Of a DNA stretch of 64,000 nucleotides, positions 1 through 64,000 are shown piece by piece. The notes under the pieces are model-generated. The model was given only the letters and a program-made list of their open reading frames with translations. It made no database searches and was not told the origin of the DNA. This stretch comes from a virus. The stretch lies in UHGV virus genome UHGV-0294963. One strand, written 5' to 3'. Numbering within the stretch: position 1 is the stretch's first letter; each line of letters begins with the position of its first letter. The translations under genes and the position numbers were made by a program.

Positions 1-31
1 CTATCTCCATTCTTTTAGAAATAGAGTATTT
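1..31 (-). CDS. Partial CDS (N-terminal 10 codons only, MDYKYSISKR); possibly QueD-like 6-carboxytetrahydropterin synthase
   Basis: A strong SD (AGGAGGTATAAG) sits 14 nt after the queC stop, followed by ATG (29-31 on the minus strand) and an ORF that runs out of the window. The YxYx(I/L)xKxM pattern resembles QueD N-termini. Very little sequence is visible. Confidence 0.25.
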
Positions 32-41
32 GTAATCCATC

Positions 42-749
42 TTATACCTCCTGATTAATCGCAGGGTCTGCTACACCGTTAGCTTCGAATGCTTTCGCTC
101 TGTCGATGCAGGTACCGCACTTACCACAGGGTCCGGCTTCACCACCATTATAACAGCTCCAGGTATATTCATAAGGAACTCTAAGTTCAAGTCCCTTCTT
201 TACAACTTCAGCCTTGCTAGAACCCGCAAAGGGAGCGACCAGTGAAACTTTGTCATAAGTTCCGATACCGATTGCATCATTCATTGAGTCGATAAATTCC
301 TGAGAGCAGTCTGCGTACGCATTACCAGCCGCGTCATCTGCGTGAGCACCGATATACACGAGCACTTCCTCATCAGGATAGAGAGAAGCTGCCAAAGAAG
401 CTGCTGTCGAAAGGAACAGACCGTTTCTGAACGGAACGTAGGTCGCCACCATACCGTTAGCACTCTTGTCAATCTGGTCAGCATAATCTCCCTCAGGTAC
501 ATCATCAGTAGAGTGCTGAAGCAGCGGACAGTTGCTATGCTTAAAGATAACAGAAAGGTCGAGTTCAATGTGCTTTACGTTGTAATGTTCGGCGACCGTA
601 GCGGCGGCTTCAAGCTCACGCTTGTGCTTCTGACCATAGTACATAGATACAGACGTCACATTAGCAGCACCATGTTCATATACGGCAAGACCTAGACAAG
701 TAGTGCTATCAACACCACCAGAGCTTAATACAATAGCTTTAGGCATCAT
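42..749 (-). CDS. queC: 7-cyano-7-deazaguanine (preQ0) synthase QueC
   Basis: N-terminal PP-loop SGGVDS. C-terminal zinc cluster CxxC...CGKCGTC. About 235 aa, a typical QueC length. Adjacent to queF and queA. Confidence 0.85.
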
Positions 750-1248
750 AAGTCACCTTCCTTTCTGCTGCTGACTGCATAACAGCCAGTCTTCTTGCAG
801 TTTCAAATTCCTTGTACTCAGGATGTTCAGGGTGAACATATGTGGAGAACGGGAAGATTGCGATACCGCCTCTAGGTGCAAAGATACCACGTACCTCAAG
901 GTACTTAGGTTCCATCAGCTTAACAAGGTCTTTCATGATAATATTGACACAATCTTCATGGAAGTCCCCGTGGTTACGGAAGCTGAACAGATAGAGTTTG
1001 AGTGACTTGGACTCGACCATTTTCTCGTTCGGGATATAACTGATGATAATCTTTGCGAGGTCAGGCTGCCCAGTCTTAGGGCAGAGTGACGTGAACTCGT
1101 AAGCATCAAAGGTTACGACATAATCATTGTCCGGATGCTTGTTTACGAATGTTTCGAGTACGCTGGGGTCGTAGTCGTACTTATACTTAGTATTCTGATT
1201 ACCCAGCAGGCTAACGCCCTGAAGCTCTTCAGCATTTCTACCTGTCAT
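739..1248 (-). CDS. queF: NADPH-dependent 7-cyano-7-deazaguanine reductase QueF (type I, YkvM-like)
   Basis: 169 aa. QueF motif E(S/L)K(S/L)(K/Y)(L/Y)(Y/F/W) present as [10 protein letters not shown]. Catalytic Cys in the TSLCP context. T-fold size. Confidence 0.8.
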
Positions 1249-1250
1249 GA

Positions 1251-2486
1251 TTACGCCCCCTCACCTTTGAATTCGCCGTCTTCGAGATAATCCGTCCAAC
1301 TATGTCTCTTGATGAGCATACCATCACCGAAGCTCATGAATCGATACCTCTTATCTACTGCATGCTTATATGCTGTCATGATTTCATCATAACCAGCAAC
1401 AACAGATACAAGCATCATAAGGGTCGTCTCTGGTGCATGGAAGTTGGTGATAAGACCGTCGATACAGTTCACACGGTCAGCTGTTTCAGAACCGGGATAT
1501 ATGAAGATGCTGGTGTCCGTAGAAAAATCTGTAGGATTCTCCCAAACCTCAGGAGGAATAGAAGCGAGGGTGCGGAGTGATGTTGTACCAACCGCTACGA
1601 CATTGCGTCCTTCAGCGTGAGCCTGCTTGATGTCCTTGATTACGTTTACAGGACAGAAGCAATGCTCAGTGTGCATAGCATGATTTCTGAGGTCCTTGAC
1701 AACAACAGGCTTGAAAGTACCAAGACCAACGTCGAGTGTAACCTCCCTCACCTTTACACCCTTGTCCTTGAGTGCTTGAAGTAGTTCAGGAGTGAAGTGA
1801 AGTCCTGCTGTCGGTGCTGCGCAAGAAGTTCTTTCCTTAGCGTAGACAGTATTGTACATTTCAGAAATGTAAGCCTCTGAATGACCTCTACCCTGAATAT
1901 AAGGAGGAAGAGGAGTCTCACCTATCTTGTCGAGAACATCCCAACCGTTAGAATTAGCGAAATCAAGGAATACTTCTCCTTCATCATCGCAGCTCTTGAT
2001 AGTGAGTTCTGCATCGTCAGCACCATTAAGAATAAGAACAGTACCTTCTTCCTGAGGCTTGCTAATCATCGCCTTCCAGGTAGATCCGCCCTGATACTGA
2101 ACAAACAGAATCTCGACAGTATTATCTTCATCCGGCTGTGTACCTTTCTTATAAGCAAACGCTCTTGCTGGAATAACCTTCGTGTTATTGAGAACAAGCA
2201 CGTCACCAGCGTTGAAATAGTCACAGATGTCTGTGAAGTGCTTGTCATCGAGTGCTACAGCTACTCCATTCCTGTCTGCCTCAACGGTTGTGTCAACGAT
2301 AAGACATCTAGCACTCGCCCTATCCGGAAGCGGTTCCTGAGCGATAAGTTCCTGTGGAAGGTCGTAGCGATAATGAGCAGAAGAATACTGCTCCTCAGCA
2401 GGGGCTGTATCAAGTCCCTTTGCTGTTACGGTTTTAGATGTACTAAAAATATCAGGCACACCAGTTTCCATTTTTTCGTTGTTCAT
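1251..2486 (-). CDS. queA: S-adenosylmethionine:tRNA ribosyltransferase-isomerase QueA homolog
   Basis: Motifs collinear with E. coli QueA: [80 protein letters not shown]. Confidence 0.85.
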
Positions 2487-2507
2487 AGTTAATCGTCCTT
2501 TCGTGTA

Positions 2508-3410
2508 TTATGATTCTATGCGTTTTCTTACCTGGGTTGAAATCATATAAGATACGGGAGACAACAGCGCTTCTACTGTAATCTGAAATGCAATGCCGAG
2601 CAAGAAATTGCCAGCTATACTCTTTGCGTCCATACCCCAGCAGTCCATACCTAACGCGGAGCAGAAGCTCGGGATTGAGAATGGAATCATTACCAGGAGT
2701 GTGAACAGACCCAAGTCAGCAGTCTTACCTAAGATACTCGAACCTATTGAGCGGAGCGAGTAGCTTGAAAAACCTTCACCGGGTTTCTTTTTCTTAATGA
2801 AAGCAAATAGCTTATCATTTAAGAAATCACCTACAGCGTAAATCAGGATACCAACGATAGTAACATAGATACCTCCACCGTAGATGAAATCAAATGCGGA
2901 TTCATTCACTTCTGCATACTCAGGCACGGGAATACCGGTAAATGCTTTCGCGATTAGAGCTGCAACGACAGCAAAAATAGCTGAAGTGTTGCCTGATAAT
3001 CTCGAGGCTTTATAACCGAACACTTCTGAGAATACGTCAGAGACGATATATGTTGCGATAAAAAATAGAGAATCGCCTGTTGCAGTTGCCATGACAGTAG
3101 GTCCTGGTATAAACAAGACATCTACAGCGTCAAGTGCGCACAGCACAATTCCCGTCAGACTGAGAAGAGCACCGAAAGCATACCCAACACCTTTGTGCTT
3201 CTTTTCACCAAGCTTGCCTGCTAACAGCATACCAAGAACGGTAAGTATCAGCATACCCAGAATTGAAAAGATACTGGTTTCTTTTGCTTCCAGAATCTTC
3301 ACCATCATCGGTACACACAAAGCATAGCTGGCGACATTGATAGCCATAAGCACAGCAAATAATGCAGGGGCTTTACTCCACGACTCTTCTGGTTTACTTT
3401 TCAGTTTCAT
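2508..3410 (-). CDS. Queuosine-precursor transporter, VUT/YhhQ family (polytopic membrane protein)
   Basis: Multiple hydrophobic helices. The VUT-family signature resembles IVSDVFSEVFGYK. It lies directly upstream of queA in the same operon. The N-terminal start is uncertain. Confidence 0.55.
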   Translation of the reverse strand: MKLKSKPEESWSKAPALFAVLMAINVASYALCVPMMVKILEAKETSIFSILGMLILTVLGMLLAGKLGEKKHKGVGYAFGALLSLTGIVLCALDAVDVLFIPGPTVMATATGDSLFFIATYIVSDVFSEVFGYKASRLSGNTSAIFAVVAALIAKAFTGIPVPEYAEVNESAFDFIYGGGIYVTIVGILIYAVGDFLNDKLFAFIKKKKPGEGFSSYSLRSIGSSILGKTADLGLFTLLVMIPFSIPSFCSALGMDCWGMDAKSIAGNFLLGIAFQITVEALLSPVSYMISTQVRKRIES

Positions 3411-3524
3411 GGTTAATTATTCCTTTCGTATCAATTTTGACTTTAGCAAGGGGATACCTTACTCACTGTTCCCGTTTTATCGAGGGGGAACTCTACTCAC
3501 TGTTTATACACCCATATGAACATC

Positions 3525-3560
3525 ACCACACACGTAGCACGCTAACGCATGCTGTACGTT
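3525..3560 (-). repeat. Inverted copy of the conserved roughly 40-bp element (core ATGCGTTAGCGTGCTACGTG) in the que operon leader
   Basis: Revcomp of 3531-3552 reads ATGCGTTAGCGTGCTACGTGTG. It matches 48089-48108 and 56876-56895. Confidence 0.5.
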
Positions 3561-3640
3561 TATATTTTATATATAATGTTACAACCACACACGATATCAC
3601 AAGCAAAACCACTGCACATAGTACGCAATACGTGTGTGCT

Positions 3641-3685
3641 GTATAACATAATTATATACGATGTAAACCACAATAAACGAAGTTT
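3641..3685 (-). promoter_or_regulatory. Candidate promoter for the que operon (revcomp AACTTCGT, 19 nt, TATATAAT/TGTTATACA)
   Basis: Fits the recurrent AACTTCGT, N16-20, TGnTATAAT architecture found in at least 10 other intergenic regions. Sits in a 440-bp AT-rich gap upstream of the yhhQ-like gene. Confidence 0.45.
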
Positions 3686-3852
3686 ACGTTCTCTTAGCTG
3701 CTCCTGAACCGTCTTTACCTTTCTGGTCGTCTTCGATGAATTTCTTTATCAGCTTTGTTCTGAATAGCACCGGTTGGTCTTCTACATAGTCAGCTGTGTA
3801 TCCCTGACATCTTGCTAGAATACAACGTATCTCAGCATCAACCTGGTCATAC

Positions 3853-4653
3853 TTACTTCTTAGGAGCTGCCAATAGAGTTTTCCATTCTTTGAGGTCTTC
3901 TTCGGTCGGTCGAAAGTAGTAGTCGTTAACTGGTACGTATGCCCACGCACGACCTCCACATTTCGGACACTTGAACTCAACCCGCTTCTGAAGTCCGACA
4001 TTGAACTCTTCTTTGTAACGACGCTCGATGAGTTCTTCGTCGACCGCCATGAGGTTACCGAGCCACTCGCAAGCTTCTGATATATCAACAAAGTCAGTAT
4101 CAGAAACAGATGCAATAGCAGCGCCGAGTGCTCTGAATTCCTCGTCACCCTTATCAACCTTTGCTGTGTAGAACAGCATATCTTGACACCGATTAAGATG
4201 CATCTTAACCTCGGCATTACAGAACATAAACTCTTCCGGTTTAATCACGAATGCCTTCTTGAGCTCTTCACCTTTATCAGGACGCAGAACTCCGATTGTA
4301 GTGAGGTCAATCTGTCTAGGCTCGGTGTAGAACTTACCTTTAGAACCAGCTTCATTTATACAGTCGGTACATATCCAGTTCTGGGCTGTCCAAAAAGGTC
4401 CCCAGGTAAGAATACGCAGATGTCTCAACAGAAGGAAATAATCAGGCTCATATAATTTCCGCACATCAATCTTGGGCTCAATTACCTGAGGTAAAATGTG
4501 CTTAATCATAGCCTGATGTAGATTGTCAGAAGATAATCTGAGTTTCTCCATTCGACTGGTATAACCACTGACAGTGACTGTCTGCGGAATTCCCACATCA
4601 GAATAATCATATAAGAACTCATGGTCTTCATTCATTAGTGCCATTAAACTCAC
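3853..4653 (-). CDS. Hypothetical protein with C-terminal CPKCGG zinc-ribbon-like motif
   Basis: 266-codon ORF. SD GAAAGGTG before the ATG. First gene after a promoter-like site. No family I can recognise. Confidence 0.5.
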   Translation of the reverse strand: MSLMALMNEDHEFLYDYSDVGIPQTVTVSGYTSRMEKLRLSSDNLHQAMIKHILPQVIEPKIDVRKLYEPDYFLLLRHLRILTWGPFWTAQNWICTDCINEAGSKGKFYTEPRQIDLTTIGVLRPDKGEELKKAFVIKPEEFMFCNAEVKMHLNRCQDMLFYTAKVDKGDEEFRALGAAIASVSDTDFVDISEACEWLGNLMAVDEELIERRYKEEFNVGLQKRVEFKCPKCGGRAWAYVPVNDYYFRPTEEDLKEWKTLLAAPKK

Positions 4654-4712
4654 ACCTTTCTTTGATTTGGTAGAAAATGCGTGTGCAGTGGTAGTATCTT
4701 ACTTACATTCTA

Positions 4713-4745
4713 AGTATAACATAGTCAGCACACGCATTTCGAAGT
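4713..4745 (-). promoter_or_regulatory. Candidate promoter (revcomp AACTTCGA, 17 nt, TGTTATACT)
   Basis: Same motif architecture as the other intergenic promoters. Immediately upstream of the 3853..4653 gene. Confidence 0.4.
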
Positions 4746-4750
4746 TTCTC

Positions 4751-7700
4751 TTAATTCAGTGATTTATCAACCGAACCGTAAAGCTGTTCATAAGGAACCG
4801 TCTCAGACATAGAATTATTATCAAGTCTGATAATCTGTACAGGGGCTCTGAATCTCAGGTTTGAGAAGTTCTGTTTCTTGATGTCTACAGACGGATTCTT
4901 CATGTACAGGTTAAGATAAACCTTACCTGCCCTTGTCTTCGCTGATGAAGGATTTCCATTCCACTCCCAGTTCATATTGACAAGAAGATTTCCATTAGGA
5001 ACAAAATCAGAGTTATTATCATCCCAACCCTGATGTACACCAGCAGTACCGGAAATTTTCAAATTGAGGTTATCAGGTATACGAATAATCGTATTCTGGT
5101 TGATAGGACCTCGGGATTCCACTTCTGGTGCTGTCTCACCTTCGTTGACTGTTACCTCTTCTGCTTCTTGTTCAAGATTATACTCAAAGAACAATGGTGG
5201 GAAATTCACATAACCAAGGGACGACCACACTCTATCGATTCCTCCGTTATAATCTTCCCAACCTTGATACTTAACCCAAACATCAAGCATTGCAGAGCAT
5301 ACACCATTCTCACCCATAGTAATGCTAGAAAATCTACAGGACAAGCTGTTGCCTTTATCTTCATCATCACTATTGATTGCTTTGGTGAATATCTGAGGAA
5401 TCATCATCCAAGGTAAGTCAAGCTCGATTGTGTTACCGCCGCTTACAAAAGAGGAATACTTCCACTCACCGATATTAGTAAAAAAGGGCTTGTTCACCTG
5501 ACAGTGATTTACACCGAATAAGCAGGTTTCTGTAGACTTATGACCTGTAGGCGTATCTACCTGAAGATTATCCCCTTTAAGAGTTAGATAATCGATGTCT
5601 TCGAGGTGAAGCAATAAGCCGTCTGAACGAATACCATCCTCGATTACTGCAGAAAAGTCTAAAGTAACATCACCTCGAATATGAGCAAGGGTACCGGTAG
5701 AATCTAATGCAGCTCTCCATTCAGAAGCATTACCTGTCATCTGGAATGTAACTCCATTCGGATAATAGCAATATTGATATTGAGTCAAATCGACACCTGG
5801 AAGAATAGGAATAAGCGTATCTGGCATTTCCTTGAAACCACCATGCTTTATAAAACCAAGCAGAGTGTCTGTGATTCTTAGTCTTTGAGTATTCTGGTCA
5901 TTGATTACATCAGTCAACTCAGAACCAGTACCGACCTTAACCACGCCGTAGCAATTGGGAGTTGCAGGCACGGCGAAACCACGCTCAACAGCCTCAACCG
6001 CAAACAGAACTGATTGATACAACCCAGGTGAATTCTGGTCCTGCCGGAATGAGCGAGAGTCACCAGGGTCGAGTATCGTATAGGCATCAGCATCGATATA
6101 AGCGAATTTGATATTACCTTTGTGAGAGTCACCCCGGATATCTACGTCAGCTATCGCGCCACTTTCATAAGCTACGGTGCCAACCTGAATAGGATTAGAA
6201 TTTGGTGTTAGTCGAGTCCATAACTTACCTATCAAACCTAAACCGACGGTGTTGCGTTCAATACCTTCATCATAGATAGCAGTAGACACATTCCGTGGAA
6301 TATTGTTATACTTACAACTAATAGGATAACCGGACTCAGGAGTGATTAGCAAAGAACCAGGAATAATACTCTTACCGATGTAATGGGTAGTAGTGAATGC
6401 TCCATTATACGCAGCTTCATCCATCGAAATTGCATGAGCAAATCGCCACCAGCCATCTGCGCCAGCCGAACTCGCATAGCGGCAGACATAACGAGCAGAA
6501 ACATTCTGAGTAAATGAATCTAATGTACCAGTTACCGTACCGGTTACGGTAGCGTTAATCGTACCCTGAGCTGTACCATTTACTGAGCCTTCTACAGGAT
6601 ACTCCCGATTATTAACAGTGACGTTACCAGTCACCGAACCTGTAACATTAGCTTCTAGCTTAGATTGCTTTGCTGTACCAGTTACAGTGCCAGAAACAGT
6701 GCCATACTTGGTTACGATATTCTCAACGGTATTACCGTTAGCACGCTCAGTACCACCAGCTTCAGCAATATCATTGATTACCCAGAAGTAATCGCCTACC
6801 GCGACTGTCGGTGTGTGCGCCTCGAACCAATTTTTAGCATCGTCCAGTGTAAGGAAAGGACCGAACTGTCTTCCTCTAGCATGACCAGAACTCCTACGAT
6901 TTGCGTAATCAGAGAATACCAACTCTAGCATAGTCAACTGCTGAGTAGTCAAAATACCGTCTACTCCGTGTAGATTAGCAAGTACAGGGAAAGACACCTG
7001 GGAGTCATAAATCGGTTTCTTAATTGTGGGGTCGCTGGACGGTGAATTATAGGATGGACTCAAATCTGTAACACCTGCATTTAAGGACGCATACGGAAGA
7101 TACAGAGCTCGATGGTCTATTACATCTGCACCCGTCTTGCCAGGTACCTGAGCTTGATGCCAAGACATTCTAGCAAAAGCTGCTAGGGTTTTCGCATCAA
7201 TTCTACGCAGACAATTGAAATTATCTACAACCGGGTCGTCACCTGTATACGGAGCTTCATCAGAAACGATAATACCACGAGTAGGTTCATCCTGAGCATT
7301 ACCAGCTGTTTCTGCGTTAGTCGACATACTCCTAAGCAGCATGCCTAGGTTAGACTCGAAGGCAATCCACAACCACTTATCGATATCGATAAGATTAGTG
7401 ACCTCACCGTCAGAGCTACCTCCGGTTTCGCCGAACTTTATGCCGTAGATATGGTCATCATCAACCGCCGACAGTAAGTCCTTATAATTCTCAGCACCCT
7501 GAACGCCATCCAGAGGAATTATTCTGGTTTTATAAGGGTTCTCAGTCAACAGATAGTGTCCTTGAGAATCACAAGTGATAGTTCCTAGCAGCAGTTCATT
7601 GCCGTAAGGAAGTTCGTCGTTAATAACGATAGCAGCACCTTGATAAACACCATTAAGCGGCGGAATTAAACGCTCATCATGACGTGCAGCGCTAGGTGCG

Positions 7701-8284
7701 GTATATTGTACAGCTAACTTTATGAACTTGGTATAGCATGGATTCTCAGGATTCTGACCGGGATTGGTTGCTACATCTGCAATTTCAGGAACAGAAATTG
7801 CGTCTGCCTTATAAATCTTGGTTTCATCATGAGCATCTACATAATAGCCATATACCAGAGCTACACCGCTTGATATAGCAAGTCTACCGTCATCTTGAGC
7901 GATAGACAATTTATAATCATCTTCGTCACGACAACCAGTAGCATAAGCTGTGACATGCCAGTTAGCTTTATTATGCACAAGCGGATTCTTAAATGACCGT
8001 AAGCCAGGACCTTGCATTGAAGTAGCACCCGTGGTCTGGTCAGTTTCGACAGGAACGCCGAACGCATTGTTCACTGCTTCTGCCACTATATCAGCATAGC
8101 CAGACAAGTCTACTTCCCGTTTGAGCAGCGTGTTCAACGCTGCTCTCTGGTTAAATTCGGTGATAAGTTCACCACCATGCGTGTCTGTACTATACGGAGT
8201 TATATACGAGTTGGCAGAGGAATAGACAAGAAAACGATGGTCGTCAGCTTCCTGAAGGTCGTACAGTCTGTCATCTGTTGCCAT
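4751..8284 (-). CDS. Large virion-associated protein, putative tail fibre or baseplate (1177 aa)
   Basis: Long ORF with Thr/Gly/Val-rich repeats (GTVSGTVTGT...VTGSVTGNVTV). No enzymatic motifs. Assignment is by composition only. Confidence 0.35.
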   Translation of the reverse strand: MATDDRLYDLQEADDHRFLVYSSANSYITPYSTDTHGGELITEFNQRAALNTLLKREVDLSGYADIVAEAVNNAFGVPVETDQTTGATSMQGPGLRSFKNPLVHNKANWHVTAYATGCRDEDDYKLSIAQDDGRLAISSGVALVYGYYVDAHDETKIYKADAISVPEIADVATNPGQNPENPCYTKFIKLAVQYTAPSAARHDERLIPPLNGVYQGAAIVINDELPYGNELLLGTITCDSQGHYLLTENPYKTRIIPLDGVQGAENYKDLLSAVDDDHIYGIKFGETGGSSDGEVTNLIDIDKWLWIAFESNLGMLLRSMSTNAETAGNAQDEPTRGIIVSDEAPYTGDDPVVDNFNCLRRIDAKTLAAFARMSWHQAQVPGKTGADVIDHRALYLPYASLNAGVTDLSPSYNSPSSDPTIKKPIYDSQVSFPVLANLHGVDGILTTQQLTMLELVFSDYANRRSSGHARGRQFGPFLTLDDAKNWFEAHTPTVAVGDYFWVINDIAEAGGTERANGNTVENIVTKYGTVSGTVTGTAKQSKLEANVTGSVTGNVTVNNREYPVEGSVNGTAQGTINATVTGTVTGTLDSFTQNVSARYVCRYASSAGADGWWRFAHAISMDEAAYNGAFTTTHYIGKSIIPGSLLITPESGYPISCKYNNIPRNVSTAIYDEGIERNTVGLGLIGKLWTRLTPNSNPIQVGTVAYESGAIADVDIRGDSHKGNIKFAYIDADAYTILDPGDSRSFRQDQNSPGLYQSVLFAVEAVERGFAVPATPNCYGVVKVGTGSELTDVINDQNTQRLRITDTLLGFIKHGGFKEMPDTLIPILPGVDLTQYQYCYYPNGVTFQMTGNASEWRAALDSTGTLAHIRGDVTLDFSAVIEDGIRSDGLLLHLEDIDYLTLKGDNLQVDTPTGHKSTETCLFGVNHCQVNKPFFTNIGEWKYSSFVSGGNTIELDLPWMMIPQIFTKAINSDDEDKGNSLSCRFSSITMGENGVCSAMLDVWVKYQGWEDYNGGIDRVWSSLGYVNFPPLFFEYNLEQEAEEVTVNEGETAPEVESRGPINQNTIIRIPDNLNLKISGTAGVHQGWDDNNSDFVPNGNLLVNMNWEWNGNPSSAKTRAGKVYLNLYMKNPSVDIKKQNFSNLRFRAPVQIIRLDNNSMSETVPYEQLYGSVDKSLN

Positions 8285-8289
8285 AGGTA

Positions 8290-8670
8290 TTAACCTCCTT
8301 CACTGTCAGAACCAGAACCTATACCGTTGGTTTCCTCCTGAGAAATCACCATGGTGTACATATCAGAAGTAACGGTACTGTTCATAGCGACCTGAAAGCC
8401 GATGTAATACTGCTCACCTTCGGTTCTACCGAGATTCTTACCGTCGATATAATTCTTGGTAATGGTATATCCCCTCGCTTCTACTTTAGCTTTCTCAGCA
8501 TCACTAATTCCGTTCGGGAAAGTACAATACTGCTGTCCGCCACCGCATCTCTTCTCTACCTCAGCGAGGACCTCGGTTGCTAGAATATTCGGCATAGAAG
8601 GCTGAAAGTATGCCTGAACCTGAGCATCATACTCAGTATTCGAAGGATGATTAGTAGTTCTGATATTCAT
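8290..8670 (-). CDS. Hypothetical protein (126 aa)
   Basis: ORF tightly packed between neighbours. No recognisable motifs. Confidence 0.4.
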   Translation of the reverse strand: MNIRTTNHPSNTEYDAQVQAYFQPSMPNILATEVLAEVEKRCGGGQQYCTFPNGISDAEKAKVEARGYTITKNYIDGKNLGRTEGEQYYIGFQVAMNSTVTSDMYTMVISQEETNGIGSGSDSEGG

Positions 8671-8681
8671 TTTATATCACC

Positions 8682-9743
8682 TCACTGAAAATCTGTGATA
8701 GGTTTGAGCTCCTTATTGAACTCCTTGCTGAGATTGCGTGCGTCCTTGGACACTGCCAGCTTAGACTTTACCAAGATGCAGTCTGCGTCGTCGATTTCAT
8801 CGACAATCTGAATCTTGCCTGCGATGGCGAGCTCATCAACATCAGCTGCATCCACCTTCTTGATGTCCACATAGCACTTCAGAGGCTGCGTAACTGCCGC
8901 TTCCTCGTCTGTGTCATTGATGTCCTCAGTCTCAGCAGTTTCAGCTGCCGATGACTGCTCATCTGCAATCACATCGTCTGCTTCATTTACAATAGGCTGC
9001 TTCGTAGCTTCATCAGACTCACCAGCAACGGGCTGCTCGATTTTCTCCGTCTCAGGCTCAATCGGTGTATCCTGGTCCTCATCAAGCACAAGCTGGTCAC
9101 AGAAACTGCTGGTACACTTATAGAACATAGGAAGGTCAGGATAAATCTGAATACGCTTGAGCGGATTGTTACACTTAGGGCAGAACTGAGGAATCGGAGC
9201 AACAACAGGTGCTGTGTTCATCGGCTGAAGTTCACCATTCCAAACCTTTGCGGTACAGCCAGGCTGAAAGTAAGCAATCAACTTCATGTCAATTACTTCG
9301 AACTCGCCTTTATCTGTAGTGCAGACCAGAGTTAAAGTCTTATCTGGTGCCATCACATACTTTACTGAATTGATGTGTGCCAACTCAGGAACCTTGAACT
9401 CGTTTCCACTTGGAAGACTAATCCAATAAGCATCATACATCGAGTACTGATTCTTGAGGGTAATGAGCTGATTGCCCTGACCACTCTCGTTCTCAAAATA
9501 AGGAACTGTCTTGAAGCCGAGAGAGGTTAGGAGAGCGAGCTGCTCAGTCACGGTAAACTTTCTTGCAGAAGAATACAAGGAATATGCCAGGAAGTCATTC
9601 TTAGACACATATCCCGTAATCTCGAAAGGAAGACTATAATTCTTTATCTGATTCGGTGTGTGTTCAACTGGACTGCCAAGCAGAGCTCCTGTTTCATTGT
9701 AAGACACGGTCGCTTCAGGCAGATTAAGTTTAAGTCTAATCAT
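8682..9743 (-). CDS. Hypothetical protein with CPKC...KCTSSFC zinc ribbon and a roughly 90-aa highly acidic C-terminal tail
   Basis: Its start overlaps the sigma-factor stop by 8 nt, suggesting translational coupling. The tail is rich in D/E (DEDQDTPIEPETE...DEEAAV). Confidence 0.45.
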   Translation of the reverse strand: MIRLKLNLPEATVSYNETGALLGSPVEHTPNQIKNYSLPFEITGYVSKNDFLAYSLYSSARKFTVTEQLALLTSLGFKTVPYFENESGQGNQLITLKNQYSMYDAYWISLPSGNEFKVPELAHINSVKYVMAPDKTLTLVCTTDKGEFEVIDMKLIAYFQPGCTAKVWNGELQPMNTAPVVAPIPQFCPKCNNPLKRIQIYPDLPMFYKCTSSFCDQLVLDEDQDTPIEPETEKIEQPVAGESDEATKQPIVNEADDVIADEQSSAAETAETEDINDTDEEAAVTQPLKCYVDIKKVDAADVDELAIAGKIQIVDEIDDADCILVKSKLAVSKDARNLSKEFNKELKPITDFQ

Positions 9744-10347
9744 CTGATAACACTCCTTTACATTTTCTTAGGTACCATTGTACGCACGGCACCGATAATT
9801 TGGTTAAACCAGATTTATATAAATCAGTAACTTCTTTCGCCGGCATGTGAAGTTCCTTTGCGATTTCATTCACGCTCCATGGCGGTTCATCAGAAGTTCT
9901 GTTTATAACGTGAAGAACATTGATTTCTTTTGGAGTAAGGAGCTTCTCGACCACTTTCGAGATGTCCATCTGTTTCTGGTCGAATTCATATTTATCTTCT
10001 ATCTGTTCTTCCATTGGAATATCAGCGTCCTCGCATTCAAATTCCGAGAACGTCATTTCAGGATTTACCAGCTTATTCATCTGGTTCCTTATATAAGGAA
10101 AAGCATATGTGCTCAAGACTGTATATGTATCAGCGTCGAATCTGTCTATAGCTATCATCAATCCCATAACTCCAGCAGATACGAGCTCTTCGCTGTCGCT
10201 CTCACTCGGAAAGCGACTTGCGAAGTACATCTGATAGCATCTATGCACGAGACCCATATTGTTCAAAACCAACTTGTTTCTTACCTCAGGGTCTCTGGTT
10301 CTAGCATATTCCTTGAGCAATTCCTGATTTTGCTGTCCCCTGCTCAT
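9736..10347 (-). CDS. Phage-encoded RNA polymerase sigma factor (sigma-70 family, SigF/SigG-like)
   Basis: Region 2: LVLNNMGLVHRCYQMY and GVMGLMIAIDRFD with F.TYA..YIRN. Region 4 HTH: LTPKEINVL...WSVNEIAKELHMPAKEVTDLYKSGLTKL. Confidence 0.75.
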   Translation of the reverse strand: MSRGQQNQELLKEYARTRDPEVRNKLVLNNMGLVHRCYQMYFASRFPSESDSEELVSAGVMGLMIAIDRFDADTYTVLSTYAFPYIRNQMNKLVNPEMTFSEFECEDADIPMEEQIEDKYEFDQKQMDISKVVEKLLTPKEINVLHVINRTSDEPPWSVNEIAKELHMPAKEVTDLYKSGLTKLSVPCVQWYLRKCKGVLSDD

Positions 10348-10389
10348 ATAACCCTCCTCAGTCTTTCAATACTATAATATTGATGTGCG

Positions 10390-11922
10390 TCATGATTTAT
10401 CAACCCAGCCTCCGTTAGAGCGCTCCTTCGGTGGCATTTCATCCCAGGTATGCGATGAAGCCTTGTACTTCCTGACATTCAGCTTTTTAACCCAGATTCC
10501 GTTCTCTCTAACCCAGATGGTAGCAGACTTCTTCCAGACAGCGTAATACTTATTCTGATTATCATCAGAATTAACTTTACACGCTCTGAGGTCTAAGCAG
10601 GTACAATCTTGACCTGCTTCTAATATATGATATTGTCTGTCTTTCCGCCAGCCGTAGAACACCAGAGGGTCAGCTGACTCAGCCAGAACAGTACGAATGT
10701 TGTCCATAACATCTCTATAGACATTTATGCCCGCGACGTGCATATACTCATGTTCATCATAACAAGGTATTCCAAGTCGTATTCTATTTTCTGGATACTC
10801 GTAGTGTGGTGGCGGGTCTGCAAGTAGAGGCCCTTCATGATCACCTACAGAACTACCGGCAGAAGCCACACCATGACCTAGAAGCTCATCATCCTGTGCA
10901 GTGAGATTTTGATAGAAATATATATTAGGAATTGCCCATTGCGCATAGAAATTCCTATTAGCATTTATTGTCTGCTCCTGCTCTTGCTGTGGTGTATAAG
11001 GAGTTCCTCCTCTACTTCCTGACCAACCTATGAATTGTGGTGTTTCGGTTACGCCATCGCCACTGGCGTTAATCCAGGTTGGATTTGTGTGGGGCTTCGC
11101 GTTAGCGAGAGTAGTACCTATATTTACCTGACCGCTCTGGATTATTCGATTGTCGTCTGATTTCTGATTACGATAAAAGGTAGCAGTTACCGTACTCTGT
11201 CTCCATTGGGCAGTATAGGTTAAATCTTGCTGAACATTCTTCCAATTCTCATCGTTAGGTGACCACCCATCAAAATCAAAACCAGATTTCGTTACAGGAC
11301 CGGGCGGGTCAACTCTACCACCTTGAACAACAGTTTTAGAATAATCAGAAGTCGAACCTGCATAAGAACCACCATTCAGTTTATAGGTTACCGTATAACT
11401 CGGAAGCACCGTAACCGTATCATAGCTAGATATCTGAATACAATTCTCACCAGGACCTGAAGTAAACCAGGCTTGGAAATGCACATAGTAAGTACTGTTA
11501 GGAGCAAGTGGTACAATATCATCGAAAACGAATTTATACGCAGGACCTGGGCGTGGTTCCCAATAAGACTCTCCCGGTCTGGAATCATAATGAAAAACCA
11601 GATTCGGGTCTTTCACAATCCAAGAAGTACCATAATAGGTTCTGCCACCTGCGGATATCGACACCTGCATCGTGCAGTTATTACCACCTGCTATGTGGTC
11701 AGAACCACCATCAGAAGGAAAGGACTGACCTTCAGAATCTGCTATCTGGAACGTGAACGTAAATCCGCCAAGGTATGCAGTAGTATTACCTGTGTTCTCA
11801 ACCTTGATAACAAAATCATCAATGCTGTCATTGTTCCAGTACGGGTTTTCGAAAAACCATGAGCCGTCTGCGGGGGTAAAGTCACCATTCGTCATGGAAC
11901 CTTTTGTCAATACAATAGCCAT
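10390..11922 (-). CDS. Protein with Listeria-Bacteroides (Flg_new) repeats; putative virion or adhesion protein
   Basis: Repeat pattern FDFDGWSP...TYTAQW and FIGWSG...NFYAQW. Confidence 0.4.
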   Translation of the reverse strand: MAIVLTKGSMTNGDFTPADGSWFFENPYWNNDSIDDFVIKVENTGNTTAYLGGFTFTFQIADSEGQSFPSDGGSDHIAGGNNCTMQVSISAGGRTYYGTSWIVKDPNLVFHYDSRPGESYWEPRPGPAYKFVFDDIVPLAPNSTYYVHFQAWFTSGPGENCIQISSYDTVTVLPSYTVTYKLNGGSYAGSTSDYSKTVVQGGRVDPPGPVTKSGFDFDGWSPNDENWKNVQQDLTYTAQWRQSTVTATFYRNQKSDDNRIIQSGQVNIGTTLANAKPHTNPTWINASGDGVTETPQFIGWSGSRGGTPYTPQQEQEQTINANRNFYAQWAIPNIYFYQNLTAQDDELLGHGVASAGSSVGDHEGPLLADPPPHYEYPENRIRLGIPCYDEHEYMHVAGINVYRDVMDNIRTVLAESADPLVFYGWRKDRQYHILEAGQDCTCLDLRACKVNSDDNQNKYYAVWKKSATIWVRENGIWVKKLNVRKYKASSHTWDEMPPKERSNGGWVDKS

Positions 11923-11927
11923 CTAAG

Positions 11928-14813
11928 TCACCAACCTATTCCGATTGAACCGTCCGGTATAGTTTCACCTGCTCCTGGTGTAGGTTCGGTTGTCGAGATG
12001 TAAAGACGAGTGCCATCAGCGGTAATAAGATAATTGCAGTCAGAAGCCATACGACGTATTATCATACCATGCAGCAAATCGAGTGCTTGACCAGAACCCA
12101 AGCCAACCAGCAAATCAAGCCACGTTATTTTATCAGCTTCAATCGTACCCAGGCCACCGCCGAATTCGAGTAAAGTACCTTCACCGTCTACAAGAGATAA
12201 GCTGGTGGTCTCCTCACCGAACCGAGATTTAGCGATAGTTGCCCAAATAGGCTTATCAGGGTCGTTAATGTTTAGCACGTCACCCGCGGCGTTCTTTGCT
12301 GTGTAATAAGCCGTAGCAAAGAAGTCACCTGAAATCTTAGCAGCTATCCGAGTAGAAGCGGCAATCGGGTTTTGCTCCGTCGGTTGAGGGAAAACAGACC
12401 CTGGTGTATAGTTCAGGTCAGATTTTGAGTAGAACGAATAGGACTCACCGAGCGTAGCGGCTACCAACGTATTTTTCGCAGGCGGTACAGTCAGTGTAGT
12501 GCGAATTACGCACTCTTGCAGAAATTTACCAAGTGACAATCCCTGAAATGCAGGGTCGACATAATCTGCTATATTGAACCCGAGCTCTGCAAAGAACTGG
12601 CGAGCTGTAATGTGAGCCAAAGCCGACCGCATAGAATACTCCCAGCTTGCGGGTATTTCTGTATCATATTGGTGATATCTAGGTACAGCAGAATCGTATT
12701 TACCAGCAATTCCAGTTACTGATAACAAAGTTGGGTCCGCAGTATATACCTGAGTAGAAGCAAGTCTTACATAATTATTATTGTTATCCACGCTCAATAT
12801 CGTATAACAATACTCCTTACCGTTACCGTAAACATTGTTCTGATTATGTGTAACCTCGATAATGCAACCAGGAGAAATCTCAGATTCAGTCGTGAACGTG
12901 TCAGTGCTCTTAGTGTTACCGTTCTTATATGTGTATGTTCGACTTTCACGCAACGCTGTAGTCAGATTACTTAACCCTACTCGAATTATCGACGACTGTA
13001 CAGTTGATTGGTCGGTTATAGTACCACCGATGGTAACCACTGGTCTAACAGAACCTGGTTTTCTTATTAAGAACGGTTGATTATTCTTAATAGTGGCTAG
13101 AGCAATCGTTACTGACCAAGGGTATACCCGAGGATAACCGTCAGATAGAACATCACTGTCTCGAGTTAGAACAAGTTCATTAGGATACACTCGATTACCT
13201 TGAACCGTGAATACACCGTTCGTTATCGTCGCCGCGGCTACAGCAACCTCGTCCAGAAAATTTTTATCGCCATCTGGCCACAAAGCATACTGGTGAACCC
13301 ACTCTGGTGTGAACGTAGGTATATAAGCACCTCTTCTATTAAGTATAGAATATTTATGAGGGTTAGTTGCGGTAGCGTCATAGTCCTCAGAAGCAGTGCA
13401 GAAATAGACTCCATTCTGTTTCGAGTCAGAGCGATGCCAGATTATGACCAGGTCACCTTTCTGAAAAATATTGTTCTTAACCTTAAACCAAGACTGCCTG
13501 CCTTCATCATGAAATTCTGCATCAGATAACGCAGTATCCTCTGCAGACGCACTGTCACCCCTGAACAGCATATAATTCTGACCTTCATATATGCAAGCCG
13601 CTTTATCCGGTGCTGTTTTACCCCAGTAAGAACCTAGATACTCTGCCGTAACTTTATCCTTAAGATACAGCACAGCATTCTTCGTGCCGGTATTCAGTAT
13701 CTTAGTAAACGTCAGATTTTTCTTGAATTTTCCTTTGGTCGTAATACCGACGTCCGAGAAGTCACCTACTGCGATGCGACCGTCATCCTTCCTGACGGGG
13801 AAGACATAGATAGGACGTCCGGACGTAGGATAATCAGTGAACTTAGGGTCACCGTAGATTAGATATACATAATCATCACGCTGCTGCTCAGGAATTACAT
13901 CATAACCGGTAGCGTATATCTGGAACGGCTTACCAGTACCTAAGAAATCATGTTCGAGTTCTGATTTAGTCAAGCCGTAAACACCATTCCCTGCATACGC
14001 ACCAACACCGTTAACCCAATTCATATCGACATAACCAGCGGTGGTTACAAGAACAATACCGGAAGGATTAACCATGTTACGAAAGTCTGTACCGTGATTT
14101 AGAAGACCCCAAGAGTTTCCTCCGATGTCAAACCACAAGTAACCAGAAGCAGCCAAAGCAAGTCCGGATATATCAACCGTCTTGTGCATACAATCTTCTA
14201 TCAAACCGTTGCCTGCGAACAACAATCCCTGCGGACCATAATAAAGCGTATCTACATCAAGGTCCTTCATGCTTAAGCCTCGAACAATAAGCTGCAATCC
14301 CCCGAACTCTATATCATATGCTTGCATTTCCTCAAGAAAATCTAATATATCAGGATAAGCAGCGAATGTTAGATAACCATCTGCACCTACCGACGACTGA
14401 GTTCTCTTTCCGTTCACATCAGACACATAGCAGGTAAATATATTACCTACTGCTTTTTCAAGAGCTTCTTTGTCGTAGGCTTCTTCAGGCTTGGCTTCTT
14501 TGTAGTTACCATCACCTCCGACATAGAATTTATCAATGTAGGTATCATAATGAATACCAACAATCGGTATGGCACCCCAAGACGCACCAGGTACTCTAAT
14601 CGTAGTAGTGTAGAACGTCGTAGTGTCAGTAGAATGCTGCTTCCACTTCGTTCTATCAGCCGGTAGAGTAACAATTCTGGTTACACCGTACGTCACGAGT
14701 GTCTGGTAGATATAGTTCGTAATGACATCAGGGTCTGCACCAGTTTCTTTTAGAAACTCTTCATAAGATGACCAACCTACAACTCGGCCGGTGTTATAGG
14801 TTTTCTCTGCCAT
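11928..14813 (-). CDS. Large virion-associated protein (961 aa), putative tail or baseplate component
   Basis: Long ORF with no catalytic motifs. Co-located with the other large structural-like ORFs. Confidence 0.35.
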   Translation of the reverse strand: MAEKTYNTGRVVGWSSYEEFLKETGADPDVITNYIYQTLVTYGVTRIVTLPADRTKWKQHSTDTTTFYTTTIRVPGASWGAIPIVGIHYDTYIDKFYVGGDGNYKEAKPEEAYDKEALEKAVGNIFTCYVSDVNGKRTQSSVGADGYLTFAAYPDILDFLEEMQAYDIEFGGLQLIVRGLSMKDLDVDTLYYGPQGLLFAGNGLIEDCMHKTVDISGLALAASGYLWFDIGGNSWGLLNHGTDFRNMVNPSGIVLVTTAGYVDMNWVNGVGAYAGNGVYGLTKSELEHDFLGTGKPFQIYATGYDVIPEQQRDDYVYLIYGDPKFTDYPTSGRPIYVFPVRKDDGRIAVGDFSDVGITTKGKFKKNLTFTKILNTGTKNAVLYLKDKVTAEYLGSYWGKTAPDKAACIYEGQNYMLFRGDSASAEDTALSDAEFHDEGRQSWFKVKNNIFQKGDLVIIWHRSDSKQNGVYFCTASEDYDATATNPHKYSILNRRGAYIPTFTPEWVHQYALWPDGDKNFLDEVAVAAATITNGVFTVQGNRVYPNELVLTRDSDVLSDGYPRVYPWSVTIALATIKNNQPFLIRKPGSVRPVVTIGGTITDQSTVQSSIIRVGLSNLTTALRESRTYTYKNGNTKSTDTFTTESEISPGCIIEVTHNQNNVYGNGKEYCYTILSVDNNNNYVRLASTQVYTADPTLLSVTGIAGKYDSAVPRYHQYDTEIPASWEYSMRSALAHITARQFFAELGFNIADYVDPAFQGLSLGKFLQECVIRTTLTVPPAKNTLVAATLGESYSFYSKSDLNYTPGSVFPQPTEQNPIAASTRIAAKISGDFFATAYYTAKNAAGDVLNINDPDKPIWATIAKSRFGEETTSLSLVDGEGTLLEFGGGLGTIEADKITWLDLLVGLGSGQALDLLHGMIIRRMASDCNYLITADGTRLYISTTEPTPGAGETIPDGSIGIGW

Positions 14814-14817
14814 AAAA

Positions 14818-15702
14818 TCACTTCCTTTTTAAAATCTGAACAACAGTACATCTGCTTTTCTTCTCGAGCTCCCAGCGGTTGTCGCCGTAGAAGATATGCT
14901 CACCGTGCTCATTATAAGCATCAAGATACCAGTATGTATCATCTTCGTCCTCAACACCTGCTACGAGTGTACCGCCGGTAAGGTGTCTTGCAATAAGAAC
15001 AGTATCAAAGCTAAGAAGTAGCACCTGGGCTTGCTTCAATAAAGCGGCTTTTCGGATTGAAACTGCCTCATTGATTTTGTCTTCGAACATATCTGGTGTA
15101 ATATGTTCTTTGAATTCGTAGATTACTCTATTATCATATTTTGGGAATCGATACTGCGCATTGTGAACCTTTCCGCCGATGTATTCGACCATTTCCCAAT
15201 ATTCACCTCTGTCGAAGGTAAGTCTGCACATACGATAATCGTTCTTTACTCGAACAACCCACCACGTTTCCTCAGTGATTGCTCTCAGCTTTGAACGAGT
15301 TTGCGTGGTAGCTGCTGTGGTTTGTGTCTGCACCTGTGTATTAGGCTGTATGGTAAGAACCTTAGGCTTGCTGTTGATTACAGGTAAGCATAACTTGCGT
15401 TCTTTCACAATGTAGAACTGGTCGAAATATGACTGAAGACAATGTAGAACGCTGAACGGAACTGTATCAAGCGGGTTGTTCTCTACCAACTCATCTCTGC
15501 ACGTACCCATATCACGCTTAATGAACGGAAACAGGTTCATCACCCTATCTAACAATTCCATCACTGTCTGCTTCGCATTCGGAGTCCAGGATTTTAGAGC
15601 TGTAGAAATTCTGTAAGAACAAGAGCACAGCTCCTTACGCTGGTCTACATCCATTGCTAAATATAAAGGTCTTACAAATGCGTACATCAAACCGCCTCCC
15701 AT
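14818..15702 (-). CDS. Hypothetical protein (294 aa)
   Basis: ORF with an upstream promoter-like motif. Confidence 0.4.
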   Translation of the reverse strand: MGGGLMYAFVRPLYLAMDVDQRKELCSCSYRISTALKSWTPNAKQTVMELLDRVMNLFPFIKRDMGTCRDELVENNPLDTVPFSVLHCLQSYFDQFYIVKERKLCLPVINSKPKVLTIQPNTQVQTQTTAATTQTRSKLRAITEETWWVVRVKNDYRMCRLTFDRGEYWEMVEYIGGKVHNAQYRFPKYDNRVIYEFKEHITPDMFEDKINEAVSIRKAALLKQAQVLLLSFDTVLIARHLTGGTLVAGVEDEDDTYWYLDAYNEHGEHIFYGDNRWELEKKSRCTVVQILKRK

Positions 15703-15724
15703 AATATTTTCTTGTTACATACAC

Positions 15725-15767
15725 ATTATACAAGAAAACACCGAGGGCTTTCGAAGTTAAAGAACAC
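15725..15767 (-). promoter_or_regulatory. Candidate promoter (revcomp AACTTCGA, 20 nt, TATAAT)
   Basis: Recurrent architecture upstream of the 14818..15702 gene. Confidence 0.4.
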
Positions 15768-15774
15768 CTCGCAC

Positions 15775-15839
15775 TGCTTAACTGCTACCAGGTTTCACAA
15801 ACAAATACACAAAGTAAACCACTGCATTTAAGCAAAACC
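15775..15839 (-). terminator. Degenerate copy of the conserved inverted-repeat element (CTGCTTAA....CTGCATTTAAGCAAAACC) after a gene stop
   Basis: The right arm is identical to the arms at 33165, 52792 and 59756. Position is after the stop of the 15839..16396 gene and before the next promoter. Confidence 0.35.
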
Positions 15840-16396
15840 TACTCTGGTACATTCGCTTCTGCGTGCTCCAGAATTGCATCTATATCAGCAGTGGTAAACT
15901 CCAGCATATTCACCTGATTAAAGTAGCCAACCAAGAATTTTGCTGATTGTTCAGGTTCAACCCAGCTTAGCTTAAATGCCACGCCTATAGGAACGTCGTT
16001 CGCATCCAAAATAGCGGCACAGCTGTACCTGCCAGCATCGACGTCAGTAGGAGCAATACCGTCAGATGTTATCATGTCTGCATACGGTACTGTAACCACG
16101 TCGCCTTGAGACCAACCAGTCTGATGTCTGATACACAGAATACTACCTGTTTGCGGCATACCAGCACCGTTCGGGTTAATAAGAATGGGTCTTCCAGAAG
16201 CGTCACCGATGTAGAACTCACCGGTGTCCAGTATAATCGCTGGCTCACCTGGGTAAAGTTTCATCAGATTTCTATTCTGAGAAAACCCACGTTTAATCTG
16301 TATCAGGTCATAGCCTTCTTCATTCCTTGCCAACGACAACAACCAGGTACAACCCTTGCAGCACTTCTTGCCTGCTGTAGACAGAAAGTATTTCAT
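15839..16396 (-). CDS. Hypothetical protein (185 aa)
   Basis: SD AGGAGGTGATGTT before the ATG. No confident family. Confidence 0.4.
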   Translation of the reverse strand: MKYFLSTAGKKCCKGCTWLLSLARNEEGYDLIQIKRGFSQNRNLMKLYPGEPAIILDTGEFYIGDASGRPILINPNGAGMPQTGSILCIRHQTGWSQGDVVTVPYADMITSDGIAPTDVDAGRYSCAAILDANDVPIGVAFKLSWVEPEQSAKFLVGYFNQVNMLEFTTADIDAILEHAEANVPE

Positions 16397-16441
16397 AACA
16401 TCACCTCCTATTTATTCTAATATAGGTGATGAAATCAACTG

Positions 16442-17482
16442 TTATCGCTTGAGAGTATATAACACTCGCATAACATATTCACTCAGGTCATTCACATCCT
16501 TCTTAGGGAGCATTGGAATAATCGAGGTACGAGACTTCAGAGCTTGTTGAAGTTTAATTGCACCTTTCATACCTGCGTTGTCTCCGTCCATACAAATCAG
16601 AAACTCACGAATGTCCGTTGTATTTAGAAAATCTATCTGGGTACCCGAACCCGTACCTAGTAATGCCCACGCTGGTATACCATGACCCCAGAACGTCTGC
16701 GCATTGATAATAGACTCCACCAGTACTACTCGTTTAGCAAAGATACTATTATTCGGAACAATCTTATTAAACTCAAACACACCATAGACGGGTTTATCCA
16801 CACCGAGTGGATAGTTATACCATTTCTTATCCACAGCACGTCTTACGACAAATGCTACAGAACCGTCAGGTCTTTTCACAGGGAAGGTTACTGAATTGGT
16901 AACTGGGTCAAACCCCGTATCGAACACACGCTGAATAATAGGTTTGATATGACGAACGTCAGTTAGATAAGGAACCGAAGTAGTGCGATAAGACATCAAT
17001 TCTACCTCGGTGACTTCAGGAGGCTTAATCGGTGTTCTAGGAGCAAGTGTTATGTTGCCTGACCTGTCGACAAACTCTATATCAGATATAGTCTGTATAA
17101 AATCGAGTCCATATCTATCACTCGCTTCATGATTTGTGAGGTGATTTACCAGTGATATGATTGTGCCCTTAGCATCACAAGCAAAACAGTGATATTTACC
17201 ATAATGCGGATTGGCACGGTTGTGACATATTCCGAACGAGGGGTGCTGTTCATTACCCATACCGTGAAATGGACATTGAGTTAAGATATCATCACCGGAC
17301 TCGTTCCAGATACGAAAGAACGAAGTTGACGCCCGGAGAGCGTCGAACACGGCGTCTACATCAATTGACCTTAAATCAACCTGCTGCTGCATTACCAAAG
17401 AAAGCACCTCCCTGTCCTGAATCACCGCGAGATTGGATATAACCATGGTCAGGGTCCCAGGTATATGTAAAGTGTTCACCAA
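16442..17482 (-). CDS. DNA primase (DnaG-like; CHC2 zinc finger plus TOPRIM)
   Basis: CPFHGMGNEQHPSF...YHCFACDAKG zinc finger. TOPRIM block LVESII...LICMDGDNAGMKG. The true start is probably internal (around 17392), because the annotated N-terminus overlaps the helicase gene. Confidence 0.75.
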   Translation of the reverse strand: MVNTLHIPGTLTMVISNLAVIQDREVLSLVMQQQVDLRSIDVDAVFDALRASTSFFRIWNESGDDILTQCPFHGMGNEQHPSFGICHNRANPHYGKYHCFACDAKGTIISLVNHLTNHEASDRYGLDFIQTISDIEFVDRSGNITLAPRTPIKPPEVTEVELMSYRTTSVPYLTDVRHIKPIIQRVFDTGFDPVTNSVTFPVKRPDGSVAFVVRRAVDKKWYNYPLGVDKPVYGVFEFNKIVPNNSIFAKRVVLVESIINAQTFWGHGIPAWALLGTGSGTQIDFLNTTDIREFLICMDGDNAGMKGAIKLQQALKSRTSIIPMLPKKDVNDLSEYVMRVLYTLKR

Positions 17483-18641
17483 ACCTGCAGTTACGTCCTT
17501 TACCTATCTCAAGCTGAATTACCTGATGTGAATCCTCCGGATAAGCAATCGACATAACGAATGATGCGTGTATGTTCAAACCATCACCACCGCGAGCAGT
17601 TGATACATCAGGGTTCTGTGACGTATCTGAACCACCCCTGTTCGCCTGCTGAGTCACACCTATAGGACAACCTGTCTCTACGCTAACAGACATCAAGTCT
17701 TCAGCTACATCAGCAGTCGTACTGGTTTCGCTCTTATAAGCCGCATTGATACGCTCATTCTCGACATAAGTAATACCGTCAAGTAGTAACAAATCTAAAT
17801 TAGCAGTTTCAATCCAAGTTCTAAGTTTAGACGGAGTAATATGACCATTAAACTCCTTTCGGGACCTTATCAGAATACCCTCTTTTCCTTGCATTTCTTG
17901 AACGTAGCTGTTATAGGCGTTCATGTCTACAGCATCACCACGACGGAGTGCTGAATTGGAAATGCCTGACAAGAACGTGTCTATACGATAACCGATTGCG
18001 TCTTGACTCATCTCGATGGACGCGATTCCAACACGAAAACCGGCTCTCCAAGCAGCAACTGCTGTATAGATAAGAATCCAAGTCTTACCCATACCCAGTC
18101 TAGCAAGTATCGAGAACAGTTCACCAGATTTAGCCCAACCTCCAATAAGGGCGTCAATTTCAGGAAATCCAGTTGGAATGAACGCATTCGGGTCATTTGC
18201 TGTCTTAAGATACTTTTCTTGTCTATTACCTATCTGCTTAATCGCATCATAATCAGCATGCGTTGGAATTATAGCTCTGAGTTCATTTATCTTATCTTCC
18301 ACCAAACCCATAAGCTGAATACCATCATCTGGAAATCGTTGCTGACCTTCCTCGATTGCTCTAGATAGCTCATTCCATACATAATTCTCTTTAATCTTGT
18401 AAACAAGAAACTCACAGTCCTGAGAAACCTCATTCAGATTAGAACAAGGAAAATTCGGGAACTGTGACATCAGCTCACCTAAAGTTACAGAACCATACTG
18501 AAGATAACGAGTACGAACAAATTCAAGATATCGATAACTTACTCCGAAAAATTTATAGGTACATACATCTTGGTACTCAAAATACTGAATACACTGGTTG
18601 TTCATAACCATATTGATTATGATTTGTTCTGGTACAGTCAT
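17376..18641 (-). CDS. Replicative DNA helicase (DnaB-like)
   Basis: Walker A ARLGMGKTWILIYTA. SIEMS block. LLLLDGITYV Walker B-like. Sits upstream of the primase. Confidence 0.8.
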   Translation of the reverse strand: MTVPEQIIINMVMNNQCIQYFEYQDVCTYKFFGVSYRYLEFVRTRYLQYGSVTLGELMSQFPNFPCSNLNEVSQDCEFLVYKIKENYVWNELSRAIEEGQQRFPDDGIQLMGLVEDKINELRAIIPTHADYDAIKQIGNRQEKYLKTANDPNAFIPTGFPEIDALIGGWAKSGELFSILARLGMGKTWILIYTAVAAWRAGFRVGIASIEMSQDAIGYRIDTFLSGISNSALRRGDAVDMNAYNSYVQEMQGKEGILIRSRKEFNGHITPSKLRTWIETANLDLLLLDGITYVENERINAAYKSETSTTADVAEDLMSVSVETGCPIGVTQQANRGGSDTSQNPDVSTARGGDGLNIHASFVMSIAYPEDSHQVIQLEIGKGRNCRFGEHFTYTWDPDHGYIQSRGDSGQGGAFFGNAAAG

Positions 18642-18661
18642 CTAAACACCTCCTTCATGAC

Positions 18662-19831
18662 TTAGCCTAACGCGATTAGTACAGACTCCTTGGCACGAGT
18701 TATAGCCGTATAAATCGCCGACTTCTTCATGAAAGAGCACTGCTGATAGATAACGTTCTGCCACTCAGAGCCCTGACTCAGGTGTACAGTAAGTGCGTAT
18801 CCGTATTCAATCTTAGGCGGACGTACTGCTGCAGGAAAAAGTTCAGGACGAGTTGTACCTACGAAACTGAACGTACCTATATCCGGCGTCTCCATAACCA
18901 TATCAACAAGAGAATAGTTATGATTGTTGTGCTTAATCTTGCTGATTACACCTTGAGCACCATTCGTAAGTACAAATCCTTCTGAGGATGTGATGTTCGT
19001 ATTCGTACGGCAAATTACTCTATCGCCTACACTAAGCGGCTTAGACCTCTGTCTAAAGTCTAATGCAAGACTTCTCATTCGGCTGTTTAGCTCAGTTCTA
19101 GAAACATTTGTATCGGTTAAGACAATGTCTGCGTAGCAAAGTTCCTCATCAGAAACCGGTCCCTTACGAACCATACACGAACCATAACTACCTACCTTAA
19201 GTCGTCCTTGAAGAACTTCTTGCGACAGGTATATCACAGGACTACCTTGTGCCTGACGCACAATCTCGGTCAGATAATAATCACAGGTTTTGAACACTGA
19301 TGCGTCATTTACAGGAGGAAGCTGGTTTGGGTCACCCACCAGAAGTGTAGGGATACCGAACGACAACACGTCATTCAGGAGATTACCTCCAACCATACTA
19401 CCCTCATCGATAATAATGCACTTTACTCGGGCATCAAGCTCTTCCTTCAAAATGAAACGAGCTTCATCAGAACCGAAATCCCAACCTCGGTTCATACTCT
19501 GCTCAATAATATTAGCCAGATTCTTAAATTCACTTTCACCTGACGTTTCGAAGTCGATTGCTCCATCCTCAGAATTTTCTGACTGGACGTGATAAATCTG
19601 AGAATGAATTGTACGAGCCGGAAGAGCTGCTTTGATAAGATTGTTCGCAGCTTTACCTGTAGGTGTAATAAGAAGACAATTGTCAACACCGATTGCTTCT
19701 GCAACAAGAGCTATAAGATAACTCTTACCGCTACCTGCGGGCCCTCCGAGCTTAAACACATCAGATTCACGGTTTTCATACCAAGACATAATTCGCTTAT
19801 ACGCAACTTCCTGGCTTGCTGTAAGTGCCAT
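18662..19831 (-). CDS. SF1 DNA helicase (Dda/RecD-like)
   Basis: GGPAGSGKS Walker A. VGDPNQLPPV motif III. C-terminal helicase motifs. Confidence 0.8.
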   Translation of the reverse strand: MALTASQEVAYKRIMSWYENRESDVFKLGGPAGSGKSYLIALVAEAIGVDNCLLITPTGKAANNLIKAALPARTIHSQIYHVQSENSEDGAIDFETSGESEFKNLANIIEQSMNRGWDFGSDEARFILKEELDARVKCIIIDEGSMVGGNLLNDVLSFGIPTLLVGDPNQLPPVNDASVFKTCDYYLTEIVRQAQGSPVIYLSQEVLQGRLKVGSYGSCMVRKGPVSDEELCYADIVLTDTNVSRTELNSRMRSLALDFRQRSKPLSVGDRVICRTNTNITSSEGFVLTNGAQGVISKIKHNNHNYSLVDMVMETPDIGTFSFVGTTRPELFPAAVRPPKIEYGYALTVHLSQGSEWQNVIYQQCSFMKKSAIYTAITRAKESVLIALG

Positions 19832-20382
19832 TAGAATTCCTCCTTTATCTTTGCATCTCTTGCAATTCTATACATAATACTGCCTGCACAATTCAACGGG
19901 TCAGTCATAGACGTCGTTACAACGGTGATACAAGACTTATTCTGCCTAGCATCGTAGATAGCCTGAAGCATCAGGTCATCAATCTGAGTCAGATAAGAAA
20001 ACAGACCGTCAAGTACCAGACAACGAGCTCGAACTGCTCTTTGAACCATAGCCTGAACTGCATTGTCTCTCGCATATCTGTCTTGCGTTCGATTTTGATA
20101 GCACAGCTGATTAACTGAAATGTATAAACCAACGTCCTGAGTGTCAACGATGTATCTACGTGAATTTAGATAAGACATAAGTATAGCAGCTGCATTTGTA
20201 GTCTTACCTCTCTTCAGGCCGCTCAGCAAGACTACACCGTCAAATGTCTGAATATTATTACAGAGCTCGATGATATTCGGACGAATATATTCTTTAGAAA
20301 TGTTATTCATATCCTGAAATTTCTCAGGTACTTCTGCCTTACGCAACAACGTAGGAAACACGTCTACTACTGGATTATTCAT
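19831..20382 (-). CDS. Putative helicase loader (DnaC/IstB-like ATPase, short form)
   Basis: VLLSGLKRGKTT P-loop-like and LVLDGL Walker B. Located in the replication module. Confidence 0.45.
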   Translation of the reverse strand: MNNPVVDVFPTLLRKAEVPEKFQDMNNISKEYIRPNIIELCNNIQTFDGVVLLSGLKRGKTTNAAAILMSYLNSRRYIVDTQDVGLYISVNQLCYQNRTQDRYARDNAVQAMVQRAVRARCLVLDGLFSYLTQIDDLMLQAIYDARQNKSCITVVTTSMTDPLNCAGSIMYRIARDAKIKEEF

Positions 20383-20806
20383 TGTCGTCTAACTCCTCTC
20401 TCAATACTGCAAGCATATCAGGATTATTCTTTGTATCATTCCAATATGGGTCTTGGTAATAAGATATATTCGCATACATCCTATCTTGCTCAGATGTGAA
20501 CACGATGTGATTCCACTTTCTTGCTGTAGCTGTAAGAAACAGATAAGTCAGTTCTGGGATGGTTATCGTGCCTTTAGCAGCAATCTTTCTCACACGAGAC
20601 TGCTTATTAGAATCAGCAATATCATATACCTTAAGCACTTCATCTAGACAAGCATCCCATTCATTTATACTCAACTCCTTATTCTTCTTAACCCTCATTT
20701 CGAGATAACCAGCAGCAGCGTCGAGTAAACTCTGGTCTTTAGGAAACCGACTCAGAACATGCGACCAATAAGGCTGTGGCAGATTATTTCTCATAGTAAT
20801 ACGCAC
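20375..20806 (-). CDS. Hypothetical protein (143 aa)
   Basis: ORF coupled to neighbours. Confidence 0.4.
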   Translation of the reverse strand: MRITMRNNLPQPYWSHVLSRFPKDQSLLDAAAGYLEMRVKKNKELSINEWDACLDEVLKVYDIADSNKQSRVRKIAAKGTITIPELTYLFLTATARKWNHIVFTSEQDRMYANISYYQDPYWNDTKNNPDMLAVLREELDDNE

Positions 20807-20939
20807 CCCTTATGTATAACCTTTATTTTGCTTACGTTGTGCTGTGGTTTTGCGTGTGGAACCATATTATAGCACATACAGTTATTAAACACACAACCAC
20901 GTAGCAAAACCACGCACAAGTGGTGACAATAAATGTCAC

Positions 20940-20979
20940 ATTATAATTATATAATAACCGACTAACGATACACGAAGTT
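20940..20979 (-). promoter_or_regulatory. Candidate promoter (revcomp AACTTCGTG, 18 nt, TATATAAT)
   Basis: Recurrent architecture in the 170-bp gap upstream of the 20375..20806 gene. Confidence 0.45.
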
Positions 20980-21967
20980 ATTTATAACGTGGTGTTGGAT
21001 ACCAATATCCATGTACCACAGGACTAACCTTAGAATTACCAACTCTTCTAAACCCACCGGTTTTTGTATAGACAATGGGAACACCGTCGGCGTAAAGCTG
21101 AACTCCCAATGCGAGTAGATACTCAAGAGGAACCGCGGTATATCCCGGTACAATCATTTCCTGCTGTTTCTTGTAAGCACTGTTCTGAGGGTTATTCACC
21201 ATCTGTTTAGCTACCGATAACGGCATTATCATATTCGTAGTTCTCATCAGCATAATGTTCGGCTTACCAGTACCAGTCATCTCTAAACGGTTATCAACAG
21301 TTTCCACAAGGTTTTCAACATTATTCTGAACCAGTTCTGTGTGGTTTTCAACACTCTCAACAGGATTTTCAACAATAGGTGAAATCGGTTCTTGAATATA
21401 CCCCTTCTTGAGGTCTTTCGGTATAGAACCCATACGCTTGGTCACATCTTTTATAGCCTTCTCAATCTTAGGTATAACGCTGTAGGTTATATTAGAATAC
21501 TCAGCTGAGCCAGCATCTGATTCTGGATTAAGACAATGCTGCTTCCATAGCTCATCGCGACGTGCATTAGCTATATCTAAATCTCGCTTCAACTGGCTTT
21601 GCTCACGGATTGCCATACCGGTTTCTATAAGACTATCAACTGTCTGGACAGCATCAGACCGATATTGATTTTTCGCCCAATTAAATATCTCTTCATCAGA
21701 AGCATCCTGGAACATATAGGTAGTTCTCTGCTTAACTAACGTACCCTGCATAGCATTCTCAATGTAGTTTTCCAGAAGTTTTTCTAAATCAGGTAAAGAA
21801 TCCTCTACTGGATTTATTACCACGATAGGACGATTTTCTATCCCCTGTTGCTCGAAAACGTGTAGCAGTTGATTAAGGGTATCCGCATGCGTTACTGGAC
21901 TGCCTAATGTGAACACCTTATTCTGTATCTGAATCTGCGTCTGACCTTCTAGGTTCACTCTGCTCAC
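20978..21967 (-). CDS. Hypothetical protein with VEN-type short repeats (329 aa; GTG start)
   Basis: SD AGGAGAAAAGAGAG before the GTG. Internal repeats VENPVESVENHTELVQNNVENLVETVDN. Confidence 0.4.
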   Translation of the reverse strand: MSRVNLEGQTQIQIQNKVFTLGSPVTHADTLNQLLHVFEQQGIENRPIVVINPVEDSLPDLEKLLENYIENAMQGTLVKQRTTYMFQDASDEEIFNWAKNQYRSDAVQTVDSLIETGMAIREQSQLKRDLDIANARRDELWKQHCLNPESDAGSAEYSNITYSVIPKIEKAIKDVTKRMGSIPKDLKKGYIQEPISPIVENPVESVENHTELVQNNVENLVETVDNRLEMTGTGKPNIMLMRTTNMIMPLSVAKQMVNNPQNSAYKKQQEMIVPGYTAVPLEYLLALGVQLYADGVPIVYTKTGGFRRVGNSKVSPVVHGYWYPTPRYK

Positions 21968-22133
21968 CTCTCTTTTCTCCTATCTTGCGAACACGACTTC
22001 TCCTGTGCTTAGCCATACACACATCACCAGCTTCTTGGTTTATAGAGCCATGATTTTTCAGCGGACGCCCACAGTACCTGCAGTATCCGGTATTATTATT
22101 CTGTTGTCCAGAAGGGTTCGTAAAATGGTACAT
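21918..22133 (-). CDS. Small zinc-ribbon protein (71 aa, CRYCG...C)
   Basis: Strong SD GGAGGTG 5 nt before the ATG. Overlaps both flanking genes in alternative frames. Confidence 0.4.
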   Translation of the reverse strand: MYHFTNPSGQQNNNTGYCRYCGRPLKNHGSINQEAGDVCMAKHRRSRVRKIGEKRGEQSEPRRSDADSDTE

Positions 22134-23002
22134 ACATACACCTCCAGTCCGGTTAACGCATCACGTTCACTTACCTTTATCTGCCGCCTCGATTGTAGAC
22201 CGAGCTTGTATAGATATATCCATTCTACCCATGGAATATTATGCAAACCACGACCCTGAAAATTCGTGTAAACAGCTTTTACCAAACCACCTTTTTCCCA
22301 ATAATCCTTACCGCAAGACACAAATCTCATTATCTGCTCGAGCCATCTGAATATCGAGGCGTAAACAAAGAACTCATTTCCCTTCTGTGCTTCTAGATAG
22401 GTAAAGATGAACGTAAAATCGCCATCTAATATGGCATCACAGAACGGTCCGGGTTCTTCGCTTATGTCAGATTGCATCCAAGGCTTATAGTAGGTATTAA
22501 ATACCTCAATATCAGACACACCAAGTTCAGATGCCATATCAAGAATCTGAAGCCCGAATAATCGCATCGTGCAGGGCTTATCTACATTCTTCTTCATATG
22601 GTCGATTATACTCTGACTCAACTTCTTCTTAGACAATATGTTACCAGCTTGTGCCCAAGTTAAATCTTCTATTACCAGAACATTGTTATCAAAGAACTCC
22701 AGAGTATTCTGCGAAACCTTTTTGATAGAAGTATATAGATAGACAATCTTACGATTGGTATTCTTATATTCCGGCTTTGGATTGTTAAGAACATCCATAT
22801 CATCGGTAAGAACAAATACCTGGTTATTACCAAGAACTCTACCCTTAGACTTCCAATCTATAGAGTCTACATAAGTCGGTGTTGCTTGGTGAGCCTTACA
22901 GAATTGTTTCAGGTATAGCGTTCTGAGGTCATAATCATTAGCCATGATTACGAACACGTTCGGCGGTGATTTTACGACTTCCTTGAACTGTGCAAGATTC
23001 AT
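22058..23002 (-). CDS. Putative clamp-loader delta-like subunit (no P-loop)
   Basis: 314-aa ORF immediately downstream of two AAA+ clamp-loader genes. Assignment rests on position and size only. Confidence 0.3.
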   Translation of the reverse strand: MNLAQFKEVVKSPPNVFVIMANDYDLRTLYLKQFCKAHQATPTYVDSIDWKSKGRVLGNNQVFVLTDDMDVLNNPKPEYKNTNRKIVYLYTSIKKVSQNTLEFFDNNVLVIEDLTWAQAGNILSKKKLSQSIIDHMKKNVDKPCTMRLFGLQILDMASELGVSDIEVFNTYYKPWMQSDISEEPGPFCDAILDGDFTFIFTYLEAQKGNEFFVYASIFRWLEQIMRFVSCGKDYWEKGGLVKAVYTNFQGRGLHNIPWVEWIYLYKLGLQSRRQIKVSERDALTGLEVYVCTILRTLLDNRIIIPDTAGTVGVR

Positions 23003-23769
23003 TTACAAGCTACCTCCTTCCATAACTCAGCATAGAAATAGCACATAATATAACGGTCAAGGTCATAAAAATTCTGAGACAAAATCGAGAAACTATCCAT
23101 ATCAGAATAGAAACCCTTAGCAAGAAGATAGAAGTAATAGAAGTCCACATCATTCTCCTTCATATACCTACTTAACATATTTGCCTTATTCAAAACCACC
23201 GCTATTGGTTGTGTGAGCGAGTTTTTCAAATCACCCATCTGCTGTATCATATCCGGTAATGCTTGATACCCCTGCCAACCTATCAGATGTTGCAACTGAC
23301 CAGGAGTTTCTACTGCATAACTGATAACATTGATATACTGCTGCACCTGAGCCCTTTCAGAATCTGCACAGATTTCCATAATCTGCTCTGGTGTATAGGA
23401 TTCCATAGAGTAGCAAATACATCTTGATTTTATGGTGGGCAATATCGAGTTGCTAGCAGTGAGACAAAATCTAGCTTTCATTGGTGGCTCTTCTAAAACC
23501 TTGAGAAGCAAATTCTGAATACCTGGATGAAGTCTATCAACATCTGGTATCAGATACATAATCGGATTGGTCTGTGTCTTGATAAAATCCAGAGTTTCAC
23601 GAAACTCTGAAACTGTACCAGACACCTCATACACATATAATCCGAGGTCCTTATAAACCTGACGTATAAGCGTTTTCTTACCTGCATGAAAAGGTCCCTG
23701 AATAAGAATTGCACGAGCGTTAGTTCTAGATAAATTATCGATTAGAGTTTCCTGACCTATAAACTTCAT
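22999..23769 (-). CDS. Clamp-loader delta-prime-like AAA+ subunit
   Basis: LIQGPFHAGKKTL degenerate P-loop. Adjacent to the DnaX-like gene. Confidence 0.55.
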   Translation of the reverse strand: MKFIGQETLIDNLSRTNARAILIQGPFHAGKKTLIRQVYKDLGLYVYEVSGTVSEFRETLDFIKTQTNPIMYLIPDVDRLHPGIQNLLLKVLEEPPMKARFCLTASNSILPTIKSRCICYSMESYTPEQIMEICADSERAQVQQYINVISYAVETPGQLQHLIGWQGYQALPDMIQQMGDLKNSLTQPIAVVLNKANMLSRYMKENDVDFYYFYLLAKGFYSDMDSFSILSQNFYDLDRYIMCYFYAELWKEVACK

Positions 23770-24770
23770 TAGAACTCACCTGCAATCTTTAAGAAATTCA
23801 CCTTCACCAGCGTATAAGGGTCCGGCTCCATCAGAATCAGCTGAACTAGACTATCCAGATTAGACAGAGTTTGAAACAGACGACCGTCTTGTGGTAACGT
23901 CAGAAGCTCCTTGCTAACCTCAAGAGGGAGTGCAACGTCTTCTGGTTTTACACCAAGCTGAAGCTCTACAGCCTGAAGTACAAATCTACGAAAATCCTGT
24001 ACCCAGGTTTTGAAGTCGATACCGTTTCGGTTACACTCGTCCAGGACCTCGATTACGCCCTTAAAGTCGTGAGCATAGAACGTCTTAAGAATCTTTGTCG
24101 GAATATCAAATCCAACCAGTCCTAAAGCAGTATTGATTACATCAAAATCAATCGCAACACCGTAACCTAAGACTTTATCCATCATCGTGATGGCATCACG
24201 CATACCACCGTTGGCAAGCTGCGCGATATACCTCAACGGTTCTCTAGCAACTCCCGTTACCCCTTCTTGCTCAAGAATCCAGAGCAGTCTATCTGTAACA
24301 TCATCGACATTGATACGAGCGAAGTCAAGACGAAGCACACGAGAAGTGATTGTGCTAGGAATCTTACGAGGGTCAGTCGTACAGAACAGGAGTACAACAG
24401 ATTCTGGTGGTTCCTCGACAAGTTTCAGTAACGCATTCCAAGCCTGAACGGTTAGCATATGACACTCGTCTAGAATAAAAATCTTATACTTAGTACCTAT
24501 AGGTTTATGTCTAGCATCAGAAATAATCTTACGAACACCTTCAACACCTGTATTATCAGCAGCATTGATTTCGTAGATATTTGCAGTACCATTCAATTCA
24601 TGAGCAAAGATGCGAGCACAGGTCGTCTTACCAGTGCCGGCTGAGCCTACAAACAAATAACCTGATTTGGGTTTAGCTTGTAAATGATTCCGAAGTACCT
24701 TCTTTGGGTTTTCTTGCCCTACAACGTCATCAAGTCTTGTAGGACGATAAACAGCAGCTAAATTTCGCAT
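23769..24770 (-). CDS. Clamp-loader ATPase (DnaX gamma/tau-like)
   Basis: AAVYRPTRLDDVVGQE...GYLFVGSAGTGKTTCARIFAHELN aligns with the DnaX N-terminus. Walker B ILDECH. Sensor SRV. Confidence 0.85.
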   Translation of the reverse strand: MRNLAAVYRPTRLDDVVGQENPKKVLRNHLQAKPKSGYLFVGSAGTGKTTCARIFAHELNGTANIYEINAADNTGVEGVRKIISDARHKPIGTKYKIFILDECHMLTVQAWNALLKLVEEPPESVVLLFCTTDPRKIPSTITSRVLRLDFARINVDDVTDRLLWILEQEGVTGVAREPLRYIAQLANGGMRDAITMMDKVLGYGVAIDFDVINTALGLVGFDIPTKILKTFYAHDFKGVIEVLDECNRNGIDFKTWVQDFRRFVLQAVELQLGVKPEDVALPLEVSKELLTLPQDGRLFQTLSNLDSLVQLILMEPDPYTLVKVNFLKIAGEF

Positions 24771-24800
24771 AGCACACCTCCGTAGTTTTATTTACAAATA

Positions 24801-24830
24801 TATTATACAACATTTAGCAACACATTACCG
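24801..24830 (-). promoter_or_regulatory. Weak candidate promoter (revcomp ACTTCGG, 19 nt, TGTATAAT)
   Basis: A variant of the recurrent motif upstream of the clamp-loader gene. Confidence 0.3.
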
Positions 24831-24910
24831 AAGTAACGTAAATGCTTAAATACACTGATTTCATATAACCATTTGTACTGCGCAGCAAGCAGCAATTAAG
24901 CAACACCGGA

Positions 24911-24950
24911 AGATAAAAACACAGGTGAACTGTATTAGTTCACCTGTGTC
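24911..24950 (-). terminator. Rho-independent terminator (stem ACACAGGTGAAC / GTTCACCTGTGT, 8-nt loop, then TTTTTAT on the minus strand)
   Basis: Perfect 12-bp stem overlapping the stop codon of the 24935..25411 gene, followed by a U-tract. Confidence 0.6.
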
Positions 24951-25411
24951 AGATGCTGGTCAACAACATCGAGTAATGTTTCTAAATGCCATTTAGTCCG
25001 TTTTTGATAGAAAGTAAGTTCTATACCACCCGCTTCTAGGTCATCTACTGAAACGGACTTTTTACCCGCGGAGTAATATAAGTCCAGTGTAAGTGGTGAT
25101 ATCCAGAAAGCTCTGTTCTCCTTTGACATCCAGATAACATACCCAGCCCTAACTCCCGGAAAAGTATCTTTCTGCAGCATATGTATCCATTGATATTCGG
25201 ATATGTTCTGAAGCATATTGAATAGGGAGGACGCACACTCTTTGCACTCAAGATAGTAGATATGAGGATAGATGTATGCGTCATAATCACACACGTTCGT
25301 TGAGCCTTTCTTACCAGACATCTGGTCGTGAATGCGGTCGTAGCAGATGTTATTCACCTTCAGCCATTCTTCAACGATGTCTTCCCACTCTTTACCGAGA
25401 TTATCTGCCAT
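24935..25411 (-). CDS. PD-(D/E)xK-type nuclease, possible Holliday-junction resolvase
   Basis: D...ECK arrangement (CDYDAYIYPHIYYLECKECA). Sits between clamp-loader and clamp genes. Confidence 0.35.
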   Translation of the reverse strand: MADNLGKEWEDIVEEWLKVNNICYDRIHDQMSGKKGSTNVCDYDAYIYPHIYYLECKECASSLFNMLQNISEYQWIHMLQKDTFPGVRAGYVIWMSKENRAFWISPLTLDLYYSAGKKSVSVDDLEAGGIELTFYQKRTKWHLETLLDVVDQHLTQVN

Positions 25412-26466
25412 CAGACAATAAGACCGATTGATGTTGTTACAGGTCCTACGCAGGCAAGCTGACTCTCGTAGACATCCAGCTGAACCATACCGTCATATGA
25501 AGCGAAACGTGCATTTGCAGAAACGCAATCTATCTCGACAGACCAAGGTCCGTCACCAGCAATAGACTTACAAGGAACTTTCTGAATACTCTCTGCACAC
25601 TTGAGAATGAGTTCATCAGGTGTTTCCTGAGATACAGTGACACTGTAATCATTAGCTGCATCGGCAACGATTGCCAGGAACTGCATAGAGTTAAGGAACG
25701 AGCTCATATCAACCTGCACAGAATGAAGAACTTCATTTGCAAACTCGTCCTTAAGACTTTGAAGAGGGAACTGAGGAATGAAGTCCTGGAAAACCTTAGA
25801 GAATCTTGCAGCAGAACCAGACTCCTCAGACACAAACCAGAAGAACTCAGCACCTGCGTCGTAAATCTGAACATCAGAATGTTTAGAGCAGTAGCTAATC
25901 ATCCTTGCAGAGAGAAGAATACCACCAGCTGCACCTACAAGAGAATCGCCCTTACTGATATTGACTTCGTCAGTCGCAAAAGAGCAGTCTCCATCGGTGT
26001 AGACACAACGCTCTGCAATAGAATCCATAGTCTTAGACAATGTTCCTGTGAGCATCTTGAGTTGATTGAGGTGGTCTACCTTAAGCTGCTCACCAGACTT
26101 GGTGAAGAACTCATGAGCTGCTTTGTTGCCTGCGTCGTCAACAAGGATGGAAAGCTTCAGAGTACCTTTAGAGTTCTTAACGAGAAGTGTGTCGTCAGTT
26201 GCAGAAAGCTCAACATCAGCATCGCAGTAGGAAATCGCCTTACTGAACTTCGCACCGTCTACAGAAACCGTAGGAAATGCTTCGGTAGTTGCACCAACCT
26301 TTGCACAGTACCATACCTCACCATCATCAGGTTCTGTGATAAGATACAGATTTCCATCTGCAACGTGAAGTGTGATAGTGGTTGCAAGGATAACATAGGA
26401 ATTAGGAGTTAAGCCTTCAGACACAGCCGCAAGGGCTGTGTTGAGGTTTTCTTTCTTACAAATCAT
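25411..26466 (-). CDS. DNA polymerase sliding clamp (bacterial beta/DnaN-like)
   Basis: N-terminal pattern L..AL..VS......L.V.DG.L.L...D matches the DnaN domain I layout. 351 aa. Next to the clamp loader. Confidence 0.7.
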   Translation of the reverse strand: MICKKENLNTALAAVSEGLTPNSYVILATTITLHVADGNLYLITEPDDGEVWYCAKVGATTEAFPTVSVDGAKFSKAISYCDADVELSATDDTLLVKNSKGTLKLSILVDDAGNKAAHEFFTKSGEQLKVDHLNQLKMLTGTLSKTMDSIAERCVYTDGDCSFATDEVNISKGDSLVGAAGGILLSARMISYCSKHSDVQIYDAGAEFFWFVSEESGSAARFSKVFQDFIPQFPLQSLKDEFANEVLHSVQVDMSSFLNSMQFLAIVADAANDYSVTVSQETPDELILKCAESIQKVPCKSIAGDGPWSVEIDCVSANARFASYDGMVQLDVYESQLACVGPVTTSIGLIV

Positions 26467-26488
26467 TATTTATACCTCTCAATCTGAA

Positions 26489-27355
26489 TTAGTTCTGGGG
26501 ATTATTGTTCCAAGCACCCTGGGGAGCCGAACCCCAGCCGCCCTGCTGAGACTGCTGACCTTGAGGAGCCCAGCCGCCCTGCTGAGACTGTCCCTGATTC
26601 TGGGGAGCCTGATTCTGGGGAGTAGAATTCTGAGGCTGACCTTGTGGTGCGCCCCAACCCTGCTGAGGAGCTTGATTCTGAGGAGCACCCCAACCATTCT
26701 GTGGCTGACCTCCCCAACCCTGCTGCGGAGCTTGATTCTGACCCCAAGCATTCTGCTGAGAAGCCTGCCCCTGCTGTCCTTCAACCTGAACCTGCTCTGC
26801 CTGAGCTGCTTCAGAACGAGCCTTGACTTCCTCATATTTATCAATAGGACGAACATAAGCATCGCAAACCTCATTTGCCTGGTTCACAAGTTCATCATAC
26901 TGCTCCTCAGTGATACCGCTGTCGCCGATGCTCTGGAAATTATACTTGGTATTAAGACCAGTGCCGGTACGAGTAATCTCATACTTCTGCTTATAAAGGG
27001 GGTTGAAATAGTGCATGAAGCCAGCGAGGTCTTTTCTGAAGGACGCAGGTTTGTCCCAAATCATTACCTTACCAGAAGCAAGGTCGAGCATACGAACAAA
27101 TACTCTAGTAGAAAGCGGTTCACCTGCTTGGCATGCCGGGCACTTCTCAATTGGATCTTTTGGACCTCTCGGGCAATCAACAGTGTAAGTATAGAAGTTA
27201 GCACCTGGCAGTCTGTGACAAGACCAGCCGTCAACACTTGACTCGTCGGTGTAGAGGAATACAACCTGAGCTCTGCCACCGTCCTTCTCGATTCTGAAGG
27301 TATCGGCGCCCTGATACTCCATTGCTTTGGATTCTTCCGCTGTATAGCGTGCCAT
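26489..27355 (-). CDS. Single-stranded DNA-binding protein, T4 gp32-like with zinc site and Gln/Gly/Trp-rich repetitive C-terminal tail
   Basis: H-x13-C-x10-C-x2-C zinc pattern (HRLPGANFYTYTVDCPRGPKDPIEKCPAC). SD AAAGGAAAG before ATG MARYTAEES at 27355. The C-terminus has QQGWG/APQNQ repeats. Confidence 0.6.
   Translation of the reverse strand: MARYTAEESKAMEYQGADTFRIEKDGGRAQVVFLYTDESSVDGWSCHRLPGANFYTYTVDCPRGPKDPIEKCPACQAGEPLSTRVFVRMLDLASGKVMIWDKPASFRKDLAGFMHYFNPLYKQKYEITRTGTGLNTKYNFQSIGDSGITEEQYDELVNQANEVCDAYVRPIDKYEEVKARSEAAQAEQVQVEGQQGQASQQNAWGQNQAPQQGWGGQPQNGWGAPQNQAPQQGWGAPQGQPQNSTPQNQAPQNQGQSQQGGWAPQGQQSQQGGWGSAPQGAWNNNPQN
26500..26780 (-). repeat. Low-complexity tandem repeats encoding the QGW-rich SSB tail
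   Basis: Repeated CAGCCGCCCTGCTGAGACTG units and related units. Confidence 0.6.
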
Positions 27356-27506
27356 AATAATCTTTCCTTTCTGATTTTGAAATTTTGGTACTTGGTGTTT
27401 GGTGTTTGGTTTTCTTTGCTTTACATTTCTTTGCCAATGGTTAAGCAAGACTCAATGTAATCCACTACACGGTCCGCGGTAACGTGCAATGTAACATTGT
27501 ATGCTT

Positions 27507-27539
27507 ATTATAACACACATCTTCGTGTAAAACGAAGTT
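27507..27539 (-). promoter_or_regulatory. Candidate promoter for the SSB gene (revcomp AACTTCGT, 16 nt, TGTTATAAT), with a small CTTCGTG/ACGAAG hairpin
   Basis: Recurrent motif. The downstream leader is CA-rich (CCAAACACCAAACACCAAG). Confidence 0.45.
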
Positions 27540-27556
27540 GTGTGGTTATCGAAATC

Positions 27557-28570
27557 TTACAAGCCGATGCGTCGTGCTGACTTAGGAAGACCAACAAATT
27601 CAGTTGTCTCCAGATATCTAACCATACTCGCTGCATTGAACATCTGACGCATCGCAATGCTATTCGTGATATCCTCGACGCTGTCATCGAGCACTTCTTC
27701 TTCTTCAGATGAACGAGTGGGGTCAATCTTTCTGAGTTTTTCAGTAGAGAAACCAGCGTCTTCGATAAGCCTGCATACTTCTTCTTTAGCGTCTGCACCT
27801 AGCCAACAGAAATGGTCAGCAGCGCCGGTAGTTCTTTCACCTACATTCATAGCGGCAAGCTTATTGTGTCTGTGAACGAGAATTGTTCCATAGATTGCAC
27901 CCTTCAACCAGGTTGTAGAGTCAACCGATGTGAAATCAATATACTGAAGAATATTCAGTGCGGTCATACCAAATCCATGTGTCTTTACATCCGGATTAGA
28001 TGATTTTTTGATACGACGAAATGCTTCTTTGCAGAACACAAGCCTGCGGTCAGTAGTTGTTTCCGTATGAGGTGATATACCGATGTAACGGAGAGGATTA
28101 CCGTTAGCATCACGATACTCTAGCATATTCTCCAACCATTTGAAATCTTCACCCTCATGAAAGACAGGAATAAACCTATCCCAAAGACTCTTGTCAAGAC
28201 GCTCACGCATATGCAAGAAGTTCTCCCAAGAAATTCTTGGAGCATCAAGATAAACCTGTCTATCCTGTACGACGTTAGACTTACCAGGAATGTAGTCAAC
28301 CTGAACCATTACATCGAAATATCTACCGTACTCGTTAAGATAAGCGATGTAGTCGTCAAGGTCAATTTCTTTTCCCTTGGTGTAAGCCGAGAACGCACCT
28401 GAGTCAACGAACAGTTTCATACCTGGATGCTCATCTTTATAACTCATCCAACGCTTAATACGCGAACGGTCATTCAACTGCGAAAACAGTCGATTATAGC
28501 CAGCTTTAACCAGATACTCATCAACTGCTTGCGGTGCGCTACCAGCAAAATATAACTGCGTTTTTAGCAA
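27557..28570 (-). CDS. dpdA: DpdA-like DNA-guanine transglycosylase (TGT superfamily, 7-deazaguanine DNA insertion)
   Basis: KLFVDSGAFSAY matches the catalytic-Asp motif of TGT/DpdA (DSGGF). TIM-barrel size (337 aa). Lacks the tRNA-TGT CxCxxC...H zinc site. TTG start coupled to the upstream gene. Confidence 0.55.
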   Translation of the reverse strand: MLKTQLYFAGSAPQAVDEYLVKAGYNRLFSQLNDRSRIKRWMSYKDEHPGMKLFVDSGAFSAYTKGKEIDLDDYIAYLNEYGRYFDVMVQVDYIPGKSNVVQDRQVYLDAPRISWENFLHMRERLDKSLWDRFIPVFHEGEDFKWLENMLEYRDANGNPLRYIGISPHTETTTDRRLVFCKEAFRRIKKSSNPDVKTHGFGMTALNILQYIDFTSVDSTTWLKGAIYGTILVHRHNKLAAMNVGERTTGAADHFCWLGADAKEEVCRLIEDAGFSTEKLRKIDPTRSSEEEEVLDDSVEDITNSIAMRQMFNAASMVRYLETTEFVGLPKSARRIGL

Positions 28571-30144
28571 GTGACAACCCTTCTTTCTAATGATTTAATA
28601 TATTCCTCAGCCTTTTCTTTCATCTTATCTAGGAATCGAGAAGAAGGACGAAGATACTTTTTCTTTGCGGTAAGCTTGTCTTTTGTAAGGTAGCTTACCC
28701 TATCCCAATGCTTATGGACTACATTGTATAAATAGGAGAACAGTCGATTGTAGCGTTTGATAGCTTTCTCCTGATACTTCCATTCTGCATCGTCATTAAG
28801 AGCTGCCCGTCGTTGTTCAGGTTTCATCTTAAGCCATCGGTCAGACATATACTTACCTTCGGCTACTCCGATGTACCGAACCTCACCTGTAATGACATTA
28901 ACTGAAAATCGACAGTCATCATATGTAAATGACGCAATCGATTTATCTGTATCTCGAAAACCCATCGTAATGAGGTCCTTCACATTCGACTGAACATAAC
29001 GGACAGCGTCTATAAATGTTAGCGAGTTAGGATTAAGCTTCTTCCACCTGTCGACGTAATAAGGTACATGCTGAGTCATGTGCTTCTCGTAACGATTTCC
29101 TTCTCGCTTGATTTTCCTCCAATCACCGTTAACCATATGCAAAGCAGCTTGATGACCACTCATGGAGCCAACGATAACCTGATGAACCAGGTCATAGAAA
29201 TCTTCTCGCTTTTCATGAGAAAGAATTCGAGGAGCGAACACGGGTTCGTGTGCTTTCAGAAGAGGATTCCAACTGAATCTGCATAGTTGAGGCTCGATAG
29301 ATTTAAGCTGCTCAACAACAATCTGCTCCCACTTTTCAACGCGAGCATTCATACCCTTAAATGCCGGTATTCTACAATTCTCGGTGAACATCTGAACTTG
29401 ATTGCTAACAGAATGAAAGAAATAATTGTATAAGCACGAGTTTACGTCTTCCCGATAATCATTCTCGATTTCTCTTGAACAATCGAATTCTGTATGCTCC
29501 CACTTAACGTTCTTACCAAGACGTTCTTTTTTCTTGTCTTTGGCTTCAACTACCCAACCTTTCTTATTAACTATCAATTTAGGCTTGATTACCGTTTCAA
29601 TGAAACGCTGATGGTCATCACCCAAACATTCTAGAACAGCTGACCAGCTATACTTCGCTACATCTGCAAGCGTACAGACTCCCTGTGCGTAGCGTACTCT
29701 CGCATCCCAGGTTGATAAGAACATAACTGAGGTGTTTATACAGTTTCCGTCCTCGTCATACCAACGATTACGTCTATTCTTGTATGTAACACCTGCATAC
29801 TCAGCTTTTGCAGGAATATATCTATGAAGCCAGCTCTCAATCCCGTGAAGACAATTAAGAGCGAACTCATATGGAATTATACCTTTCTTGACTAACTTCT
29901 GCTGAACATTAGAACTTAAATCGAATGCTGCAAGTTTACCGTCCTGGTATAAGGCAGCTTGAACACCTTCTGGGGGATTGTTGATTATATCTGTCACTCG
30001 AGATTCTATATCAAAATTATCCGGTAAGCTCACTACCTTCATATTCTTATAATATAGAATCCTATTCCCTTTGTAGAGACGACTCAAGAACCAACCCTCA
30101 GGAAGACGTTTCTCGAAAGAAGTTCTAGGTAGAACTTTCTGGCA
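28564..30144 (-). CDS. Hypothetical basic protein (about 527 aa), translationally coupled to dpdA
   Basis: SD AAGAGGGT before ATG (MCQKV...). Its stop overlaps the dpdA start by 7 nt. First gene of the minus-strand block. Rich in Trp, Lys and Arg. No family I can recognise. Confidence 0.45.
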   Translation of the reverse strand, partial: CQKVLPRTSFEKRLPEGWFLSRLYKGNRILYYKNMKVVSLPDNFDIESRVTDIINNPPEGVQAALYQDGKLAAFDLSSNVQQKLVKKGIIPYEFALNCLHGIESWLHRYIPAKAEYAGVTYKNRRNRWYDEDGNCINTSVMFLSTWDARVRYAQGVCTLADVAKYSWSAVLECLGDDHQRFIETVIKPKLIVNKKGWVVEAKDKKKERLGKNVKWEHTEFDCSREIENDYREDVNSCLYNYFFHSVSNQVQMFTENCRIPAFKGMNARVEKWEQIVVEQLKSIEPQLCRFSWNPLLKAHEPVFAPRILSHEKREDFYDLVHQVIVGSMSGHQAALHMVNGDWRKIKREGNRYEKHMTQHVPYYVDRWKKLNPNSLTFIDAVRYVQSNVKDLITMGFRDTDKSIASFTYDDCRFSVNVITGEVRYIGVAEGKYMSDRWLKMKPEQRRAALNDDAEWKYQEKAIKRYNRLFSYLYNVVHKHWDRVSYLTKDKLTAKKKYLRPSSRFLDKMKEKAEEYIKSLERRVVTC

Positions 30145-30207
30145 CATTATCGATAGACCCTCTTTCTTGACCACGTGCTAACGACACGTTTTTGAACTCA
30201 CATATAA

Positions 30208-30240
30208 AGTATAACACACGACATCAAGGTACACGAAGTT
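30208..30240 (-). promoter_or_regulatory. Candidate promoter (revcomp AACTTCGTG, 16 nt, TGTTATACT) driving the dpdA operon
   Basis: Recurrent architecture. A CACGTGCTAACGACACG motif related to the conserved 20-bp core lies at 30171-30190. Confidence 0.45.
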
Positions 30241-30820
30241 ATTTACACATTCTACCTTGCACACCTACATAATTATATATTACATTGTATCATAATTATA
30301 ACACACATCCTATTTTACCATCGAAGTTAAAACCAATTAACCAAGGCTGCGGTGACTATACTATATAATATAACAACAACCGTTTTCTTCCTCTAGATTT
30401 GATTATTGCTTTAATGACCTAAAGTGCCACCAAATAGCAAAATATCAAGGCGCTTCGCGCCTAGCTTTAAAGATTCTATTTTCAGTTTTTAATTTTCGGT
30501 TGTATCTACTTCTTTTGACTTAAATTTCTTATTTGTCTTAATTGCTGTCTTTGAATTTTGTTTGGTTTTGGTTTGTCTGCGGTTTTGTCGCAGTCAAGGT
30601 TGCGTGCTGAAAGCAGAAACCTTTGTAGCGATGAGTATGGTTTACCAGGCTGTAAGCGGTGTGCAATCCGACTTGTCGGTGTGATATATTAGATGGAGCG
30701 GTGCGAACATATAATATATTGTGAGGTATGTGAAATACATAGAATTAAAAATAGTAAACAAATCGATTAAAGAAAAAGTGTTGATACTGTAAAGATTAAA
30801 CAAATTTTAACGAAAATATA

Positions 30821-30854
30821 AATATTCGACGTTTTGTTGCTTGTATGTTATAAT
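30821..30854 (+). promoter_or_regulatory. Candidate promoter (variant TATTCGAC, then TGTTATAAT) for the SNF2 helicase gene
   Basis: Extended -10 TGTTATAAT 47 nt before the ATG. The upstream element is a weaker match to AACTTCGT. Confidence 0.35.
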
Positions 30855-30900
30855 AAGAGTGTAGTAAAATAACAAACAGCCTAATGCAAGGAGGTTACTA

Positions 30901-32529
30901 ATGTATTACACATACGAAGGTGAACCTGTAGAGGTAATTGCAAAGACGCAACGTGAGTATGAATTATACCGATACAAAGGTAGACCGAAGCATGCGTGGG
31001 TACCACGTTATAAAGAGGGACAAGAAATTCCCCTGATTCCTGTAATGGAAGATATTATCGAGAAAGACGCTGATTGTCTAGATTTTAGCCTCTGGAAGAC
31101 AGAACCATACCAGCATCAGAGAGATTTCTTGAAATATTCTGAAAAGCATGCACAGATGTTACTGCTAGACGAGCCAGGACTTGGTAAAACTAAACAGTCG
31201 CTCGACTTGATTGCAAATCGTATCAAAGCTGGTCAAATCAAGAAAGCTCTTATAATTGTAGGTGTATCAAGTCTTCAGTACAACTGGTTAAATGAAGTTA
31301 AAAAGCACACCGACCTGAATGGATATATCTTAGGTACTCGACCTATGGGTAAGTCAGGTTTAAGGACTAAGATAGGTTCTGGTAAAGATAAGGTTGATGA
31401 TGTAAATCGAATGGCTAAGATGAACGCACAGGTGTTCATAACCAACATCGAGACTCTTAGAAATGATGCAATTATCACCGCTTTGACTTCGCAGATAAAC
31501 GATAAGATGCTCGGTATGGTAGTAGTAGATGAGGTGCATAAATGTAAGAATCCTAAAGCCAAGCAAACCAAGGGATTATTAGAACTCGACACTCATTATA
31601 AATTAGGTTTAACCGGTACACCTATTGTAAACTCACCGGTCGACCTTTTTGCTATGATGCAGTGGTTGGGAAGGACCGTACCACCTAAGACTTACTTTGA
31701 AGCGAAGTATTGCTTAAAAGGTGGTTTTCAGGATAAGGAGATAATTGGTTTTAAGAATACCGAAGACCTTAGTAAAGATTTAAGCTGCTGGTCTCTCCGT
31801 CGTACAAAAGCTGAGTGTCTTGATTTACCTGAGAAAACAGTACAGACTATACATTTCGATATGCTACCAGAGCAAGCAAAGCTCTATAAAGAGATTCAGA
31901 AGGATTTGCGAGAGCGTTCTGCTGAAATACTCGCAGCTGCAAGTCCGATGGGTCAGCTGGTAGGTCTGAAGAAAGCAACCGGATGTCCGCCTAGAGTGAT
32001 GGAATCATATCCACCAGAAGCTTGTGCTAAATTAGAAGCTCTGCTTGACATCGTAGAAGAAACGATTGACTCAGGTCAGAAGCTTGTAATTTTCTGCTAT
32101 CACGTATTCACGCTTGAATATCTGGACTGGGCATTGCGTAAGCACAAGTACAATCCAGCTCTGGTTTACGGTGCTATTGACACTCAAGTACGAGAAGCAA
32201 ATGTTCAAGCTTTTCAGACAATACCAGAGTGCAACATAATCTTAGGTAACTATCAGACGCTCGGTACTGGTTTTAATCTTACGGCAAGCTCTACGATAGT
32301 CGAGTATGAACTGCCGTGGACAGCAGCGGATGAGACGCAAGCCCAAGACAGATGCCACCGTATAGGTCAGCATCATCCGGTCAATGTAATCAGATTAGTA
32401 ACTAATCACTCATATGATACGGTTAATGAAGAGATTGTTGATAGCAAGGAACTTCTTGCTGAGAGTATTATCAACGCTGATAAAAACTATCAGCAGCGGC
32501 TGGTTCAGAAAATACTCAACATGGTTTAA
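30901..32529 (+). CDS. SNF2-family DNA-dependent ATPase/helicase
   Basis: Motif I LLLDEPGLGKTKQS. Motif II VVDEVHKCKN. Helicase-C QDRCHRIGQ. SD AAGGAGG. Confidence 0.85.
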   Translation: MYYTYEGEPVEVIAKTQREYELYRYKGRPKHAWVPRYKEGQEIPLIPVMEDIIEKDADCLDFSLWKTEPYQHQRDFLKYSEKHAQMLLLDEPGLGKTKQSLDLIANRIKAGQIKKALIIVGVSSLQYNWLNEVKKHTDLNGYILGTRPMGKSGLRTKIGSGKDKVDDVNRMAKMNAQVFITNIETLRNDAIITALTSQINDKMLGMVVVDEVHKCKNPKAKQTKGLLELDTHYKLGLTGTPIVNSPVDLFAMMQWLGRTVPPKTYFEAKYCLKGGFQDKEIIGFKNTEDLSKDLSCWSLRRTKAECLDLPEKTVQTIHFDMLPEQAKLYKEIQKDLRERSAEILAAASPMGQLVGLKKATGCPPRVMESYPPEACAKLEALLDIVEETIDSGQKLVIFCYHVFTLEYLDWALRKHKYNPALVYGAIDTQVREANVQAFQTIPECNIILGNYQTLGTGFNLTASSTIVEYELPWTAADETQAQDRCHRIGQHHPVNVIRLVTNHSYDTVNEEIVDSKELLAESIINADKNYQQRLVQKILNMV

Positions 32530-32581
32530 CTGCTACACAGCATCTGCTGTGTCAGAATATTAAGTAAAGGAGTAGAGGTTC

Positions 32582-33106
32582 ATGGTTAATCAGATTGATA
32601 TCCGGACAAACCCAAATGAATTCACTACACTCGGATTCATGAAAATCAAGGAATGGGGTCATGATATTGACCTGAGATTCCTAATGCCGAAAGACTTTCG
32701 CGGACGTCTAACAAAGGTGACTTGGAACGTGGAAGACAATGAAAAGCACGTTATCACCAGTGAGGACGAGTCCTGGGCATTGTTTCACCAGGTCGGAGAA
32801 CGACCTGAGATAATCGTACCAAGCACTTGGTTAGATAGTCTTGAACTATCTGGTACTGTCAGAATGCGTATCATGTTCAGTTTCGATACCTTTAGGCAGA
32901 ACCCTGATTGGTATGCTTATCTGTATCTCAAGACAGTCAATGGCGACCCGAATGCAGCTTATCTGGCAGGCTCTACTGTACGACCTGGTGGAGGTCCTGG
33001 TGGCGGATGTTGCCCTGAAGGTTGTGATGGTGATTGTTGCTGCTGTTGCTGCAAAAACCAGAACACTGACGATGATGAAACCGATGACAGTCTAGTTCAA
33101 AGCTAA
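32582..33106 (+). CDS. Hypothetical protein ending in a Gly-rich segment and six consecutive cysteines (GGGPGGGCCPEGCDGDCCCCCCKNQNTDDDETDD)
   Basis: ORF with SD AAGGAG. The C-terminal Cys cluster is read directly from 33010-33050. Confidence 0.5.
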   Translation: MVNQIDIRTNPNEFTTLGFMKIKEWGHDIDLRFLMPKDFRGRLTKVTWNVEDNEKHVITSEDESWALFHQVGERPEIIVPSTWLDSLELSGTVRMRIMFSFDTFRQNPDWYAYLYLKTVNGDPNAAYLAGSTVRPGGGPGGGCCPEGCDGDCCCCCCKNQNTDDDETDDSLVQS

Positions 33107-33117
33107 TGTATGGTGAT

Positions 33118-33176
33118 GCTTAAATGCAGTGATTTACACTATATAAATGGTGTTGCGTAGTTGCTGCATTTAAGCA
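33118..33176 (+). terminator. Conserved inverted-repeat element (TGCTTAAATGCA, 35 nt, TGCATTTAAGCA)
   Basis: 12-bp arms identical to the elements at 52743 and 59704. Sits between a gene stop and the next gene start. Confidence 0.5.
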
Positions 33177-33205
33177 TTTATTGTGTCAATCAAAGATAAG
33201 AGAGG

Positions 33206-33556
33206 ATGAATTCTATGTACAGACAGAATTGCGTAGTAAAGATTGAAGGTGTACCTAGAAATGAACCGGTCGACCTGTATATCATGAAAAGAGGTGCTGA
33301 CTTGATTGCTGCAGCAGTTACTTCCAATACCTATCAAGCTACCCATATCGCTGTAGAGAGTGGTATCAGAGATGTAGAGGATTTTACTAGACTATGCACC
33401 GAACATGAGTTTAATCTGGTAAAAGATTCCGAAACACCTAAAAAGTACAATCTTGAGTTTACTCTAGATATGATTGATAATCTATGTTCTATCGATGAAT
33501 ACCCATGTACGATAGCTGAGCTACCAGAGCAGTTGGTGGATTGCTTGGCTGGGTAG
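33206..33556 (+). CDS. Hypothetical protein (116 aa)
   Basis: ORF with SD AGAGAGGATG. Confidence 0.4.
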   Translation: MNSMYRQNCVVKIEGVPRNEPVDLYIMKRGADLIAAAVTSNTYQATHIAVESGIRDVEDFTRLCTEHEFNLVKDSETPKKYNLEFTLDMIDNLCSIDEYPCTIAELPEQLVDCLAG

Positions 33557-33590
33557 AACTTCGAAATACAATTAGAAATTGTGTTATAAT
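33557..33590 (+). promoter_or_regulatory. Candidate promoter (AACTTCGA, 20 nt, TGTTATAAT)
   Basis: Recurrent architecture upstream of the flap nuclease gene. Confidence 0.45.
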
Positions 33591-33655
33591 TTAGATAACA
33601 TAAAATATACGACTTTTATACGACTTTTATGGGAATTTTTATAAGGAGGAATCTA

Positions 33656-34534
33656 ATGAAATATCTGGTAATTGATACCTACGCTTTATGTTTCAGAGCT
33701 CTATATGGTTATCCTGAATTGACTAATCGTAAGGGAGAACCTACGTCAGTAATTATCGGTTTCTTTAAGCAGTTTCTTAGTCGTGTCCACGCAGTAGAGG
33801 ATTACTATCCAATATTTGTCACTGACATGCCTGGTTCTGCAGACATTCGAAAAGAGCTGTATCCTGACTACAAAGCCAATCGGACAGCAGCTGACCCGTC
33901 GTTCTATGACCAGGTTGACTTTGTTCTTGAGCTTGGTGCGCTTATTGGTACAGTATATAAACAACCAGGCAGAGAGGCTGATGACCTAGCAGGTGCATTC
34001 GTAGAGCGTTACGCTGCTACGAATGACATAACACTACTTACGGTTGACGCTGACTGGTTGCAGCTTCTTGGTAAGAATGTCAAGGTACTTCAACTTAAAA
34101 CCAATGGTGTACACGTTCTTTGGGACGACGCTCTGTTCTTCGCAGAGAAGAAGATTACACCGAAACAATTGATTGACCTCAAGGCAATCGTTGGTGACGG
34201 CTCAGACAATATTCCTGGTGTTAAGGGACTCGGTGAAGCAACTGGTGTTGAGTTACTTCGCGAATTTGGTACGGTGGATGATATCTATGCAAATATCGTT
34301 AAGGTTACAACCAAGCGTAAGATTCAGCAGAAACTTATCGAGAACGAAGAGCTGGTCCGACGAAATATTAAGCTGGTATCATTGAACACCAGTGTAGATA
34401 CATGGACAGAGCCACAGACTGTAGTCACCGATGAAACTATCGACAAGTTCATAGATAGATTTTCTGAGAGAACAGATTCTCAAGAATTGACCAACCTACT
34501 TGGTGTATATCTACAACGTCGTAAACCAAGATAA
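33656..34534 (+). CDS. 5'-3' exonuclease / flap endonuclease (Pol I N-terminal-like, FEN family)
   Basis: LVIDTYALCFRALYG...LTN..GEPT matches the 5'-nuclease N-terminus. GDGSDNIPGVKGLGEATGVELL is the H3TH motif. Start at MKYLV follows SD AAGGAGG. Confidence 0.85.
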   Translation: MKYLVIDTYALCFRALYGYPELTNRKGEPTSVIIGFFKQFLSRVHAVEDYYPIFVTDMPGSADIRKELYPDYKANRTAADPSFYDQVDFVLELGALIGTVYKQPGREADDLAGAFVERYAATNDITLLTVDADWLQLLGKNVKVLQLKTNGVHVLWDDALFFAEKKITPKQLIDLKAIVGDGSDNIPGVKGLGEATGVELLREFGTVDDIYANIVKVTTKRKIQQKLIENEELVRRNIKLVSLNTSVDTWTEPQTVVTDETIDKFIDRFSERTDSQELTNLLGVYLQRRKPR

Positions 34535-34548
34535 GGGGGTAAGTTGTC

Positions 34549-35070
34549 ATGTCGCCTATCGAGTATCAAGCAGCAAAAGTTCTAGGCGTAATCCATGCCA
34601 AACCTCATGATTATCAGGATGCTTTAGAGCTACCTAGGAACAAAGCTGCTCGGTATGGTGACCTGATGTCTTATGTTGGTATGTATGTTCAAGGTATATT
34701 GCTCATAAATGATTCCTTCGACCACATCACATCAGAGACGATGCCTGCTTATGAATCATGCTGCAATATAATACGAAAGCAGGATTTAGCATACGCAAGA
34801 CCAATCCCTCAGCAAGTCAGAATCAAATTCCAATTATACCTGCGTGCAAATCTTCCTGTAGAATGGCTTTCGAGTTTTCTACGAGAATACAGATTACATC
34901 TTTTCGGTAATGTAATGTGGGTAGACCAGAAGAAGCGAGAATACGTTACTGACTTTAACGATAAAAGGTTTTTGCATAAGGTTAAAGGTATCTGGGCTTT
35001 AGATTATGCACCACTTACCGATTACAGTCGTTACGAAGAAATAAAGAATATTTTAGACAACACCGCATAA
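34549..35070 (+). CDS. Hypothetical protein (173 aa)
   Basis: ORF with SD AAGGGGGTAAG. Confidence 0.4.
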   Translation: MSPIEYQAAKVLGVIHAKPHDYQDALELPRNKAARYGDLMSYVGMYVQGILLINDSFDHITSETMPAYESCCNIIRKQDLAYARPIPQQVRIKFQLYLRANLPVEWLSSFLREYRLHLFGNVMWVDQKKREYVTDFNDKRFLHKVKGIWALDYAPLTDYSRYEEIKNILDNTA

Positions 35071-35100
35071 GTTCGTTATAAACTCATGTGGTGTTATATA
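35069..35100 (+). promoter_or_regulatory. Candidate promoter (AAGTTCGT, 18 nt, TGTTATATAAT)
   Basis: Recurrent architecture upstream of the first GT-like paralog. Confidence 0.4.
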
Positions 35101-35141
35101 ATATAATAGTAAATAAAACACCGTTATCAAGGAGGATTGTT

Positions 35142-36047
35142 ATGGGAAAAATTATGTACGGTACCATTTCATATATACCGCCAGATGCAACTCGAAAGTC
35201 GATGCGTATTGCAAATCACAGAAAGCAGCTAGACTGGCTGTCAACATTTCTTACATCTGATGATTTGTACCTCCGCGTCGAGAGTGCTTGGGGCGACGAT
35301 TCTGAGTATGATAAGCTGCATGACGTTCCTTTCGAGATTACCAGTATTCAAGTACCAGCAGCGTACCCAGGAGCAAATCGCAATTATCTTCTGAAAAAAC
35401 TCTATGCTTCAGATTATGATTGGCTTGTAATCATGGACGATGACCGCGCTTTGTACCCATATTTTAACGGTGAGGCATTCTTCACTAAAGAGCTCAAGGG
35501 ACCTGATGGAGATAGACTTGCCAGAGAAGGAACCCTCATTAAAGGTTTACACCCAATGGTAGAGCCGTTCAAGCGTCAGTGCATTGAGTTTCCTAAGAAA
35601 AAGGAAGCTTGGTTTATGACCAAGAGCTCACCACTCGGTTTTCTTCAGATTGCTTGCATTCCTAATCTGGTAAAATATGGCTATGAACCGATTTATATGA
35701 ACGGCGAAACCAGTTGTATGGAAGGAACAGCACCTGAGGATTTACAGTTCGAGCTCGATTGGGTTCTTGCAAAACACGGGATGGCTTGTAATAAAAACCT
35801 AATTATTAAAGAATTTGGTGGAGAGAACCAGAGCTCGTTATACCAGAATAAGGAGCATCGCCGTAGAGTCGAGGCATATCACAGACAGTGGGTATCTGAG
35901 TACCTCAAGCAGAAAAATCCTAGAAACAAAGCACTCTGGGAAAAGAAAACTTTGAATGCTCGTCGTAATACGTTTGACCCTACTCATCTGTTCTTAAGGC
36001 GTGAAGTTGCTTGGGACGACGCTTGGGATTCTATAATCGAGAAGTGA
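35142..36047 (+). CDS. Putative GT-A-fold glycosyltransferase-like protein, paralog 1 (DXD motif IMDDDRA)
   Basis: Start at MGKIMYG after SD AAGGAGG. Homologous to the next gene along its whole length (YRVESAWG, LYASDYDWL, DDDR, QYLKQ..PRN). Confidence 0.4.
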   Translation: MGKIMYGTISYIPPDATRKSMRIANHRKQLDWLSTFLTSDDLYLRVESAWGDDSEYDKLHDVPFEITSIQVPAAYPGANRNYLLKKLYASDYDWLVIMDDDRALYPYFNGEAFFTKELKGPDGDRLAREGTLIKGLHPMVEPFKRQCIEFPKKKEAWFMTKSSPLGFLQIACIPNLVKYGYEPIYMNGETSCMEGTAPEDLQFELDWVLAKHGMACNKNLIIKEFGGENQSSLYQNKEHRRRVEAYHRQWVSEYLKQKNPRNKALWEKKTLNARRNTFDPTHLFLRREVAWDDAWDSIIEK

Positions 36048-36056
36048 GGTGAGTCT

Positions 36057-36995
36057 ATGAAACCCGAAGGTAATTTTATGGTTGGTATTATATCATATAT
36101 GCCAGAAACAGATGCAGGTAAGCAGCGTATTCCACTACACAAGGAACAGTTACGCTGGCTAGAGTGGCTTGCAGAAAAAGTACAGCATTCCTTCCCGATT
36201 TACCGAGTTGAGAGTGCGTGGGGACCTACAGCAAAAGCAGAGCTCACGTCTACTATGCCCATTATACCTATCGAGGTAGAAAAGCATACCTGCGCTGTAA
36301 ATAGAAACTTTCTCCTTGAAAAGTTCTATGCTTCAGATTATGACTGGTTGTTCCTTCTTGATGATGACCGAGTATTCTACGACCATTATAGATATTGGGA
36401 GTGGTTTGATGACCTTGCCACTCCGAGGGTGCTTTGTATGTGTCAAGAAGGCTACATCGTGTCTTGCATACTTCCTATGTACGAGCCGTTCAAGAAAGTC
36501 AATTATGAATGGCCTAATCATGAAACACACTGGTACTTTAGCAAAGACCCCATCAAAGGCAGTCTGCAGTCGTGTTTTATCCCGAACATTAAGAAATATA
36601 AGAACACAGAAGTTTACTTCGACAAACATACGGCTGCTCAGCTTGGTGAGCCTCCTGAGGATACGATGTTTCAGTTGGATTGGATTAAGGCAGGAGGTAG
36701 GTGCGTTCGCAATCGTTATCTCATAGCCAAGGAAGTAGGTCAGTCAGCGGGTGAAAAGAGTTTAATCTACGCTTCCCTAGAAGACCGACGCAAGGTTGAG
36801 GAAGGACATAATCTTTGGTTCACTCAATACCTCAAGCAGCTCTTTCCTAGAAATCCTAGATGTTGGGAGCGTCGTGGCTTTAACGCCAGATTTAATCCTG
36901 AATTCAAAGAGTTAATTCCCAGAACAAATTCTTATGTATTTGAATTGCCTGATTTGCCGCGTAATATCGTGAAAGAGATGAAGCAGAATGAATGA
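36057..36995 (+). CDS. Putative GT-A-fold glycosyltransferase-like protein, paralog 2 (DXD motif LLDDDRV)
   Basis: Tandem paralog of 35142..36047. SD GAGGTGAG. Confidence 0.4.
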   Translation: MKPEGNFMVGIISYMPETDAGKQRIPLHKEQLRWLEWLAEKVQHSFPIYRVESAWGPTAKAELTSTMPIIPIEVEKHTCAVNRNFLLEKFYASDYDWLFLLDDDRVFYDHYRYWEWFDDLATPRVLCMCQEGYIVSCILPMYEPFKKVNYEWPNHETHWYFSKDPIKGSLQSCFIPNIKKYKNTEVYFDKHTAAQLGEPPEDTMFQLDWIKAGGRCVRNRYLIAKEVGQSAGEKSLIYASLEDRRKVEEGHNLWFTQYLKQLFPRNPRCWERRGFNARFNPEFKELIPRTNSYVFELPDLPRNIVKEMKQNE

Positions 36996-37368
36996 GACAA
37001 TTCAATATCAGAATGAGGTTTATGATGCGACGCACATTAGAGCAGCATTCCGTCTGTATATGCAAGAAACACACCCCAAAGTAAATTCCAAGACTTTGAA
37101 GACCTACTGTACAGATGCTATATTTATCTGGGCTCAGCTACCAGACCGGTGGGTCTGGGACATAGTAGACGGCGGTGAGTATTCTGACGAAGACTGGAAA
37201 GTAAAGTTGCAGACGTACATCCGCAGAGATATAACAGCGGCAAGAACGTGTCCTGATAAGGATGCTCGTAGTTATACCAAGCATTTCTGGCAACTGATAT
37301 TGTTCTTAAGAATATTTCAGCATATCGTGAAGGGTCGATTGGCAGTACCAAGACACATAGGAGAGTGA
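36988..37368 (+). CDS. Hypothetical protein (126 aa)
   Basis: ORF overlapping the previous stop by 8 nt. Confidence 0.35.
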   Translation: MNETIQYQNEVYDATHIRAAFRLYMQETHPKVNSKTLKTYCTDAIFIWAQLPDRWVWDIVDGGEYSDEDWKVKLQTYIRRDITAARTCPDKDARSYTKHFWQLILFLRIFQHIVKGRLAVPRHIGE

Positions 37369-37374
37369 TACAAT

Positions 37375-38037
37375 ATGGAAATTCCGAGCTTTTTCTATAT
37401 GCAAGATATCATTGAACGACGTAATCGACTTTTCGAAGTAGGAAATAAAATTCCTGAATATCGCGAGCTAAAGGAGATGGGCTGTAAGTTCTATGATGGA
37501 TTTCTGCTTCGGGACGACGAATCAGGTACCCAGTTAGAGCTTAACCATCTCTTTCTTCCTGACGATGTAGAAGACTGGGATAGAGGAACTAGAATACTGA
37601 ACAGGTATATCAAGGTTATTGAATCCTTGTATCTGCTTGAGAACACAGAGCATTGTATCGAGTCCGCTCGCCTTCTTACAATAGAGCGTGAGGAATTATA
37701 TAAGCAGATAATCCGTGAGCGGGTCTTTAGTGGTTTGAGGTTATACTATCACAATCAGGACGGTGATTGGGGTATCTACTTTATCGACGTAGAGGGTGCT
37801 CAGGTGAATCGTGCTATCCTCACCAAAACCACCGACAAGAACGTCCGTAAGAGAAATTGGAAAGGCAATCTGAACAGAATGCAGCTTTTTCTGCTTCGTG
37901 ATGATGTAGAAAATAGAACTCGTAGCATTATGCGAGTTGAAGAGATATTTGACCGCCATCGTGAGGAGATGATTATGGGTGGTGTCGCTGGTTATCATAC
38001 TGTAGATAAGGGGTGGTATAATGGCGAACTGGGATAG
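37375..38037 (+). CDS. Hypothetical protein (220 aa)
   Basis: SD AGGAGAGTG before the ATG. Confidence 0.4.
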   Translation: MEIPSFFYMQDIIERRNRLFEVGNKIPEYRELKEMGCKFYDGFLLRDDESGTQLELNHLFLPDDVEDWDRGTRILNRYIKVIESLYLLENTEHCIESARLLTIEREELYKQIIRERVFSGLRLYYHNQDGDWGIYFIDVEGAQVNRAILTKTTDKNVRKRNWKGNLNRMQLFLLRDDVENRTRSIMRVEEIFDRHREEMIMGGVAGYHTVDKGWYNGELG

Positions 38038-39316
38038 TGCTCAGACAGCATTTCTAACAGCAGCCGCTAAGGTGTATGCAGCTTTGAAGATAGCTTATCC
38101 ATCAGGTATATATAGTTCAACAACTTCACCTACAATCAATGTCGACGGAGTTGAATATCAATGTAGATGTGACAGTACTGGAGTAATCCAGTGCATAATT
38201 CGTGTGATGGGTTATGACCCGAACTGGGGTGTATCTTCTGTATCCGGTCATACTGGTGACGGTTGGTATCTAACCGATGCTTCTGGTCCATTCATTAAAG
38301 ATAAGATTGGTAATGTATCATCAGACTGGGAAGTGCTTGATTTTAATGCTTCAGATGTAAAACCAGGTGATATCAGAGCTGCAAGTAATCATAGTCATTG
38401 TGACATATTTGTTGATTATCAGAATGGTAATGCGTACGGTCTTAATGCTGGTTCTACAGAAGCGATACAGAATTCGTGCAATGCTGGAACTCAATACTTA
38501 AATGACGGTAATCCCGATGACCTCGCTGTTACCCGGACAATTCAAGATAATGAGACAGCTAAGGTACTTCGCTATGTCAAGGGAGCAAATCAGACTCCCT
38601 CACAGATAGGTACGACAGATGTAAGTACAGGCGGACAATCGCTCGAATCACTCGATATCTATCTGAAGTTCATTCAAAGAATTGAATTTTATTATCAGAT
38701 ATTAGATAGCGCGGGAGATTATACGAAATACAGACCAGGATATATACCGAAAAATGCTAGAATGGTCAGAGTTACCCCTGACCGTGGTTCACCAGTATCT
38801 GACAGCTATGGAGATTCTTGGCTGGATTTTGTTGCTGGGTACACAAGACGCTGGATAGCAGGTGCAACCGAGGGTATAGATGCTGAACTTGAAGAAGGCT
38901 TGGTTATGATGTACACTCTTGATGATTCTGACCCACTGTTATTTGGAAAGACTGTAGTTAGAAACGAAGACGGTACTAATGATTATGAAGGCTCTAAAGG
39001 TTTAGTGCCGATTATTCACACGCAATGGCCTGTGCATTTTCGCTCGGTCCTCACTGATGTAGCCACGCATACAAAAGAATATGGTAGGTCATCTGCTTAT
39101 TTTACGAATGACACGTCGAATCCTCAGGGAGGTTCTGGTGAGACATCCCTTACAGACTTAATAAAAGCAGCTCGGAATTGTCAGTTTGTAACTGATGCTT
39201 CTGGTAATATTCCTGAGTGTGCAGATGCTCATGGATACCTATTCTTACATGATGAAGATGAGGCATATCAGAAGGATAACTATGAGCCTTGGGTACAGGG
39301 TATAAAGGAGGAATAA
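38021..39316 (+). CDS. Hypothetical protein (431 aa), possibly a cell-wall-acting or structural protein
   Basis: SD AAGGGGTGG. Conserved Cys/His residues (QCRCDS...SNHSHCD) hint at a papain-like hydrolase but the match is weak. Confidence 0.35.
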   Translation: MANWDSAQTAFLTAAAKVYAALKIAYPSGIYSSTTSPTINVDGVEYQCRCDSTGVIQCIIRVMGYDPNWGVSSVSGHTGDGWYLTDASGPFIKDKIGNVSSDWEVLDFNASDVKPGDIRAASNHSHCDIFVDYQNGNAYGLNAGSTEAIQNSCNAGTQYLNDGNPDDLAVTRTIQDNETAKVLRYVKGANQTPSQIGTTDVSTGGQSLESLDIYLKFIQRIEFYYQILDSAGDYTKYRPGYIPKNARMVRVTPDRGSPVSDSYGDSWLDFVAGYTRRWIAGATEGIDAELEEGLVMMYTLDDSDPLLFGKTVVRNEDGTNDYEGSKGLVPIIHTQWPVHFRSVLTDVATHTKEYGRSSAYFTNDTSNPQGGSGETSLTDLIKAARNCQFVTDASGNIPECADAHGYLFLHDEDEAYQKDNYEPWVQGIKEE

Positions 39317-39319
39317 GAT

Positions 39320-41257
39320 ATGCCGAATGAATATAGTGCTGACGGTAAGATTATATTAAGAAGTACTAACGGTAATCAGATGAGTTTACCTAGATTTTTT
39401 CAGTTAGCCCTAGATGACGGTAATGGACATACTGCACATCCTATGAATGCACGGTCTGGGCACTACGCTTGGGATATGGGTACTAATAATTCTCTAACTG
39501 TACCGGTACGTACACCGTCATTTGGTACGGTAACTTCAGCCGGTGATGGTTGGAATGGCGGTATGGGTACTCATGTTATAGTTACAGATGATTCTGGTAA
39601 TGAACATAGATTTATGCACATGGTTGAAAATTCAGTGACAGTTTCAGTCGGTGATTCAGTTTCACAAGGTGATACCTTAGGATTAATCGGTAGCACGGGT
39701 GATTCTACTACTCCCCATCTGCATTATGATGTAATGAAGGATGGTTCTTTGTATACAGACCCGATAGAAGCGTATGATTGCTCGACCTTACCTTCAGGTT
39801 GGAACTTTGCAGACGCAGTTGCTGATAATCAGAATTGGGATTATATCAGATTAGACCAAGGTGCTTCAGATTACGGGCCTCCTGGCGGCTCGTCACCGAG
39901 TGAACCATATCTTCCAGACACACCTTGTTATGATATTTCCTGGGCTCAGTCTACAAGCGGTACCTTAAATGAATGTCTAGATGCAATAGCTGCCAGTAGC
40001 AGTGGTGGTGTAATTATCCAGGTAGGTGCTTTCAGAAATACTGGATTTGTACCGGAAGATAGATTTGACCCTGCACAGGCTTTAGCATATGCAATCAGTA
40101 AAAACCTAGCAGTTGGTGTGTATTTCTATAATTATGCTGATTATACTGAAAACCTAACTACAGCATTTCAAGCTGCGTTGGCTTATCTAGGTACTATCGG
40201 TGCTACCAAAGATAAATTAAAGCTAGGAGTCTGGATTGATACCGAATATAATTCTCAATTAGACTATGACCCAGTTCCTTCTTCGGACAAAGATGTCAAT
40301 TATGCGTATGTAGAGCGTTTCATGGATGTATTCGATGCAGCAGAATACCCCGTAGCGGGTGTATACAGCTCGGCTGCTTTCTTTGAGGACCATTACGGTA
40401 GTAGTCTAATTGGTAATAAACCGATATGGGCTGCTTACTGGGTTGATTCTTTCAGTGACGCTGATAGAAGTAGCTTAGATGCATATCTACCAGAAGCTGA
40501 TTACACAAAAGTCTACATAATGCAATATACAAGCAGTGCTACTGTATCAGGATGGTCAGGTAGACTTGATGGTAATAAAGTTCTAACAGCTTTACCTACT
40601 TCTGGTAGTGGTGGAGGTGGTGGCGGTGGTGAATATACAGAAGTCATCAACGTCACTGTTGATGTATCTCCTCCAAAGCGAATTTATTTTAATCCTACTC
40701 CGGGATTACTCGATGCAGCCACTGATTTGCTGAGCGACCGAAAAGCTACCATTACAGTTACTACGGATGCTGACAACGCAGACCTATACTATACCGTTGA
40801 TGGCTCTTCACCGTATCAATATACTTATGTGAACGGTAACCTCGCTTATACCGTAGCAAGCAACGCACAGCTGTATAGTTCAAGTATCACTATATATAAA
40901 GATTCACATATTCGTGTCGTAGCTGTCCCTTCTGGTACAGGTAGTTCCGGTTCATTCACAGAACCATTGGCAAAGGGCTCCGCTACATATTTGTTCAAGT
41001 ATCATAGTCTTGAACAGTCTTGGAAAGATGAGCAGAAATCTTATGCTACGTCTGACGGAGACATCTCCTTCTTTGAAGAAAACAAGCAAGCCTTTCTGCG
41101 ACTTCATGCAGAGCAGACTGAGGAGGAGATTTTATATGCAGCTGTTTATAAGCATGATACTCAGGTTGTCGAGGAAGACGCAGAAGATAGTGCAAGTGGT
41201 TCTGCTGGTACTATACCAGAAGATGAACGTGAGAACACAAGTTCGGTGGGTGATTGA
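39320..41257 (+). CDS. Multidomain peptidoglycan hydrolase: M23 peptidase N-domain plus GH25-like muramidase domain, poly-Gly linker and C-terminal domain
   Basis: M23 motifs HYAWD (HxxxD) and HLH (HxH). GH25-like DISWAQ...VGVYFYNYADY...WIDTEY. GGGGGGG linker at 40611-40632. Confidence 0.55.
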   Translation: MPNEYSADGKIILRSTNGNQMSLPRFFQLALDDGNGHTAHPMNARSGHYAWDMGTNNSLTVPVRTPSFGTVTSAGDGWNGGMGTHVIVTDDSGNEHRFMHMVENSVTVSVGDSVSQGDTLGLIGSTGDSTTPHLHYDVMKDGSLYTDPIEAYDCSTLPSGWNFADAVADNQNWDYIRLDQGASDYGPPGGSSPSEPYLPDTPCYDISWAQSTSGTLNECLDAIAASSSGGVIIQVGAFRNTGFVPEDRFDPAQALAYAISKNLAVGVYFYNYADYTENLTTAFQAALAYLGTIGATKDKLKLGVWIDTEYNSQLDYDPVPSSDKDVNYAYVERFMDVFDAAEYPVAGVYSSAAFFEDHYGSSLIGNKPIWAAYWVDSFSDADRSSLDAYLPEADYTKVYIMQYTSSATVSGWSGRLDGNKVLTALPTSGSGGGGGGGEYTEVINVTVDVSPPKRIYFNPTPGLLDAATDLLSDRKATITVTTDADNADLYYTVDGSSPYQYTYVNGNLAYTVASNAQLYSSSITIYKDSHIRVVAVPSGTGSSGSFTEPLAKGSATYLFKYHSLEQSWKDEQKSYATSDGDISFFEENKQAFLRLHAEQTEEEILYAAVYKHDTQVVEEDAEDSASGSAGTIPEDERENTSSVGD

Positions 41258-41259
41258 TT

Positions 41260-42483
41260 ATGTATCTGGTTAATGAAATTAGTAATCGTGATTTGTCCTT
41301 GCTGCATTGTTATCGCATATTACGCAAGCCTTCTGAATTTCTTTCTGCTGTATATGACCAGGTTGAGCCGGTAGTCACAGAAATTCTGGAAGGAACGATT
41401 ACTGAGTTGCAGAGCGAAGATGGTTCACCACTGTACGCTTTCGACTTGGGCATCGAATCCATCGAAGGTTACATACCTTATCTAGAATTCGATGCGAATA
41501 ACGATGCAGATAGAAAACACCTAGAAACCCTTATTTATCTAGATAATCTAACGTTATACGGTAAATCTGCCGAGTTTCAAGAAGTGGTTCAGATAAAGGT
41601 GTACTGGGTAAACTCATTAGAGTCTATCAAGAAAGCAATTGAGCTGTATCTGAAAGCCATCGAGGAGTTAGACCCCGGTGAACTACGAAACAAGCTCAAT
41701 GATAAGAAAAACCAACCCAAAGGTATTCGTGCGATTACAGGTCGTGATGAGAATTTAGTTGAGTTTATGAATGGTGATGAAAGTCTAACTCTGCGAGATT
41801 CTGACTATATGATTACTTCAGCACTTGACGCTCAGATGTTAGTAAACCCCAGCCAAGAATTGCTTATGTCGTTACCAAGAAAACTAAAGCATAATATTAA
41901 CATAACTATAACAGACGGTGGTACTCGATATCTTTCTTCATTTTCTGGTTACACAATCAATATCAAAGGCAATGGTAATTGGGTTATTCGCGATGCACAA
42001 TGCGGTATAGATTTCGTATCAGGTAAAGGTAAGATTTATCTATGGAACTGTAAGCTGGTTCACTTCAGGCATACAATTTTAGAGAGTCATTCAGCTATGG
42101 GATATGACTGTGAATACTTATATGCACATAGGAGTCTGATAATCCTCAACCAAGGCGTTATCAGGGATGTGCATTTGGTAGGCGGTAGCACTATGGTTGA
42201 GGTTCCGACCTCGATGACCGGGGTGCAGTCTAGTTCTGATTTGCGGAATGTATCCTTAATTGGTCATGGCTGTTCCTTATATAGCTGGGTTAAACCAATT
42301 CCCGTAAAAGCGAAGAACATTCTGGGATTAGGTTGGTGGAGTACTTTTCTGGGTAGTGGTGATGCACTATATATAGGAGGACGTAGAATAGATGAGGTTA
42401 GCGGCGAGCACGATGAGGAGATGAAACCTAGTAGCATTCTTGGAATGACTATCGATAATATTCATATTCACCAGGAGGAGTGA
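41260..42483 (+). CDS. Tail fibre / receptor-binding protein paralog 1 (shared N-terminal anchor domain)
   Basis: N-terminal roughly 150 aa homologous to the next two genes (NRD..LL..YRILR, IPYLEF, VYWV.SL). Beta-helix-like repeats follow. Confidence 0.5.
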   Translation: MYLVNEISNRDLSLLHCYRILRKPSEFLSAVYDQVEPVVTEILEGTITELQSEDGSPLYAFDLGIESIEGYIPYLEFDANNDADRKHLETLIYLDNLTLYGKSAEFQEVVQIKVYWVNSLESIKKAIELYLKAIEELDPGELRNKLNDKKNQPKGIRAITGRDENLVEFMNGDESLTLRDSDYMITSALDAQMLVNPSQELLMSLPRKLKHNINITITDGGTRYLSSFSGYTINIKGNGNWVIRDAQCGIDFVSGKGKIYLWNCKLVHFRHTILESHSAMGYDCEYLYAHRSLIILNQGVIRDVHLVGGSTMVEVPTSMTGVQSSSDLRNVSLIGHGCSLYSWVKPIPVKAKNILGLGWWSTFLGSGDALYIGGRRIDEVSGEHDEEMKPSSILGMTIDNIHIHQEE

Positions 42484-42489
42484 TAGTAG

Positions 42490-43758
42490 ATGTTCTATGA
42501 TGTAGGTTCAATAACGAATAGGAACATTCAACTTCTGTATGAGTACAGGATACTGCGAGAACCTTCGGAAAACCTAACTGCGATATGTCGTGGTAGCACG
42601 CCACAGGCTGCGTATGATTTAGCGTGGTCTGTCAGTTCTCGAGTCGTCGACGGTTATGATACTGTCTATGAAGCTACGTTGTCTGGTGTAACGCCTGAAA
42701 AGAATTGTGTTCCTTTCATAGAATTTCATCCAGACGTAGGTGTGGACTGGAAATGGATAGCTGACTTTATCGATGTTGAAGTTGACGATGGTGCAGTCAA
42801 GCTCTACAGTACTACCAATTATCTAGATTCACTTTCTATGTCTGTGTATTGGTGCTATTCGTTGCGTCATATCGATAATATGTTATCAGATATTTTAAAG
42901 GATTTAGATAGACTAATTAAGGAATATGACCAGCTTGAAGATGAAATCAGGAATTTCAAAGATACAGGTCGTTATATGAAACGTCCTGAAGGTCTGATAC
43001 CAAATCTGGTTAAGATTAAGACTACTGCAGAAGGTTCTGACTTGGTTGATTCACTATATAAGATAATGACAGCAGAGAGTAATCGTCTGTTCGTCGATAT
43101 GACGCAAGATAATCTAAATCACATGGAGCATATCTTTAATGAGAAAGTAGAATTCAGATTTACCAATAAAGACCACTATGTCGTAGATGATATTATAGCA
43201 CCTATAATTCTTATTTCAGGGTACGGAGATTTAGTCCTGAAAAATATCAGAGGTCAAGTGTTGGTCACACGCTGGTCTGGTACCATAACGGTTATCGACT
43301 GTCCGGAGGTGCATCTTACCGCGGTGAATTCTGGTGATATCTGTAAGCTAACTAAGCTACAGATTAGCAAAGGTAGTACGGTTTATCTTGAAAATCAGGT
43401 TCATCGGATTAAAGAATTATCGATGTTCGCCGATAGTATCTGCAGACATTGGAGGGCAAATGTCAAATCTCTTGCTTATGTAGGTCCTGGCTGTACATAT
43501 TGGTGTTCAGCACAGGTAGCTGTACCTGGTAGGGTTCAGTTGACAGACTACGACGAGAATGACGCTTGTAATACAGTCTACGATTTCAATATGCACGATA
43601 TCATTGGGGCATTTATTTCTGACTTCAATGATATCATGATTGTGGGGTTCAAAAATCTAACTCCGAGGCTAGGTAACTCGGACGCTGAACCACAACCTGG
43701 TATGTATATATCACGCTGGCAAGCTAAGTATAGTTCAGATGTACTGAGAGGTGGTTAA
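42490..43758 (+). CDS. Tail fibre / receptor-binding protein paralog 2
   Basis: Same N-terminal module with a divergent C-terminus. SD AGGAGGAGTG. Confidence 0.5.
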   Translation: MFYDVGSITNRNIQLLYEYRILREPSENLTAICRGSTPQAAYDLAWSVSSRVVDGYDTVYEATLSGVTPEKNCVPFIEFHPDVGVDWKWIADFIDVEVDDGAVKLYSTTNYLDSLSMSVYWCYSLRHIDNMLSDILKDLDRLIKEYDQLEDEIRNFKDTGRYMKRPEGLIPNLVKIKTTAEGSDLVDSLYKIMTAESNRLFVDMTQDNLNHMEHIFNEKVEFRFTNKDHYVVDDIIAPIILISGYGDLVLKNIRGQVLVTRWSGTITVIDCPEVHLTAVNSGDICKLTKLQISKGSTVYLENQVHRIKELSMFADSICRHWRANVKSLAYVGPGCTYWCSAQVAVPGRVQLTDYDENDACNTVYDFNMHDIIGAFISDFNDIMIVGFKNLTPRLGNSDAEPQPGMYISRWQAKYSSDVLRGG

Positions 43759-43760
43759 AA

Positions 43761-46139
43761 ATGATTTATCAACTTAGTCAGGTTTCGAATAGAGATACTC
43801 AGGTTTTGTATTTCTACAGAATACTGCGGCATGCAAGTACAGACTTAGGCGCAATCTACAGGTATGATAATCCTGATGTGTATCAGCTTAGTCAGGTAGT
43901 GGAGGCTACTATAGACGACAGAACTTGGTTTGAATATCATCTGTCAGTCGACGAGAGACCAAATCGAATACCGTATCTTGAATTCAGCAGTATCGATGAA
44001 GTCGAGCTCAAGCATATCGAAGACTTGGTAGAAGTTGAAGTGAGAAGTAACGAATTGATACTTCGAGGTGATACAGACGAACTTTCTGGAAATACTTCTG
44101 TTGCTGTCTATTGGGTACCTTCTTTATCCTATATCGATAAACTACAGAAGCAGATTGAGTCCATCATTGAAGACCTTAAGAAGCGTGCCAAGGAAGATGC
44201 TGATTTAATCGACAGAATCTCGGTTAGTTCTGATTATGTGATGAACCTTGATGGTGTAATACCTAATCTGGTAAATATCGGTGAAGATGAAGAGGGTTTG
44301 ATATATGATGACTCACATTATATGCTATCAGGTCCTCTTGATGAACAGACTCTGATAAATCCTCCCCAGTCTACTGTATCTAGTCTTCTTAAATCGCATA
44401 AAGGAATGCTTATTATATCTGATAGATTAAGAGAGAATAAGGTATATCAGGGTTTCTACGGTGGCTGTATAAGGTTATCAGGGGTGTTCAAGACCTTGGT
44501 ATTGAAAGACATTACATCGATTATATTCTTGGATAACTTATCTGCGGATAGAGTAATTATCGAGAACTGCCCTGCTGTTATATTCAGAAAGACGATAAAA
44601 GACTCAGGTAAGTCTGGTAGGATTATTCGCCTAGAGCTTCGTAATTCATATCTAACGATTAATCAGTCGATAGAAATTAGAAACATCTGGTGCTACCGGA
44701 GAAGCACCGTAGTCATGAAAACAGGTAAAATTCATACCATCGGTTTTATAGAAGCTGGGTCAACTCTAGTCTATGACACACCGACTTCTAGAAATGAGAT
44801 TGAGAGAATTAACGGTACTCGGCTTCAAGGATTGTTCTACGCGAGTAATCCGCCAAACTCAATGCCGTATCTTGAAGAAATCTTCATGGCTCAAAAACCA
44901 ATTGCGTTTCAGCGTGGCACCGTCGAAGACCCAACTCCTATTTCAAAAGCCGAAGTGAGTATCTACCTAAAGCATTCTGGGACACCCGGCCCCGGCCCAT
45001 CACCAAGCGGTAAGATATATTCGCCATTCACAGATTGGTATTGGTCAGGGGATTCCCGAACTGTTCAGTTAATAGCTGAGACTGGAACTGACGGTAAAGG
45101 TTACGGAGGTGAGTCATTACCTAAGCTACAGCAGGTTCAATCTGAAATCGAAAGTCAAGGCGTTCAGCACAATATCATACTCTGGTGGGGCGTAAACGGT
45201 TTAGGATATGGTGCAGCTGCTTATGCGAGTGTGTATAAAGACATTGCAGATAATGTCGGCAGTACCGCTATGGTATTTGTCGCGACGGTGGGTCACTGCC
45301 CGAATGGTAGTGGTAGCGGGAAGTGTGACGGTGGTGCTGGGCAACCGCTTGGTCCTTTTAATGAGGAGATAGAGCAGTTTAACGAATCTTTAAAATCGGA
45401 ACTATCTAGTGCAGCTAATATTCATATTCTTGATGTAGCAAAATACATTAAAGATTTAGAAGAAGCTAACGGTGCAGCTTGGTTAACCAGTGATAATCTG
45501 CATTATAAACCTGAAGCGTCACAGATGATTTATGATTGGGTTTGTAGCCAGATAACAAATCAACAAGGTGGCGATTTCCCAGACGCTCCGGAGACCACCA
45601 ATGCTGGTAAGATTTGGAACTGGTTTAAACGTGCTGGTATAGCCAATGTGTCTACTCGACCTGAACTGATTGCTGGTATTATCGGTAACTGCCAAGCAGA
45701 GTCCTTCCCTGCTATCGACTTGCTAGGTTATGGCGGTGACCTTTATGGACCTTGGTGTGAATTGAATGCAGGATTCAGAACAACAGTGACTAATGCTGGG
45801 TATTCATTTCATAGTTATACTAGGTCACCGGGTGACGATTCTGCTGCTATACCAACAATCTTTACCTGGTTGACTCAGCAAAGTAGTAGCTGGGTAGATT
45901 GGTTAGCTGATGTAATTGACCAGGTTACTGACCAGACTGGAGAAGCTGGTGCTCGAGCTTATGCTGAGTTATTCTGTGTCTGCGTCGAACGCTGCGTTGG
46001 CGGTGAGGACTCAGTTAATGACCCAGGAGTGCATCAGATAATGACCGACTATTATGGCGGTACGGTCTATAGGTATCAAGACTTAGGAACCCGACGTGAT
46101 AATGCCGCTAATATCTATAGTCAATTTATGGGAGGTTAA
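43761..46139 (+). CDS. Tail fibre paralog 3 with C-terminal SGNH/GDSL-type esterase domain and lysozyme-like domain
   Basis: Shared N-terminal module. SGNH blocks WSGDSRT, WWGVNGL, DNLH (DxxH). C-terminal GIIGNCQAESF resembles phage tail lysozyme-like domains. Confidence 0.5.
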   Translation: MIYQLSQVSNRDTQVLYFYRILRHASTDLGAIYRYDNPDVYQLSQVVEATIDDRTWFEYHLSVDERPNRIPYLEFSSIDEVELKHIEDLVEVEVRSNELILRGDTDELSGNTSVAVYWVPSLSYIDKLQKQIESIIEDLKKRAKEDADLIDRISVSSDYVMNLDGVIPNLVNIGEDEEGLIYDDSHYMLSGPLDEQTLINPPQSTVSSLLKSHKGMLIISDRLRENKVYQGFYGGCIRLSGVFKTLVLKDITSIIFLDNLSADRVIIENCPAVIFRKTIKDSGKSGRIIRLELRNSYLTINQSIEIRNIWCYRRSTVVMKTGKIHTIGFIEAGSTLVYDTPTSRNEIERINGTRLQGLFYASNPPNSMPYLEEIFMAQKPIAFQRGTVEDPTPISKAEVSIYLKHSGTPGPGPSPSGKIYSPFTDWYWSGDSRTVQLIAETGTDGKGYGGESLPKLQQVQSEIESQGVQHNIILWWGVNGLGYGAAAYASVYKDIADNVGSTAMVFVATVGHCPNGSGSGKCDGGAGQPLGPFNEEIEQFNESLKSELSSAANIHILDVAKYIKDLEEANGAAWLTSDNLHYKPEASQMIYDWVCSQITNQQGGDFPDAPETTNAGKIWNWFKRAGIANVSTRPELIAGIIGNCQAESFPAIDLLGYGGDLYGPWCELNAGFRTTVTNAGYSFHSYTRSPGDDSAAIPTIFTWLTQQSSSWVDWLADVIDQVTDQTGEAGARAYAELFCVCVERCVGGEDSVNDPGVHQIMTDYYGGTVYRYQDLGTRRDNAANIYSQFMGG

Positions 46140-46142
46140 TCA

Positions 46143-46970
46143 ATGATTTTTAGTGCAGATTGGTATTCTACGGACGCTACGACAGGTTGGAAACTGGACG
46201 GAGCTGAAATTATATTAGATGAAGCTCTACTGAACAAAATTAGGGAGTTTAAGGAGAACACTGGTGTTTATCTAACATTACACTCGCCTATGTCAGTTGC
46301 TATCGGAAGTAAGAAGCCTGGTGTACGCTTTATGAGTACCGAGATTATATGCAATCATCTTTCATTGCTGAAGCAGATACAGCCAGGTGTAACTAATCGA
46401 ATTGTCGTTCACGCTGCTAACTTCTCAGAACGAACTCCAGAAGAAGTTTATGAGGTACAGCGTAAGACGCTCTGGTCACTCTGGTACAAGATGCGAGATA
46501 AAGGCTTGCTTGATAGCTGTTTAATCTGCATCGAGAACCTAGGTAAGATAAGTCAGGTAGGTGACGTTGCAGACATCATCAAGCTCTGCAATTTGACAGA
46601 TAATTTCATACCTTGCCTCGACTTCGGTCATCTGCATGGAAGAACACTTGGTAAGTTCCTGAACTGTAAAGAAGAATTTGAACAGGTATTTAACCAGCTA
46701 TATGCTGGATTACCCTCATGGAAGGTTAACTGTATGCACATTCATTTTTCTAAGCTAGAGTATACAGATAAAGGTGAGAAGAAGCACGTTCCGTTTTCGG
46801 TTCATAGCGCTAGACCTAAGCCCGCAACCTTCTTGCGTGCATTACCTGATAGACAAGATTTTAATCCGGTGATTGTCTGCGAGTCACCGAACTCTTATGT
46901 AGACGGTCGACGTCTTCAAAGAAATTATTATGCAAGGCGTAGAGCGCTAGAAGACGAAATACGCCTATAA
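46143..46970 (+). CDS. Endonuclease IV / UvdE-like TIM-barrel (xylose-isomerase-fold) DNA repair endonuclease
   Basis: LHSPMSVAIGS (resembles HAPYLINLAS). LICIENLGK (resembles IENTAGQG). LDFGHLHG metal-binding His cluster. Confidence 0.4.
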   Translation: MIFSADWYSTDATTGWKLDGAEIILDEALLNKIREFKENTGVYLTLHSPMSVAIGSKKPGVRFMSTEIICNHLSLLKQIQPGVTNRIVVHAANFSERTPEEVYEVQRKTLWSLWYKMRDKGLLDSCLICIENLGKISQVGDVADIIKLCNLTDNFIPCLDFGHLHGRTLGKFLNCKEEFEQVFNQLYAGLPSWKVNCMHIHFSKLEYTDKGEKKHVPFSVHSARPKPATFLRALPDRQDFNPVIVCESPNSYVDGRRLQRNYYARRRALEDEIRL

Positions 46971-46984
46971 AAGTACCTACAAAT

Positions 46985-47018
46985 AACTTCGTTTCTGTAC
47001 CTGTACTATGTTATAATA
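46985..47018 (+). promoter_or_regulatory. Candidate promoter (AACTTCGT, 20 nt, TGTTATAAT) embedded in the CTGTACCT...AGGTACAG inverted repeat
   Basis: Recurrent architecture upstream of 47084. Confidence 0.45.
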
Positions 47019-47083
47019 TAGGTACAGTAAAACACAACATGGGTTCAACAGAGCCCTAACCAAGAATTCAGGAGGTAAATGTT

Positions 47084-47980
47084 ATGGCAAGAACAACTAC
47101 TTGGGCTAGCGTAGGTACTGACGTTTCTCAGCAGACTTCTGTTGACGAAATTCTTCAGAAGGCAGGTCTCGACTATACGGTTACGAAAGAGCCGGTGTAT
47201 CTTAGAGACGGTATCCTCGTACCGAGTCGTATCGCAACTATCAAGTCTGAAACCAGAGAGCCAATCGGTCTCGTGTCCGACAGATATGAGATTTACCAGA
47301 ATGCGGATGCGTTCAAGTTCCTCGAGGAAATTCCGGATATCCAATTCGTACGAGCTGGTGAGACGTATAATGGTATGGTCTACATCGTTGGCAAGCTCCC
47401 GACACTCAACGTGCTCGACGATGCGTTTACACCATACGTCATTTTCCAGACAAGTCATAACGGTTGGTTCTCGCTCAGAGCTACAATCTGCCCGCTCAGA
47501 ATCGTCTGCCAGAATCAGTTCGCAATGTCCTTTAAGAACATGGCGAATACAATCTCAATCCAGCATTCTAAGAGACTGGAAGGCAGAATTATGGAAGCTC
47601 AGCAGCTCCTCAAGGATACAGCAATATATATGCAAGGTTTTACAAACACCGCAGAAGAGCTGGCATTGCTCAAGATTACAGATACAGACCGCAACAAGAT
47701 TTGTGACGCTTTCTTTGAGAGCACCAAAGCAATTACAGAAAGACAGCAAGCAGCTCTCATGGAGAAGAAGTCGCGCTTCAATCTGTGCTATAACGATGAC
47801 GATAATGGTAACTTCAGAGGTACCGCTTGGGGTCTCGTTAACGCACTCACCGATTACGAAACGCATAAGGAGCGTAAACAGACTGAGCATTCGGCAGACA
47901 CAGCATTTATGCAAGTCACATTTGACCCGGGTGTAATGTCAAGGATGCTCGGTATCATCAGAAATACAGTACACGCATAA
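47084..47980 (+). CDS. DUF932-like phage/plasmid protein
   Basis: N-terminal W.SVGTDVS....DEILQKAGLDYTV matches the DUF932 (TIGR03299) opening pattern. SD AGGAGGTAAATG. Confidence 0.4.
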   Translation: MARTTTWASVGTDVSQQTSVDEILQKAGLDYTVTKEPVYLRDGILVPSRIATIKSETREPIGLVSDRYEIYQNADAFKFLEEIPDIQFVRAGETYNGMVYIVGKLPTLNVLDDAFTPYVIFQTSHNGWFSLRATICPLRIVCQNQFAMSFKNMANTISIQHSKRLEGRIMEAQQLLKDTAIYMQGFTNTAEELALLKITDTDRNKICDAFFESTKAITERQQAALMEKKSRFNLCYNDDDNGNFRGTAWGLVNALTDYETHKERKQTEHSADTAFMQVTFDPGVMSRMLGIIRNTVHA

Positions 47981-48000
47981 GTAAACCATAAGTCACTTAT

Positions 48001-48040
48001 AAACCGTAGCGTACCGTGTGTATGCTACGGTTTTGCTGTA
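48001..48040 (+). terminator. Putative terminator hairpin (AACCGTAGC, 13-nt loop, GCTACGGTT, then TTTG)
   Basis: 9-bp stem directly after the 47980 stop. The U-tract is short. Confidence 0.4.
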
Positions 48041-48070
48041 TATCTCCTATGTAGTTATAAAGTTATATAA

Positions 48071-48110
48071 GATTTACTACCGTGTGATATGCGTTAGCGT
48101 GCTACATGGT
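48071..48110 (+). repeat. Conserved roughly 40-bp element copy 1 (GATTTACTACCGTGTGATATGCGTTAGCGTGCTACATGGT)
   Basis: About 36/40 identical to 56857-56896. The core is shared with the inverted copy at 3531-3552. Confidence 0.55.
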
Positions 48111-48140
48111 TTATAACTTCGTGTGCGTGAACGAAATATG
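48108..48140 (+). promoter_or_regulatory. Candidate promoter (AACTTCGT, 19 nt, TGTTATAAT)
   Basis: Recurrent architecture, immediately 3' of the conserved 40-bp element. Confidence 0.45.
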
Positions 48141-48233
48141 TTATAATGTGTATACAATAAATCATTGTGTGTACTCTGGTTGTATTGATTGCAGATAGTG
48201 ACGACGTGATGAGAAAGTGAGGTGATACTGAGC

Positions 48234-48560
48234 ATGAAGATAGGCTACATTAATCGATATGACTTGAAACTGAATCCGCATCTGACAGAGCGTTTCAGGT
48301 TTATTGAAGCCAGTGCGACAAGGACTATAAACAGCCAGGGTGATAAGGTACGCTCAAAGATATTGCTTGCTCCCGTTGATTACGAAGAAGTTGCGAGCAC
48401 TGCTAATATAATGAAGGAGAATCCGCAGTTGATTTTAGTTTGTGAGCCTTTTATTCTAGACGACGAGTTGCGTGAGAAGTGCAGGAAGTGGGTAGAATGG
48501 GCGAATAAAGCAGACCCGTCAGAGTATGACCCATTCATAGATGCAGAACAGGAGAGTTGA
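48234..48560 (+). CDS. Hypothetical protein (about 108 aa)
   Basis: ATG after SD GTGAGGTGA. The ORF track gives an earlier GTG at 48222. Confidence 0.35.
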   Translation: MKIGYINRYDLKLNPHLTERFRFIEASATRTINSQGDKVRSKILLAPVDYEEVASTANIMKENPQLILVCEPFILDDELREKCRKWVEWANKADPSEYDPFIDAEQES

Positions 48561-48723
48561 TTATGCTAAGAATTAAGTTCAGGTATAAAGACTGTTATAC
48601 CAAAGGGGAGACGTGGTCTGAGCAAGAATGTGTCATGAGTAGCGTTCATGAGTGCATAAAGTTCTATGGTTTAGACCAGCCTGATGTTGAGTATCAGATT
48701 GTTAGTGTAGAGGAGGTAGCGTA
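48553..48723 (+). CDS. Small hypothetical protein (56 aa; MLRIKFRYKDCYTKGETW...)
   Basis: SD AGGAGAG 6 nt before the ATG. Overlaps the previous stop. Not in the supplied ORF track because it is under 60 aa. Confidence 0.3.
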
Positions 48724-48945
48724 GTGGGAAGAATGACGTCGGAAGCTATGAATGAGAAGTTTTATAACAATTATCGTGCTAGGTATGAAGATGACGAGTA
48801 TGAATACCATGCAGTTTCGGTTAGACAGGCTTGGTATCTTGCTTTCCAGCACTTCGGTGATGAATGTCTTGACTACCTGGCAGAAATAGACCAGGATGGT
48901 GATGAGGTTGCTATACTCTTAGACAAGGAGGAGGAAATATATTGA
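48724..48945 (+). CDS. Small acidic hypothetical protein (73 aa, GTG start)
   Basis: SD GAGGAGG 8 nt before the GTG. Confidence 0.3.
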   Translation: MGRMTSEAMNEKFYNNYRARYEDDEYEYHAVSVRQAWYLAFQHFGDECLDYLAEIDQDGDEVAILLDKEEEIY

Positions 48946-50030
48946 AAGTTATTCACCTGGCTGACCTTCATATAGGTAAGCCATTTCACAAGAAAAGTCT
49001 GCTATTCGACCAGACCTATATGCTGAAAAATGTCCTGGATTTGATGGAATCTCAGAAAGCACATCTGGTTATTGCAGGCGATGTGTTCGATTCTGCAAAT
49101 CCATCAATCGACGCTCAGGAAGTGTTCGTATCCTTTATCAAGGAGGTCGTGAAACTCTGTGATGCGTATAATCTGACTACGATTATTATCGTTGGTAATC
49201 ACGATTCTAATAGACGTCTTGCTTTGTGGGAAGACTTTGTCGGTACTCGAGTTCATATCGTGAACGATACTGTTGAAATACTAATCGAGGGTATTCCGTT
49301 CTATGCAGTTTCTTTTGTAAAACCCACAATCGCACAGACGAAATTCAATCGCCCATTTGAGTCCTATAATGAGGCTTTTGAAGCATATCTGCCTGAAACA
49401 AATCGTGAGAATACAATTCTCATTGCGCATCAGACATTCGAAGGTTGCACTACCGGTTCGTCTGAAGCGATGTCGTTCTTTGATGATGCAGTTAGCAAGA
49501 GAATCGTTCAGGAATTCCCATTGGTAATGGCAGGTCACATTCATAAGAAGCAGAAGATAGGAAATATTTTCTATCCTGGTAGTCTTATGCCTTATGCTTT
49601 CGGTGATGAGTATGCAGGCGGTATTACAGTATGGGACATTAGTACAGGTACGGACGGTAAGCTCACAGCCGGTTCTTCTGTCTATCCTGTACATCTATAT
49701 CGTGAATTCCAGATTGTAAGAGGAGACCTTAAGCATTGTCTAGGTATCGCAGATACAGGAGCCTATATCAAGGTTGAGCTTGTCGATGAGAATGTACCAC
49801 TCGATGTGGCTTTACCTCAACTTCAGAATCATTTCAAGAATATGGTAACGGCTGTTTCTAAGATAACGGACGATTGGGAAGCCGACTTGAATAAACCAAT
49901 GGTTCAATTCGATTCAATAGAATCCGCTCTGGATAGCTTCTGTAATCAGATTGAAGTTCCAGTCCTGGAGTCTGAACAATTACGATTAGTGCAGGAGGTA
50001 GTTCATGAGATTACTGAAACTTCAAATTAA
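48942..50030 (+). CDS. sbcD: SbcD/Mre11-like nuclease (TTG start)
   Basis: Calcineurin-like phosphoesterase motifs IHLADLHIG, AGDVFD, GNHD, GHIH. SD AAGGAGGAGG. Confidence 0.85.
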   Translation: MKVIHLADLHIGKPFHKKSLLFDQTYMLKNVLDLMESQKAHLVIAGDVFDSANPSIDAQEVFVSFIKEVVKLCDAYNLTTIIIVGNHDSNRRLALWEDFVGTRVHIVNDTVEILIEGIPFYAVSFVKPTIAQTKFNRPFESYNEAFEAYLPETNRENTILIAHQTFEGCTTGSSEAMSFFDDAVSKRIVQEFPLVMAGHIHKKQKIGNIFYPGSLMPYAFGDEYAGGITVWDISTGTDGKLTAGSSVYPVHLYREFQIVRGDLKHCLGIADTGAYIKVELVDENVPLDVALPQLQNHFKNMVTAVSKITDDWEADLNKPMVQFDSIESALDSFCNQIEVPVLESEQLRLVQEVVHEITETSN

Positions 50031-52728
50031 GAACTTTATCAGTATCAAGCAAGCGTCTATCGACTTTGAGGAGCTGAATGACGGAGTATTTCTTATCTCA
50101 GGACCTACAGGTTCTGGTAAGTCATCGATGCTTGATGCAATCCACTGGGTACTGTTCGGCAAGACGCTGTCTTCCAACCGCGCAACGGTTACTAAAGAAA
50201 TCCGCAGTACATACGCACCAGCAAATGAGGATACCGTGGTTACTCTTACCTTCAATCAGGACAAGATTGATTATAAGGTAGTTCGCACACTCAAGAAAGA
50301 CGGCGGTACCGCTGTTCAGCTGTTCGCTCCTGGTATCATTTATGATAAGGTAAAGGAAGCGAATGAGCATCTGGAGAAGATTATCGGACTTACGGTTAAG
50401 CAGTTCGACCAGATGGTTATGCTAGAACAAGGTAACTTTTCTAAATTTCTACTTGCAGACTCTCGTACTCGTGCTGAGATTCTACGTGATATTTTTGATA
50501 CTCAACTATTCAAGGACATTGAATTAAGATTCAAAGATAGATGTGCTGATTTGAAGCAGACTATTCTTAATTCTACAGAGCTCGAGCAAAGTCTACTTCA
50601 AGGCGAGATGCTTGAAACTGTTCAGAGTCAGATTATGCTTACAGCTGAAACAATTCAAGAAGAGCAGGCTCGTCTTGATGAGCTGAAAGCAAGTCACAAA
50701 GCAGCCGAGGATATGCTACCAGACATGGTAGCATACGACCAGCAGTATGCTGTATATGCAAAAGCACAGAAGGAACTCGAACAGCTTGCAGCTCTCAAGT
50801 CAGAGGTTGAGGAGCTCTATAAAAAGCGAGACGTATATATGGCGTATGTCTCTGTTCTTGATTGGTATGCGTCTTACCATAAGACCAGGCAGGAGTATGA
50901 CAAGTGCGTAACTGATGAGGCTGATTATCAGAAGAGAATCGCCTCAGTGGTTGTCGATGAAGAACTTTCCGGTAAGGTTTCTGCATTACAAGCACGCCAA
51001 TCAGAACTGACAGCACAACTCGATGCGTTCGCTCAACTCGCTCGTCAGAAGGAGCAGCTTGATAGTTATTATCAGGAGATAGCTGGACTTGCTGATGAAA
51101 AGACCCACCTTGAAACCTGTCTGACCGCTGTTCAAGAAACCAAGGATAATCTTAAGATTAGGCTTGATACTCGACGTGACTTCGACCAGAAAAAGGCTGA
51201 GGTGATTGAGCGAGATAAAGCGAGAGCTCGTATGCAGCAAGACATTGAAGCTTTAGAAACGTTTATAGACAGTAATAAAGCAGTCTACTCAAAGCTACTA
51301 GCACGCAAACTTCTTGATATGAGTGAACCAGGTATTTGTCCCATCTGTGGTACTGTGTACACGGATGAGCACGTGTCGGTAGAAACCTCCGGTAGTAGCA
51401 TTGATTCTAAACAACGTGAATTGGAGACCAAGAAGAACCAGCTAGAAGGTCTCAGAGTTCAACTCGATAGTTTACCAGTGCTTCCGGAACCAGAGTGTAC
51501 TGAGGTAGCACCTTACAACGACCTTCTTACGCAGTGGAATACAACCGCAGCGAAATACAACGAAACACAATCTAAACTCTATGAGGTCGATAAGAAATTG
51601 GCAACATTAACCGGTGCCTCTGAAGCAGCTAAACGGGAGATTGCTAATATCGAATTGAAGGTAGCCAATCTAGTGGAAGTAGAACTTCAGCAAGAGCTTG
51701 ACCAGGTTAATGCTGAGTACAGCGAGCTCTGGGCTAAGGTTGATGATAACGAGATGGCTAAAAGAAGTCGCAACCTACTTGAAGGTTACCTCAGAAGTGT
51801 TCAAGATAAGATGAACACTCTTAAAGCTGAACTCGAGCGTCTGATGGCACTTCCTGAAGCTAAATCTGATGATGACGCAGAACTAAAAGCCGCTTTATCT
51901 TATGCAGACCGGGTAGACGATTATCGAGTTCATATCAATGATTATCTTTACAAAATTCAGCAATATGAAATGCTCAGAGATAATCTGCTATCTGTAGATG
52001 AACCTGTCAATCCACATCCTGGACATACTGCTGCGAGCGTCAGACAGCTAATCACAGATACAAATATCGGTATTGAAGAATCTGTCAGACGAATTGCAGA
52101 AGCACAGAATTCACTTGATGCCCGTAAAGAGTTGGTTAAGCGAGTATCTGATATCAGAGCTGAACGAGATAAAAATACCAAGGCTTATGACCAGCATATG
52201 TACCTTTATAACCTGTTATCTGGCAAGAACAGTTCTAAGATTTCATTCGAGACTTTTGTTCTGCACAGACAGCTTGAATGGATTCTGCAATCGAGTAATC
52301 AATATCTGCATACACTGTCGGCTGGTCAGTTCGAGCTTCAAGTTAAGTGGGAGTCATTGTCAGGTCGTACTCAAGGTGGTTTGGAAATTATGATTACAGA
52401 CCATTTCACAGGTAGCACTCGTCCCGCTCAGACATACTCAGGTGGTGAGCTATTTATGCTCAGCCTTAGTCTTAGCCTGGGATTGATGACTGCGATTGAC
52501 TCACTGTTCACTACAAGAGACTTGAACTTGCTGTTCGTAGATGAAGGATTCGGCACTCTTGATAGTGATTGCCTCAGTCGTACTCTTATGACACTTCGTG
52601 ACTTAAGAAATATCAAGAGTGTGGGAATAATATCACACGTTCAGGACCTCATCGACACGATACCGCAAGGATTCATAGTCGAGAAGACCGCAGCTGGTTC
52701 GAAGATAAAATTGTTCAAGAATATCTAG
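50005..52728 (+). CDS. sbcC: SbcC/Rad50-like SMC ATPase
   Basis: Walker A ISGPTGSGKSSMLDAI. Long coiled coil with central CPICG zinc hook. Signature and D-loop LFVDEGFGTLD. Confidence 0.85.
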   Translation: MRLLKLQIKNFISIKQASIDFEELNDGVFLISGPTGSGKSSMLDAIHWVLFGKTLSSNRATVTKEIRSTYAPANEDTVVTLTFNQDKIDYKVVRTLKKDGGTAVQLFAPGIIYDKVKEANEHLEKIIGLTVKQFDQMVMLEQGNFSKFLLADSRTRAEILRDIFDTQLFKDIELRFKDRCADLKQTILNSTELEQSLLQGEMLETVQSQIMLTAETIQEEQARLDELKASHKAAEDMLPDMVAYDQQYAVYAKAQKELEQLAALKSEVEELYKKRDVYMAYVSVLDWYASYHKTRQEYDKCVTDEADYQKRIASVVVDEELSGKVSALQARQSELTAQLDAFAQLARQKEQLDSYYQEIAGLADEKTHLETCLTAVQETKDNLKIRLDTRRDFDQKKAEVIERDKARARMQQDIEALETFIDSNKAVYSKLLARKLLDMSEPGICPICGTVYTDEHVSVETSGSSIDSKQRELETKKNQLEGLRVQLDSLPVLPEPECTEVAPYNDLLTQWNTTAAKYNETQSKLYEVDKKLATLTGASEAAKREIANIELKVANLVEVELQQELDQVNAEYSELWAKVDDNEMAKRSRNLLEGYLRSVQDKMNTLKAELERLMALPEAKSDDDAELKAALSYADRVDDYRVHINDYLYKIQQYEMLRDNLLSVDEPVNPHPGHTAASVRQLITDTNIGIEESVRRIAEAQNSLDARKELVKRVSDIRAERDKNTKAYDQHMYLYNLLSGKNSSKISFETFVLHRQLEWILQSSNQYLHTLSAGQFELQVKWESLSGRTQGGLEIMITDHFTGSTRPAQTYSGGELFMLSLSLSLGLMTAIDSLFTTRDLNLLFVDEGFGTLDSDCLSRTLMTLRDLRNIKSVGIISHVQDLIDTIPQGFIVEKTAAGSKIKLFKNI

Positions 52729-52742
52729 AAGAATAGCTGATA

Positions 52743-52803
52743 CTGCTTAAATGCACGGGACTGCTTGTAAAGTTATACACGCAACTTCGTAGCATTTAAG
52801 CAG
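52743..52803 (+). terminator. Conserved inverted-repeat element (CTGCTTAAATGCA, 36 nt, GCATTTAAGCAG)
   Basis: Identical 12-bp arms. Sits between the sbcC stop and the polA promoter. The -35-like AACTTCGT lies inside the loop. Confidence 0.5.
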
Positions 52804-52816
52804 TATCGTGTATAAT
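52783..52816 (+). promoter_or_regulatory. Candidate promoter (AACTTCGT, 20 nt, TGTATAAT) for the DNA polymerase gene
   Basis: Recurrent architecture 31 nt upstream of the polA ATG. Confidence 0.45.
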
Positions 52817-52846
52817 ATGTATATAAAATAAGGAGGTAACCATTAG

Positions 52847-55150
52847 ATGCCAAGACGAAGAATTGGACTACCACAGCGAGATAATGCACCTGCCGCTCCT
52901 GTGGAAATTCCAAAATCATTACAAAAGAAATCCAAACCAGTTAAAGATATGGATTCTATCATCGCTCAAGCAAAAGCGATGTCCGAAAAATATGCAGGTC
53001 AATATGAATGCGTAACTGACAAGGATGTTCTTATCGACTATATCGACACCATCATCAAAGAAAGAAGAACAGGTCTTGATACCGAGACTACTGGACTGGA
53101 TATTTTCCATGATTCTGTAGTCGGTTTCTCACTCTATGCTCCGACAAAGAAAGCAATCTATGTACCGATGCTTCATCTGTCAAGATTCACAGGTAAGGTT
53201 GACCTTTCGCAGCTTTCAGTTGAATTCTGTAGTCAACAGTTAGCTCGTCTTAATGACGTTAAGGAGTTGACCATCGATTACTTTAACGCACCATTCGATA
53301 TGAATGTGATTTGGTATTCGATGGGTGTAAAGCTCTGGGATATCTGCTCGAACGATGCGTCGTTGATGATGCGTTTGCTGAACACCGAGCGTCACAGAAA
53401 CAACAACCTGAAGGACTTACACGCAGACTTCTGTTCACATACAACCAGAGGTCCTCGATTCAGTGAGTTGTTCCCTCCTGGAACATTCAATAGATGTCCT
53501 TATAAGTACACCAGCGCTTACGGTGCTCGAGATGCTGAGATGGCAAGTGAGCTTGTTGACTATGCTTACGGTGAACTAAGAAAGCCTGAGAATGCTGGTT
53601 TACTTAGAGTATGGGAAGATATTGAGCGCCCTCTCATCCCGGTACTTCTGCGTATGCGTGAGAAAGGTGTTCTTGTTGATGAGGCTAAGAGAGCTGAACT
53701 CATCGTCAAGTATCGCGAGAAGCTTGAGGAAGCAGAAAAAGATGTTATCCATGAGTATGAACCTTACATTCCCAAGATTAATCAGTGGAGAATGCGTTAC
53801 GGTAGAGCGAAGGGTAAGGTAATCGACATGCCAGTCAAAATAGGTTCTGAAGCTCAGCTGAAGATTCTTCTATTCGACATTATGGGATTGCCAAGACCTG
53901 AATCAGGTAAGGTTGATAAGAACGTTCTTAAAGACCTAGGAGTACCGATTGCTGGTGCAGTTCTGAGATACAGAGAAGCTAAGAAGCTACTGTCTACATA
54001 CCTTGAGGGTCTTGATAAGTTTATCCAGAAGGATGGTTGCGTTCACGGTGGTATTAAACAGCTTGGAGCTGATACAGGACGTACTTCAGCAGTAGACCCG
54101 AATATGCAGAACATCCCATCTCACAACAGAGAAATCAGAACGATGTACATTGCACGTCCCGGAAGGTATTTAATTTCATGTGACTATTCTGGTCAGGAAC
54201 CGCGTCTGACAGCTTCGTTGTCTAGGGACCCGAAAATGATTGAGACATATCAGAAGGGCCTTGACTTATATTCGATGATTGCTGCTGTTGCTTTCAACAC
54301 CACATATGAAGAGTGCCTTGAAAAGAGACCGAACGGTGAGCTGTACTTAGAAGGTAAGGAGCGTAGAGGACAAGCGAAGACGATAGTGTTGGGAATTTGT
54401 TATGGTCGACAAATTCCGTCTATCGCAGAGCAGCTGAAGTGTAGTGTAGACGAAGCTCAGCTTATCTACGATAAAGTTACCAAGAGTTTTCCGGGTCTTC
54501 TTCGAGCTCAAGATGAATCTGCTGAAATGGCTCATACCAAGGGTTATGTTGAAACACTCTGGGGCAGACGAAGACACTTGTCGGTTATGATGCACGACCC
54601 CTATGAATTCAGATATAAGGACGGGTGTAATCCGGATTTTGACCCGTTCGATTTAGATAACTGTAATGACACGAACGAGTTATCAGAAGCGACTAAGAAA
54701 AAGTATATCAAGGACCTGCTGGGGTTCAAGTACCGTCGTGACAAGAATGAGTATATCGAAGGGTTGAAAGCTCAAGGAATTGAGGTGTCTGACTATTCAT
54801 ATCAGATAAGTGAGCAGAGTAGAAAGTGCTTGAATGCCAGAATTCAAGGGTCGGCTGCTGATATGAGTAAGCTCGCAATGATTGCGATTGATAAAGATGA
54901 GCGGCTAAAGAAGCTCGACTGTTATCTACTTCTGATGATTCATGATGAGGTTATATGTGAATGCCCTATCGAAAACCACAAAGAAGCAATCACCTATATT
55001 AAAGAAGATATGGAAAAGGTAGCATCACATCTTCCGGTACCGTTTAAGTCAGACCCTGAAACAGCGGTGTGCTGGTATGGAGCTGAGGTTGATATAGATG
55101 AAGACGGTGAGCTTGAGGACGGAGGCGATGATGGTGAAGAGAGTGCATAA
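52847..55150 (+). CDS. Family A DNA polymerase (Pol I-like, with 3'-5' exonuclease domain)
   Basis: Exo I LDTETTGLD. Motif A DYSGQEPRL. Motif B RRGQAKTIVLGICYG. Motif C LLMIHDEVICE. Confidence 0.9.
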   Translation: MPRRRIGLPQRDNAPAAPVEIPKSLQKKSKPVKDMDSIIAQAKAMSEKYAGQYECVTDKDVLIDYIDTIIKERRTGLDTETTGLDIFHDSVVGFSLYAPTKKAIYVPMLHLSRFTGKVDLSQLSVEFCSQQLARLNDVKELTIDYFNAPFDMNVIWYSMGVKLWDICSNDASLMMRLLNTERHRNNNLKDLHADFCSHTTRGPRFSELFPPGTFNRCPYKYTSAYGARDAEMASELVDYAYGELRKPENAGLLRVWEDIERPLIPVLLRMREKGVLVDEAKRAELIVKYREKLEEAEKDVIHEYEPYIPKINQWRMRYGRAKGKVIDMPVKIGSEAQLKILLFDIMGLPRPESGKVDKNVLKDLGVPIAGAVLRYREAKKLLSTYLEGLDKFIQKDGCVHGGIKQLGADTGRTSAVDPNMQNIPSHNREIRTMYIARPGRYLISCDYSGQEPRLTASLSRDPKMIETYQKGLDLYSMIAAVAFNTTYEECLEKRPNGELYLEGKERRGQAKTIVLGICYGRQIPSIAEQLKCSVDEAQLIYDKVTKSFPGLLRAQDESAEMAHTKGYVETLWGRRRHLSVMMHDPYEFRYKDGCNPDFDPFDLDNCNDTNELSEATKKKYIKDLLGFKYRRDKNEYIEGLKAQGIEVSDYSYQISEQSRKCLNARIQGSAADMSKLAMIAIDKDERLKKLDCYLLLMIHDEVICECPIENHKEAITYIKEDMEKVASHLPVPFKSDPETAVCWYGAEVDIDEDGELEDGGDDGEESA

Positions 55151-55751
55151 GGTGGATATCAGTAGCAATAGTGGTATAAACTCTGTATCCTTAACATTGA
55201 ATATGACATATTCAGATTTCAAGGCTTGGATGTTGGGTTTAGCAGCTATGGGTGATTTATCTAGATTAGCTACCAAGGAGGTTGAGGACGTGCTTATTCA
55301 CGTCCTCGCCACTATGGAAACCACACCTTGGTATCTGAAACACAAGGTGTGGAGAAGGATAAACGATGATGGGGTTCTGAAAGGATACGTAGCGGCTATA
55401 GATAACCTTAGGCTTAAGCAAAAACCAGAACTTATAGAAGCTTCGGTACAAATTGCACACCGAAGTGAGTGGTTAGCTAAGCTAGGTAAAGAGCGTGAAG
55501 AGAAATATAAAGCTAATCTAGAAAAGCAGATAGAAAATCTATGGCGGATAGGTATAGTCGAGGTGTGGTCTGAAGATTGGTTTGAAGATATCGAGGATTA
55601 TCTAGAGCACATTCAGCGTTTGGGATACCACGTTTTCTGGAGCCAAGCTCGCAGAAATAATCAAGGTATGACTCAGCAGGTCTATTACATAACACTCAAC
55701 CCACAGTTTCGGCATATGAGCGAATGGAAAAGGAGGAAAGATAATGGCTGA
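55131..55751 (+). CDS. Hypothetical protein, paralogous to the next gene in its C-terminal half
   Basis: Shared block EDWFEDIEDYLEHIQRLGYHVF...RNNQG versus EQWFSGIEQFLSDLQEMGYHVY...PNNQG. The start is uncertain (55098 or 55131). Confidence 0.4.
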   Translation: MVKRVHKVDISSNSGINSVSLTLNMTYSDFKAWMLGLAAMGDLSRLATKEVEDVLIHVLATMETTPWYLKHKVWRRINDDGVLKGYVAAIDNLRLKQKPELIEASVQIAHRSEWLAKLGKEREEKYKANLEKQIENLWRIGIVEVWSEDWFEDIEDYLEHIQRLGYHVFWSQARRNNQGMTQQVYYITLNPQFRHMSEWKRRKDNG

Positions 55752-56106
55752 CTTTTATCAGAAAGGAGATTGTTTTCCTGAGCTAAAGACGGCGAGCGAA
55801 CAACGAGCTAACGGTGATGCGTGGCGAGAACAGTTACAAATTCAGATTTGGTGCCAGAAGCGTGACGAGATATACCTAGCCATCAATGAGCTATGGAAGA
55901 TTAAAGGTCTTGCTTGGGTAAATATCTGGGAAGAGCAGTGGTTTTCTGGTATTGAACAGTTCTTAAGTGACCTTCAGGAGATGGGTTATCATGTCTACAT
56001 TGGCGATTCAGGTCGCCCTAATAATCAAGGTAAGGTTCAGAAAAGATACTGCGTGTACCTAGAAGCCTTACCGGACACAGAGGAGTGGAGTATAGATGGA
56101 CAGTAG
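55744..56106 (+). CDS. Hypothetical protein (120 aa), paralog of the previous gene
   Basis: SD AAAGGAGGAAAG. Conserved GYHVY...NNQG block. Confidence 0.4.
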   Translation: MADFYQKGDCFPELKTASEQRANGDAWREQLQIQIWCQKRDEIYLAINELWKIKGLAWVNIWEEQWFSGIEQFLSDLQEMGYHVYIGDSGRPNNQGKVQKRYCVYLEALPDTEEWSIDGQ

Positions 56107-56431
56107 AAACAATATAATGAATCGAGACTGGTCAAAAGAGTTCATTACCAAGATGGAAAAGGCTATCGAGACTTCTCACTATAAGTACGGTTGGATGTCT
56201 GATACCTATCCTGAGCTTGCTCAAGCAGCAAGGTGCATACAGGAGCGATTAGACCTCTATAACAAGACGCACAACCTAGATTATCTGGTAGATATCGCCA
56301 ATTTCGCAATGATTGAATACAAACACCCTTCTTATTCGGACGCAGCTTATACGCCACAGGACAGTGACAAATCACCAGGTCTTGCGGGAGGAATTTCACA
56401 TAAGGAGTTGATGGAGCAGTATGACCGTTGA
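56096..56431 (+). CDS. Hypothetical protein (111 aa)
   Basis: SD GAGGAGTGGAG. Confidence 0.35.
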   Translation: MDSRNNIMNRDWSKEFITKMEKAIETSHYKYGWMSDTYPELAQAARCIQERLDLYNKTHNLDYLVDIANFAMIEYKHPSYSDAAYTPQDSDKSPGLAGGISHKELMEQYDR

Positions 56432-56714
56432 CGACAGACTAGCTAAGATTGGATTTAGTAAGGTGTATGAAGATGTTCGGCGTGTTCACTATGAGAGGTA
56501 TGACAAAGAGTATAGATATTATCACACGGTAGTGATAGAACGTCGAAGTGTCTGGAATGAATTCCGACTGCAGTCTTATGATGAGAACCTCATCGATAAT
56601 AAAAGCATTGGTAATACTAACGTGGCATTATCTACTGCCGAACTAAAGCTATTTCTTAAAAAGATGAAGCAGAAAGAGTACGAATATGTGAAACACAGAA
56701 TGATACGGATTTAA
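56421..56714 (+). CDS. Hypothetical protein (97 aa)
   Basis: SD AAGGAG. Last gene of the plus-strand block. Confidence 0.35.
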   Translation: MTVDDRLAKIGFSKVYEDVRRVHYERYDKEYRYYHTVVIERRSVWNEFRLQSYDENLIDNKSIGNTNVALSTAELKLFLKKMKQKEYEYVKHRMIRI

Positions 56715-56728
56715 GCCACCAGAGAGAA

Positions 56729-56768
56729 ACACGGTAGTGTCGTTGTCGACACTACCGTGTTTTTATTT
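56729..56768 (+). terminator. Rho-independent terminator (stem ACACGGTAGTGTC / GACACTACCGTGT, 6-nt loop, TTTTTATTT)
   Basis: Perfect 13-bp stem plus U-tract, 15 nt after the last plus-strand gene. Confidence 0.75.
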
Positions 56769-56856
56769 GTAGTTATATGATACATAAATCACGTTGCTAC
56801 ACAACGCACGCTAATGATTTGCGTGTGGTTCACACGAATCACATAAACTTATACAT

Positions 56857-56896
56857 GATTTACTACCGTGTGGTATGCTTTAGCGTGCTACGTGAT
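56857..56896 (+). repeat. Conserved roughly 40-bp element copy 2 (GATTTACTACCGTGTGGTATGCTTTAGCGTGCTACGTGAT), at the convergent block junction
   Basis: Near-identical to 48071-48110. An additional inverted half-copy (CGCACGCTAATG) lies at 56797-56808. Confidence 0.55.
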
Positions 56897-59104
56897 TTAA
56901 TTGAGCACTAAGAAGTGACCTGCACTGTTCTCAGCTTTGAATGCCTGAATATCAGCTACAGGCTTCCAGTCGATGAACGTACCGTCGTTTGCTAGAAGCA
57001 TTTGCATTAGAGTTTCCTTAGCGATGTCTTCAGAGTCTCCAGGAACGACAATCCCGTCAAAATTGTCTTCTGGGAGCATACACTCAGCGACAAAACCAGG
57101 GCCTTGTGCTTGAGTGTCTCTTAGGTCTTCATAACCGAGTCCATATGCAGCGAAGTCACCTTCCTCAAAAACTCGATTTGTGCCTGTATCTGCAGCTGCA
57201 GGTTCACCGACTATACCTACGCCGCCGAGTGCATTGCTGTTAAAGCTGAGTGATGAGTTAAGACCAGCAGCATCTTCTGATTTCTTCATATGTTCCTGTC
57301 TTTTCTTAAATGCTGCTTTGAGCTTGTCTAGAGCAGATGCTCCTTTGTTTGCGTCACAGCTGGTATCTGAATTAGCATGCTTAGATGCGTCTAGATTGTC
57401 TTCGTCACCGTGAAGCATATCGTAAGAAGCCGCTGCCTGCTTGATATAGTTGACAGCATCGCTGCCCTTCATTCTCTTATCCAAGCTGCCTGATTCGGTA
57501 CGGATAATGCTGTAATCCTTGAATAAGGTTACATAGACAGTTGCGTTTGCCAAGTCACCTGAGGCAATCATTTCATTATCATTGTATCCCGCAGGTGCTA
57601 CGAAAGCACCGATATCGCCGACTTTGACTTCAACGCTGGTAGTATCAGGATTCTTCTCAATTGCACGAGTAAGAGCAGCTTGGAGCGACTCGTCGGTGAG
57701 CTCATCGGTAAGCACTTCTGTAGTGTTTTCGTCAAGTGAGGCATCAAGGTCCTCCCAGTTGACATCTTTGTACTTTCTTGCGATGTACTTCTGGATGTCA
57801 GGTTTAACCTTCATCGCTTCTTTTCTTCCGATGTACTTATTGAGAAGCAGCCAGGTTACGATAGACGCATCCAGCTTATATGCTTCTTGAGGAGTGATGA
57901 GCTTCTGCTCGACCATAGGCTGAAGAAGTTTCGCATTTTTTCTGTAAGCATCGATAGGCTTAATTGTTCCTGCCTTGACGCCTTCCAGAATTGCGGCAGG
58001 GTCATCAGGAATATTCTCTGCAACGGAGTACAATCCTTTCTTAATTAGCTTATCCTTTAGTGCTGGGTCAACCTTAACAGCATAGTCAGGTGAAATATAA
58101 CCCTGTTGTACCAGCCAAAGAATCCTATCAGGAGCTCTACGTGCAACGATTTCTGGTGCAATCAAGCCCTTGGTGACAAGGTCTTTAGCAAGTGTCGGCT
58201 TAGCTTTGAGAACCTTTTCTGCATCGACATAACCCTTCGTGACCAAACGCATAACACCAGGTGTGCTCATACGGTCGAGGTCAGACTTTTTAAGTTCTGC
58301 GATGCCGTCTGCGAGGAAGTACTCATAGCAGCGAGCTGGAGGATTCTGCAGCATACTATCGACCATATCAGACAAAAGACCTGCAAGCCAGTAAGCTGTA
58401 TGCTGGTCTCTCTTGTTCGCATTGTCACCGTTTGCTGTATATCCATACATACCCTGCTCAACATCGATGAATCTTCCCGACCTATGGTAGATTAGATGAG
58501 CCTCAGAGTTAGGATTGTAGTTAGGTTCGAATGACCAATCATCTACACCGCTCTCATCAGTCTCAGCACCCACCTCAACCGTGAGTGAAGACTTGGCTAC
58601 CCACTGGGTAGTGCCGAGTTTTTGAGAAGTGTACATCAAGGTTGACAGAATTAGGTCATCACCTTTGTTCTCACGGAAGGCGGTATAACGGAATCCGGGA
58701 GGAAGGTCAACAGCTTCTTGTGCAGCTCTGAATACGTTCTTGACACGCACTGCTACACCAGGGTCAAGTGCAGAATTAAGCCCAGTGCTCTGACCTTTGA
58801 GTGAATTATAGAAAGCATCGATGCGTCTGCAGCACTCAAGATTGGTATCAAGCCAATCACCGAGGTCTTCTGCACACATATCAGGGCTTTCGATGTCATA
58901 CTGCGGAACATATGCAAATCCTTCTTCGGTAGCTTCACTATTCTCTGTCGGAGTATAAATCTCGACAGCAGTACCGTCAGGAAGATTGATTGTAAAGCCT
59001 ACCTTTGAGTCATCAATGATAGTACCTTCTGTTCTGCAGCAGTTGAGTGTTCGGGCATTTGCAATGCCCATCGTTTTGCACATTTCTGAAATAAATACGT
59101 TCAT
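56897..59104 (-). CDS. Virion-associated protein with internal roughly 30-aa tandem repeats (735 aa)
   Basis: Four to five degenerate repeats (LVTKGYVDAEKVLKAKP / LVQQGYISPDYAVKVDP / LIKKGLYSVAENIPDDP / MVEQKLITPQEAYKLD). Within the right-hand structural block. Confidence 0.4.
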   Translation of the reverse strand: MNVFISEMCKTMGIANARTLNCCRTEGTIIDDSKVGFTINLPDGTAVEIYTPTENSEATEEGFAYVPQYDIESPDMCAEDLGDWLDTNLECCRRIDAFYNSLKGQSTGLNSALDPGVAVRVKNVFRAAQEAVDLPPGFRYTAFRENKGDDLILSTLMYTSQKLGTTQWVAKSSLTVEVGAETDESGVDDWSFEPNYNPNSEAHLIYHRSGRFIDVEQGMYGYTANGDNANKRDQHTAYWLAGLLSDMVDSMLQNPPARCYEYFLADGIAELKKSDLDRMSTPGVMRLVTKGYVDAEKVLKAKPTLAKDLVTKGLIAPEIVARRAPDRILWLVQQGYISPDYAVKVDPALKDKLIKKGLYSVAENIPDDPAAILEGVKAGTIKPIDAYRKNAKLLQPMVEQKLITPQEAYKLDASIVTWLLLNKYIGRKEAMKVKPDIQKYIARKYKDVNWEDLDASLDENTTEVLTDELTDESLQAALTRAIEKNPDTTSVEVKVGDIGAFVAPAGYNDNEMIASGDLANATVYVTLFKDYSIIRTESGSLDKRMKGSDAVNYIKQAAASYDMLHGDEDNLDASKHANSDTSCDANKGASALDKLKAAFKKRQEHMKKSEDAAGLNSSLSFNSNALGGVGIVGEPAAADTGTNRVFEEGDFAAYGLGYEDLRDTQAQGPGFVAECMLPEDNFDGIVVPGDSEDIAKETLMQMLLANDGTFIDWKPVADIQAFKAENSAGHFLVLN

Positions 59105-59119
59105 GCTACTCTACCTCCT

Positions 59120-59668
59120 TTAAGACATAGGTCCCAGGTAAATTGCACGAGAAACTTCAAGTGTGCAGTTGAACTTGACAATGTCCGAAGACTTGTAGTC
59201 AGCATCGCCGAAACCTAGCGATGAAATCCAGACGCCTCTCCACTTCCAGATACGAGAGAAGTTAGGGTCTCCATCACCAGAATCACGAAGAACATAAGCG
59301 TCCTTCATATAGCGGCTTGGTCTTCCCACCTTTTCTGTAGCAGCGTCGAATACCTGCTGGTCAAGGTCAACCAAAGCCTGCTGGCTGTCCAATCCAACGT
59401 ATCCCTTGATAGTCCAAGATACGTTCTGGTATGTAGGCTTACCTGCAAACTTCAAGCTGTCATTGCCGTAGAAGTCTTCGATTACGCCGTAACCTTTCTT
59501 GAACTCACCCAGGGAGTCTGTAGATAGCGTCAAGATATCCGAAAATGAAGCAAGCTCAGAAGAGTTGACATTGTATAGTCTAATCTCGAACTTGTCTTTC
59601 AGATATGGCATATAGTCGTCCTGACCAATCATGTGGTCAGTGCCATAATACATTCTGTCCATCCACAT
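59120..59668 (-). CDS. Hypothetical virion protein (182 aa)
   Basis: ORF in the structural block. Confidence 0.35.
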   Translation of the reverse strand: MWMDRMYYGTDHMIGQDDYMPYLKDKFEIRLYNVNSSELASFSDILTLSTDSLGEFKKGYGVIEDFYGNDSLKFAGKPTYQNVSWTIKGYVGLDSQQALVDLDQQVFDAATEKVGRPSRYMKDAYVLRDSGDGDPNFSRIWKWRGVWISSLGFGDADYKSSDIVKFNCTLEVSRAIYLGPMS

Positions 59669-59703
59669 AGACTCGTCCTCCTTTTTAATTGATTTTAACT
59701 GTT

Positions 59704-59766
59704 CTGCTTAAATGCACGAAGGTACAGTGTATAAATTTACAGCCTAACCGACGCAGCATTTAAGCA
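59704..59766 (-). terminator. Conserved inverted-repeat element (CTGCTTAAATGCA, 39 nt, GCATTTAAGCA)
   Basis: Identical arms to 33118 and 52743. Sits between the HU-like gene stop and the next gene. Confidence 0.5.
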
Positions 59767-59778
59767 AAACCGCTGTGC

Positions 59779-60054
59779 TTACTTGTTCACACGCTCTTTG
59801 AGCTTGTAGCTTACCTTGAGCGCCGGTGCCTTGCTAGCATTGATGTCGATAGGCTGCTTTGTCTGAGGATTGATGCCCTTACGAGCTGCTCTCTCACGGA
59901 CTTCGAATGTACCGAAGGACTGAATGGTAACACTGTCACCCTGCTCAAGTGCTTCTGTGATTACATCGAACACACCGTCGATTGCTTTGTATGCCTGCTC
60001 ATTAGTGAAGCCTGCCTTTTCTTTGAGTTTGGAAACGAATTCCTGCTTATTCAT
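59779..60054 (-). CDS. HU/IHF-family DNA-binding protein
   Basis: MNKQEFVSKLKEK...GDSVTIQSFGTFEVRERAARKGINPQTKQPIDINASKAPALKVS matches the HU arm signature (RNPQTG). Confidence 0.8.
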   Translation of the reverse strand: MNKQEFVSKLKEKAGFTNEQAYKAIDGVFDVITEALEQGDSVTIQSFGTFEVRERAARKGINPQTKQPIDINASKAPALKVSYKLKERVNK

Positions 60055-60145
60055 AATATCTAACTCCTTTGTAATAGATTAGTGATGTGCGTCTGTAACG
60101 AACGCCCCACGTTCTAATATACAGACGCACATCAGTATCACGGTA

Positions 60146-62809
60146 TTAGTCGTATGTCTCCTGGAAACCTGTAGGAGGAAGCAGGAACAAGTCGACATCG
60201 ACTGTGTCAATAACACCAGTAACAGCAAGCTCAACCCTACCAATAACGGTGTTAGCATTGATGCGGTCAAGGTTAATGATATCGGGGTTCATGATAATAC
60301 GATAGCCCCATGGATTGTACTCATTACCTGTAAGAGCACCGACAGCTCTCATTTCATCAAGCAGAGGACTGAGTCCTGCATAGAAGTGTGAATATGCGTC
60401 TTCATTGTTGTATCTAAACAGAATCTGAAGTGCTGTGTCCCAGATACGCTGCTTAACTCTGTTGGTAAGGAATCTGGTAGACAGATTCTGAAGTGCGTTG
60501 TAGGAACCAAGCGGCTTATCCCAGAGTGTGCTATTACCAAAGCAAGTGAATCCCTTACCAGGAACCTCCATCAATGGATTTAAGCACACACCTTCGTCAT
60601 GGTCTTGAATGAGGTCAAGATAATGCCTCTTGATTTTATATTCAGGTGTATGAACGACACCAGTACCGAGCATGCCCGCAGGTACCATCCACCACTTATT
60701 CTGCCCACCAACTCCCTTAGCATTGATGATAAGAAGTAGGTGTGCGATTTCAGGTGCAATCCAGGAATTAGCACCTGAAAGTGCTAGTGTAGTCTTACAC
60801 CAAGGACCTACGACTTCACCAAATGTCGAGTAGGTAGGACCTACGGCCTGGGAGACAGAATCCTTATACTTAAGAGCACCTGTCTTGACTGCAGAAGACC
60901 CTGTGCCTGTCTGAATACCTCTAGGCATGCCGAAAGGTGTGCCAATGAGTGCAGCTCCGCACTTAGAATTAGCGGCAACTTCAATCATCTTGGTTACAAG
61001 CGTTGATACCTCATACTCCATGTAGAACGGATTAGCAGATGTATCACCATTTGCTTCAAGGAAGGACTGCGGTACATATTGGTCATCTGCGATACCCTGA
61101 ACAAGGGCATCCCAATCATAGACGATAGGGTCTGTAAGTTCATCGACTGTCTTATAGAAACGGCTATACATTATCTGCTGATTATATAGACGAACTAGAG
61201 CGTCAGGTTCATCAGTTGCGTATTTGGTTGCAATTCGATTAATATAATCGTAGAACTGACTATCAGTCGGAAAACGTTCTGCGACGATTGCTTTAACATC
61301 GTCGACTGTAATCTCTTCACCGTCAGGTAATGTAGTTGCGTAGTCGGTACCATATATGAGTGAGGTAACCTGAACTCCGGTCGGATACTCTGAAGGAGAA
61401 ATATTAGCTCCAGAACTGTAGACAATGAATGAAGGAGAGTCTAGGTTACTGAACGTAGCTTCTGTGATTAAAGGTCGATTGTCAGTAGCTGCGTCCTCAT
61501 CAAATGCTACAGAAACGATTTCTAGAAGCTGGTCGGTAGGAACAATCTCATTCGGGTTATTGTTATAACCGTTGTTGTCGAACACCTCGACTGTACCGAT
61601 TTTGAAACCATCACTATTTAGGCCGCACTTAATGCGAACCTTCAGGTTGTTGCCGAACGAACCAGGGAATTTGGCTTGGAATCGAATGAGCTGAGTAGTT
61701 GATGGGATACTGGCAGCAACACCTTCCGCGTAGAGTATGTCATGATTGCCAGAAGGTCGGTCTGTCCATGCGGAACCTAGTCGAACAGTGAACAATCCCA
61801 AATCAGAGTCATCTGAAGTGCTAGAGTAGATGTTCGATATACTGTTGTCAGATACAGCCTTGAGGCTCAGAAGTGCAGGTATGCTTTCAAGTTGAATGTA
61901 CGTGAAGTCAGGTGCAAGAACGCTGTCGACAGTAATTGTACCATTCATTGCAGCAACACTAGGAACGTAAGTCGAGGTCTCTGTAATTGTGATATTACGT
62001 CTTTCAAGTACCGTACCGTCGGATGCGAATACAGATACCTGAACTGTGCCAGAAACAGTAACCTTCTTACCACGCTCTGACTTGTTGCCGACGATGACCG
62101 TTGAGTTTGTTGGCTTAATCTGAGTAGTAAGAACTTCAGGCTTGCCGAACGCAACAATCAATGGCTTTTTCGTGTCGATTGCAGTTGCAGACTTAGCAGA
62201 AATCTTGAACTGGTTAGGAATAGAACCATGCACCGTCTTGTATCTATTGGTAACCGGGTCATAGACAGCCGAGAATACCTTGTATCTCAGAGTAGAATCT
62301 GGGTCAGGCATACCCCAATCCCACACGATTCTACCGCCGACAAGTGTGTCGCGAGGAATATAAAATCTATACGGGATATTCTTATATGAAGCTGCTGTAG
62401 GTGTAGTCACCATATCAGGATAAAGCATAAGCGTATCGGCTGCAGGAGTAGGCTCTGTACCTCCGATAGGAACCACATATAGACTGTTGTGGCTTTTCTC
62501 ACCCAGACCATCGACTCTCTTGACAAGAATATCATAGCCAGAAGCGAGAAGTTTGAGTGCGTAGTCGTACGATTTCTCGCGAGCACCAAGATACTTGTTC
62601 GCACCTCTGAAGGTCGATACAAAGTCTGTAGTGCCCCGGAAGCCTGCACTGAAATGTACCCAGTCCGGGTTGGCGTCCTCGTCACCCTCTACGAAGGTAG
62701 GACCCCAGATTGCAGCAATCGGGAAAGCAACCGTTGCGTAAGAATTATTCTTAGTCTGGAAGCTGTAAGTCTCCGAATGCTCATAGATGTTAATTCTTGG
62801 CATCTTCAA
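60146..62809 (-). CDS. Large virion protein (887 aa), putative capsid- or portal-associated
   Basis: Long ORF with no enzymatic motifs, in the structural block. Assignment is by position only. Confidence 0.35.
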   Translation of the reverse strand: MKMPRINIYEHSETYSFQTKNNSYATVAFPIAAIWGPTFVEGDEDANPDWVHFSAGFRGTTDFVSTFRGANKYLGAREKSYDYALKLLASGYDILVKRVDGLGEKSHNSLYVVPIGGTEPTPAADTLMLYPDMVTTPTAASYKNIPYRFYIPRDTLVGGRIVWDWGMPDPDSTLRYKVFSAVYDPVTNRYKTVHGSIPNQFKISAKSATAIDTKKPLIVAFGKPEVLTTQIKPTNSTVIVGNKSERGKKVTVSGTVQVSVFASDGTVLERRNITITETSTYVPSVAAMNGTITVDSVLAPDFTYIQLESIPALLSLKAVSDNSISNIYSSTSDDSDLGLFTVRLGSAWTDRPSGNHDILYAEGVAASIPSTTQLIRFQAKFPGSFGNNLKVRIKCGLNSDGFKIGTVEVFDNNGYNNNPNEIVPTDQLLEIVSVAFDEDAATDNRPLITEATFSNLDSPSFIVYSSGANISPSEYPTGVQVTSLIYGTDYATTLPDGEEITVDDVKAIVAERFPTDSQFYDYINRIATKYATDEPDALVRLYNQQIMYSRFYKTVDELTDPIVYDWDALVQGIADDQYVPQSFLEANGDTSANPFYMEYEVSTLVTKMIEVAANSKCGAALIGTPFGMPRGIQTGTGSSAVKTGALKYKDSVSQAVGPTYSTFGEVVGPWCKTTLALSGANSWIAPEIAHLLLIINAKGVGGQNKWWMVPAGMLGTGVVHTPEYKIKRHYLDLIQDHDEGVCLNPLMEVPGKGFTCFGNSTLWDKPLGSYNALQNLSTRFLTNRVKQRIWDTALQILFRYNNEDAYSHFYAGLSPLLDEMRAVGALTGNEYNPWGYRIIMNPDIINLDRINANTVIGRVELAVTGVIDTVDVDLFLLPPTGFQETYD

Positions 62810-63407
62810 TCTCCTCCTTTACGTTATTATATAACTCAGAATCTATGTACCAATCCAGATAACGTAGATTTTTTCTCCTGATGTCGATGATGTTAGCGCC
62901 TAACACACGAATCGGAATTATCTGTTGATATAGGATTCCGGATACCGAGAATTGGTCAACTCCAGAACTGCTCTGAAAGTCACCATTTATTAAAATTTGA
63001 CCGTGAATTGAGCGGTCAGAGCCATAAGGTAGATTTACCGTAAGCCTAGGTTTATTTAAGAACAAGAATGATATCTCGCTTGTCAGCTCGTCGATATCGT
63101 CTTGTGTATATGCAAGTAGAGTAACTGTATAATCCGCTTGTATCGGTACAGCCTGCTCATTTATTTTCTTGTGTTCTTGAACTCTGTCGACCCTGCCCTT
63201 ACGAGCTATCGGCCAGGACTGTAATTGCCTTTCAGGAGTCCAGTTAGTTCTGAAAAGCACAACAGCTGGTAGTTGAAGTCGATTTTCCTTGTGCATTGCG
63301 ATAACATTCCAGTAATCTTTTACTGGAACTATCGCAACCTCACCCTTGAAATTTTCTTTGAAATACTCGTAGAGTGCGGTATCATATAGGTGTATCATTA
63401 GCTTCAC
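62790..63407 (-). CDS. Hypothetical protein (205 aa)
   Basis: ORF coupled to neighbours. Confidence 0.35.
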   Translation of the reverse strand: MKLMIHLYDTALYEYFKENFKGEVAIVPVKDYWNVIAMHKENRLQLPAVVLFRTNWTPERQLQSWPIARKGRVDRVQEHKKINEQAVPIQADYTVTLLAYTQDDIDELTSEISFLFLNKPRLTVNLPYGSDRSIHGQILINGDFQSSSGVDQFSVSGILYQQIIPIRVLGANIIDIRRKNLRYLDWYIDSELYNNVKEEIEDAKN

Positions 63408-63729
63408 CTACTCCCGTATCTGAAGAGGATGTGCTAGACGTCTGAGTAGATGAAGAACTAATGCCTTCGTCGAAACCACCACCGGTGTCTATATCGATAT
63501 TGGTTCCGCCCTGGGCAGTAACCTCAGCACCGAAGTCTGCATCATCCAGCGAATCTTCCTCAATTCTGTAAAGGAGTCCCTCAGGAATATTGAACAGACC
63601 CCCGCATAATGGACACTGACACGCATAAGGCAGATTCTCAGAATCGACTTCGATAAGTGTCTTTGGTGTCGAATCGGGCATAGCTAATCCTGAGTCTTTC
63701 AGGTTATCAGGTAATTGCATTTTAATCAT
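63382..63729 (-). CDS. Small zinc-ribbon protein with acidic Ser/Thr-rich tail (CQCPLCGG)
   Basis: SD GAGAAT...ATG. Ends in a D/E/S/T-rich tail. Confidence 0.35.
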   Translation of the reverse strand: MIKMQLPDNLKDSGLAMPDSTPKTLIEVDSENLPYACQCPLCGGLFNIPEGLLYRIEEDSLDDADFGAEVTAQGGTNIDIDTGGGFDEGISSSSTQTSSTSSSDTGVGEANDTPI

Positions 63730-63737
63730 ATTCTCAC

Positions 63738-64000
63738 CTACTCTTTTAAGAACCGTCTGGGTTCAGAATTTTTCTTAGCGATGTCTCTTTCAGTCTGTTC
63801 GGTTAGGGGTCTATGATTACCCACAAGCGGAACTATCTGACATATGATATGGTCAGGACATACCAGTCCTGTAGTCAGCTGTGTTACTTGGAACAGCCTG
63901 GTTTCGATTGCGGTTACCTGACCGTCGATTTCGAAGAGACAACCTCGTTGGATATGAGGTACATCAAATGGGACATGAATAAGGAAGGGTAGATTGTCAG
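63738..64000 (-). CDS. Partial CDS (C-terminal portion; gene continues beyond the window)
   Basis: Open minus-strand frame ending at TAG (revcomp of 63738-63740). The next gene's SD follows. Confidence 0.35.
   Translation of the reverse strand, partial: DNLPFLIHVPFDVPHIQRGCLFEIDGQVTAIETRLFQVTQLTTGLVCPDHIICQIVPLVGNHRPLTEQTERDIAKKNSEPRRFLKE

Follow-up and report, generated by a model that had tools for sequence, protein, structure and literature searches.

To our knowledge, phage DNA can carry eight different 7-deazaguanine derivatives, each with no more than a small side chain, and tRNA is the only known substrate of QueA. In Streptococcus phage Dp-1, the DNA contains dPreQ1 (PMC6884629 Table 2). 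Decoration of this base has a precedent in enzymes that add a methyl or a formyl group to the dPreQ1 amine in DNA, described in the DpdM and DpdN systems of Cellulophaga phage phiSM and Flavobacterium phage immuto_2-6A, and for every 7-deazaguanine DNA modification described to date, insertion by DpdA after replication is the proposed route (PMC10516641). A phage survey of 2019 reported no viral QueA, QueG or QueH and no dQ in phage DNA (PMC6884629), its 2023 follow-up makes no mention of QueA (PMC10516641), and a search of the literature brought up no report of deoxyqueuosine in phage DNA.

The locus considered here is located at the edge of the window, i.e., the 64,000-nucleotide stretch of UHGV virus genome UHGV-0294963 that was analysed. 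The full gene set of the phage for preQ1 in DNA, together with a diverged QueA of its own, suggests a new and bulkier DNA base, deoxy-epoxyqueuosine.

The preQ1 gene run and its genome

Positions 2..3410, read on the minus strand, carry yhhQ, queA, queF, queC and the beginning of queD (13 codons), with a non-coding stretch upstream:

2..40, minus strand: start of queD (6-carboxytetrahydropterin synthase), first 13 codons, running past the window edge, after which come queE and folE
42..749, minus strand: queC, 7-cyano-7-deazaguanine (preQ0) synthase (PF06508, E=2.7e-55; TIGR00364, 162 bits vs. cutoff 150)
739..1248, minus strand: queF, unimodular NADPH-dependent preQ0 reductase, preQ0 to preQ1 (TIGR03139, 163 bits vs. 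cutoff 86.9; PF14489, E=1.2e-31)
1251..2486, minus strand: queA homolog of a phage-only clade, 411 aa (PF02547, E=8e-105; NF001140, 366 bits vs. 324; TIGR00113, 337 bits vs. 267)
2508..3410, minus strand: VUT/YhhQ (COG1738) family membrane protein, first gene of the operon (PF02592, 68.9 bits vs. cutoff 27.2)
3411..3852, minus strand: non-coding stretch upstream of yhhQ without a credible ORF, presumed operon promoter region

The initial annotation had recognized queC, queF, queA and a VUT/YhhQ gene. Four minus-strand ORFs are indeed present at these coordinates, and the profile-HMM check with PF02547, PF14489 and PF06508 upheld the family calls at the E values listed, which lie well outside what chance would give; the three QueA motifs quoted there are all present in the translation. 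A queD start had also been suspected at the window edge, with queE and folE just outside. It is real, as the translation of 40..2 (MDYKYSISKRMEI) is identical to the N-terminus of QueD at L001:10710-11105 on the full contig, where queD, queE and folE directly follow queC in a tightly packed run of seven genes. The locus would then be the promoter-proximal half of a seven-gene operon, yhhQ-queA-queF-queC-queD-queE-folE. Regarding the co-transcription proposed earlier, the spacing within yhhQ-queA-queF-queC (gaps of 21 nt and 2 nt, then an overlap of 11 nt) fits it. Neither a promoter-like site, in 3411..3852 included, nor a terminator signal could be detected above background. No preQ1 riboswitch was found upstream of yhhQ, and the window has no Rfam match.

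The preQ0/preQ1 pathway is complete, the functions being assigned by membership in the respective families. QueC, QueD (TIGR03367, 89.6 bits vs. cutoff 89.25), QueF and FolE (NF006826, 245 bits vs. cutoff 162) score above equivalog or subfamily cutoffs, while the best model for QueE, the Clostridial-type TIGR03963, gives 224 bits, below its cutoff of 260. The QueF translation shows the QueF motif (ESKSLKLYL) as well as the catalytic Cys. The YhhQ protein, which has an additional N-terminal region of ~110 aa and reaches 36.9 bits against TIGR00697, below the NCBIfam equivalog cutoff of 50.95, is predicted to import preQ0 or preQ1.

The sequences are all metagenomic. The rest of the genome was walked via IMG/VR contig 3300045988_079501 and one metagenome contig until the circle closed, and all ORFs of at least 100 aa in this composite genome were scanned with Pfam. 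That the DNA comes from a phage, as first assumed, is borne out by a genome of ~150 kb (~150.6 kb) whose portal, Gp23 capsid, gp13 and gp25 genes are T4-like; it is that of a human-gut myovirus, with a probable host among the Firmicutes. The phage is common in the human gut and uncultured. No close cultured relative with an annotated genome was found, the best capsid match being 28-30% and the best PolA match 36-37%. That queA might be host DNA from the edge of a prophage, or an artefact of misassembly, was rejected: the gene lies deep inside the ~150.6-kb genome, and ENA, Logan and JGI samples each yielded this genome independently with the same neighbours of queA. IMG/VR contigs with QueA form two groups, namely this phage family and others in which QueA is found ~4 kb or less from the contig end, the latter being likely host DNA.

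DpdA and its association with QueA

The transglycosylase and its neighbour are encoded elsewhere in the window, 25 kb from the queA operon:

27557..28570, minus strand: dpdA, DpdA1-type DNA guanine transglycosylase, in the replication module (phrog_887, E=1e-47)
28564..30174, minus strand: conserved 536-aa ORF directly upstream of dpdA with a 7-nt overlap (no Pfam, PHROG or NCBIfam match)

The reading of 27557..28570 as a DNA transglycosylase holds, the assignment to the DpdA type being made because of the PHROG match, the homology to Dp-1 and the fold. With Gp7 of Dp-1 the protein shares 39% identity along its entire length (E=2e-73), and it matches 189 phage records, including 9g-like phages, Quinobequin-P09 and phiSM. 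Its AF2 model (pLDDT 88.9) finds bacterial TGT and arcTGT as best Foldseek matches (probability 1.0, TM ~0.55), and the aspartates D56 and D217 are invariant; direct sequence searches of PDB, Pfam and NCBIfam gave no match. Since an ORF of ~500-600 aa precedes dpdA at the homologous position in every lineage seen, the 536-aa protein may, from this synteny, be a partner of DpdA.

Three gene arrangements can be distinguished, and the two for which enough sequence was seen each contain DpdA, QueA and YhhQ. In the first, that of the window, queA belongs to the seven-gene run and dpdA is distant. The second has DpdA-QueF-QueC-QueD-QueE-FolE-x-YhhQ, and its 41-kb contig carries QueA at another place. 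In the third, DpdA-QueA-YhhQ are directly adjacent, with no synthesis genes within the 21 kb seen; the QueA homolog adjoining dpdA there (L031:11159-12346) scores 385 bits, above the curated family cutoffs. In two of the three arrangements queA is not beside dpdA, and a Vut_1 gene accompanies DpdA in the other lineages. An HD-domain gene beside QueA in the second lineage was considered as a pathway partner and is probably incidental, its homolog in the window lineage being located in the accessory arm, far from queA. In the composite genome, the Pfam scan revealed no tRNA-type TGT (PF01702) and no QueG or QueH family match; the sole TGT-fold protein is the DpdA1-like one. The tRNA complement of this genome is limited to Leu(tag) and Pro(tgg), with none for Asp, Asn, His or Tyr. 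Co-occurrence, adjacency in one lineage, the lack of a TGT and the sequence changes proper to the clade (see below) strengthen the link between QueA and DpdA.

The best explanation appears to be that a DpdA1-type enzyme, as the homology to Dp-1 suggests, would swap guanine in the phage DNA for preQ1, and that QueA would use SAM to place a ribosyl-derived epoxy-dihydroxycyclopentyl group on the aminomethyl nitrogen of the DNA-borne dPreQ1, giving 2'-deoxy-epoxyqueuosine with release of adenine and methionine. We infer the QueA step on DNA from QueA chemistry together with the genomic association, and put its probability at roughly 0.5. DpdA and a full preQ1 gene set with strong scores and nearly contiguous genes speak for it, as does the order QueF-QueC-QueD-QueE-FolE plus DpdA, which matches Dp-1. 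Further points in its favour are the separateness of the phage QueA clade and its own sequence features, the strong purifying selection on queA and the precedent of methyl and formyl groups on the dPreQ1 amine. Because no QueG or QueH is encoded, the modification would probably stop at the epoxide unless a host enzyme acts. The further elaborated DNA base envisaged at the outset is partly supported in this way, and the boost of queuosine in host tRNA, named there as the alternative, keeps some probability.

The likely benefit would be a bulkier adduct in the major groove, evading restriction enzymes as well as defence glycosylases that recognize simpler 7-deazaguanines; such glycosylases do tell 7-deazaguanine side chains apart (bioRxiv 10.1101/2025.10.29.685425). 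It can tentatively be proposed that the phage QueA has switched polymer, which would make it the first DNA-acting enzyme of its family, producing a new natural DNA base that would be widespread in a common human-gut phage family and would probably help to evade defences aimed at simpler 7-deazaguanines.

The QueA clade and its possible substrates

The phage QueA aligns over the full length of PDB 1YY3 (E=1.7e-74), the alignments to 1YY3 and 1VKY beginning at residue 37-39. What precedes is a 36-aa N-terminal extension with a conserved motif, D12-I-F-S15...D26..P29, which was found in 26/26 phage QueA sequences and in essentially none of 136 bacterial representatives. The extension is acidic and predicted to be disordered (pLDDT <50 for residues 1-23), without DNA-binding character. 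The motif was also considered as a shared clamp- or SSB-docking peptide, which is unsupported: neither the polymerase, DpdA, SSB and clamp nor other ORFs bear a like terminal motif. In a comparison with 1.84 billion representative proteins, scores of 867, 348 and 335 bits within the phage clade are followed by values of at most 270, which sets the clade apart from bacterial QueA, and no phage-type QueA was found in genomes of bacterial species.

Within the shared region, the phage enzyme carries G220T, H252D and L351A at positions where 96% (G), 88% (H) and 92% (L) of the 136 bacterial representatives agree, these residues being replaced in 96-100% of phage sequences, together with K/R262V at a position mostly basic in bacteria. 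At 220, 252, 262 and 351, G, H, K and L are retained in the nearest bacterial QueAs, which are 45-47% identical and come from Lachnospiraceae and Clostridiales. N212 and A57 are inherited and not phage-specific, because these nearest bacterial QueAs have both (Q212N is seen in Lachnospiraceae QueAs). As far as the sequence tells, QueA is not strongly remodelled, since it scores above the NCBI equivalog cutoffs for the tRNA enzyme and retains 62 columns with a conservation of 90% or more among the bacterial representatives.

The main rival substrate is host tRNA. Host TGT would insert preQ1, made or imported by the phage, into the tRNAs for Asp, Asn, His and Tyr, and QueA would convert it to epoxyqueuosine-tRNA, so that NAC/NAU decoding is kept or tuned during infection or a limited host QueA is complemented. 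This is the only experimentally known activity of the family, in keeping with intact core motifs and scores above the equivalog cutoffs; host TGT could serve even though the phage has none, and a distant relative (L051, a 12-kb contig) encodes a tRNA-Asp(GUC). A deficiency of the host in QueA is conceivable, some bacteria lacking the enzyme and salvaging queuine instead (PMC5699537). However, the composite genome encodes neither a TGT nor a tRNA of the Q family, and the host probably has its own QueA because the nearest bacterial QueAs come from the likely host group, Lachnospiraceae/Clostridiales. Action on tRNA would also leave unexplained the phage-specific replacements at near-invariant positions, the conserved N-terminal motif and the dpdA-queA-yhhQ adjacency. 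We regard it as a serious rival, though less likely than action on DNA.

Some observations weigh against action of QueA on DNA. The known substrate of the enzyme is tRNA, and in two of the three arrangements queA stands apart from dpdA. Duplex DNA would demand access to the base, and QueA evolved to get its base from an anticodon loop. The scores above the tRNA-enzyme cutoffs and the character of the N-terminal extension point in the same direction, as do the tRNA gene of L051 and the finding that dQ was detected in none of the phage DNAs analysed so far (PMC6884629).

With regard to the genes directly 3' of folE, namely an HGPRT-like phosphoribosyltransferase, a DUF4406 protein and NrdD/NrdG, it can be asked whether QueA acts before insertion, on free preQ1 as the base or, via the phosphoribosyltransferase, as a nucleotide, DpdA then inserting the larger base, or whether a modified dNTP is made via NrdD/NrdG. 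Eukaryotic TGT does insert queuine, a phosphoribosyltransferase is also found near DpdA/QueA in other lineages, and the substitutions close to the QueA active site could reflect a small-molecule substrate. Yet QueA requires preQ1 already in a polynucleotide, and the match of the phosphoribosyltransferase is weak (E=3e-10, far below cutoff), salvage of the guanine released by DpdA explaining its presence equally well. The post-replicative route proposed for the known modifications (PMC10516641) also argues against this scheme, which we hold to be improbable.

The phage queA has a dN/dS of 0.04-0.09 at dS ~1-2 and is under strong purifying selection, so that it cannot be a passenger. A function outside 7-deazaguanine metabolism could otherwise consist in lowering the SAM pool so as to blunt SAM-dependent host defences: QueA cleaves SAM to adenine and methionine, and phage SAM-degrading enzymes are known anti-restriction tools. 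But its turnover needs a preQ1 acceptor, and its consistent association with DpdA, YhhQ and the preQ1 genes speaks for a place in that pathway, which makes such a role very hard to credit. QueA is firmly embedded in a DpdA/preQ1 system, has a sequence signature of its own, and has been kept by selection throughout a gut phage family that is both diverse and abundant.

Comparison with known systems

If QueA does modify dPreQ1 in DNA, the product would be a new and much bulkier hypermodified base, and SAM would serve in a new way, as a ribosyl donor whose ribose carbons go to DNA; this would also add a new layer to the struggle between the modification of phage DNA and the defences that sense it. 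Were tRNA the substrate instead, the phage would complete a hypermodification of host tRNA, which is rarely seen.

The Dp-1 module, QueF-QueC-QueD-QueE-FolE-QueT-DpdA, has the same order of biosynthetic genes as here, with ~73% nucleotide identity in queC/queF, full-length similarity of DpdA (39% identity), a PolA 36-37% identical, and preQ1 as the same predicted inserted base. However, Dp-1 is without QueA and has a QueT-type rather than a YhhQ-type transporter; its dpdA is inside the operon, whereas here queA is in the operon and dpdA is 25 kb off in the replication module. Dp-1 is a 56-kb siphovirus and the present phage a ~150-kb myovirus with T4-like structural genes.

Bacterial QueA, the tRNA preQ1(34) S-adenosylmethionine ribosyltransferase-isomerase (1YY3, 1VKY), presumably shares its chemistry with the phage enzyme, but the latter is encoded without tgt, is linked to dpdA instead, and differs by the 36-aa DIFS extension and by G220T, H252D, L351A and K/R262V. 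The dpdA-queA-yhhQ arrangement recalls the bacterial pairing of queA with tgt in that a transglycosylase gene adjoins queA, although the transglycosylase is of the DNA-specific DpdA1 type and not a TGT, and the phage is without QueG and QueH. As for DpdM (preQ1 methyltransferase) and DpdN (formyltransferase), the logic is alike, DpdA inserting a 7-deazaguanine and a further enzyme decorating its aminomethyl nitrogen (PMC10516641). Those enzymes belong to families unrelated to QueA, and the group predicted to be added here, a five-carbon epoxy-diol ring from the ribose of SAM, would be far larger than a methyl or formyl.

The queuosine-pathway operon and its continuation

Five minus-strand genes with near-zero gaps between them occupy positions 2..3410, where the initial annotation had placed queC, queF, queA and a YhhQ-like gene, with a probable queD start at the edge:

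3410..2508, minus strand, yhhQ: Vut_1 membrane protein (PF02592, 68.9 bits against a cutoff of 27.2)
2486..1251, minus strand, queA: NF001140, 366 bits against 324; TIGR00113, 337 bits against 267
1248..739, minus strand, queF, unimodular: TIGR03139, 163 bits against a cutoff of 86.9
749..42, minus strand, queC: PF06508, E=2.7e-55; TIGR00364 over cutoff
40..2, minus strand, queD: first 13 codons, from translation at the window edge

Judged by profile searches, the family assignments of queC, queF and queA are unambiguous, and YhhQ passes the Pfam threshold but scores below the stricter TIGR00697 cutoff; the earlier reading is thus borne out by both coordinates and scores. The guess that queE and folE follow outside the window was also correct, since the same QueC sequence occurs in several human-gut samples, on metagenome contigs of ~150.6 kb where queD, queE and folE come directly past the window edge. 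The next genes on these contigs, immediately after folE, encode a phosphoribosyltransferase, a DUF4406 protein and NrdD/NrdG. On the full contig continuing past window position 1 these genes lie on the operon strand (L001:12552-16668), the phosphoribosyltransferase (320 aa) being weakly HGPRT-like. Phosphoribosyltransferases also occur near DpdA/QueA in other lineages (L031:16316-17344, from the DpdA-QueA-YhhQ lineage, and the starts of L011 and L013). The enzyme may recycle the guanine released by DpdA or synthesize a 7-deazaguanine nucleotide. Its proximity hints that QueA might modify a free base or nucleotide prior to insertion, but salvage of released guanine accounts for the gene equally well, and such an order of events seems improbable.

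DpdA, genome content and probable host

Further genes of the window are:

27557..28570, dpdA: ORF with a phrog_887 match (E=1e-47)
28564..30174, minus strand, 536-aa ORF overlapping the dpdA start by 7 nt
9736..10347, minus strand, small sigma-70 region 2 protein, also in L011, L013, L074 and L075

The dpdA product has no sequence match in Pfam, NCBIfam or PDB; it aligns over its full length with Gp7 of Streptococcus phage Dp-1 (39% identity, E=2e-73), and DpdA genes from many further phages are also among its matches. Its AF2 model is of high confidence (pLDDT 88.9) and finds its best structural matches among bacterial and archaeal tRNA-guanine transglycosylases, and two aspartates (D56 and D217) do not vary within the family. 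The Dp-1 module has the same QueF-QueC-QueD-QueE-FolE order as that of the window phage and ends in DpdA, and dPreQ1 has been shown in Dp-1 DNA (PMC6884629). From this precedent, the common module order and the likeness of the two DpdA proteins, we infer on good grounds that preQ1 is inserted into the DNA of this phage as well. The 536-aa ORF has no Pfam, PHROG or NCBIfam match; all lineages seen (L030, L031, L071, L073) have an ORF of ~500-600 aa upstream of dpdA, which may encode a DpdA partner.

The window and its flanks encode a DNA polymerase of family A, a primase, the helicases DnaB and Dda, a clamp with clamp loaders, SSB, RecU and SbcCD, along with T4-like structural proteins, namely a portal, a Gp23 capsid and the baseplate proteins gp13 and gp25. 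Cultured relatives are remote, with 28-30% capsid identity to Bacillus, Listeria and Streptococcus myoviruses and 36-37% PolA identity to Dp-1, MS1 and Clostridium phages. The best match of QueE is a Clostridial-type model, and the host is likely a member of the Firmicutes. The sigma-70 region 2 protein (~190-203 aa), found near tail-fibre-like genes in all lineages, is probably a late sigma factor.

Since a role of QueA on host preQ1-tRNA would gain from a phage-encoded tRNA-type transglycosylase (TGT) or Q-family tRNAs, the other half of the genome was pieced together from an IMG/VR contig (90% identical) and a metagenome contig, which closed the circle, and all ORFs of the composite of at least 100 aa were then Pfam-scanned. 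No TGT, QueG or QueH was found among these ORFs, and the only tRNAs of the composite are Leu(tag) and Pro(tgg) (L045:17530-18000, on the nearest relative). Both results speak against the host-tRNA explanation, as does the presence of QueA in the probable host group. In its favor, tRNA is, to our knowledge, the sole known substrate of QueA, and the phage enzyme is not extensively remodelled; it is the main rival, less probable than action on DNA but to be taken seriously.

The tRNA sets differ among relatives: a distant 12-kb relative (L051:10342-11868) has six, among them Asp(gtc) and one with a CUA anticodon that ARAGORN calls Pyl and that may be an amber suppressor. Genes for anti-Thoeris proteins (Tad2-like and Tad3) lie in the accessory arm of the nearest relative (IMGVR_UViG_3300045988_079501, ~94-123 kb), together with those for a MazF/PemK-like toxin, a NADAR domain protein and, at L055:17829-18503, an HD-domain protein. 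At L063:13135-13896 lies an orphan 253-aa radical SAM protein with a CSLGCNHC motif, unrelated to either QueE or NrdG of that genome and without a subfamily assignment.

Distribution and clade-specific features of phage QueA

Among 5.8 billion protein clusters searched, more than 100 QueA clusters were 80-99% identical and came from contigs 135-166 kb long, followed by a second tier at 47-54% identity. In second-tier phages, which are related, queA has another location, after SbcCD and a DUF3310 gene, and one such 41-kb contig carries QueA plus a separate cluster DpdA-QueF-QueC-QueD-QueE-FolE-x-YhhQ. The third arrangement, DpdA-QueA-YhhQ, is found on a 66-kb contig and on one of 110 kb, ENA ERZ11466826 NODE_72 with 110,556 bp, with no preQ1 synthesis genes within the 21 kb seen. 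The remaining IMG/VR matches all lie within ~4 kb of contig ends, as host DNA bordering a prophage typically does.

On one second-tier contig, the gene directly upstream of queA encodes a 184-aa SAM methyltransferase of class I (L075:1461-2015). Downstream, a conserved ORF of ~250 aa either adjoins queA or comes after a short 119-aa ORF (L013:11172-11924, L075:3205-3960, L074:3432-4172), and it has no homolog in the lineage of the window. In one second-tier phage, FolE is 423 aa long and carries an HNH domain in addition to GTP cyclohydrolase I (L030:6024-7295), the HNH part being probably a homing-endonuclease or intein-type insertion.

When 1.84 billion representatives were searched exhaustively, the phage clade stood well apart from every bacterial QueA. 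Phage QueA aligns end to end with solved QueA structures from residue 37-39 onward, preceded in all phage sequences by an extra N-terminal segment with invariant D12, F14, S15, D26 and P29 (motif DIFS), which is essentially absent from bacterial representatives. When 26 phage sequences were compared with 136 bacterial representatives, 62 near-invariant columns were retained; the phage enzymes have T at position 220 (G in 96% of bacteria), D at 252 (H in 88%), A at 351 (L in 92%) and V at 262 (mostly basic in bacteria). The closest bacterial QueAs, from Lachnospiraceae and Clostridiales MAGs (45-47% identity), have N212 and A57 in common with the phage clade, retain G220, H252, K262 and L351 and lack DIFS. 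They likely represent the donors of the phage gene, in which case T220, D252, V262, A351 and DIFS likely arose within the phage lineage. Residues 1-36 form an acidic, predicted-disordered peptide, with no counterpart among the other proteins of this phage; in the AF2 model (pLDDT 72.5), residues 1-23 are predicted to be disordered. Within the close clade, dN/dS is 0.04-0.09, with dS saturated, which indicates a functional gene. A role of QueA unrelated to 7-deazaguanine, such as SAM depletion, appears very unlikely.

Predicted role of QueA and relation to known systems

The evidence links QueA with the DpdA system rather than with tRNA: the two co-occur in lineages with enough sequence seen, queA is directly adjacent to dpdA in one lineage and inside the preQ1 operon in another, TGT is absent, the probable host group already has QueA, and the sequence signature is clade-specific. 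DpdA would put preQ1 into phage DNA, and QueA would then use SAM to convert DNA-borne dPreQ1 to 2'-deoxy-epoxyqueuosine, at which the pathway would end, as no epoxyqueuosine reductase is encoded. There is precedent in other phage enzymes that add a methyl or formyl group to this dPreQ1 amine in DNA (PMC10516641), and defence glycosylases tell 7-deazaguanine side chains apart (bioRxiv 10.1101/2025.10.29.685425), which would give a selective reason for elaborating the base. Given the linkage to DpdA, this precedent and the glycosylase pressure, SAM-dependent formation of 2'-deoxy-epoxyqueuosine in DNA is considered the most likely mechanism, with a probability of roughly one half.

A 2019 survey reported that QueA, QueG and QueH are encoded by no virus and that deoxyqueuosine was not found (PMC6884629), and its 2023 follow-up does not mention QueA (PMC10516641). 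Full-text literature searches turned up no paper on QueA in phages or on deoxyqueuosine in their DNA, and public-database entries of these proteins bear only an automatic QueA label. QueA would be an addition to the known DpdA/7-deazaguanine system, one that predicts a new DNA base.

Follow-up and report, generated by a model that had tools for sequence, protein, structure and literature searches.

The middle promoters of phage T4 join a near-perfect host-type -10 element, often with TGn, to an asymmetric box of the phage's own in the place of the -35 hexamer, and they precede replication and nucleotide-metabolism genes (PMC2988021). This MotA box, (a/t)(a/t)(a/t)TGCTTtA, is centred at -30 and lies 12 ± 1 bp from the -10 (PMC2988021), and the middle promoters are a precedent for avoiding TTGACA (PMC2988021, PMC6755090). 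T4-type early and PeSL promoters are highly conserved, also beyond the hexamers, and are repeated in one orientation between small variable ORFs (PMC4122927, PMC2988021). In Firmicutes, primary-sigma promoters with a '-16 region' fit TRTGnTATAAT (PMC5036317, PMC12641261), with the start expected 7 nt after the -10 (PMC12641261). The distantly related Bacillus phage vB_BceM-HSE3, which encodes several sigma factors of its own, carries a recurrent two-part promoter, AGGCTCT-N16-CGTTTATA, before nearly every small gene. Middle and late promoters of SPO1 are sets specific to phage sigmas, and its gp28 is a precedent for a phage sigma cascade. Those of Thermus phage P23-45 consist of an extended -10 without a -35, and phage proteins block -35 recognition; we know of no conserved substitute box for them.

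We analysed a stretch of 64,000 nt (the window) that belongs to a 150.6-kb human-gut phage contig whose head genes are like those of T4 and which also carries 7-deazaguanine and phage sigma factor genes; its source lineage consists of uncultured gut phages of ~150 kb. Like T4, the phage has modified DNA, and its head, portal and neck genes are T4-like (PMC2988021). As in T4 middle promoters, a host-type -10 is combined with an asymmetric, family-specific box, of 7-8 bp with a TTCG core and the consensus AACTTCGT, apparently in place of the -35 hexamer (Table 1). Allowing one mismatch per element, the window contains 13 such sites and one degenerate member. Exact matches to AACTTCG-N20/21-TATAAT numbered nine, against 0.04 expected, and the composite with N14-24 again gave nine (0.04 expected; 0 of 100 shuffles); AACTTCGW and TGNTATAAT each matched 12 times (4.5 and 3.6 expected, respectively). 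Intergenic DNA makes up 5.7% of the window and holds all 13 sites, every one facing its downstream gene and together occupying 12 of the 17 gaps of at least 60 nt. These counts bear out the recurrent, correctly oriented promoter family proposed in an earlier note on this DNA. Of the 12 exact AACTTCGW matches, 11 belong to promoters, and the sole intragenic copy is at 17320(-). A look-alike at 59692(-) was rejected, as its box is not kept in relatives. Canonical promoters showed no excess in the window (48 vs 48.3 expected).

Table 1. Box promoters and phage sigma gene in the window
Feature	Position	Strand	Elements	Target or context
Box promoter, sub-class B	3651..3684	-	AACTTCGT, 21 nt, TATAAT, no TGn	240-nt leader, then Vut_1/QueA-like/QueF/QueC operon (3410 to 42)
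Box promoter	4713..4746	-	AACTTCGA, 21 nt, TGT-TATACT	266-aa gene, 4653 to 3853
Phage sigma factor, 203 aa	9736..10347	-	Regions 2 and 4; region 2 SigF/WhiG/SigK-like	
Box promoter, sub-class B	15725..15758	-	AACTTCGA, 21 nt, TTG-TATAAT	Heads operon 15702 to 4751
Box promoter, sub-class B	20946..20979	-		Dda helicase/DnaB/primase operon (20806 to 15839)
Box promoter, sub-class B	24802..24835	-	TACTTCGG variant, perfect TATAAT	Clamp-loader operon (24770 to 20978)
Box promoter, sub-class A	27507..27539	-	AACTTCGT, 20 nt, TGTGT-TATAAT, ...ATACAAT	SSB/sliding clamp/resolvase
Box promoter	30208..30240	-	AACTTCGT, 20 nt, TGTGT-TATACT	536-aa gene and DpdA-like transglycosylase (30174 to 27557)
Tandem second box promoter, sub-class A	30295..30328	-		87 nt upstream of the 30208..30240 promoter
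Degenerate member	30822..30854	+	Box ATATTCG, 20 nt, TGT-TATAAT	SNF2 helicase gene at 30901
Box promoter, sub-class A	33557..33590	+		Exonuclease gene at 33629
Box promoter, sub-class B	35069..35102	+	AAGTTCGT variant	Operon from about 35139 to 46970
Box promoter, sub-class A	46985..47017	+		DUF932 gene at 47084
Box promoter, sub-class A	48115..48147	+		Small genes and SbcD/SbcC (48222-52728)
Box promoter, sub-class B	52783..52816	+		DNA polymerase A gene at 52847

The G of the box stands 20 or 21 nt from TATAAT, which equals 16-17 nt to TGT, so the fixed distance noted earlier holds, within tighter limits than the 16-20 nt then given. A true TGnTATAAT, which had been assigned to nearly every site, occurs in only about half of the window sites; the rest have a TG directly adjacent or no TG, and the hexamer is TATAAT in 11 of the 13 and TATACT in two. 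A T followed by a purine stands at the predicted start in 12 of 13 sites. Absent from the earlier note are the tandem promoter at 30295, the conservation of the start region, and positions T-17 and R-16. Two sub-classes can be distinguished. Sub-class A, with the box and a full extended -10, fits TRTGnTATAAT exactly and belongs mostly to early gene arrays; sub-class B, with the box, a bare TATAAT and no TG, lies upstream of replication, DNA-modification and sigma operons. The definition of sub-class B rests mainly on its six window sites and their orthologues, which are kept in position in relatives; its counts in relatives include, by our estimate, ~19 chance matches under relaxed criteria.

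Across 11 related IMG/VR contigs we found ~260 copies of the motif. The full consensus reads AACTTCGT (-39..-32), T-R-T-G-n-TATAAT, then ATAGaT(-1)A(+1)CAATAAA, with the predicted start T(-1)/A(+1) 7 nt past the -10. In a logo of ~230 unique sites from the 11 contigs (45-98% amino acid identity), T-17 and R-16 both reach 0.85 and are unbiased; TG exceeds 0.9, although the retrieval pattern partly biases positions -15..-13; TATAAT was a fixed part of the search; and T-1 and A+1 both reach 0.90. The anchor TATAAT-N5-TACAAT alone had an exact AACTTCG at 20/21 nt in 83 of 104 sites, confirming the coupling of box and -10 even though TATAAT was fixed in the family search. Apart from two chance matches, the composite was not found in 596 Gb of bacterial genomes; specificity of the promoter family to one phage lineage is supported.

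Orthologous promoters keep the box, -10 and start region near-invariant, with diverged spacers, as does the exonuclease promoter in seven relatives. The promoter at 4713..4746(-) is kept in three relatives (L119, L120 and L125), that of the operon containing the sigma gene (15725..15758(-)) has an orthologue in two of them (L119 and L125), and the TACTTCGG variant recurs at the orthologous clamp-loader site in three relatives. Conservation might instead reflect copying of a repeated cassette, by PeSL-like recombination or gene conversion, for which there is a T4-type precedent (PMC4122927). The promoters do form dense arrays between variable small ORFs, and ~13% of sites overlap an upstream hairpin (stem of at least 6 bp around the box) against 4% in permuted controls; the promoter at 52783..52816(+) lies inside a 75-nt hairpin element, within its 3' arm. 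However, unconserved box-to--10 spacers beside near-invariant elements indicate selection on the elements rather than wholesale copying, so that the cassette explanation is largely refuted and retains next to no probability. These phages resemble T4-type phages in their one-orientation arrays, in the fusion of some copies to an upstream stem-loop and in having a lineage-specific -35 variant (PMC4122927), but the stem-loop accompanies only a minority of copies, and a -35 can still be recognised at N17 in PeSL promoters, whereas this family lacks TTGACA-like hexamers.

A metagenome scan with the -10 and start region alone returned 166 unique sites, 112 of them with the box; ~45 sites with the same core, in unrelated gut contigs, had TTGACA or TTGACT at 16-18 nt (mostly 17). 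The sub-class A core agrees with Firmicutes extended -10 promoters in its T-17 and R-16 (PMC5036317, PMC12641261) and in a predicted Y-1R+1 start 7 nt downstream (PMC12641261). On these matches, positions -17..+8 form a generic primary-sigma core of host type and are not phage-specific. Among 920 TATAAT in 651 kb of family DNA, the box was present at 261-267, and TTGACA 17 ± 1 bp upstream was perfect at one and matched with at most one mismatch at 20 (chance ~13), which upholds the claim of a conserved element in place of TTGACA. Since the core is generic and TTGACA is practically unused in the family, the box alone is phage-specific, substituting for the -35 element; the earlier idea of a phage-specific promoter holds for the lineage-specific box and not for the -10 and start. 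Ordinary Firmicutes extended -10 promoters, by contrast, have a TTGACA-like -35 or nothing conserved upstream, and sub-class B departs from them further in lacking TG.

Extended -10 promoters require no -35, and where the extended -10 is complete, recognition of a -35 should not be strictly required. The box could then be an operator at which a phage or host repressor shuts off early transcription, the extended -10 alone giving activity. An HU/TF1-like gene is present, and the box of the SSB promoter (27507..27539(-)) lies within an operator-like inverted repeat, AACTTCG..CGAAG, kept in four relatives. Nevertheless, the box is one asymmetric 7-8-mer that keeps its orientation and a rigid spacing of 20-21 bp, as is typical of a polymerase-bound reader rather than a dimeric repressor, a search for a fixed dyad found none, and sub-class B, without an extended -10, would be nearly inactive unless the box acts positively. 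An operator role is therefore very unlikely.

The motif is not limited to one temporal class, as it occurs in early anti-defence arrays, before replication genes and both sigma genes, and at the head of the structural operon. One relative carries 35 co-oriented copies ahead of ~86 small ORFs, among them Tad2-like, Tad8, Lar and MazF-like genes. The anatomy, conservation, genomic distribution and host-type core of these promoters are best explained by a design that serves as the standard vegetative promoter of the phage family and drives most early and replication genes.

What reads the box is a separate question, for which the earlier note had put forward the phage sigma at 9736..10347. This is a genuine sigma, with regions 2 and 4, conserved at 86-92% in seven relatives, all motif-bearing, and small sigmas typically use -35 elements that contain AAC. 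Its region 2.3 (STYAFPYIRNQ), however, is SigF/WhiG-like rather than primary-sigma-like and lacks the WW/Q/T residues with which primary sigmas contact TATAAT. The operon of this sigma is itself preceded by a box promoter, both in the window and in two relatives out of the three mapped, the third having only a weak site directly upstream of the sigma gene. Box promoters are plentiful in early anti-defence arrays, whereas the structural module, on which a late sigma would be expected to act, has one at its head, none inside over ~20 kb, and other conserved upstream elements, such as the invariant TATATAAT. This sigma is an unlikely reader of the box, and its reading both box and -10 is extremely improbable.

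A second phage sigma, sigma-1 (198 aa), was found in six family contigs; relatives carry its gene in their early arrays, and it probably lies outside the 64-kb window. Sigma-1 is a further candidate reader, invisible from the window. It might replace host sigma and read the box as a -35 along with the TATAAT region; sub-class A would then be dual-use and B sigma-1-only. HSE3 and SPO1 offer precedents for such a cascade. Sigma-1 has regions 2 and 4 and, at the position with which sigma70 touches the TG of an extended -10, the stretch IRIPRxxWE, which resembles primary sigmas; its gene follows a sub-class A-like box promoter. Yet its region 2.3 (TYAVPC) is without the primary-sigma residues for TATAAT, and its region 4.2 recognition helix varies among relatives (SQAQVSR, SQPQIAR, SQAMACR, SQSSVSK) while the box is invariant. 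Moreover, HSE3 and SPO1 middle promoters have -10 elements that differ from the host consensus, and a class specific to a phage sigma would combine non-host elements with one temporal class; here the -10 and start are exactly a host-type core, and several temporal classes are served. We consider such a cascade rather unlikely. With both phage sigma genes behind box promoters, the programme must begin with host polymerase.

Pfam scans of 30 window, 86 early-array and 10 conserved family proteins, which for this 150.6-kb genome cover the 64-kb window (~86 kb lie outside) and would miss distant analogues, revealed no candidate for binding the box: they gave no homologue of the MotA or AsiA that T4 encodes and no other DNA-binding family besides the second sigma. 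Phages of the family with proteins only 41-60% identical have an unchanged box, which fits a reader encoded by the host at least as well as one encoded by the phage. Region 4 of the host primary sigma may thus read the box directly, as an offset, degenerate -35 (TTCGta, 18-19-bp spacer) and with no phage factor, the box then being the form that a -35 takes in this lineage. The core is host-type, both sigma genes and the earliest-looking genes sit behind box promoters, TTCGta retains the two most important T's of TTGACA, making weak reading by region 4 conceivable, and T4-type lineage-specific -35 variants of early promoters (TTTACW, TTGYVH) are still read by host sigma70 (PMC4122927). Against this, the rest of the promoter is consensus-optimal and other gut elements pair the identical core with TTGACA at 17 bp; region 4 should favour TTGACA, yet it is absent; the invariant CG of TTCG mismatches known primary-sigma -35 preferences; and the composite is missing, chance matches apart, from the 596 Gb of bacterial genomes. 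Direct reading is possible, though on balance unlikely.

Our best guess, held tentatively as a whole, is that a host-sigma core is combined with a box read by an early, phage-encoded adaptor that works together with host sigma and is distinct from the sigma at 9736..10347; a modified host sigma or an activator, the other readers suggested in the earlier note, are favoured. The box differs from that of MotA: AACTTCGT is unlike TGCTTtA, lies at -39..-32 with its G 20-21 bp from the -10, and is also found on early-array promoters, whereas T4 early promoters retain a -35; the host, too, is probably of Firmicutes type, unlike that of T4. RNA polymerase with host primary sigma would bind the extended -10 (T-17 R-16 T G n TATAAT) and start at T(-1)/A(+1), seven bases downstream. 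Sub-class A, serving small early and anti-defence gene arrays, would be active with unmodified host polymerase as soon as infection begins, and sub-class B activity would depend on the box reader, presumably a phage-encoded early protein that cooperates with host sigma and bypasses region 4 in a manner like sigma appropriation. As with P23-45, promoters of the phage would avoid the -35 while -35-dependent transcription of the host can be switched off. The exchange of the -35 hexamer for the AACTTCG box suggests a phage trick for redirecting host RNA polymerase and, if this mechanism is correct, bypassing region 4 would also let the phage shut off the -35-dependent promoters of its host.

The AACTTCG element that stands where a -35 would be (the box) recurs in the window far more often than expected: AACTTCGW occurs 12 times against 4.5 expected, TGNTATAAT 12 times against 3.6, and the composite AACTTCG-N14-24-TATAAT nine times against 0.04. 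Allowing at most one mismatch per element gave 13 box promoters (box plus TATAAT) and a further degenerate one; the G of the box and TATAAT are rigidly spaced, 20 or 21 nt apart. The 13 are all confined to the intergenic 5.7% of the window, each oriented toward the downstream gene, and they occupy 12 of the 17 intergenic gaps of at least 60 nt; a weak site that is not kept as a box in relatives was dropped. The motif behind the promoter family proposed in the earlier note is thus real, being far above chance, intergenic and correctly oriented, and the objection that the box might be as frequent in coding DNA does not refute it, because just one AACTTCGW is intragenic. Across the replication and DNA-modification genes of the window there is one box promoter per 4-5 kb, each heading an operon; the replication and repair genes comprise primase, DnaB, Dda, clamp loader, clamp, SSB, SNF2 helicase, SbcCD and PolA. 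At the SSB promoter and its orthologues the box forms part of an inverted repeat (AACTTCG-N7-CGAAGTT) that four relatives conserve; it may be an operator for autoregulation, or may hint at a reader of the box that can bind as a dimer. A perfect extended -10 without box, 72 nt downstream of the box promoter at 20946 and in the same leader, may be a second, box-independent promoter. The divergent intergenic region between two gene blocks holds tandem box promoters on one strand, the degenerate one on the other, an A-rich tract and a GC hairpin, and could contain a replication origin or small RNAs.

The window corresponds to positions 37474-101473, read on the reverse strand, of ERZ28657755 scaffold_36, which is 150,573 bp long and comes from a human-gut metagenome. 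Megablast of 48 kb gave no cultured-phage DNA match, and BLAST of the 54-nt consensus against cultured phages gave A/T-rich chance matches only, so there is no described relative with the motif. Past 64000, the flank encodes terminase, T4-type portal, gp23-type capsid and gp13-type neck genes, a late module that continues into the window. The closest cultured capsids (~29% identity) are those of large myoviruses of Bacillus, Listeria and Streptococcus, and a host among the Firmicutes would be consistent with the strong GGAGG ribosome-binding sites. The late module also includes an HU/IHF-like gene, preceded by a long conserved hairpin; SPO1 TF1 is the comparison for such a phage protein. The terminase large-subunit gene of one relative is matched as two segments ~1.3 kb apart, which suggests an intron, intein or homing-endonuclease insertion. 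From its cluster of 7-deazaguanine genes, in which the QueA-like protein (PF02547) is unusual for a phage, the phage DNA is probably modified with 7-deazaguanine. The leader of this queuosine-type operon carries a tandem ..AACAGTGAGTA..CCCC.. repeat, and an Rfam search of 3380-3700 did not find the preQ1 riboswitch suspected there; Rfam at gathering thresholds and a tRNA scan found no structured RNA or tRNA.

In IMG/VR, scanning by pattern revealed many copies of the motif on a set of 78-167-kb contigs, with up to 34 copies in 78 kb of one genome and 45-98% amino-acid identity to window proteins. About 230 unique sites in eleven related contigs (which with the window phage make up the family) gave a box consensus of AACTTCGT at -39 to -32, an unconserved spacer, a -10 region of T-17 (0.85), R-16, T, G, T and then TATAAT, and a start region of A T A G a T(-1, 0.90) A(+1, 0.90) C A A T A A A. 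Part of the set was fetched with a pattern containing AACTTCG and TGTTATAAT, which inflates the frequencies there; the unbiased evidence comes from the window, protein-retrieved loci and box-free scans. With TATAAT-N5-TACAAT as the sole anchor, an exact AACTTCG stood at 20 or 21 nt in 83 of 104 sites, and 153 of 161 sites with a strong start region had the box, the remainder having near-variants. At sites free of the search-pattern constraint TTCG is almost invariant and the preceding three bases vary (TAC, ATC, AAA, AAG and others). Comparison of orthologous promoters from diverged relatives shows box, -10 and start region retained amid differing spacers, indicating selection on the elements themselves and leaving mere cassette copying hardly credible as the source of the conservation. 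That the box is a repressor operator is also very improbable, since a complementarity scan of the promoter found no fixed-register dyad (maximum z 4.2 among 4950 position pairs). We rejected TACAAT (-1 to +5) as the true -10: TRTG correctly precedes TATAAT, T-1/A+1 lies 7 nt past TATAAT, sub-class B sites (see below) lack TACAAT, and unrelated promoters space TTGACA 17 bp from TATAAT. Likewise, the box forms a terminator-hairpin loop at only ~13% of sites, too few for a general explanation. The box and its flanks (A.AACTTCGTAtt) resemble the 13-bp loxP arm ATAACTTCGTATA, with no inverted partner at an 8-bp spacing, and the likeness appears coincidental.

The remainder of the promoter is of a familiar type. 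T-R-T-G-n-TATAAT corresponds to the '-16 region', the extended -10 that primary-sigma promoters of Firmicutes typically have (PMC5036317; PMC12641261), and in such promoters a pyrimidine-purine start is expected 7 nt past the -10 (PMC12641261). A box-free metagenome scan using the -10 and start region only (TGTTATAAT-N-TAGRTACARTAAA; ~0.5 chance matches expected) returned 166 unique sites, 112 of them with TTCG at 20 or 21 nt. About 45 others came from unrelated gut contigs (GC 0.28-0.56) with many different downstream genes and carried canonical TTGACA/TTGACT at 16-18 nt, mostly 17, usually with A/T-rich DNA upstream; therefore, the -17 to +8 module also serves ordinary gut -35/-10 promoters. 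Conversely, among 920 family TATAAT elements, a perfect TTGACA at 16-18 nt occurred once and one with up to one mismatch 20 times (chance ~13), against 261-267 with the box. The composite motif gave just two chance matches in 596 Gb of bacterial genomes, indicating that it is neither a host promoter type nor a prophage feature. Judged by sequence, then, the core is host-type and the box alone phage-specific. Near-identical consensus promoters on many unrelated gut contigs, laid out as A/T-rich upstream DNA, TTGACA, N17 with TRTG, TATAAT, nTAGATACAGTAAA, GGAAAGGAG and ATG, look like an optimal core promoter and leader common to gut Firmicutes elements.

Box promoters fall into two sub-classes. 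Sub-class A, predominant in arrays, has a spacing of 20, TGn and a conserved start region, whereas sub-class B has a spacing of 21, TG adjacent or missing, and a weak start region. Relaxed family counts of sub-class B include ~19 chance matches by our own estimate, so we base the sub-class on the window sites and on how these are conserved. One relative has, over 56 kb, 35 box copies on a single strand ahead of ~86 small ORFs, among them genes for Tad2-like and Tad8 Thoeris inhibitors, Lar, NADAR, a MazF-like nuclease, dUTPase and a second sigma; from this gene content the array has the look of an early, host-takeover region. Four of six structural modules from relatives have one box copy at the module head, ~10 kb upstream of the capsid gene, and none of the six shows a credible copy inside the module, over ~20 kb. 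Other conserved elements stand upstream in the late module. The gene after portal is preceded by an invariant TATATAAT that has neither TG nor box, and then by a 5'-UTR hairpin (ATAGAC..GTCTAT). The TATATAAT element recalls T4 late promoters (TATAAATA), and the 203-aa phage sigma is a candidate to act on it. In all relatives the terminase-portal gap has a strongly conserved block after the terminator and ahead of portal, to which a repeat in three intergenic regions of the window is related; it could be a late promoter or another regulatory site. A second intergenic repeat, of inverted pairs ~49 nt apart (18 matches against 1.5 expected), overlaps box promoters or adjoins them on the upstream side. 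Three of its five copies fold into ~75-nt hairpins (z -6 to -7), with a compensatory change in one relative, and it is possibly a processing or termination element.

Positions of the features discussed (window coordinates unless an L-number, a locus retrieved for comparison, is given)
Feature	Position (strand)	Detail
Sub-class B box promoters	3651, 15725, 20946, 24802, 35069, 52783	and their orthologues
Degenerate box promoter	30822-30854(+)	
Intragenic AACTTCGW	17320(-)	
Dropped weak site	59692(-)	
SSB box promoter	27507-27539(-)	
Extended -10 without box	20866-20874(-)	TGTGCTATAAT
Divergent intergenic region	30175-30900	726 nt; GC hairpin 30448-30462
7-deazaguanine genes	42-3410, 27557-28570; L112 10710-12394	Vut_1/YhhQ-type transporter, QueA-like, QueF, QueC, QueD, QueE, FolE, DpdA-like transglycosylase
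Leader of 7-deazaguanine operon	3411-3650	240 nt
203-aa sigma	9736-10347(-)	
Sigma-1	L020 2156-2749	other early-array loci: L023 7896-8879, L079, L087 and others
Late-module genes	56897-63729(-)	
HU/IHF-like gene	59779-60054(-)	
Hairpin before HU/IHF-like gene	60055-60145	GATGTGCGTCTGTA...TACAGACGCACATC
Two-piece terminase gene	L032 7246-7890, 9237-10529	
Element after portal, with hairpin	L114 5788-5874	orthologues L126-L135
Terminase-portal block	L114 ~4060-4090	TCTTGATTTnACGGTGTATTATA...TAGCACGCTA
Related intergenic repeat	3534-3545(-), 48094-48105(+), 56880-56891(+)	...GATTTAC..CCGTGTG.TATGC.TTAGCGTGCTAC...
Inverted-pair repeat	15775-15834, 24843-24902, 33117-33176, 52744-52802, 59705-59766	TGCTTAAATGC...GCATTTAAGCA
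TTGACA consensus promoters	L143-L262	e.g. L150, L156, L184, L220
Bacillus phage vB_BceM-HSE3	L141	1-33000

The earlier note had offered the 203-aa sigma, a modified host sigma or an activator as the reader of the box. The first is highly improbable: the protein, 86-92% conserved in seven relatives, has a region 2 like those of SigF, WhiG and SigK, with TYAFPYIRN where primary sigmas have TYATWWIRQ, and a box promoter stands in front of its own operon, both in the window and in two of three mapped relatives. A late sigma fits it better. Pfam and NCBIfam searches yielded as box-binding candidates just two sigmas and the HU-like protein, and no MotA, AsiA or other DNA-binding family appeared among the 126 proteins scanned. 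The other sigma (sigma-1, 198 aa) is encoded in early arrays, occurs in six relatives with 41-80% identity, and has a box promoter directly ahead of its gene; a peptide-pattern search of IMG/VR retrieved its own contig only, and the others were found by local tblastn. Its IRIPRxxWE stretch is primary-sigma-like, but region 2.3 reads TYAVPC and the region 4.2 helix differs among relatives having identical boxes, making it unlikely that a sigma-1 holoenzyme reads the box. In these arrays the second sigma adjoins a MazF/PemK-like protein, and the anti-defence genes Tad2-like, Tad8, Lar and NADAR are present.

Both sigma genes and the earliest-looking genes stand behind box promoters, from which we infer that host polymerase, unmodified, must be capable of initiating at sub-class A sites. 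Lacking TG and a -35, sub-class B sites are expected to be weak on this polymerase alone, so the box is likely required there. Avoidance of TTGACA by an otherwise consensus-optimal promoter suggests that, in the infected cell, recognition of the -35 is either not available or a disadvantage, which favours a phage early adaptor that would read the box together with host sigma; we give this slightly less than an even chance. The parallel is T4, with region 4 remodelled by AsiA and a substitute box read by MotA (PMC2988021, PMC6755090). A modified host sigma or activator remains the favoured part of the earlier proposal, with neither MotA nor AsiA as its agent among the proteins scanned. Direct reading of the box by region 4 of host sigma is a more doubtful possibility, placed between the adaptor and sigma-1.

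The favoured adaptor design would work like that of T4 middle promoters, but it falls outside that class, having another box sequence at another position and no MotA/AsiA among the proteins scanned. T4-type early/PeSL cassettes are alike in their repetition between small ORFs (PMC4122927), but the PeSL -35 is missing here. Phage-sigma promoter sets, such as AGGCTCT-N16-CGTTTATA of phage HSE3, also differ, the -10 here being the host consensus. HSE3, a cultured distant relative, has several sigma genes, and its promoter-like motif, (T)AGGCTCT-N16-(A/G)CGTTTATA-N3-GTGTAA, precedes at least 15 small genes; we know of no description of it. For the AACTTCG promoter motif, the collections and literature searched held no description, and AACTTCG itself matched loxP papers only. 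Taken together, the data could speculatively, and with no great likelihood, be read as a Gram-positive sigma appropriation, in which region-4 recognition of the -35 would be disabled or bypassed, host TTGACA promoters shut off, and the same holoenzyme re-targeted to more than 50 phage promoters through a putative AACTTCG-reading adaptor, the box perhaps having been chosen since 7-deazaguanine DNA cannot present a normal TTGACA major groove.

Even under the simplest reading, these phages combine a host-optimal core promoter with systematic avoidance of the canonical -35, which makes a testable statement on transcription takeover. Should the reader of the box prove to be a phage factor acting on host sigma, abundant, uncultured large Firmicutes gut phages would possess a new sigma-redirecting system. 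Its target is well delimited, and an alignment of roughly 260 natural sites is at hand; this would help to find the factor and to predict early and middle genes, anti-defence genes included, in metagenomic phages, as well as provide an orthogonal promoter part.

Follow-up and report, generated by a model that had tools for sequence, protein, structure and literature searches.

What is the function of the nearly identical inverted repeats that recur between the genes of this virus? In the window, by which we mean the whole 64,000-nucleotide stretch of DNA analyzed, the initial annotation had recognized three such repeats with identical 12-bp arms, together with a degenerate copy and a half site. 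We find five copies of one hairpin element, located at 33117–33176 (E1), 52744–52802 (E2), 59705–59766 (E3), 15775–15834 (E4), and 24843–24902 (E5). The three repeats are real and lie at the sites indicated, although each had been placed one base off and only E1 has two perfect arms; the 35–38 nt that separate their 12-nt arms fall within the 35–39 nt given earlier. The degenerate copy had been drawn as 15775–15839 but corresponds to 15775–15834 and becomes a full match once arm position 8 is left free, and what was taken for a half site near 24838 is the complete copy E5, with one core substitution. Allowing at most one mismatch, the arm TGCTTAAATGCA occurs 10 times in the window compared with 0.42 expected occurrences, a repetition far beyond chance. 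Eight of the 10 matches belong to the five elements; the remaining two (7076–7087 and 60575–60586) are solitary, carry one mismatch each, and lie within genes. The literal pattern TGCTTAAATGCA-N-TGCATTTAAGCA is found once in the window, at 33117–33176, and a mismatch-tolerant scan returns precisely the five copies plus one intragenic match with three mismatches, where shuffled sequences lead one to expect 0.77. Intergenic DNA makes up about 6% of the window and contains all five copies. As first described, each copy has a stop codon upstream and a promoter-like site or ribosome-binding site downstream; the flanking genes are co-directional wherever both can be called.

Some 15 related viral contigs share the core of the element, both at orthologous sites and at further ones, amounting to 44 distinct copies at 10 sites, with at least seven to eight copies in each long contig and about ten per genome. 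At loci retrieved by protein homology, blind to the motif, the two arms are 92–97% identical between relatives, compared with 60–71% for the upper stem, 50–68% for the outer stem, and 76–77% for adjacent coding DNA, which bears out the proposal that the sequence of the stem is conserved beyond its structure alone. With the core constant amid such divergence, simple descent without selection on sequence is insufficient to explain it. The family is confined to one clade. In relatives with 85–88% tail-tube identity, the corresponding place ahead of the tube gene is taken by ordinary GC hairpins, of which three have a T-run. At one locus (L030) a different hairpin precedes polA in place of the element, at another (L076) element and promoter are missing together, as a cassette, and at three more (L071, L079, and L080) an inserted ORF occupies the site, with a half site retained at L078. 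Across the five sites compared, loci that lack the element show a replacement and no precise empty site.

Beyond this clade, a megablast search of 20 kb against cultured phages returned no nucleotide match. The closest cultured homologs of PolA and the clamp loader, at 36–44% identity, belong to phages of Firmicutes, and the sheath protein matches only that of Bacillus phage SP-15, at 25% identity. Rfam searches at gathering thresholds and a tRNA scan of the whole window yielded nothing, and a literature search on the arm sequence retrieved unrelated primers only. In bacterial genomes, a relaxed pattern detects at least 120 loci in unrelated taxa, where about 180 matches are expected by chance (596 Gb × 21 gap lengths / 4^18); among the loci listed, there are no relatives of the window proteins except two weak clamp-loader-like matches. 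To the extent that one genome per species can reveal it, the element is thus not a host-borne repeat.

The element forms a hairpin of about 75 nt, composed of an outer stem of 5–6 bp, a core helix, and an upper stem-loop of about 38 nt. A short stem closing a long variable loop, as initially imagined, does not describe it, given that the spacers pair to yield a hairpin of about 30 bp with an apical loop of 3–6 nt. The invariant core, T-GCTTAA-n-TGC paired with GCA-n-TTAAGC-A, comprises about 10–11 positions; read as RNA, UGCUUAA-n-UGC faces GCA-n-UUAAGCA, with arm positions 8 and 12 varying freely and often mismatched. Among 31 aligned copies, 22 lack a pair at position 12 and 9 lack one at position 8, so that an internal mismatch divides the helix. 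Over the 44 copies, the median helix length is 29 bp and apical loops mostly measure 3–6 nt. E1–E3 exceed 25 bp, with apical loops of 4–6 nt and folding energies of −32 to −37 kcal/mol (z −5.1 to −7.5). Helices of this length, in E1–E3 and by the median of the 44 copies, span at least the roughly two turns (20 bp) of RNase III sites, while E4 and E5 fold weakly. RNA folding, suggested earlier as a check, thus supports a strong hairpin for E1–E3 but not for E4 and E5, which behave like shuffled sequences.

Pairing outside the core is maintained by compensatory change. The outer stem occurs as GGTTTT/AAAACC, GGTACT/AGTACC, GATACT/AGTATC, and GGAATT/AATTCC; the alignment column pair 7–73 is AU in 11 and UA in 11 copies, and pair 8–72 is UA in 11, CG in 8, and UG in 8. 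In the alignment of copies, 80.6% of cells are paired compared with 31–42% when the partner is slid, and at arm position 8 pairing is restored as C–G in L032 and L265 relative to A·G in L034. The sense strand folds more stably than the antisense strand in 8 of 10 site groups, an advantage that is modest, mixed within the E1 group, and reversed at the E5 site in relatives. Point changes of the core in the motif-independent loci (L142, L023, L268, L077, and E5 of the window) are all five of the G·U type in sense RNA, and none creates A·C. These are five events only, and the bias could instead reflect C-to-T mutation of the non-template strand, because the window shows a sense-strand excess of G over C. 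Signals identical to those of an RNA hairpin would also be left if the strand folded as single-stranded DNA into a G·T-tolerant hairpin. All 44 copies have a spacer of 37–40 nt, and in 32 its length is 38 nt; we do not take this narrow range as proof of constraint, as few indels since common descent fit equally.

The individual copies differ in their surroundings. E1, on the plus strand, has perfect arms at 33117–33128 and 33165–33176 within an extended hairpin of approximately 33107–33188, between the genes at 32582–33106 and 33206–33556. It folds at −32.4 kcal/mol in the sense and −22.0 kcal/mol in the antisense direction (z −5.1), and its tail is weakly U-rich (UUUAUUGUGU), with no convincing promoter downstream; orthologs are found at L142, L143/L001, and L004–L016. 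E2, also on the plus strand, lies between an SbcC-like gene (50005–52728) and PolA (52847–55150). Its arms are TGCTTAAATGCA and AGCATTTAAGCA, the latter matching 11 of the 12 expected positions with A·A at position 12, and the outer stem GATAC/GTATC extends the hairpin to 52738–52808 (−37.1 kcal/mol, z −7.5; orthologs at L023–L031). A plus-strand promoter-like site, CTTCG-N21-TATAAT (52785–52816), overlaps E2 such that the CTTCG box sits within the upper stem and the 3′ arm occupies the promoter spacer.

The remaining three copies are on the minus strand. E3 lies between the HU-like gene (59779–60054) and the tail tube gene (59120–59668), reads TGCTTAAATGCT...TGCATTTAAGCA in its sense direction with U·U at position 12 (its second arm, as read on the window strand, is AGCATTTAAGCA, an 11/12 match), and extends to 59697–59774. 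It folds at −34.1 kcal/mol in the sense and −24.0 kcal/mol in the antisense direction (z −5.8), has orthologs at L032–L039 and L264–L270, and carries a weak promoter-like site, CTTCG-N19-TAAAAT (59692–59721, minus strand), over its 3′ arm. E4 directly follows the stop codon of the gene at 15839–16396 and is succeeded by a CTTCG-type promoter (15725–15756) upstream of the gene at 14818–15702. Both of its cores are intact, with an A·G mismatch at position 8, and pairing elsewhere is poor (z −1.5, no better than shuffles); L136 is of the same type, and the 3′ arm has decayed in L137–L141. E5 is a full copy in which the one core substitution produces G·U in sense RNA (z −0.2, again no better than shuffles). 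It is placed between a canonical terminator and a CTTCG-type promoter (24802–24833) upstream of the clamp-loader gene at 23769–24770, with orthologs at L072–L075, L077, and L081. The terminator (24910–24949, minus strand), read from the sequence as a stem CACAGGTGAAC/GTTCACCTGTG followed by UUUUUAUCUU, ends the RuvC-like gene immediately upstream of E5 and is conserved in L072–L077.

Missing from the earlier description were the organization of hairpin and promoter as a cassette and the U-tracts on copies in relatives. At seven of the 10 sites a promoter follows or overlaps the element, and most of these promoters share one recurrent form, CTTCG-N17–23-TATAAT, for which the window contains 14 sites compared with 1.1 expected; its upstream box, AACTTCG, precedes TATAAT by 20–21 nt. 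Stem-loop, promoter, and ribosome-binding site occur together at E2, E4, E5, F, G, and H, and weakly at E3. No promoter is seen at E1, I, or J, and that at E3 is not convincing, leaving three to four promoterless sites. As most copies are joined to a promoter, we regard hairpin and promoter as a cassette. Between 3′ arm and CTTCG box, the spacing varies from overlap (E2) through 8–10 nt to about 17 nt or more, and the operator geometry is therefore not fixed. At sites F, G, and H of the relatives, the stem has a GC-closed base and is followed by 5.8–7 U in 10 nt and then a promoter, the added U-tract conferring a terminator-like appearance. The U-tract is absent at 7 of the 10 sites. The window copies are followed by 3–5 T in 10 nt, a terminator scan of the window did not pick up E2 and E3, and since none of the five has a proper U-tract, the view that they are not simple intrinsic terminators holds. 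Other CTTCG-type promoters are preceded at the same place by members of a second conserved hairpin family or by further small hairpins.

Based on these features, we propose, with about even confidence, that the elements act as sense-strand RNA hairpins that end or process transcripts, serving as RNase III-type sites, 3′-end stabilizers, and in some cases terminators, and forming cassettes with the adjoining promoters. Read-through from the upstream gene would position the hairpin at the 3′ terminus of its message or close to it. Copies with a U-tract, as at F, G, and H in the relatives, may terminate transcription, and at copies that lack one, including all five in the window, the helix would most likely be cleaved by an RNase III-type, double-strand-specific endoribonuclease. 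After such a cut, the upstream message would end in a protective 3′ hairpin and be detached from the one downstream, with the attached promoter restarting transcription at most copies. An RNase III-type reading would fit the anatomy, namely a long, interrupted intercistronic helix with sense-favoring wobble pairs and a bubble at position 12. We infer that the invariant core is the recognition surface for the acting protein, which could be host RNase III or a phage factor; RNase III is weakly sequence-specific, so invariance at 10 positions exceeds its known preferences. Counting against the proposal, position 8 is mismatched in about one-third of the distinct copies, E4- and E5-type copies retain both cores despite folding at the level of shuffled sequences, and a second 3′-end signal at E5 seems redundant behind a normal terminator. 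One extension of the proposal, which we put forward as an unlikely one, is that the core helix, 11 bp long and at a near-constant 38 nt from its partner arm, docks a clade-specific factor that reads its sequence, the roughly ten copies constituting one regulon. Candidates for the factor are an endoribonuclease encoded by the phage, a protein of termination or antitermination, and a protein that binds hairpins or cruciforms, for which the HU-like protein is one example. If true, the regulon would provide switchable operon boundaries that time read-through between replication and structural genes.

Could the conserved ends instead serve the propagation of the element itself? Selfish or recombination-prone repeats, akin to miniature inverted-repeat or PeSL-like elements, would keep their ends to meet the needs of a transposase, a recombinase, or copy-to-copy gene conversion, with effects on transcripts being secondary; we consider this origin of the conservation doubtful. 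The terminal inverted repeats typical of miniature elements are present, the family occurs in one clade only, and its distribution at orthologous sites is patchy (L030, L076, L071, L079, L080, L078, and L137–L141). An E4-type unit, GGTTTT...AGTGCG, is inverted at the E5 site (alignment A1). The upper stem of E3 contains the 15-mer TGTAAATTTATACAC of the E2 copy in the closest relative (L023), and between nearly identical flanks the orthologous copy in L017 departs from it at about 14 of 38 positions, which looks like copy-to-copy conversion; the CTTCG box at E3, present in this genome only when compared with L017/L033 and L023, was probably acquired in this way from an E2-type copy. PeSLs and Correia elements act likewise (PMC2839356, PMC4122927, PMC2649163). 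Nevertheless, neither a target-site duplication nor a clean empty site was found, the flanks being inverted-complementary and not direct repeats, and the 58 window proteins scanned include no transposase-like domain. Arms of 12 bases are short for homologous exchange, and conversion should homogenize the interiors as well, yet these are only 55–70% alike. Moreover, the core is under purifying selection at fixed orthologous sites in relatives with 58–86% protein identity, and such persistent selection points to a function for the phage.

Quite unlikely, in our assessment, is that the repeats are sites in duplex DNA, at which a repressor, an insulator, or an HU-like protein would contact two inverted 11-bp cores 48 bp apart and control DNA architecture or the neighboring promoter, with the capacity to fold into a hairpin being incidental. 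It is sequence and not pairing that is strictly kept, several relatives have weakly folding E4- and E5-type copies that keep the two cores, variation at positions 8 and 12 is independent between the arms as in separate half-sites, and the spacer length and the promoters adjoining 7 of 10 sites would agree with such an arrangement. Complementarity outside the arms would be unneeded, yet the 5–6 outer pairs covary and the upper part pairs; the arm-to-promoter distance is not fixed, E1, E3, I, and J lack a convincing promoter, all five core substitutions are of the G·U type, and in distant relatives the position is occupied by plain terminator hairpins. A dimer of HU or IHF type spans about 35 bp, compared with cores 19–29 bp from the center of the element. 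The sole link to HU is the HU-like gene adjoining one copy (E3); in favor of a DNA site, the element is missing there in relatives that do not have this gene between those for sheath and tube. Given the covariation outside the arms, the unfixed promoter distance, and the lack of an IHF-type consensus, by eye, within or beside the elements, binding of the HU-like protein as proposed in the initial annotation is unsupported.

That the elements are plain intrinsic terminators or 3′ stabilizer hairpins, their shared stem an unread trace of recent duplication, is very unlikely, for although F, G, and H combine a GC-closed base, a U-tract, and a promoter, and ordinary terminators take this position in distant relatives, no window copy has a qualifying U-tract, E2 and E3 escape the terminator scan, E5 comes after a real terminator, and the core is invariant while its surroundings, adjacent coding DNA included, diverge. 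Two promoter-based readings of the arm were rejected: it contains TGCTT, as in a T4 MotA box, but TGCTTAA lies an inconsistent 16–20 nt from a −10-like hexamer and not 11–13 nt, with no MotA domain found among the window proteins; and arms acting as facing promoters for a phage sigma factor would be convergent, 40 bp apart.

What is the relevance of such hairpins? They allow operon boundaries to be mapped for the first time in a lineage of myoviruses of gut or rumen type, about 150 kb in size, that has no cultured relative, and repeated regulatory hairpins show how a phage genome is divided into transcription units. A hairpin of constant sequence across diverged genomes would imply a protein that reads a helix sequence-specifically, a rarity among bacteria from which a portable module for processing or termination could be derived. 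Should they prove to be only RNase III sites or terminators, the finding would be an ordinary one, mainly of value for annotation.

Among known systems, the RNase III substrates of T7 and SP82 have interrupted stems and are cut on one side (PMC1935012), and the T7-like vibriophage VIB04 has dispersed palindromes that are similar to one another and to the T7 RNase III site (PMC11707656). The elements described here resemble T7 R0.3–R1.3, the SP82 sites (B. subtilis RNase III), and those of VIB04 in being long, mismatch-interrupted intergenic hairpins in several similar copies. They differ in showing no sequence similarity, in an unrelated host and phage lineage, in a core invariant over 10 positions, and in the U-tracts on some copies, and their cleavage is putative. 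Compared with Rho-independent terminators, they likewise follow directly after a stop codon and at F, G, and H have a GC-closed base and U-tract, but the stem is two to three times longer, AU-rich in its middle, and conserved in sequence. REP and BIME sequences are short extragenic palindromes in many copies and either orientation that stabilize upstream mRNA; in contrast, the present elements lack a GTAG/CTAC head, number about ten per genome, and reside in a phage, with no RAYT (Y1 transposase)-like Pfam domain in the 58 window proteins. The Correia (nemis) elements of Neisseria yield transcripts that fold, bind RNase III, and are cut or protected, and they can supply promoters and are polymorphic between genomes (PMC2649163). 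They share with our elements a small size, an intergenic location, conserved inverted-repeat ends, and a variable interior. Correia elements are bacterial, 100–155 bp long, with 26-bp terminal repeats, a TA target duplication, and an IHF site; no target duplication, IHF consensus, or sign of transposition was found here.

Promoter-early stem-loops (PeSLs) of T4-type phages combine an intergenic stem-loop that ends upstream transcription with a sigma-70-like promoter, the stem-loop often lying between the −35 and −10 boxes or over the −10 box (PMC2839356), and they are tied to insertions, deletions, and replacements between related genomes (PMC2839356, PMC4122927). Our elements are similarly repeated hairpin–promoter composites, with the hairpins of E2 and E3 overlapping promoter boxes. 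Unlike the short, GC-rich PeSL stems with their loose consensus (for example, A3–4G3-loop-C3T3–4), the stems here are about 30 bp long with an AU-rich invariant core; the upstream promoter box is unusual, three to four sites are promoterless, and the phage is not T4-like. The cassettes would extend the idea of shufflable terminator–promoter units beyond T4-type phages, and the hairpin most likely marks points at which messages end or are cut, in the manner of regulatory devices described in other phages.

The arm search proposed in the initial annotation, run over the whole window with TGCTTAAATGCA and at most one mismatch, returned 10 matches against 0.42 expected from shuffles. Eight of these combine into five inverted repeats, E1 (33117-33176), E2 (52744-52802), E3 (59705-59766), E4 (15775-15834) and E5 (24843-24902), and the other two are isolated, one-mismatch matches within genes. 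Leaving arm position 8 free in a mismatch-tolerant scan recovered E1–E5 and one three-mismatch intragenic match (0.77 in shuffles). All five repeats are intergenic, as had been described for the original copies; they separate genes on the same strand and lie 0 to ~30 nt past the upstream stop codon with the next start 30-72 nt downstream. Three copies with identical 12-bp arms had also been described; the exact pattern occurs at E1 and not at E2 or E3, whose second arm is AGCATTTAAGCA.

With short flanks, the sense RNAs of E1, E2 and E3 fold into single long hairpins (-32.4, -37.1 and -34.1 kcal/mol; z -5.1, -7.5 and -5.8), and the supposed long variable loops prove to be stems closed by apical loops of 4-6 nt. 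The antisense strands reach -22.0, -35.3 and -24.0 kcal/mol, and for E1 and E3 this deficit of ~10 kcal/mol is due to several G.U pairs. The folding of E4 and E5 does not surpass that of shuffled sequences (z -1.5 and -0.2). T-GCTTAA-n-TGC and GCA-n-TTAAGC-A are invariant throughout the family. Position 8 can be any of the four bases in either arm, paired (A-U, C-G, U.G, G.U) or mismatched depending on the copy, and position 12 is unpaired, mostly A.A, in 22 of 31 aligned copies. Outside this core, 5-6 outer pairs covary between sites (GGTTTT/AAAACC, GGTACT/AGTACC, GATACT/AGTATC, GGAATT/AATTCC), and 80.6% of the alignment cells are paired versus 31-42% after shifting of the partner column.

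A scan of IMG/VR with both arms found 22 loci, or 50 with position 8 free; removal of unrelated chance matches left 44 distinct copies that fall, over ~15 contigs of which nine span 111-166 kb, into ten orthologous sites: E1–E5 and five outside the window (F–J). Although the search admitted interiors of 28-48 nt, every one of the 44 copies has one of 37-40 nt, and 32 copies have exactly 38 nt. To avoid circularity, a second set of loci was fetched by protein homology alone, independently of the motif. In these loci the element precedes polA in seven of eight relatives, L030 having a different hairpin, and the tube gene in 15 of 15 close relatives. In nine loci of more remote relationship, where tube identity is 85-88%, unrelated hairpins precede the tube gene, three with a T-run, and no HU gene was found upstream of tube in three checkable distant loci. 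An HU-family gene (59779-60054) lies between the sheath and tube genes only within the element-bearing clade; in L040-L042 the sheath gene is directly followed by the tube gene (58% and 85% identity, respectively). Upstream of the clamp loader the element occurs in five loci; L077 has variant arms, L078 a half site and L076 neither element nor promoter, and L071, L079 and L080 have an extra ORF in the element's place. This ORF, which ends in ...GWKRGWKG and overlaps the start of the clamp-loader gene, takes the place of terminator, hairpin and promoter and may have been inserted as a mobile gene of the homing type; the closest relative is among these three. The E4 site of L136 is like that of the window, and the 3' arm is decayed in L137-L141.

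Mean pairwise identities in the motif-independent sets confirm the earlier claim that the stem is conserved as sequence rather than as structure alone. The arms (0.94-0.95 at the E3 site, 0.92-0.95 at the E5 site) exceed the interior (0.60 and 0.71), the outer stem (0.63-0.68 and 0.50-0.58) and the upstream coding DNA (0.76 and 0.77), making the core the best-conserved part of the region. The core is conserved as sequence, and the rest of the element, at most, as pairing.

Most of the elements occur in the company of a promoter. CTTCG-N17-23-TAWAMT matches the window 14 times versus 1.1 expected, 13 of the 14 being intergenic and on the sense strand (for example 33559-33590, 46987-47017 and 48117-48147, and 27507-27537 and 30295-30326 on the minus strand); the typical form is AACTTCG, 20-21 nt and a TG-extended TATAAT. 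The box differs from the sigma-70 -35 hexamer and lies ~5 nt further upstream, and this unusual sequence and position suggest use of a phage activator or modified sigma. Such promoters lie directly downstream of E4 and E5; at E2, and weakly at E3, the CTTCG box is within the upper stem and the 3' arm occupies the spacer. In relatives, sites G and H show hairpin, U-tract and CTTCG-type promoter in series, and the promoter at site F is TTGCTT-N18-TATAAT.

Other small hairpins accompany other CTTCG-type promoters in the window, covering box or spacer at many sites. A second conserved family, with core ATGCGTTAGCGTGCTAC(G/A)TG, is intergenic before or near such promoters at 48057-48113 (+), 56843-56899 (+) and 3531-3610 (-). 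Two of its copies are 88% identical; the copies form hairpins of ~11-13 bp, or 7 bp for the third, that have a GUUA or UUUA loop, contain several G.U pairs and continue into UUUAU, and an AACTTCG promoter lies directly 3' of the copy ending at 48113. Between the sheath and HU genes, 60055-60145 (minus strand) forms a long hairpin without a U-tract, GATGTGCGTCTGTA...TACAGACGCACATC with inner stem GAACG/CGTTC, unrelated in sequence to E1–E5; it may have the same role. Coding strand and GC skew change sign in the divergent intergenic region 30175-30900 (726 bp). Two CTTCG-type promoters point leftward from it and a strong TTGCTTGTATGTTATAAT promoter points rightward, and part of it is AT-rich with runs of T; it is a candidate for a control region or an origin of replication.

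The window belongs to a large myovirus, with tail sheath (60146-62809) and tube (59120-59668) genes and genes for PolA, SbcC, SbcD, an SNF2 helicase, DnaB, a DnaG-like primase, a Dda-like helicase, clamp, clamp loader, a RuvC-like resolvase and a flap endonuclease. A 203-aa protein with sigma-70 region 2 (9736-10347, minus strand; E 1.5e-7), within a block of large unannotated genes, is a candidate phage sigma factor. A minus-strand cluster (42-3410) encodes QueC (42-749), a QueF-like protein (739-1248), a QueA-like Queuosine_synth protein (1251-2486) and a Vut_1/YhhQ-type transporter (2508-3410). Streptococcus phage Dp-1 and others carry a 7-deazaguanine precursor pathway of this kind (PMC6884629). 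The phage DNA may therefore be 7-deazaguanine modified; no DpdA-type transglycosylase was seen within the window. Among cultured phages, Dp-1 is moreover the one whose PolA and clamp loader come closest; the nearest homologues of these two proteins, at 36-44% identity, belong to Streptococcus, Clostridium and Bacillus phages. A megablast of 20 kb found no DNA-level match to cultured phages. Tandem paralogous genes (35088-36047 and 36057-36995), without family assignment, share an 82-nt stretch at 72% identity (repeat D2). Gene 26489-27448 (minus strand) contains short tandem or near-tandem repeats at 26518-26741, CCCCAACCCTGCTG(A/C)GGAGCTTGATTCTGA at 60-nt spacing and 97% identity, and therefore encodes a repetitive low-complexity segment.

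How might the elements act? We give an even chance to a model in which they act as hairpins in the sense-strand RNA and set the boundaries of messages. Copies with a U-tract would terminate transcription; those without would present an interrupted helix of ~30 bp for a one-sided, RNase III-type cut, leaving a stabilizing 3' hairpin on the upstream message and a separate downstream message, and the attached promoter would restart transcription. The invariant core may be a protein recognition surface, and because the specificity known for RNase III seems too permissive to account for it fully, there is room for a phage factor. The alternatives are not mutually exclusive.

The first alternative, a mainly selfish or recombination cassette, we consider unlikely. 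In its favor, presence at orthologous sites is patchy, and the unit that relatives carry at the E5 site is E4-like (GGTTTT...AGTGCG) but inverted. The interior of E3 differs from its L017 orthologue at ~14 of 38 positions between nearly identical flanks, and shares the 15-mer TGTAAATTTATACAC with the E2 copy of the closest relative (L023). Copies have thus been gained, lost and inverted, and were probably converted from one another. Against it, neither a target-site duplication nor a clean empty site was found among the elements and the relatives' sites, nor a transposase-like domain in the window, and by the features that define those classes the elements are neither MITEs nor REP/RAYT elements.

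Recognition as duplex DNA, by an operator-binding or HU-type protein, appears rather improbable. Complementarity and covariation reach past the arms, the sense strand is the stabler in 8 of 10 site groups, and position 8 pairing is regained in L265 relative to L034, all of which favor a single-stranded sense structure. Likewise, all five core point changes in motif-independent loci (L142 at E1, L023 at E2, L268 at E3, the window's E5, and L077) yield G.U in sense RNA and none A.C, although five events are few and a non-template-strand C-to-T bias could mimic the signal. On the other side, E4- and E5-type copies keep both cores though folding poorly, and in relatives the mismatches that the E5 site has in its outer and upper stem are A.C on the sense strand. 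On balance, we rank RNA-level action as roughly twice as probable as duplex-DNA recognition. Plain terminators kept by descent are very unlikely: 5.8-7 U in the 10 nt past the stem at sites F, G and H would suit them, all other sites have 0-4.4, a consensus terminator scan did not report E2 or E3, an ordinary terminator (24910-24949) adjoins E5 directly upstream, and the window copies fail the defining test of the class, as the initial annotation had anticipated.

The element is absent from Rfam, from the literature and, among the matches listed, from bacteria at one genome per species; it is a variation on known devices. It resembles Correia elements in form, without belonging to them by sequence or lineage. 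In T7 and SP82 substrates, as in those of bacterial RNase III, an interrupted helix is cut on one side (PMC1935012); the elements described here would work alike, without being members by sequence or lineage. The promoter-early stem-loops of T4-type phages stop upstream transcription, are fused to or overlap a sigma-70-like promoter, and are repeated in the genome and indel-associated (PMC2839356, PMC4122927). The hairpin–promoter arrangement of our elements is similar, a likeness in working and not in sequence or lineage.
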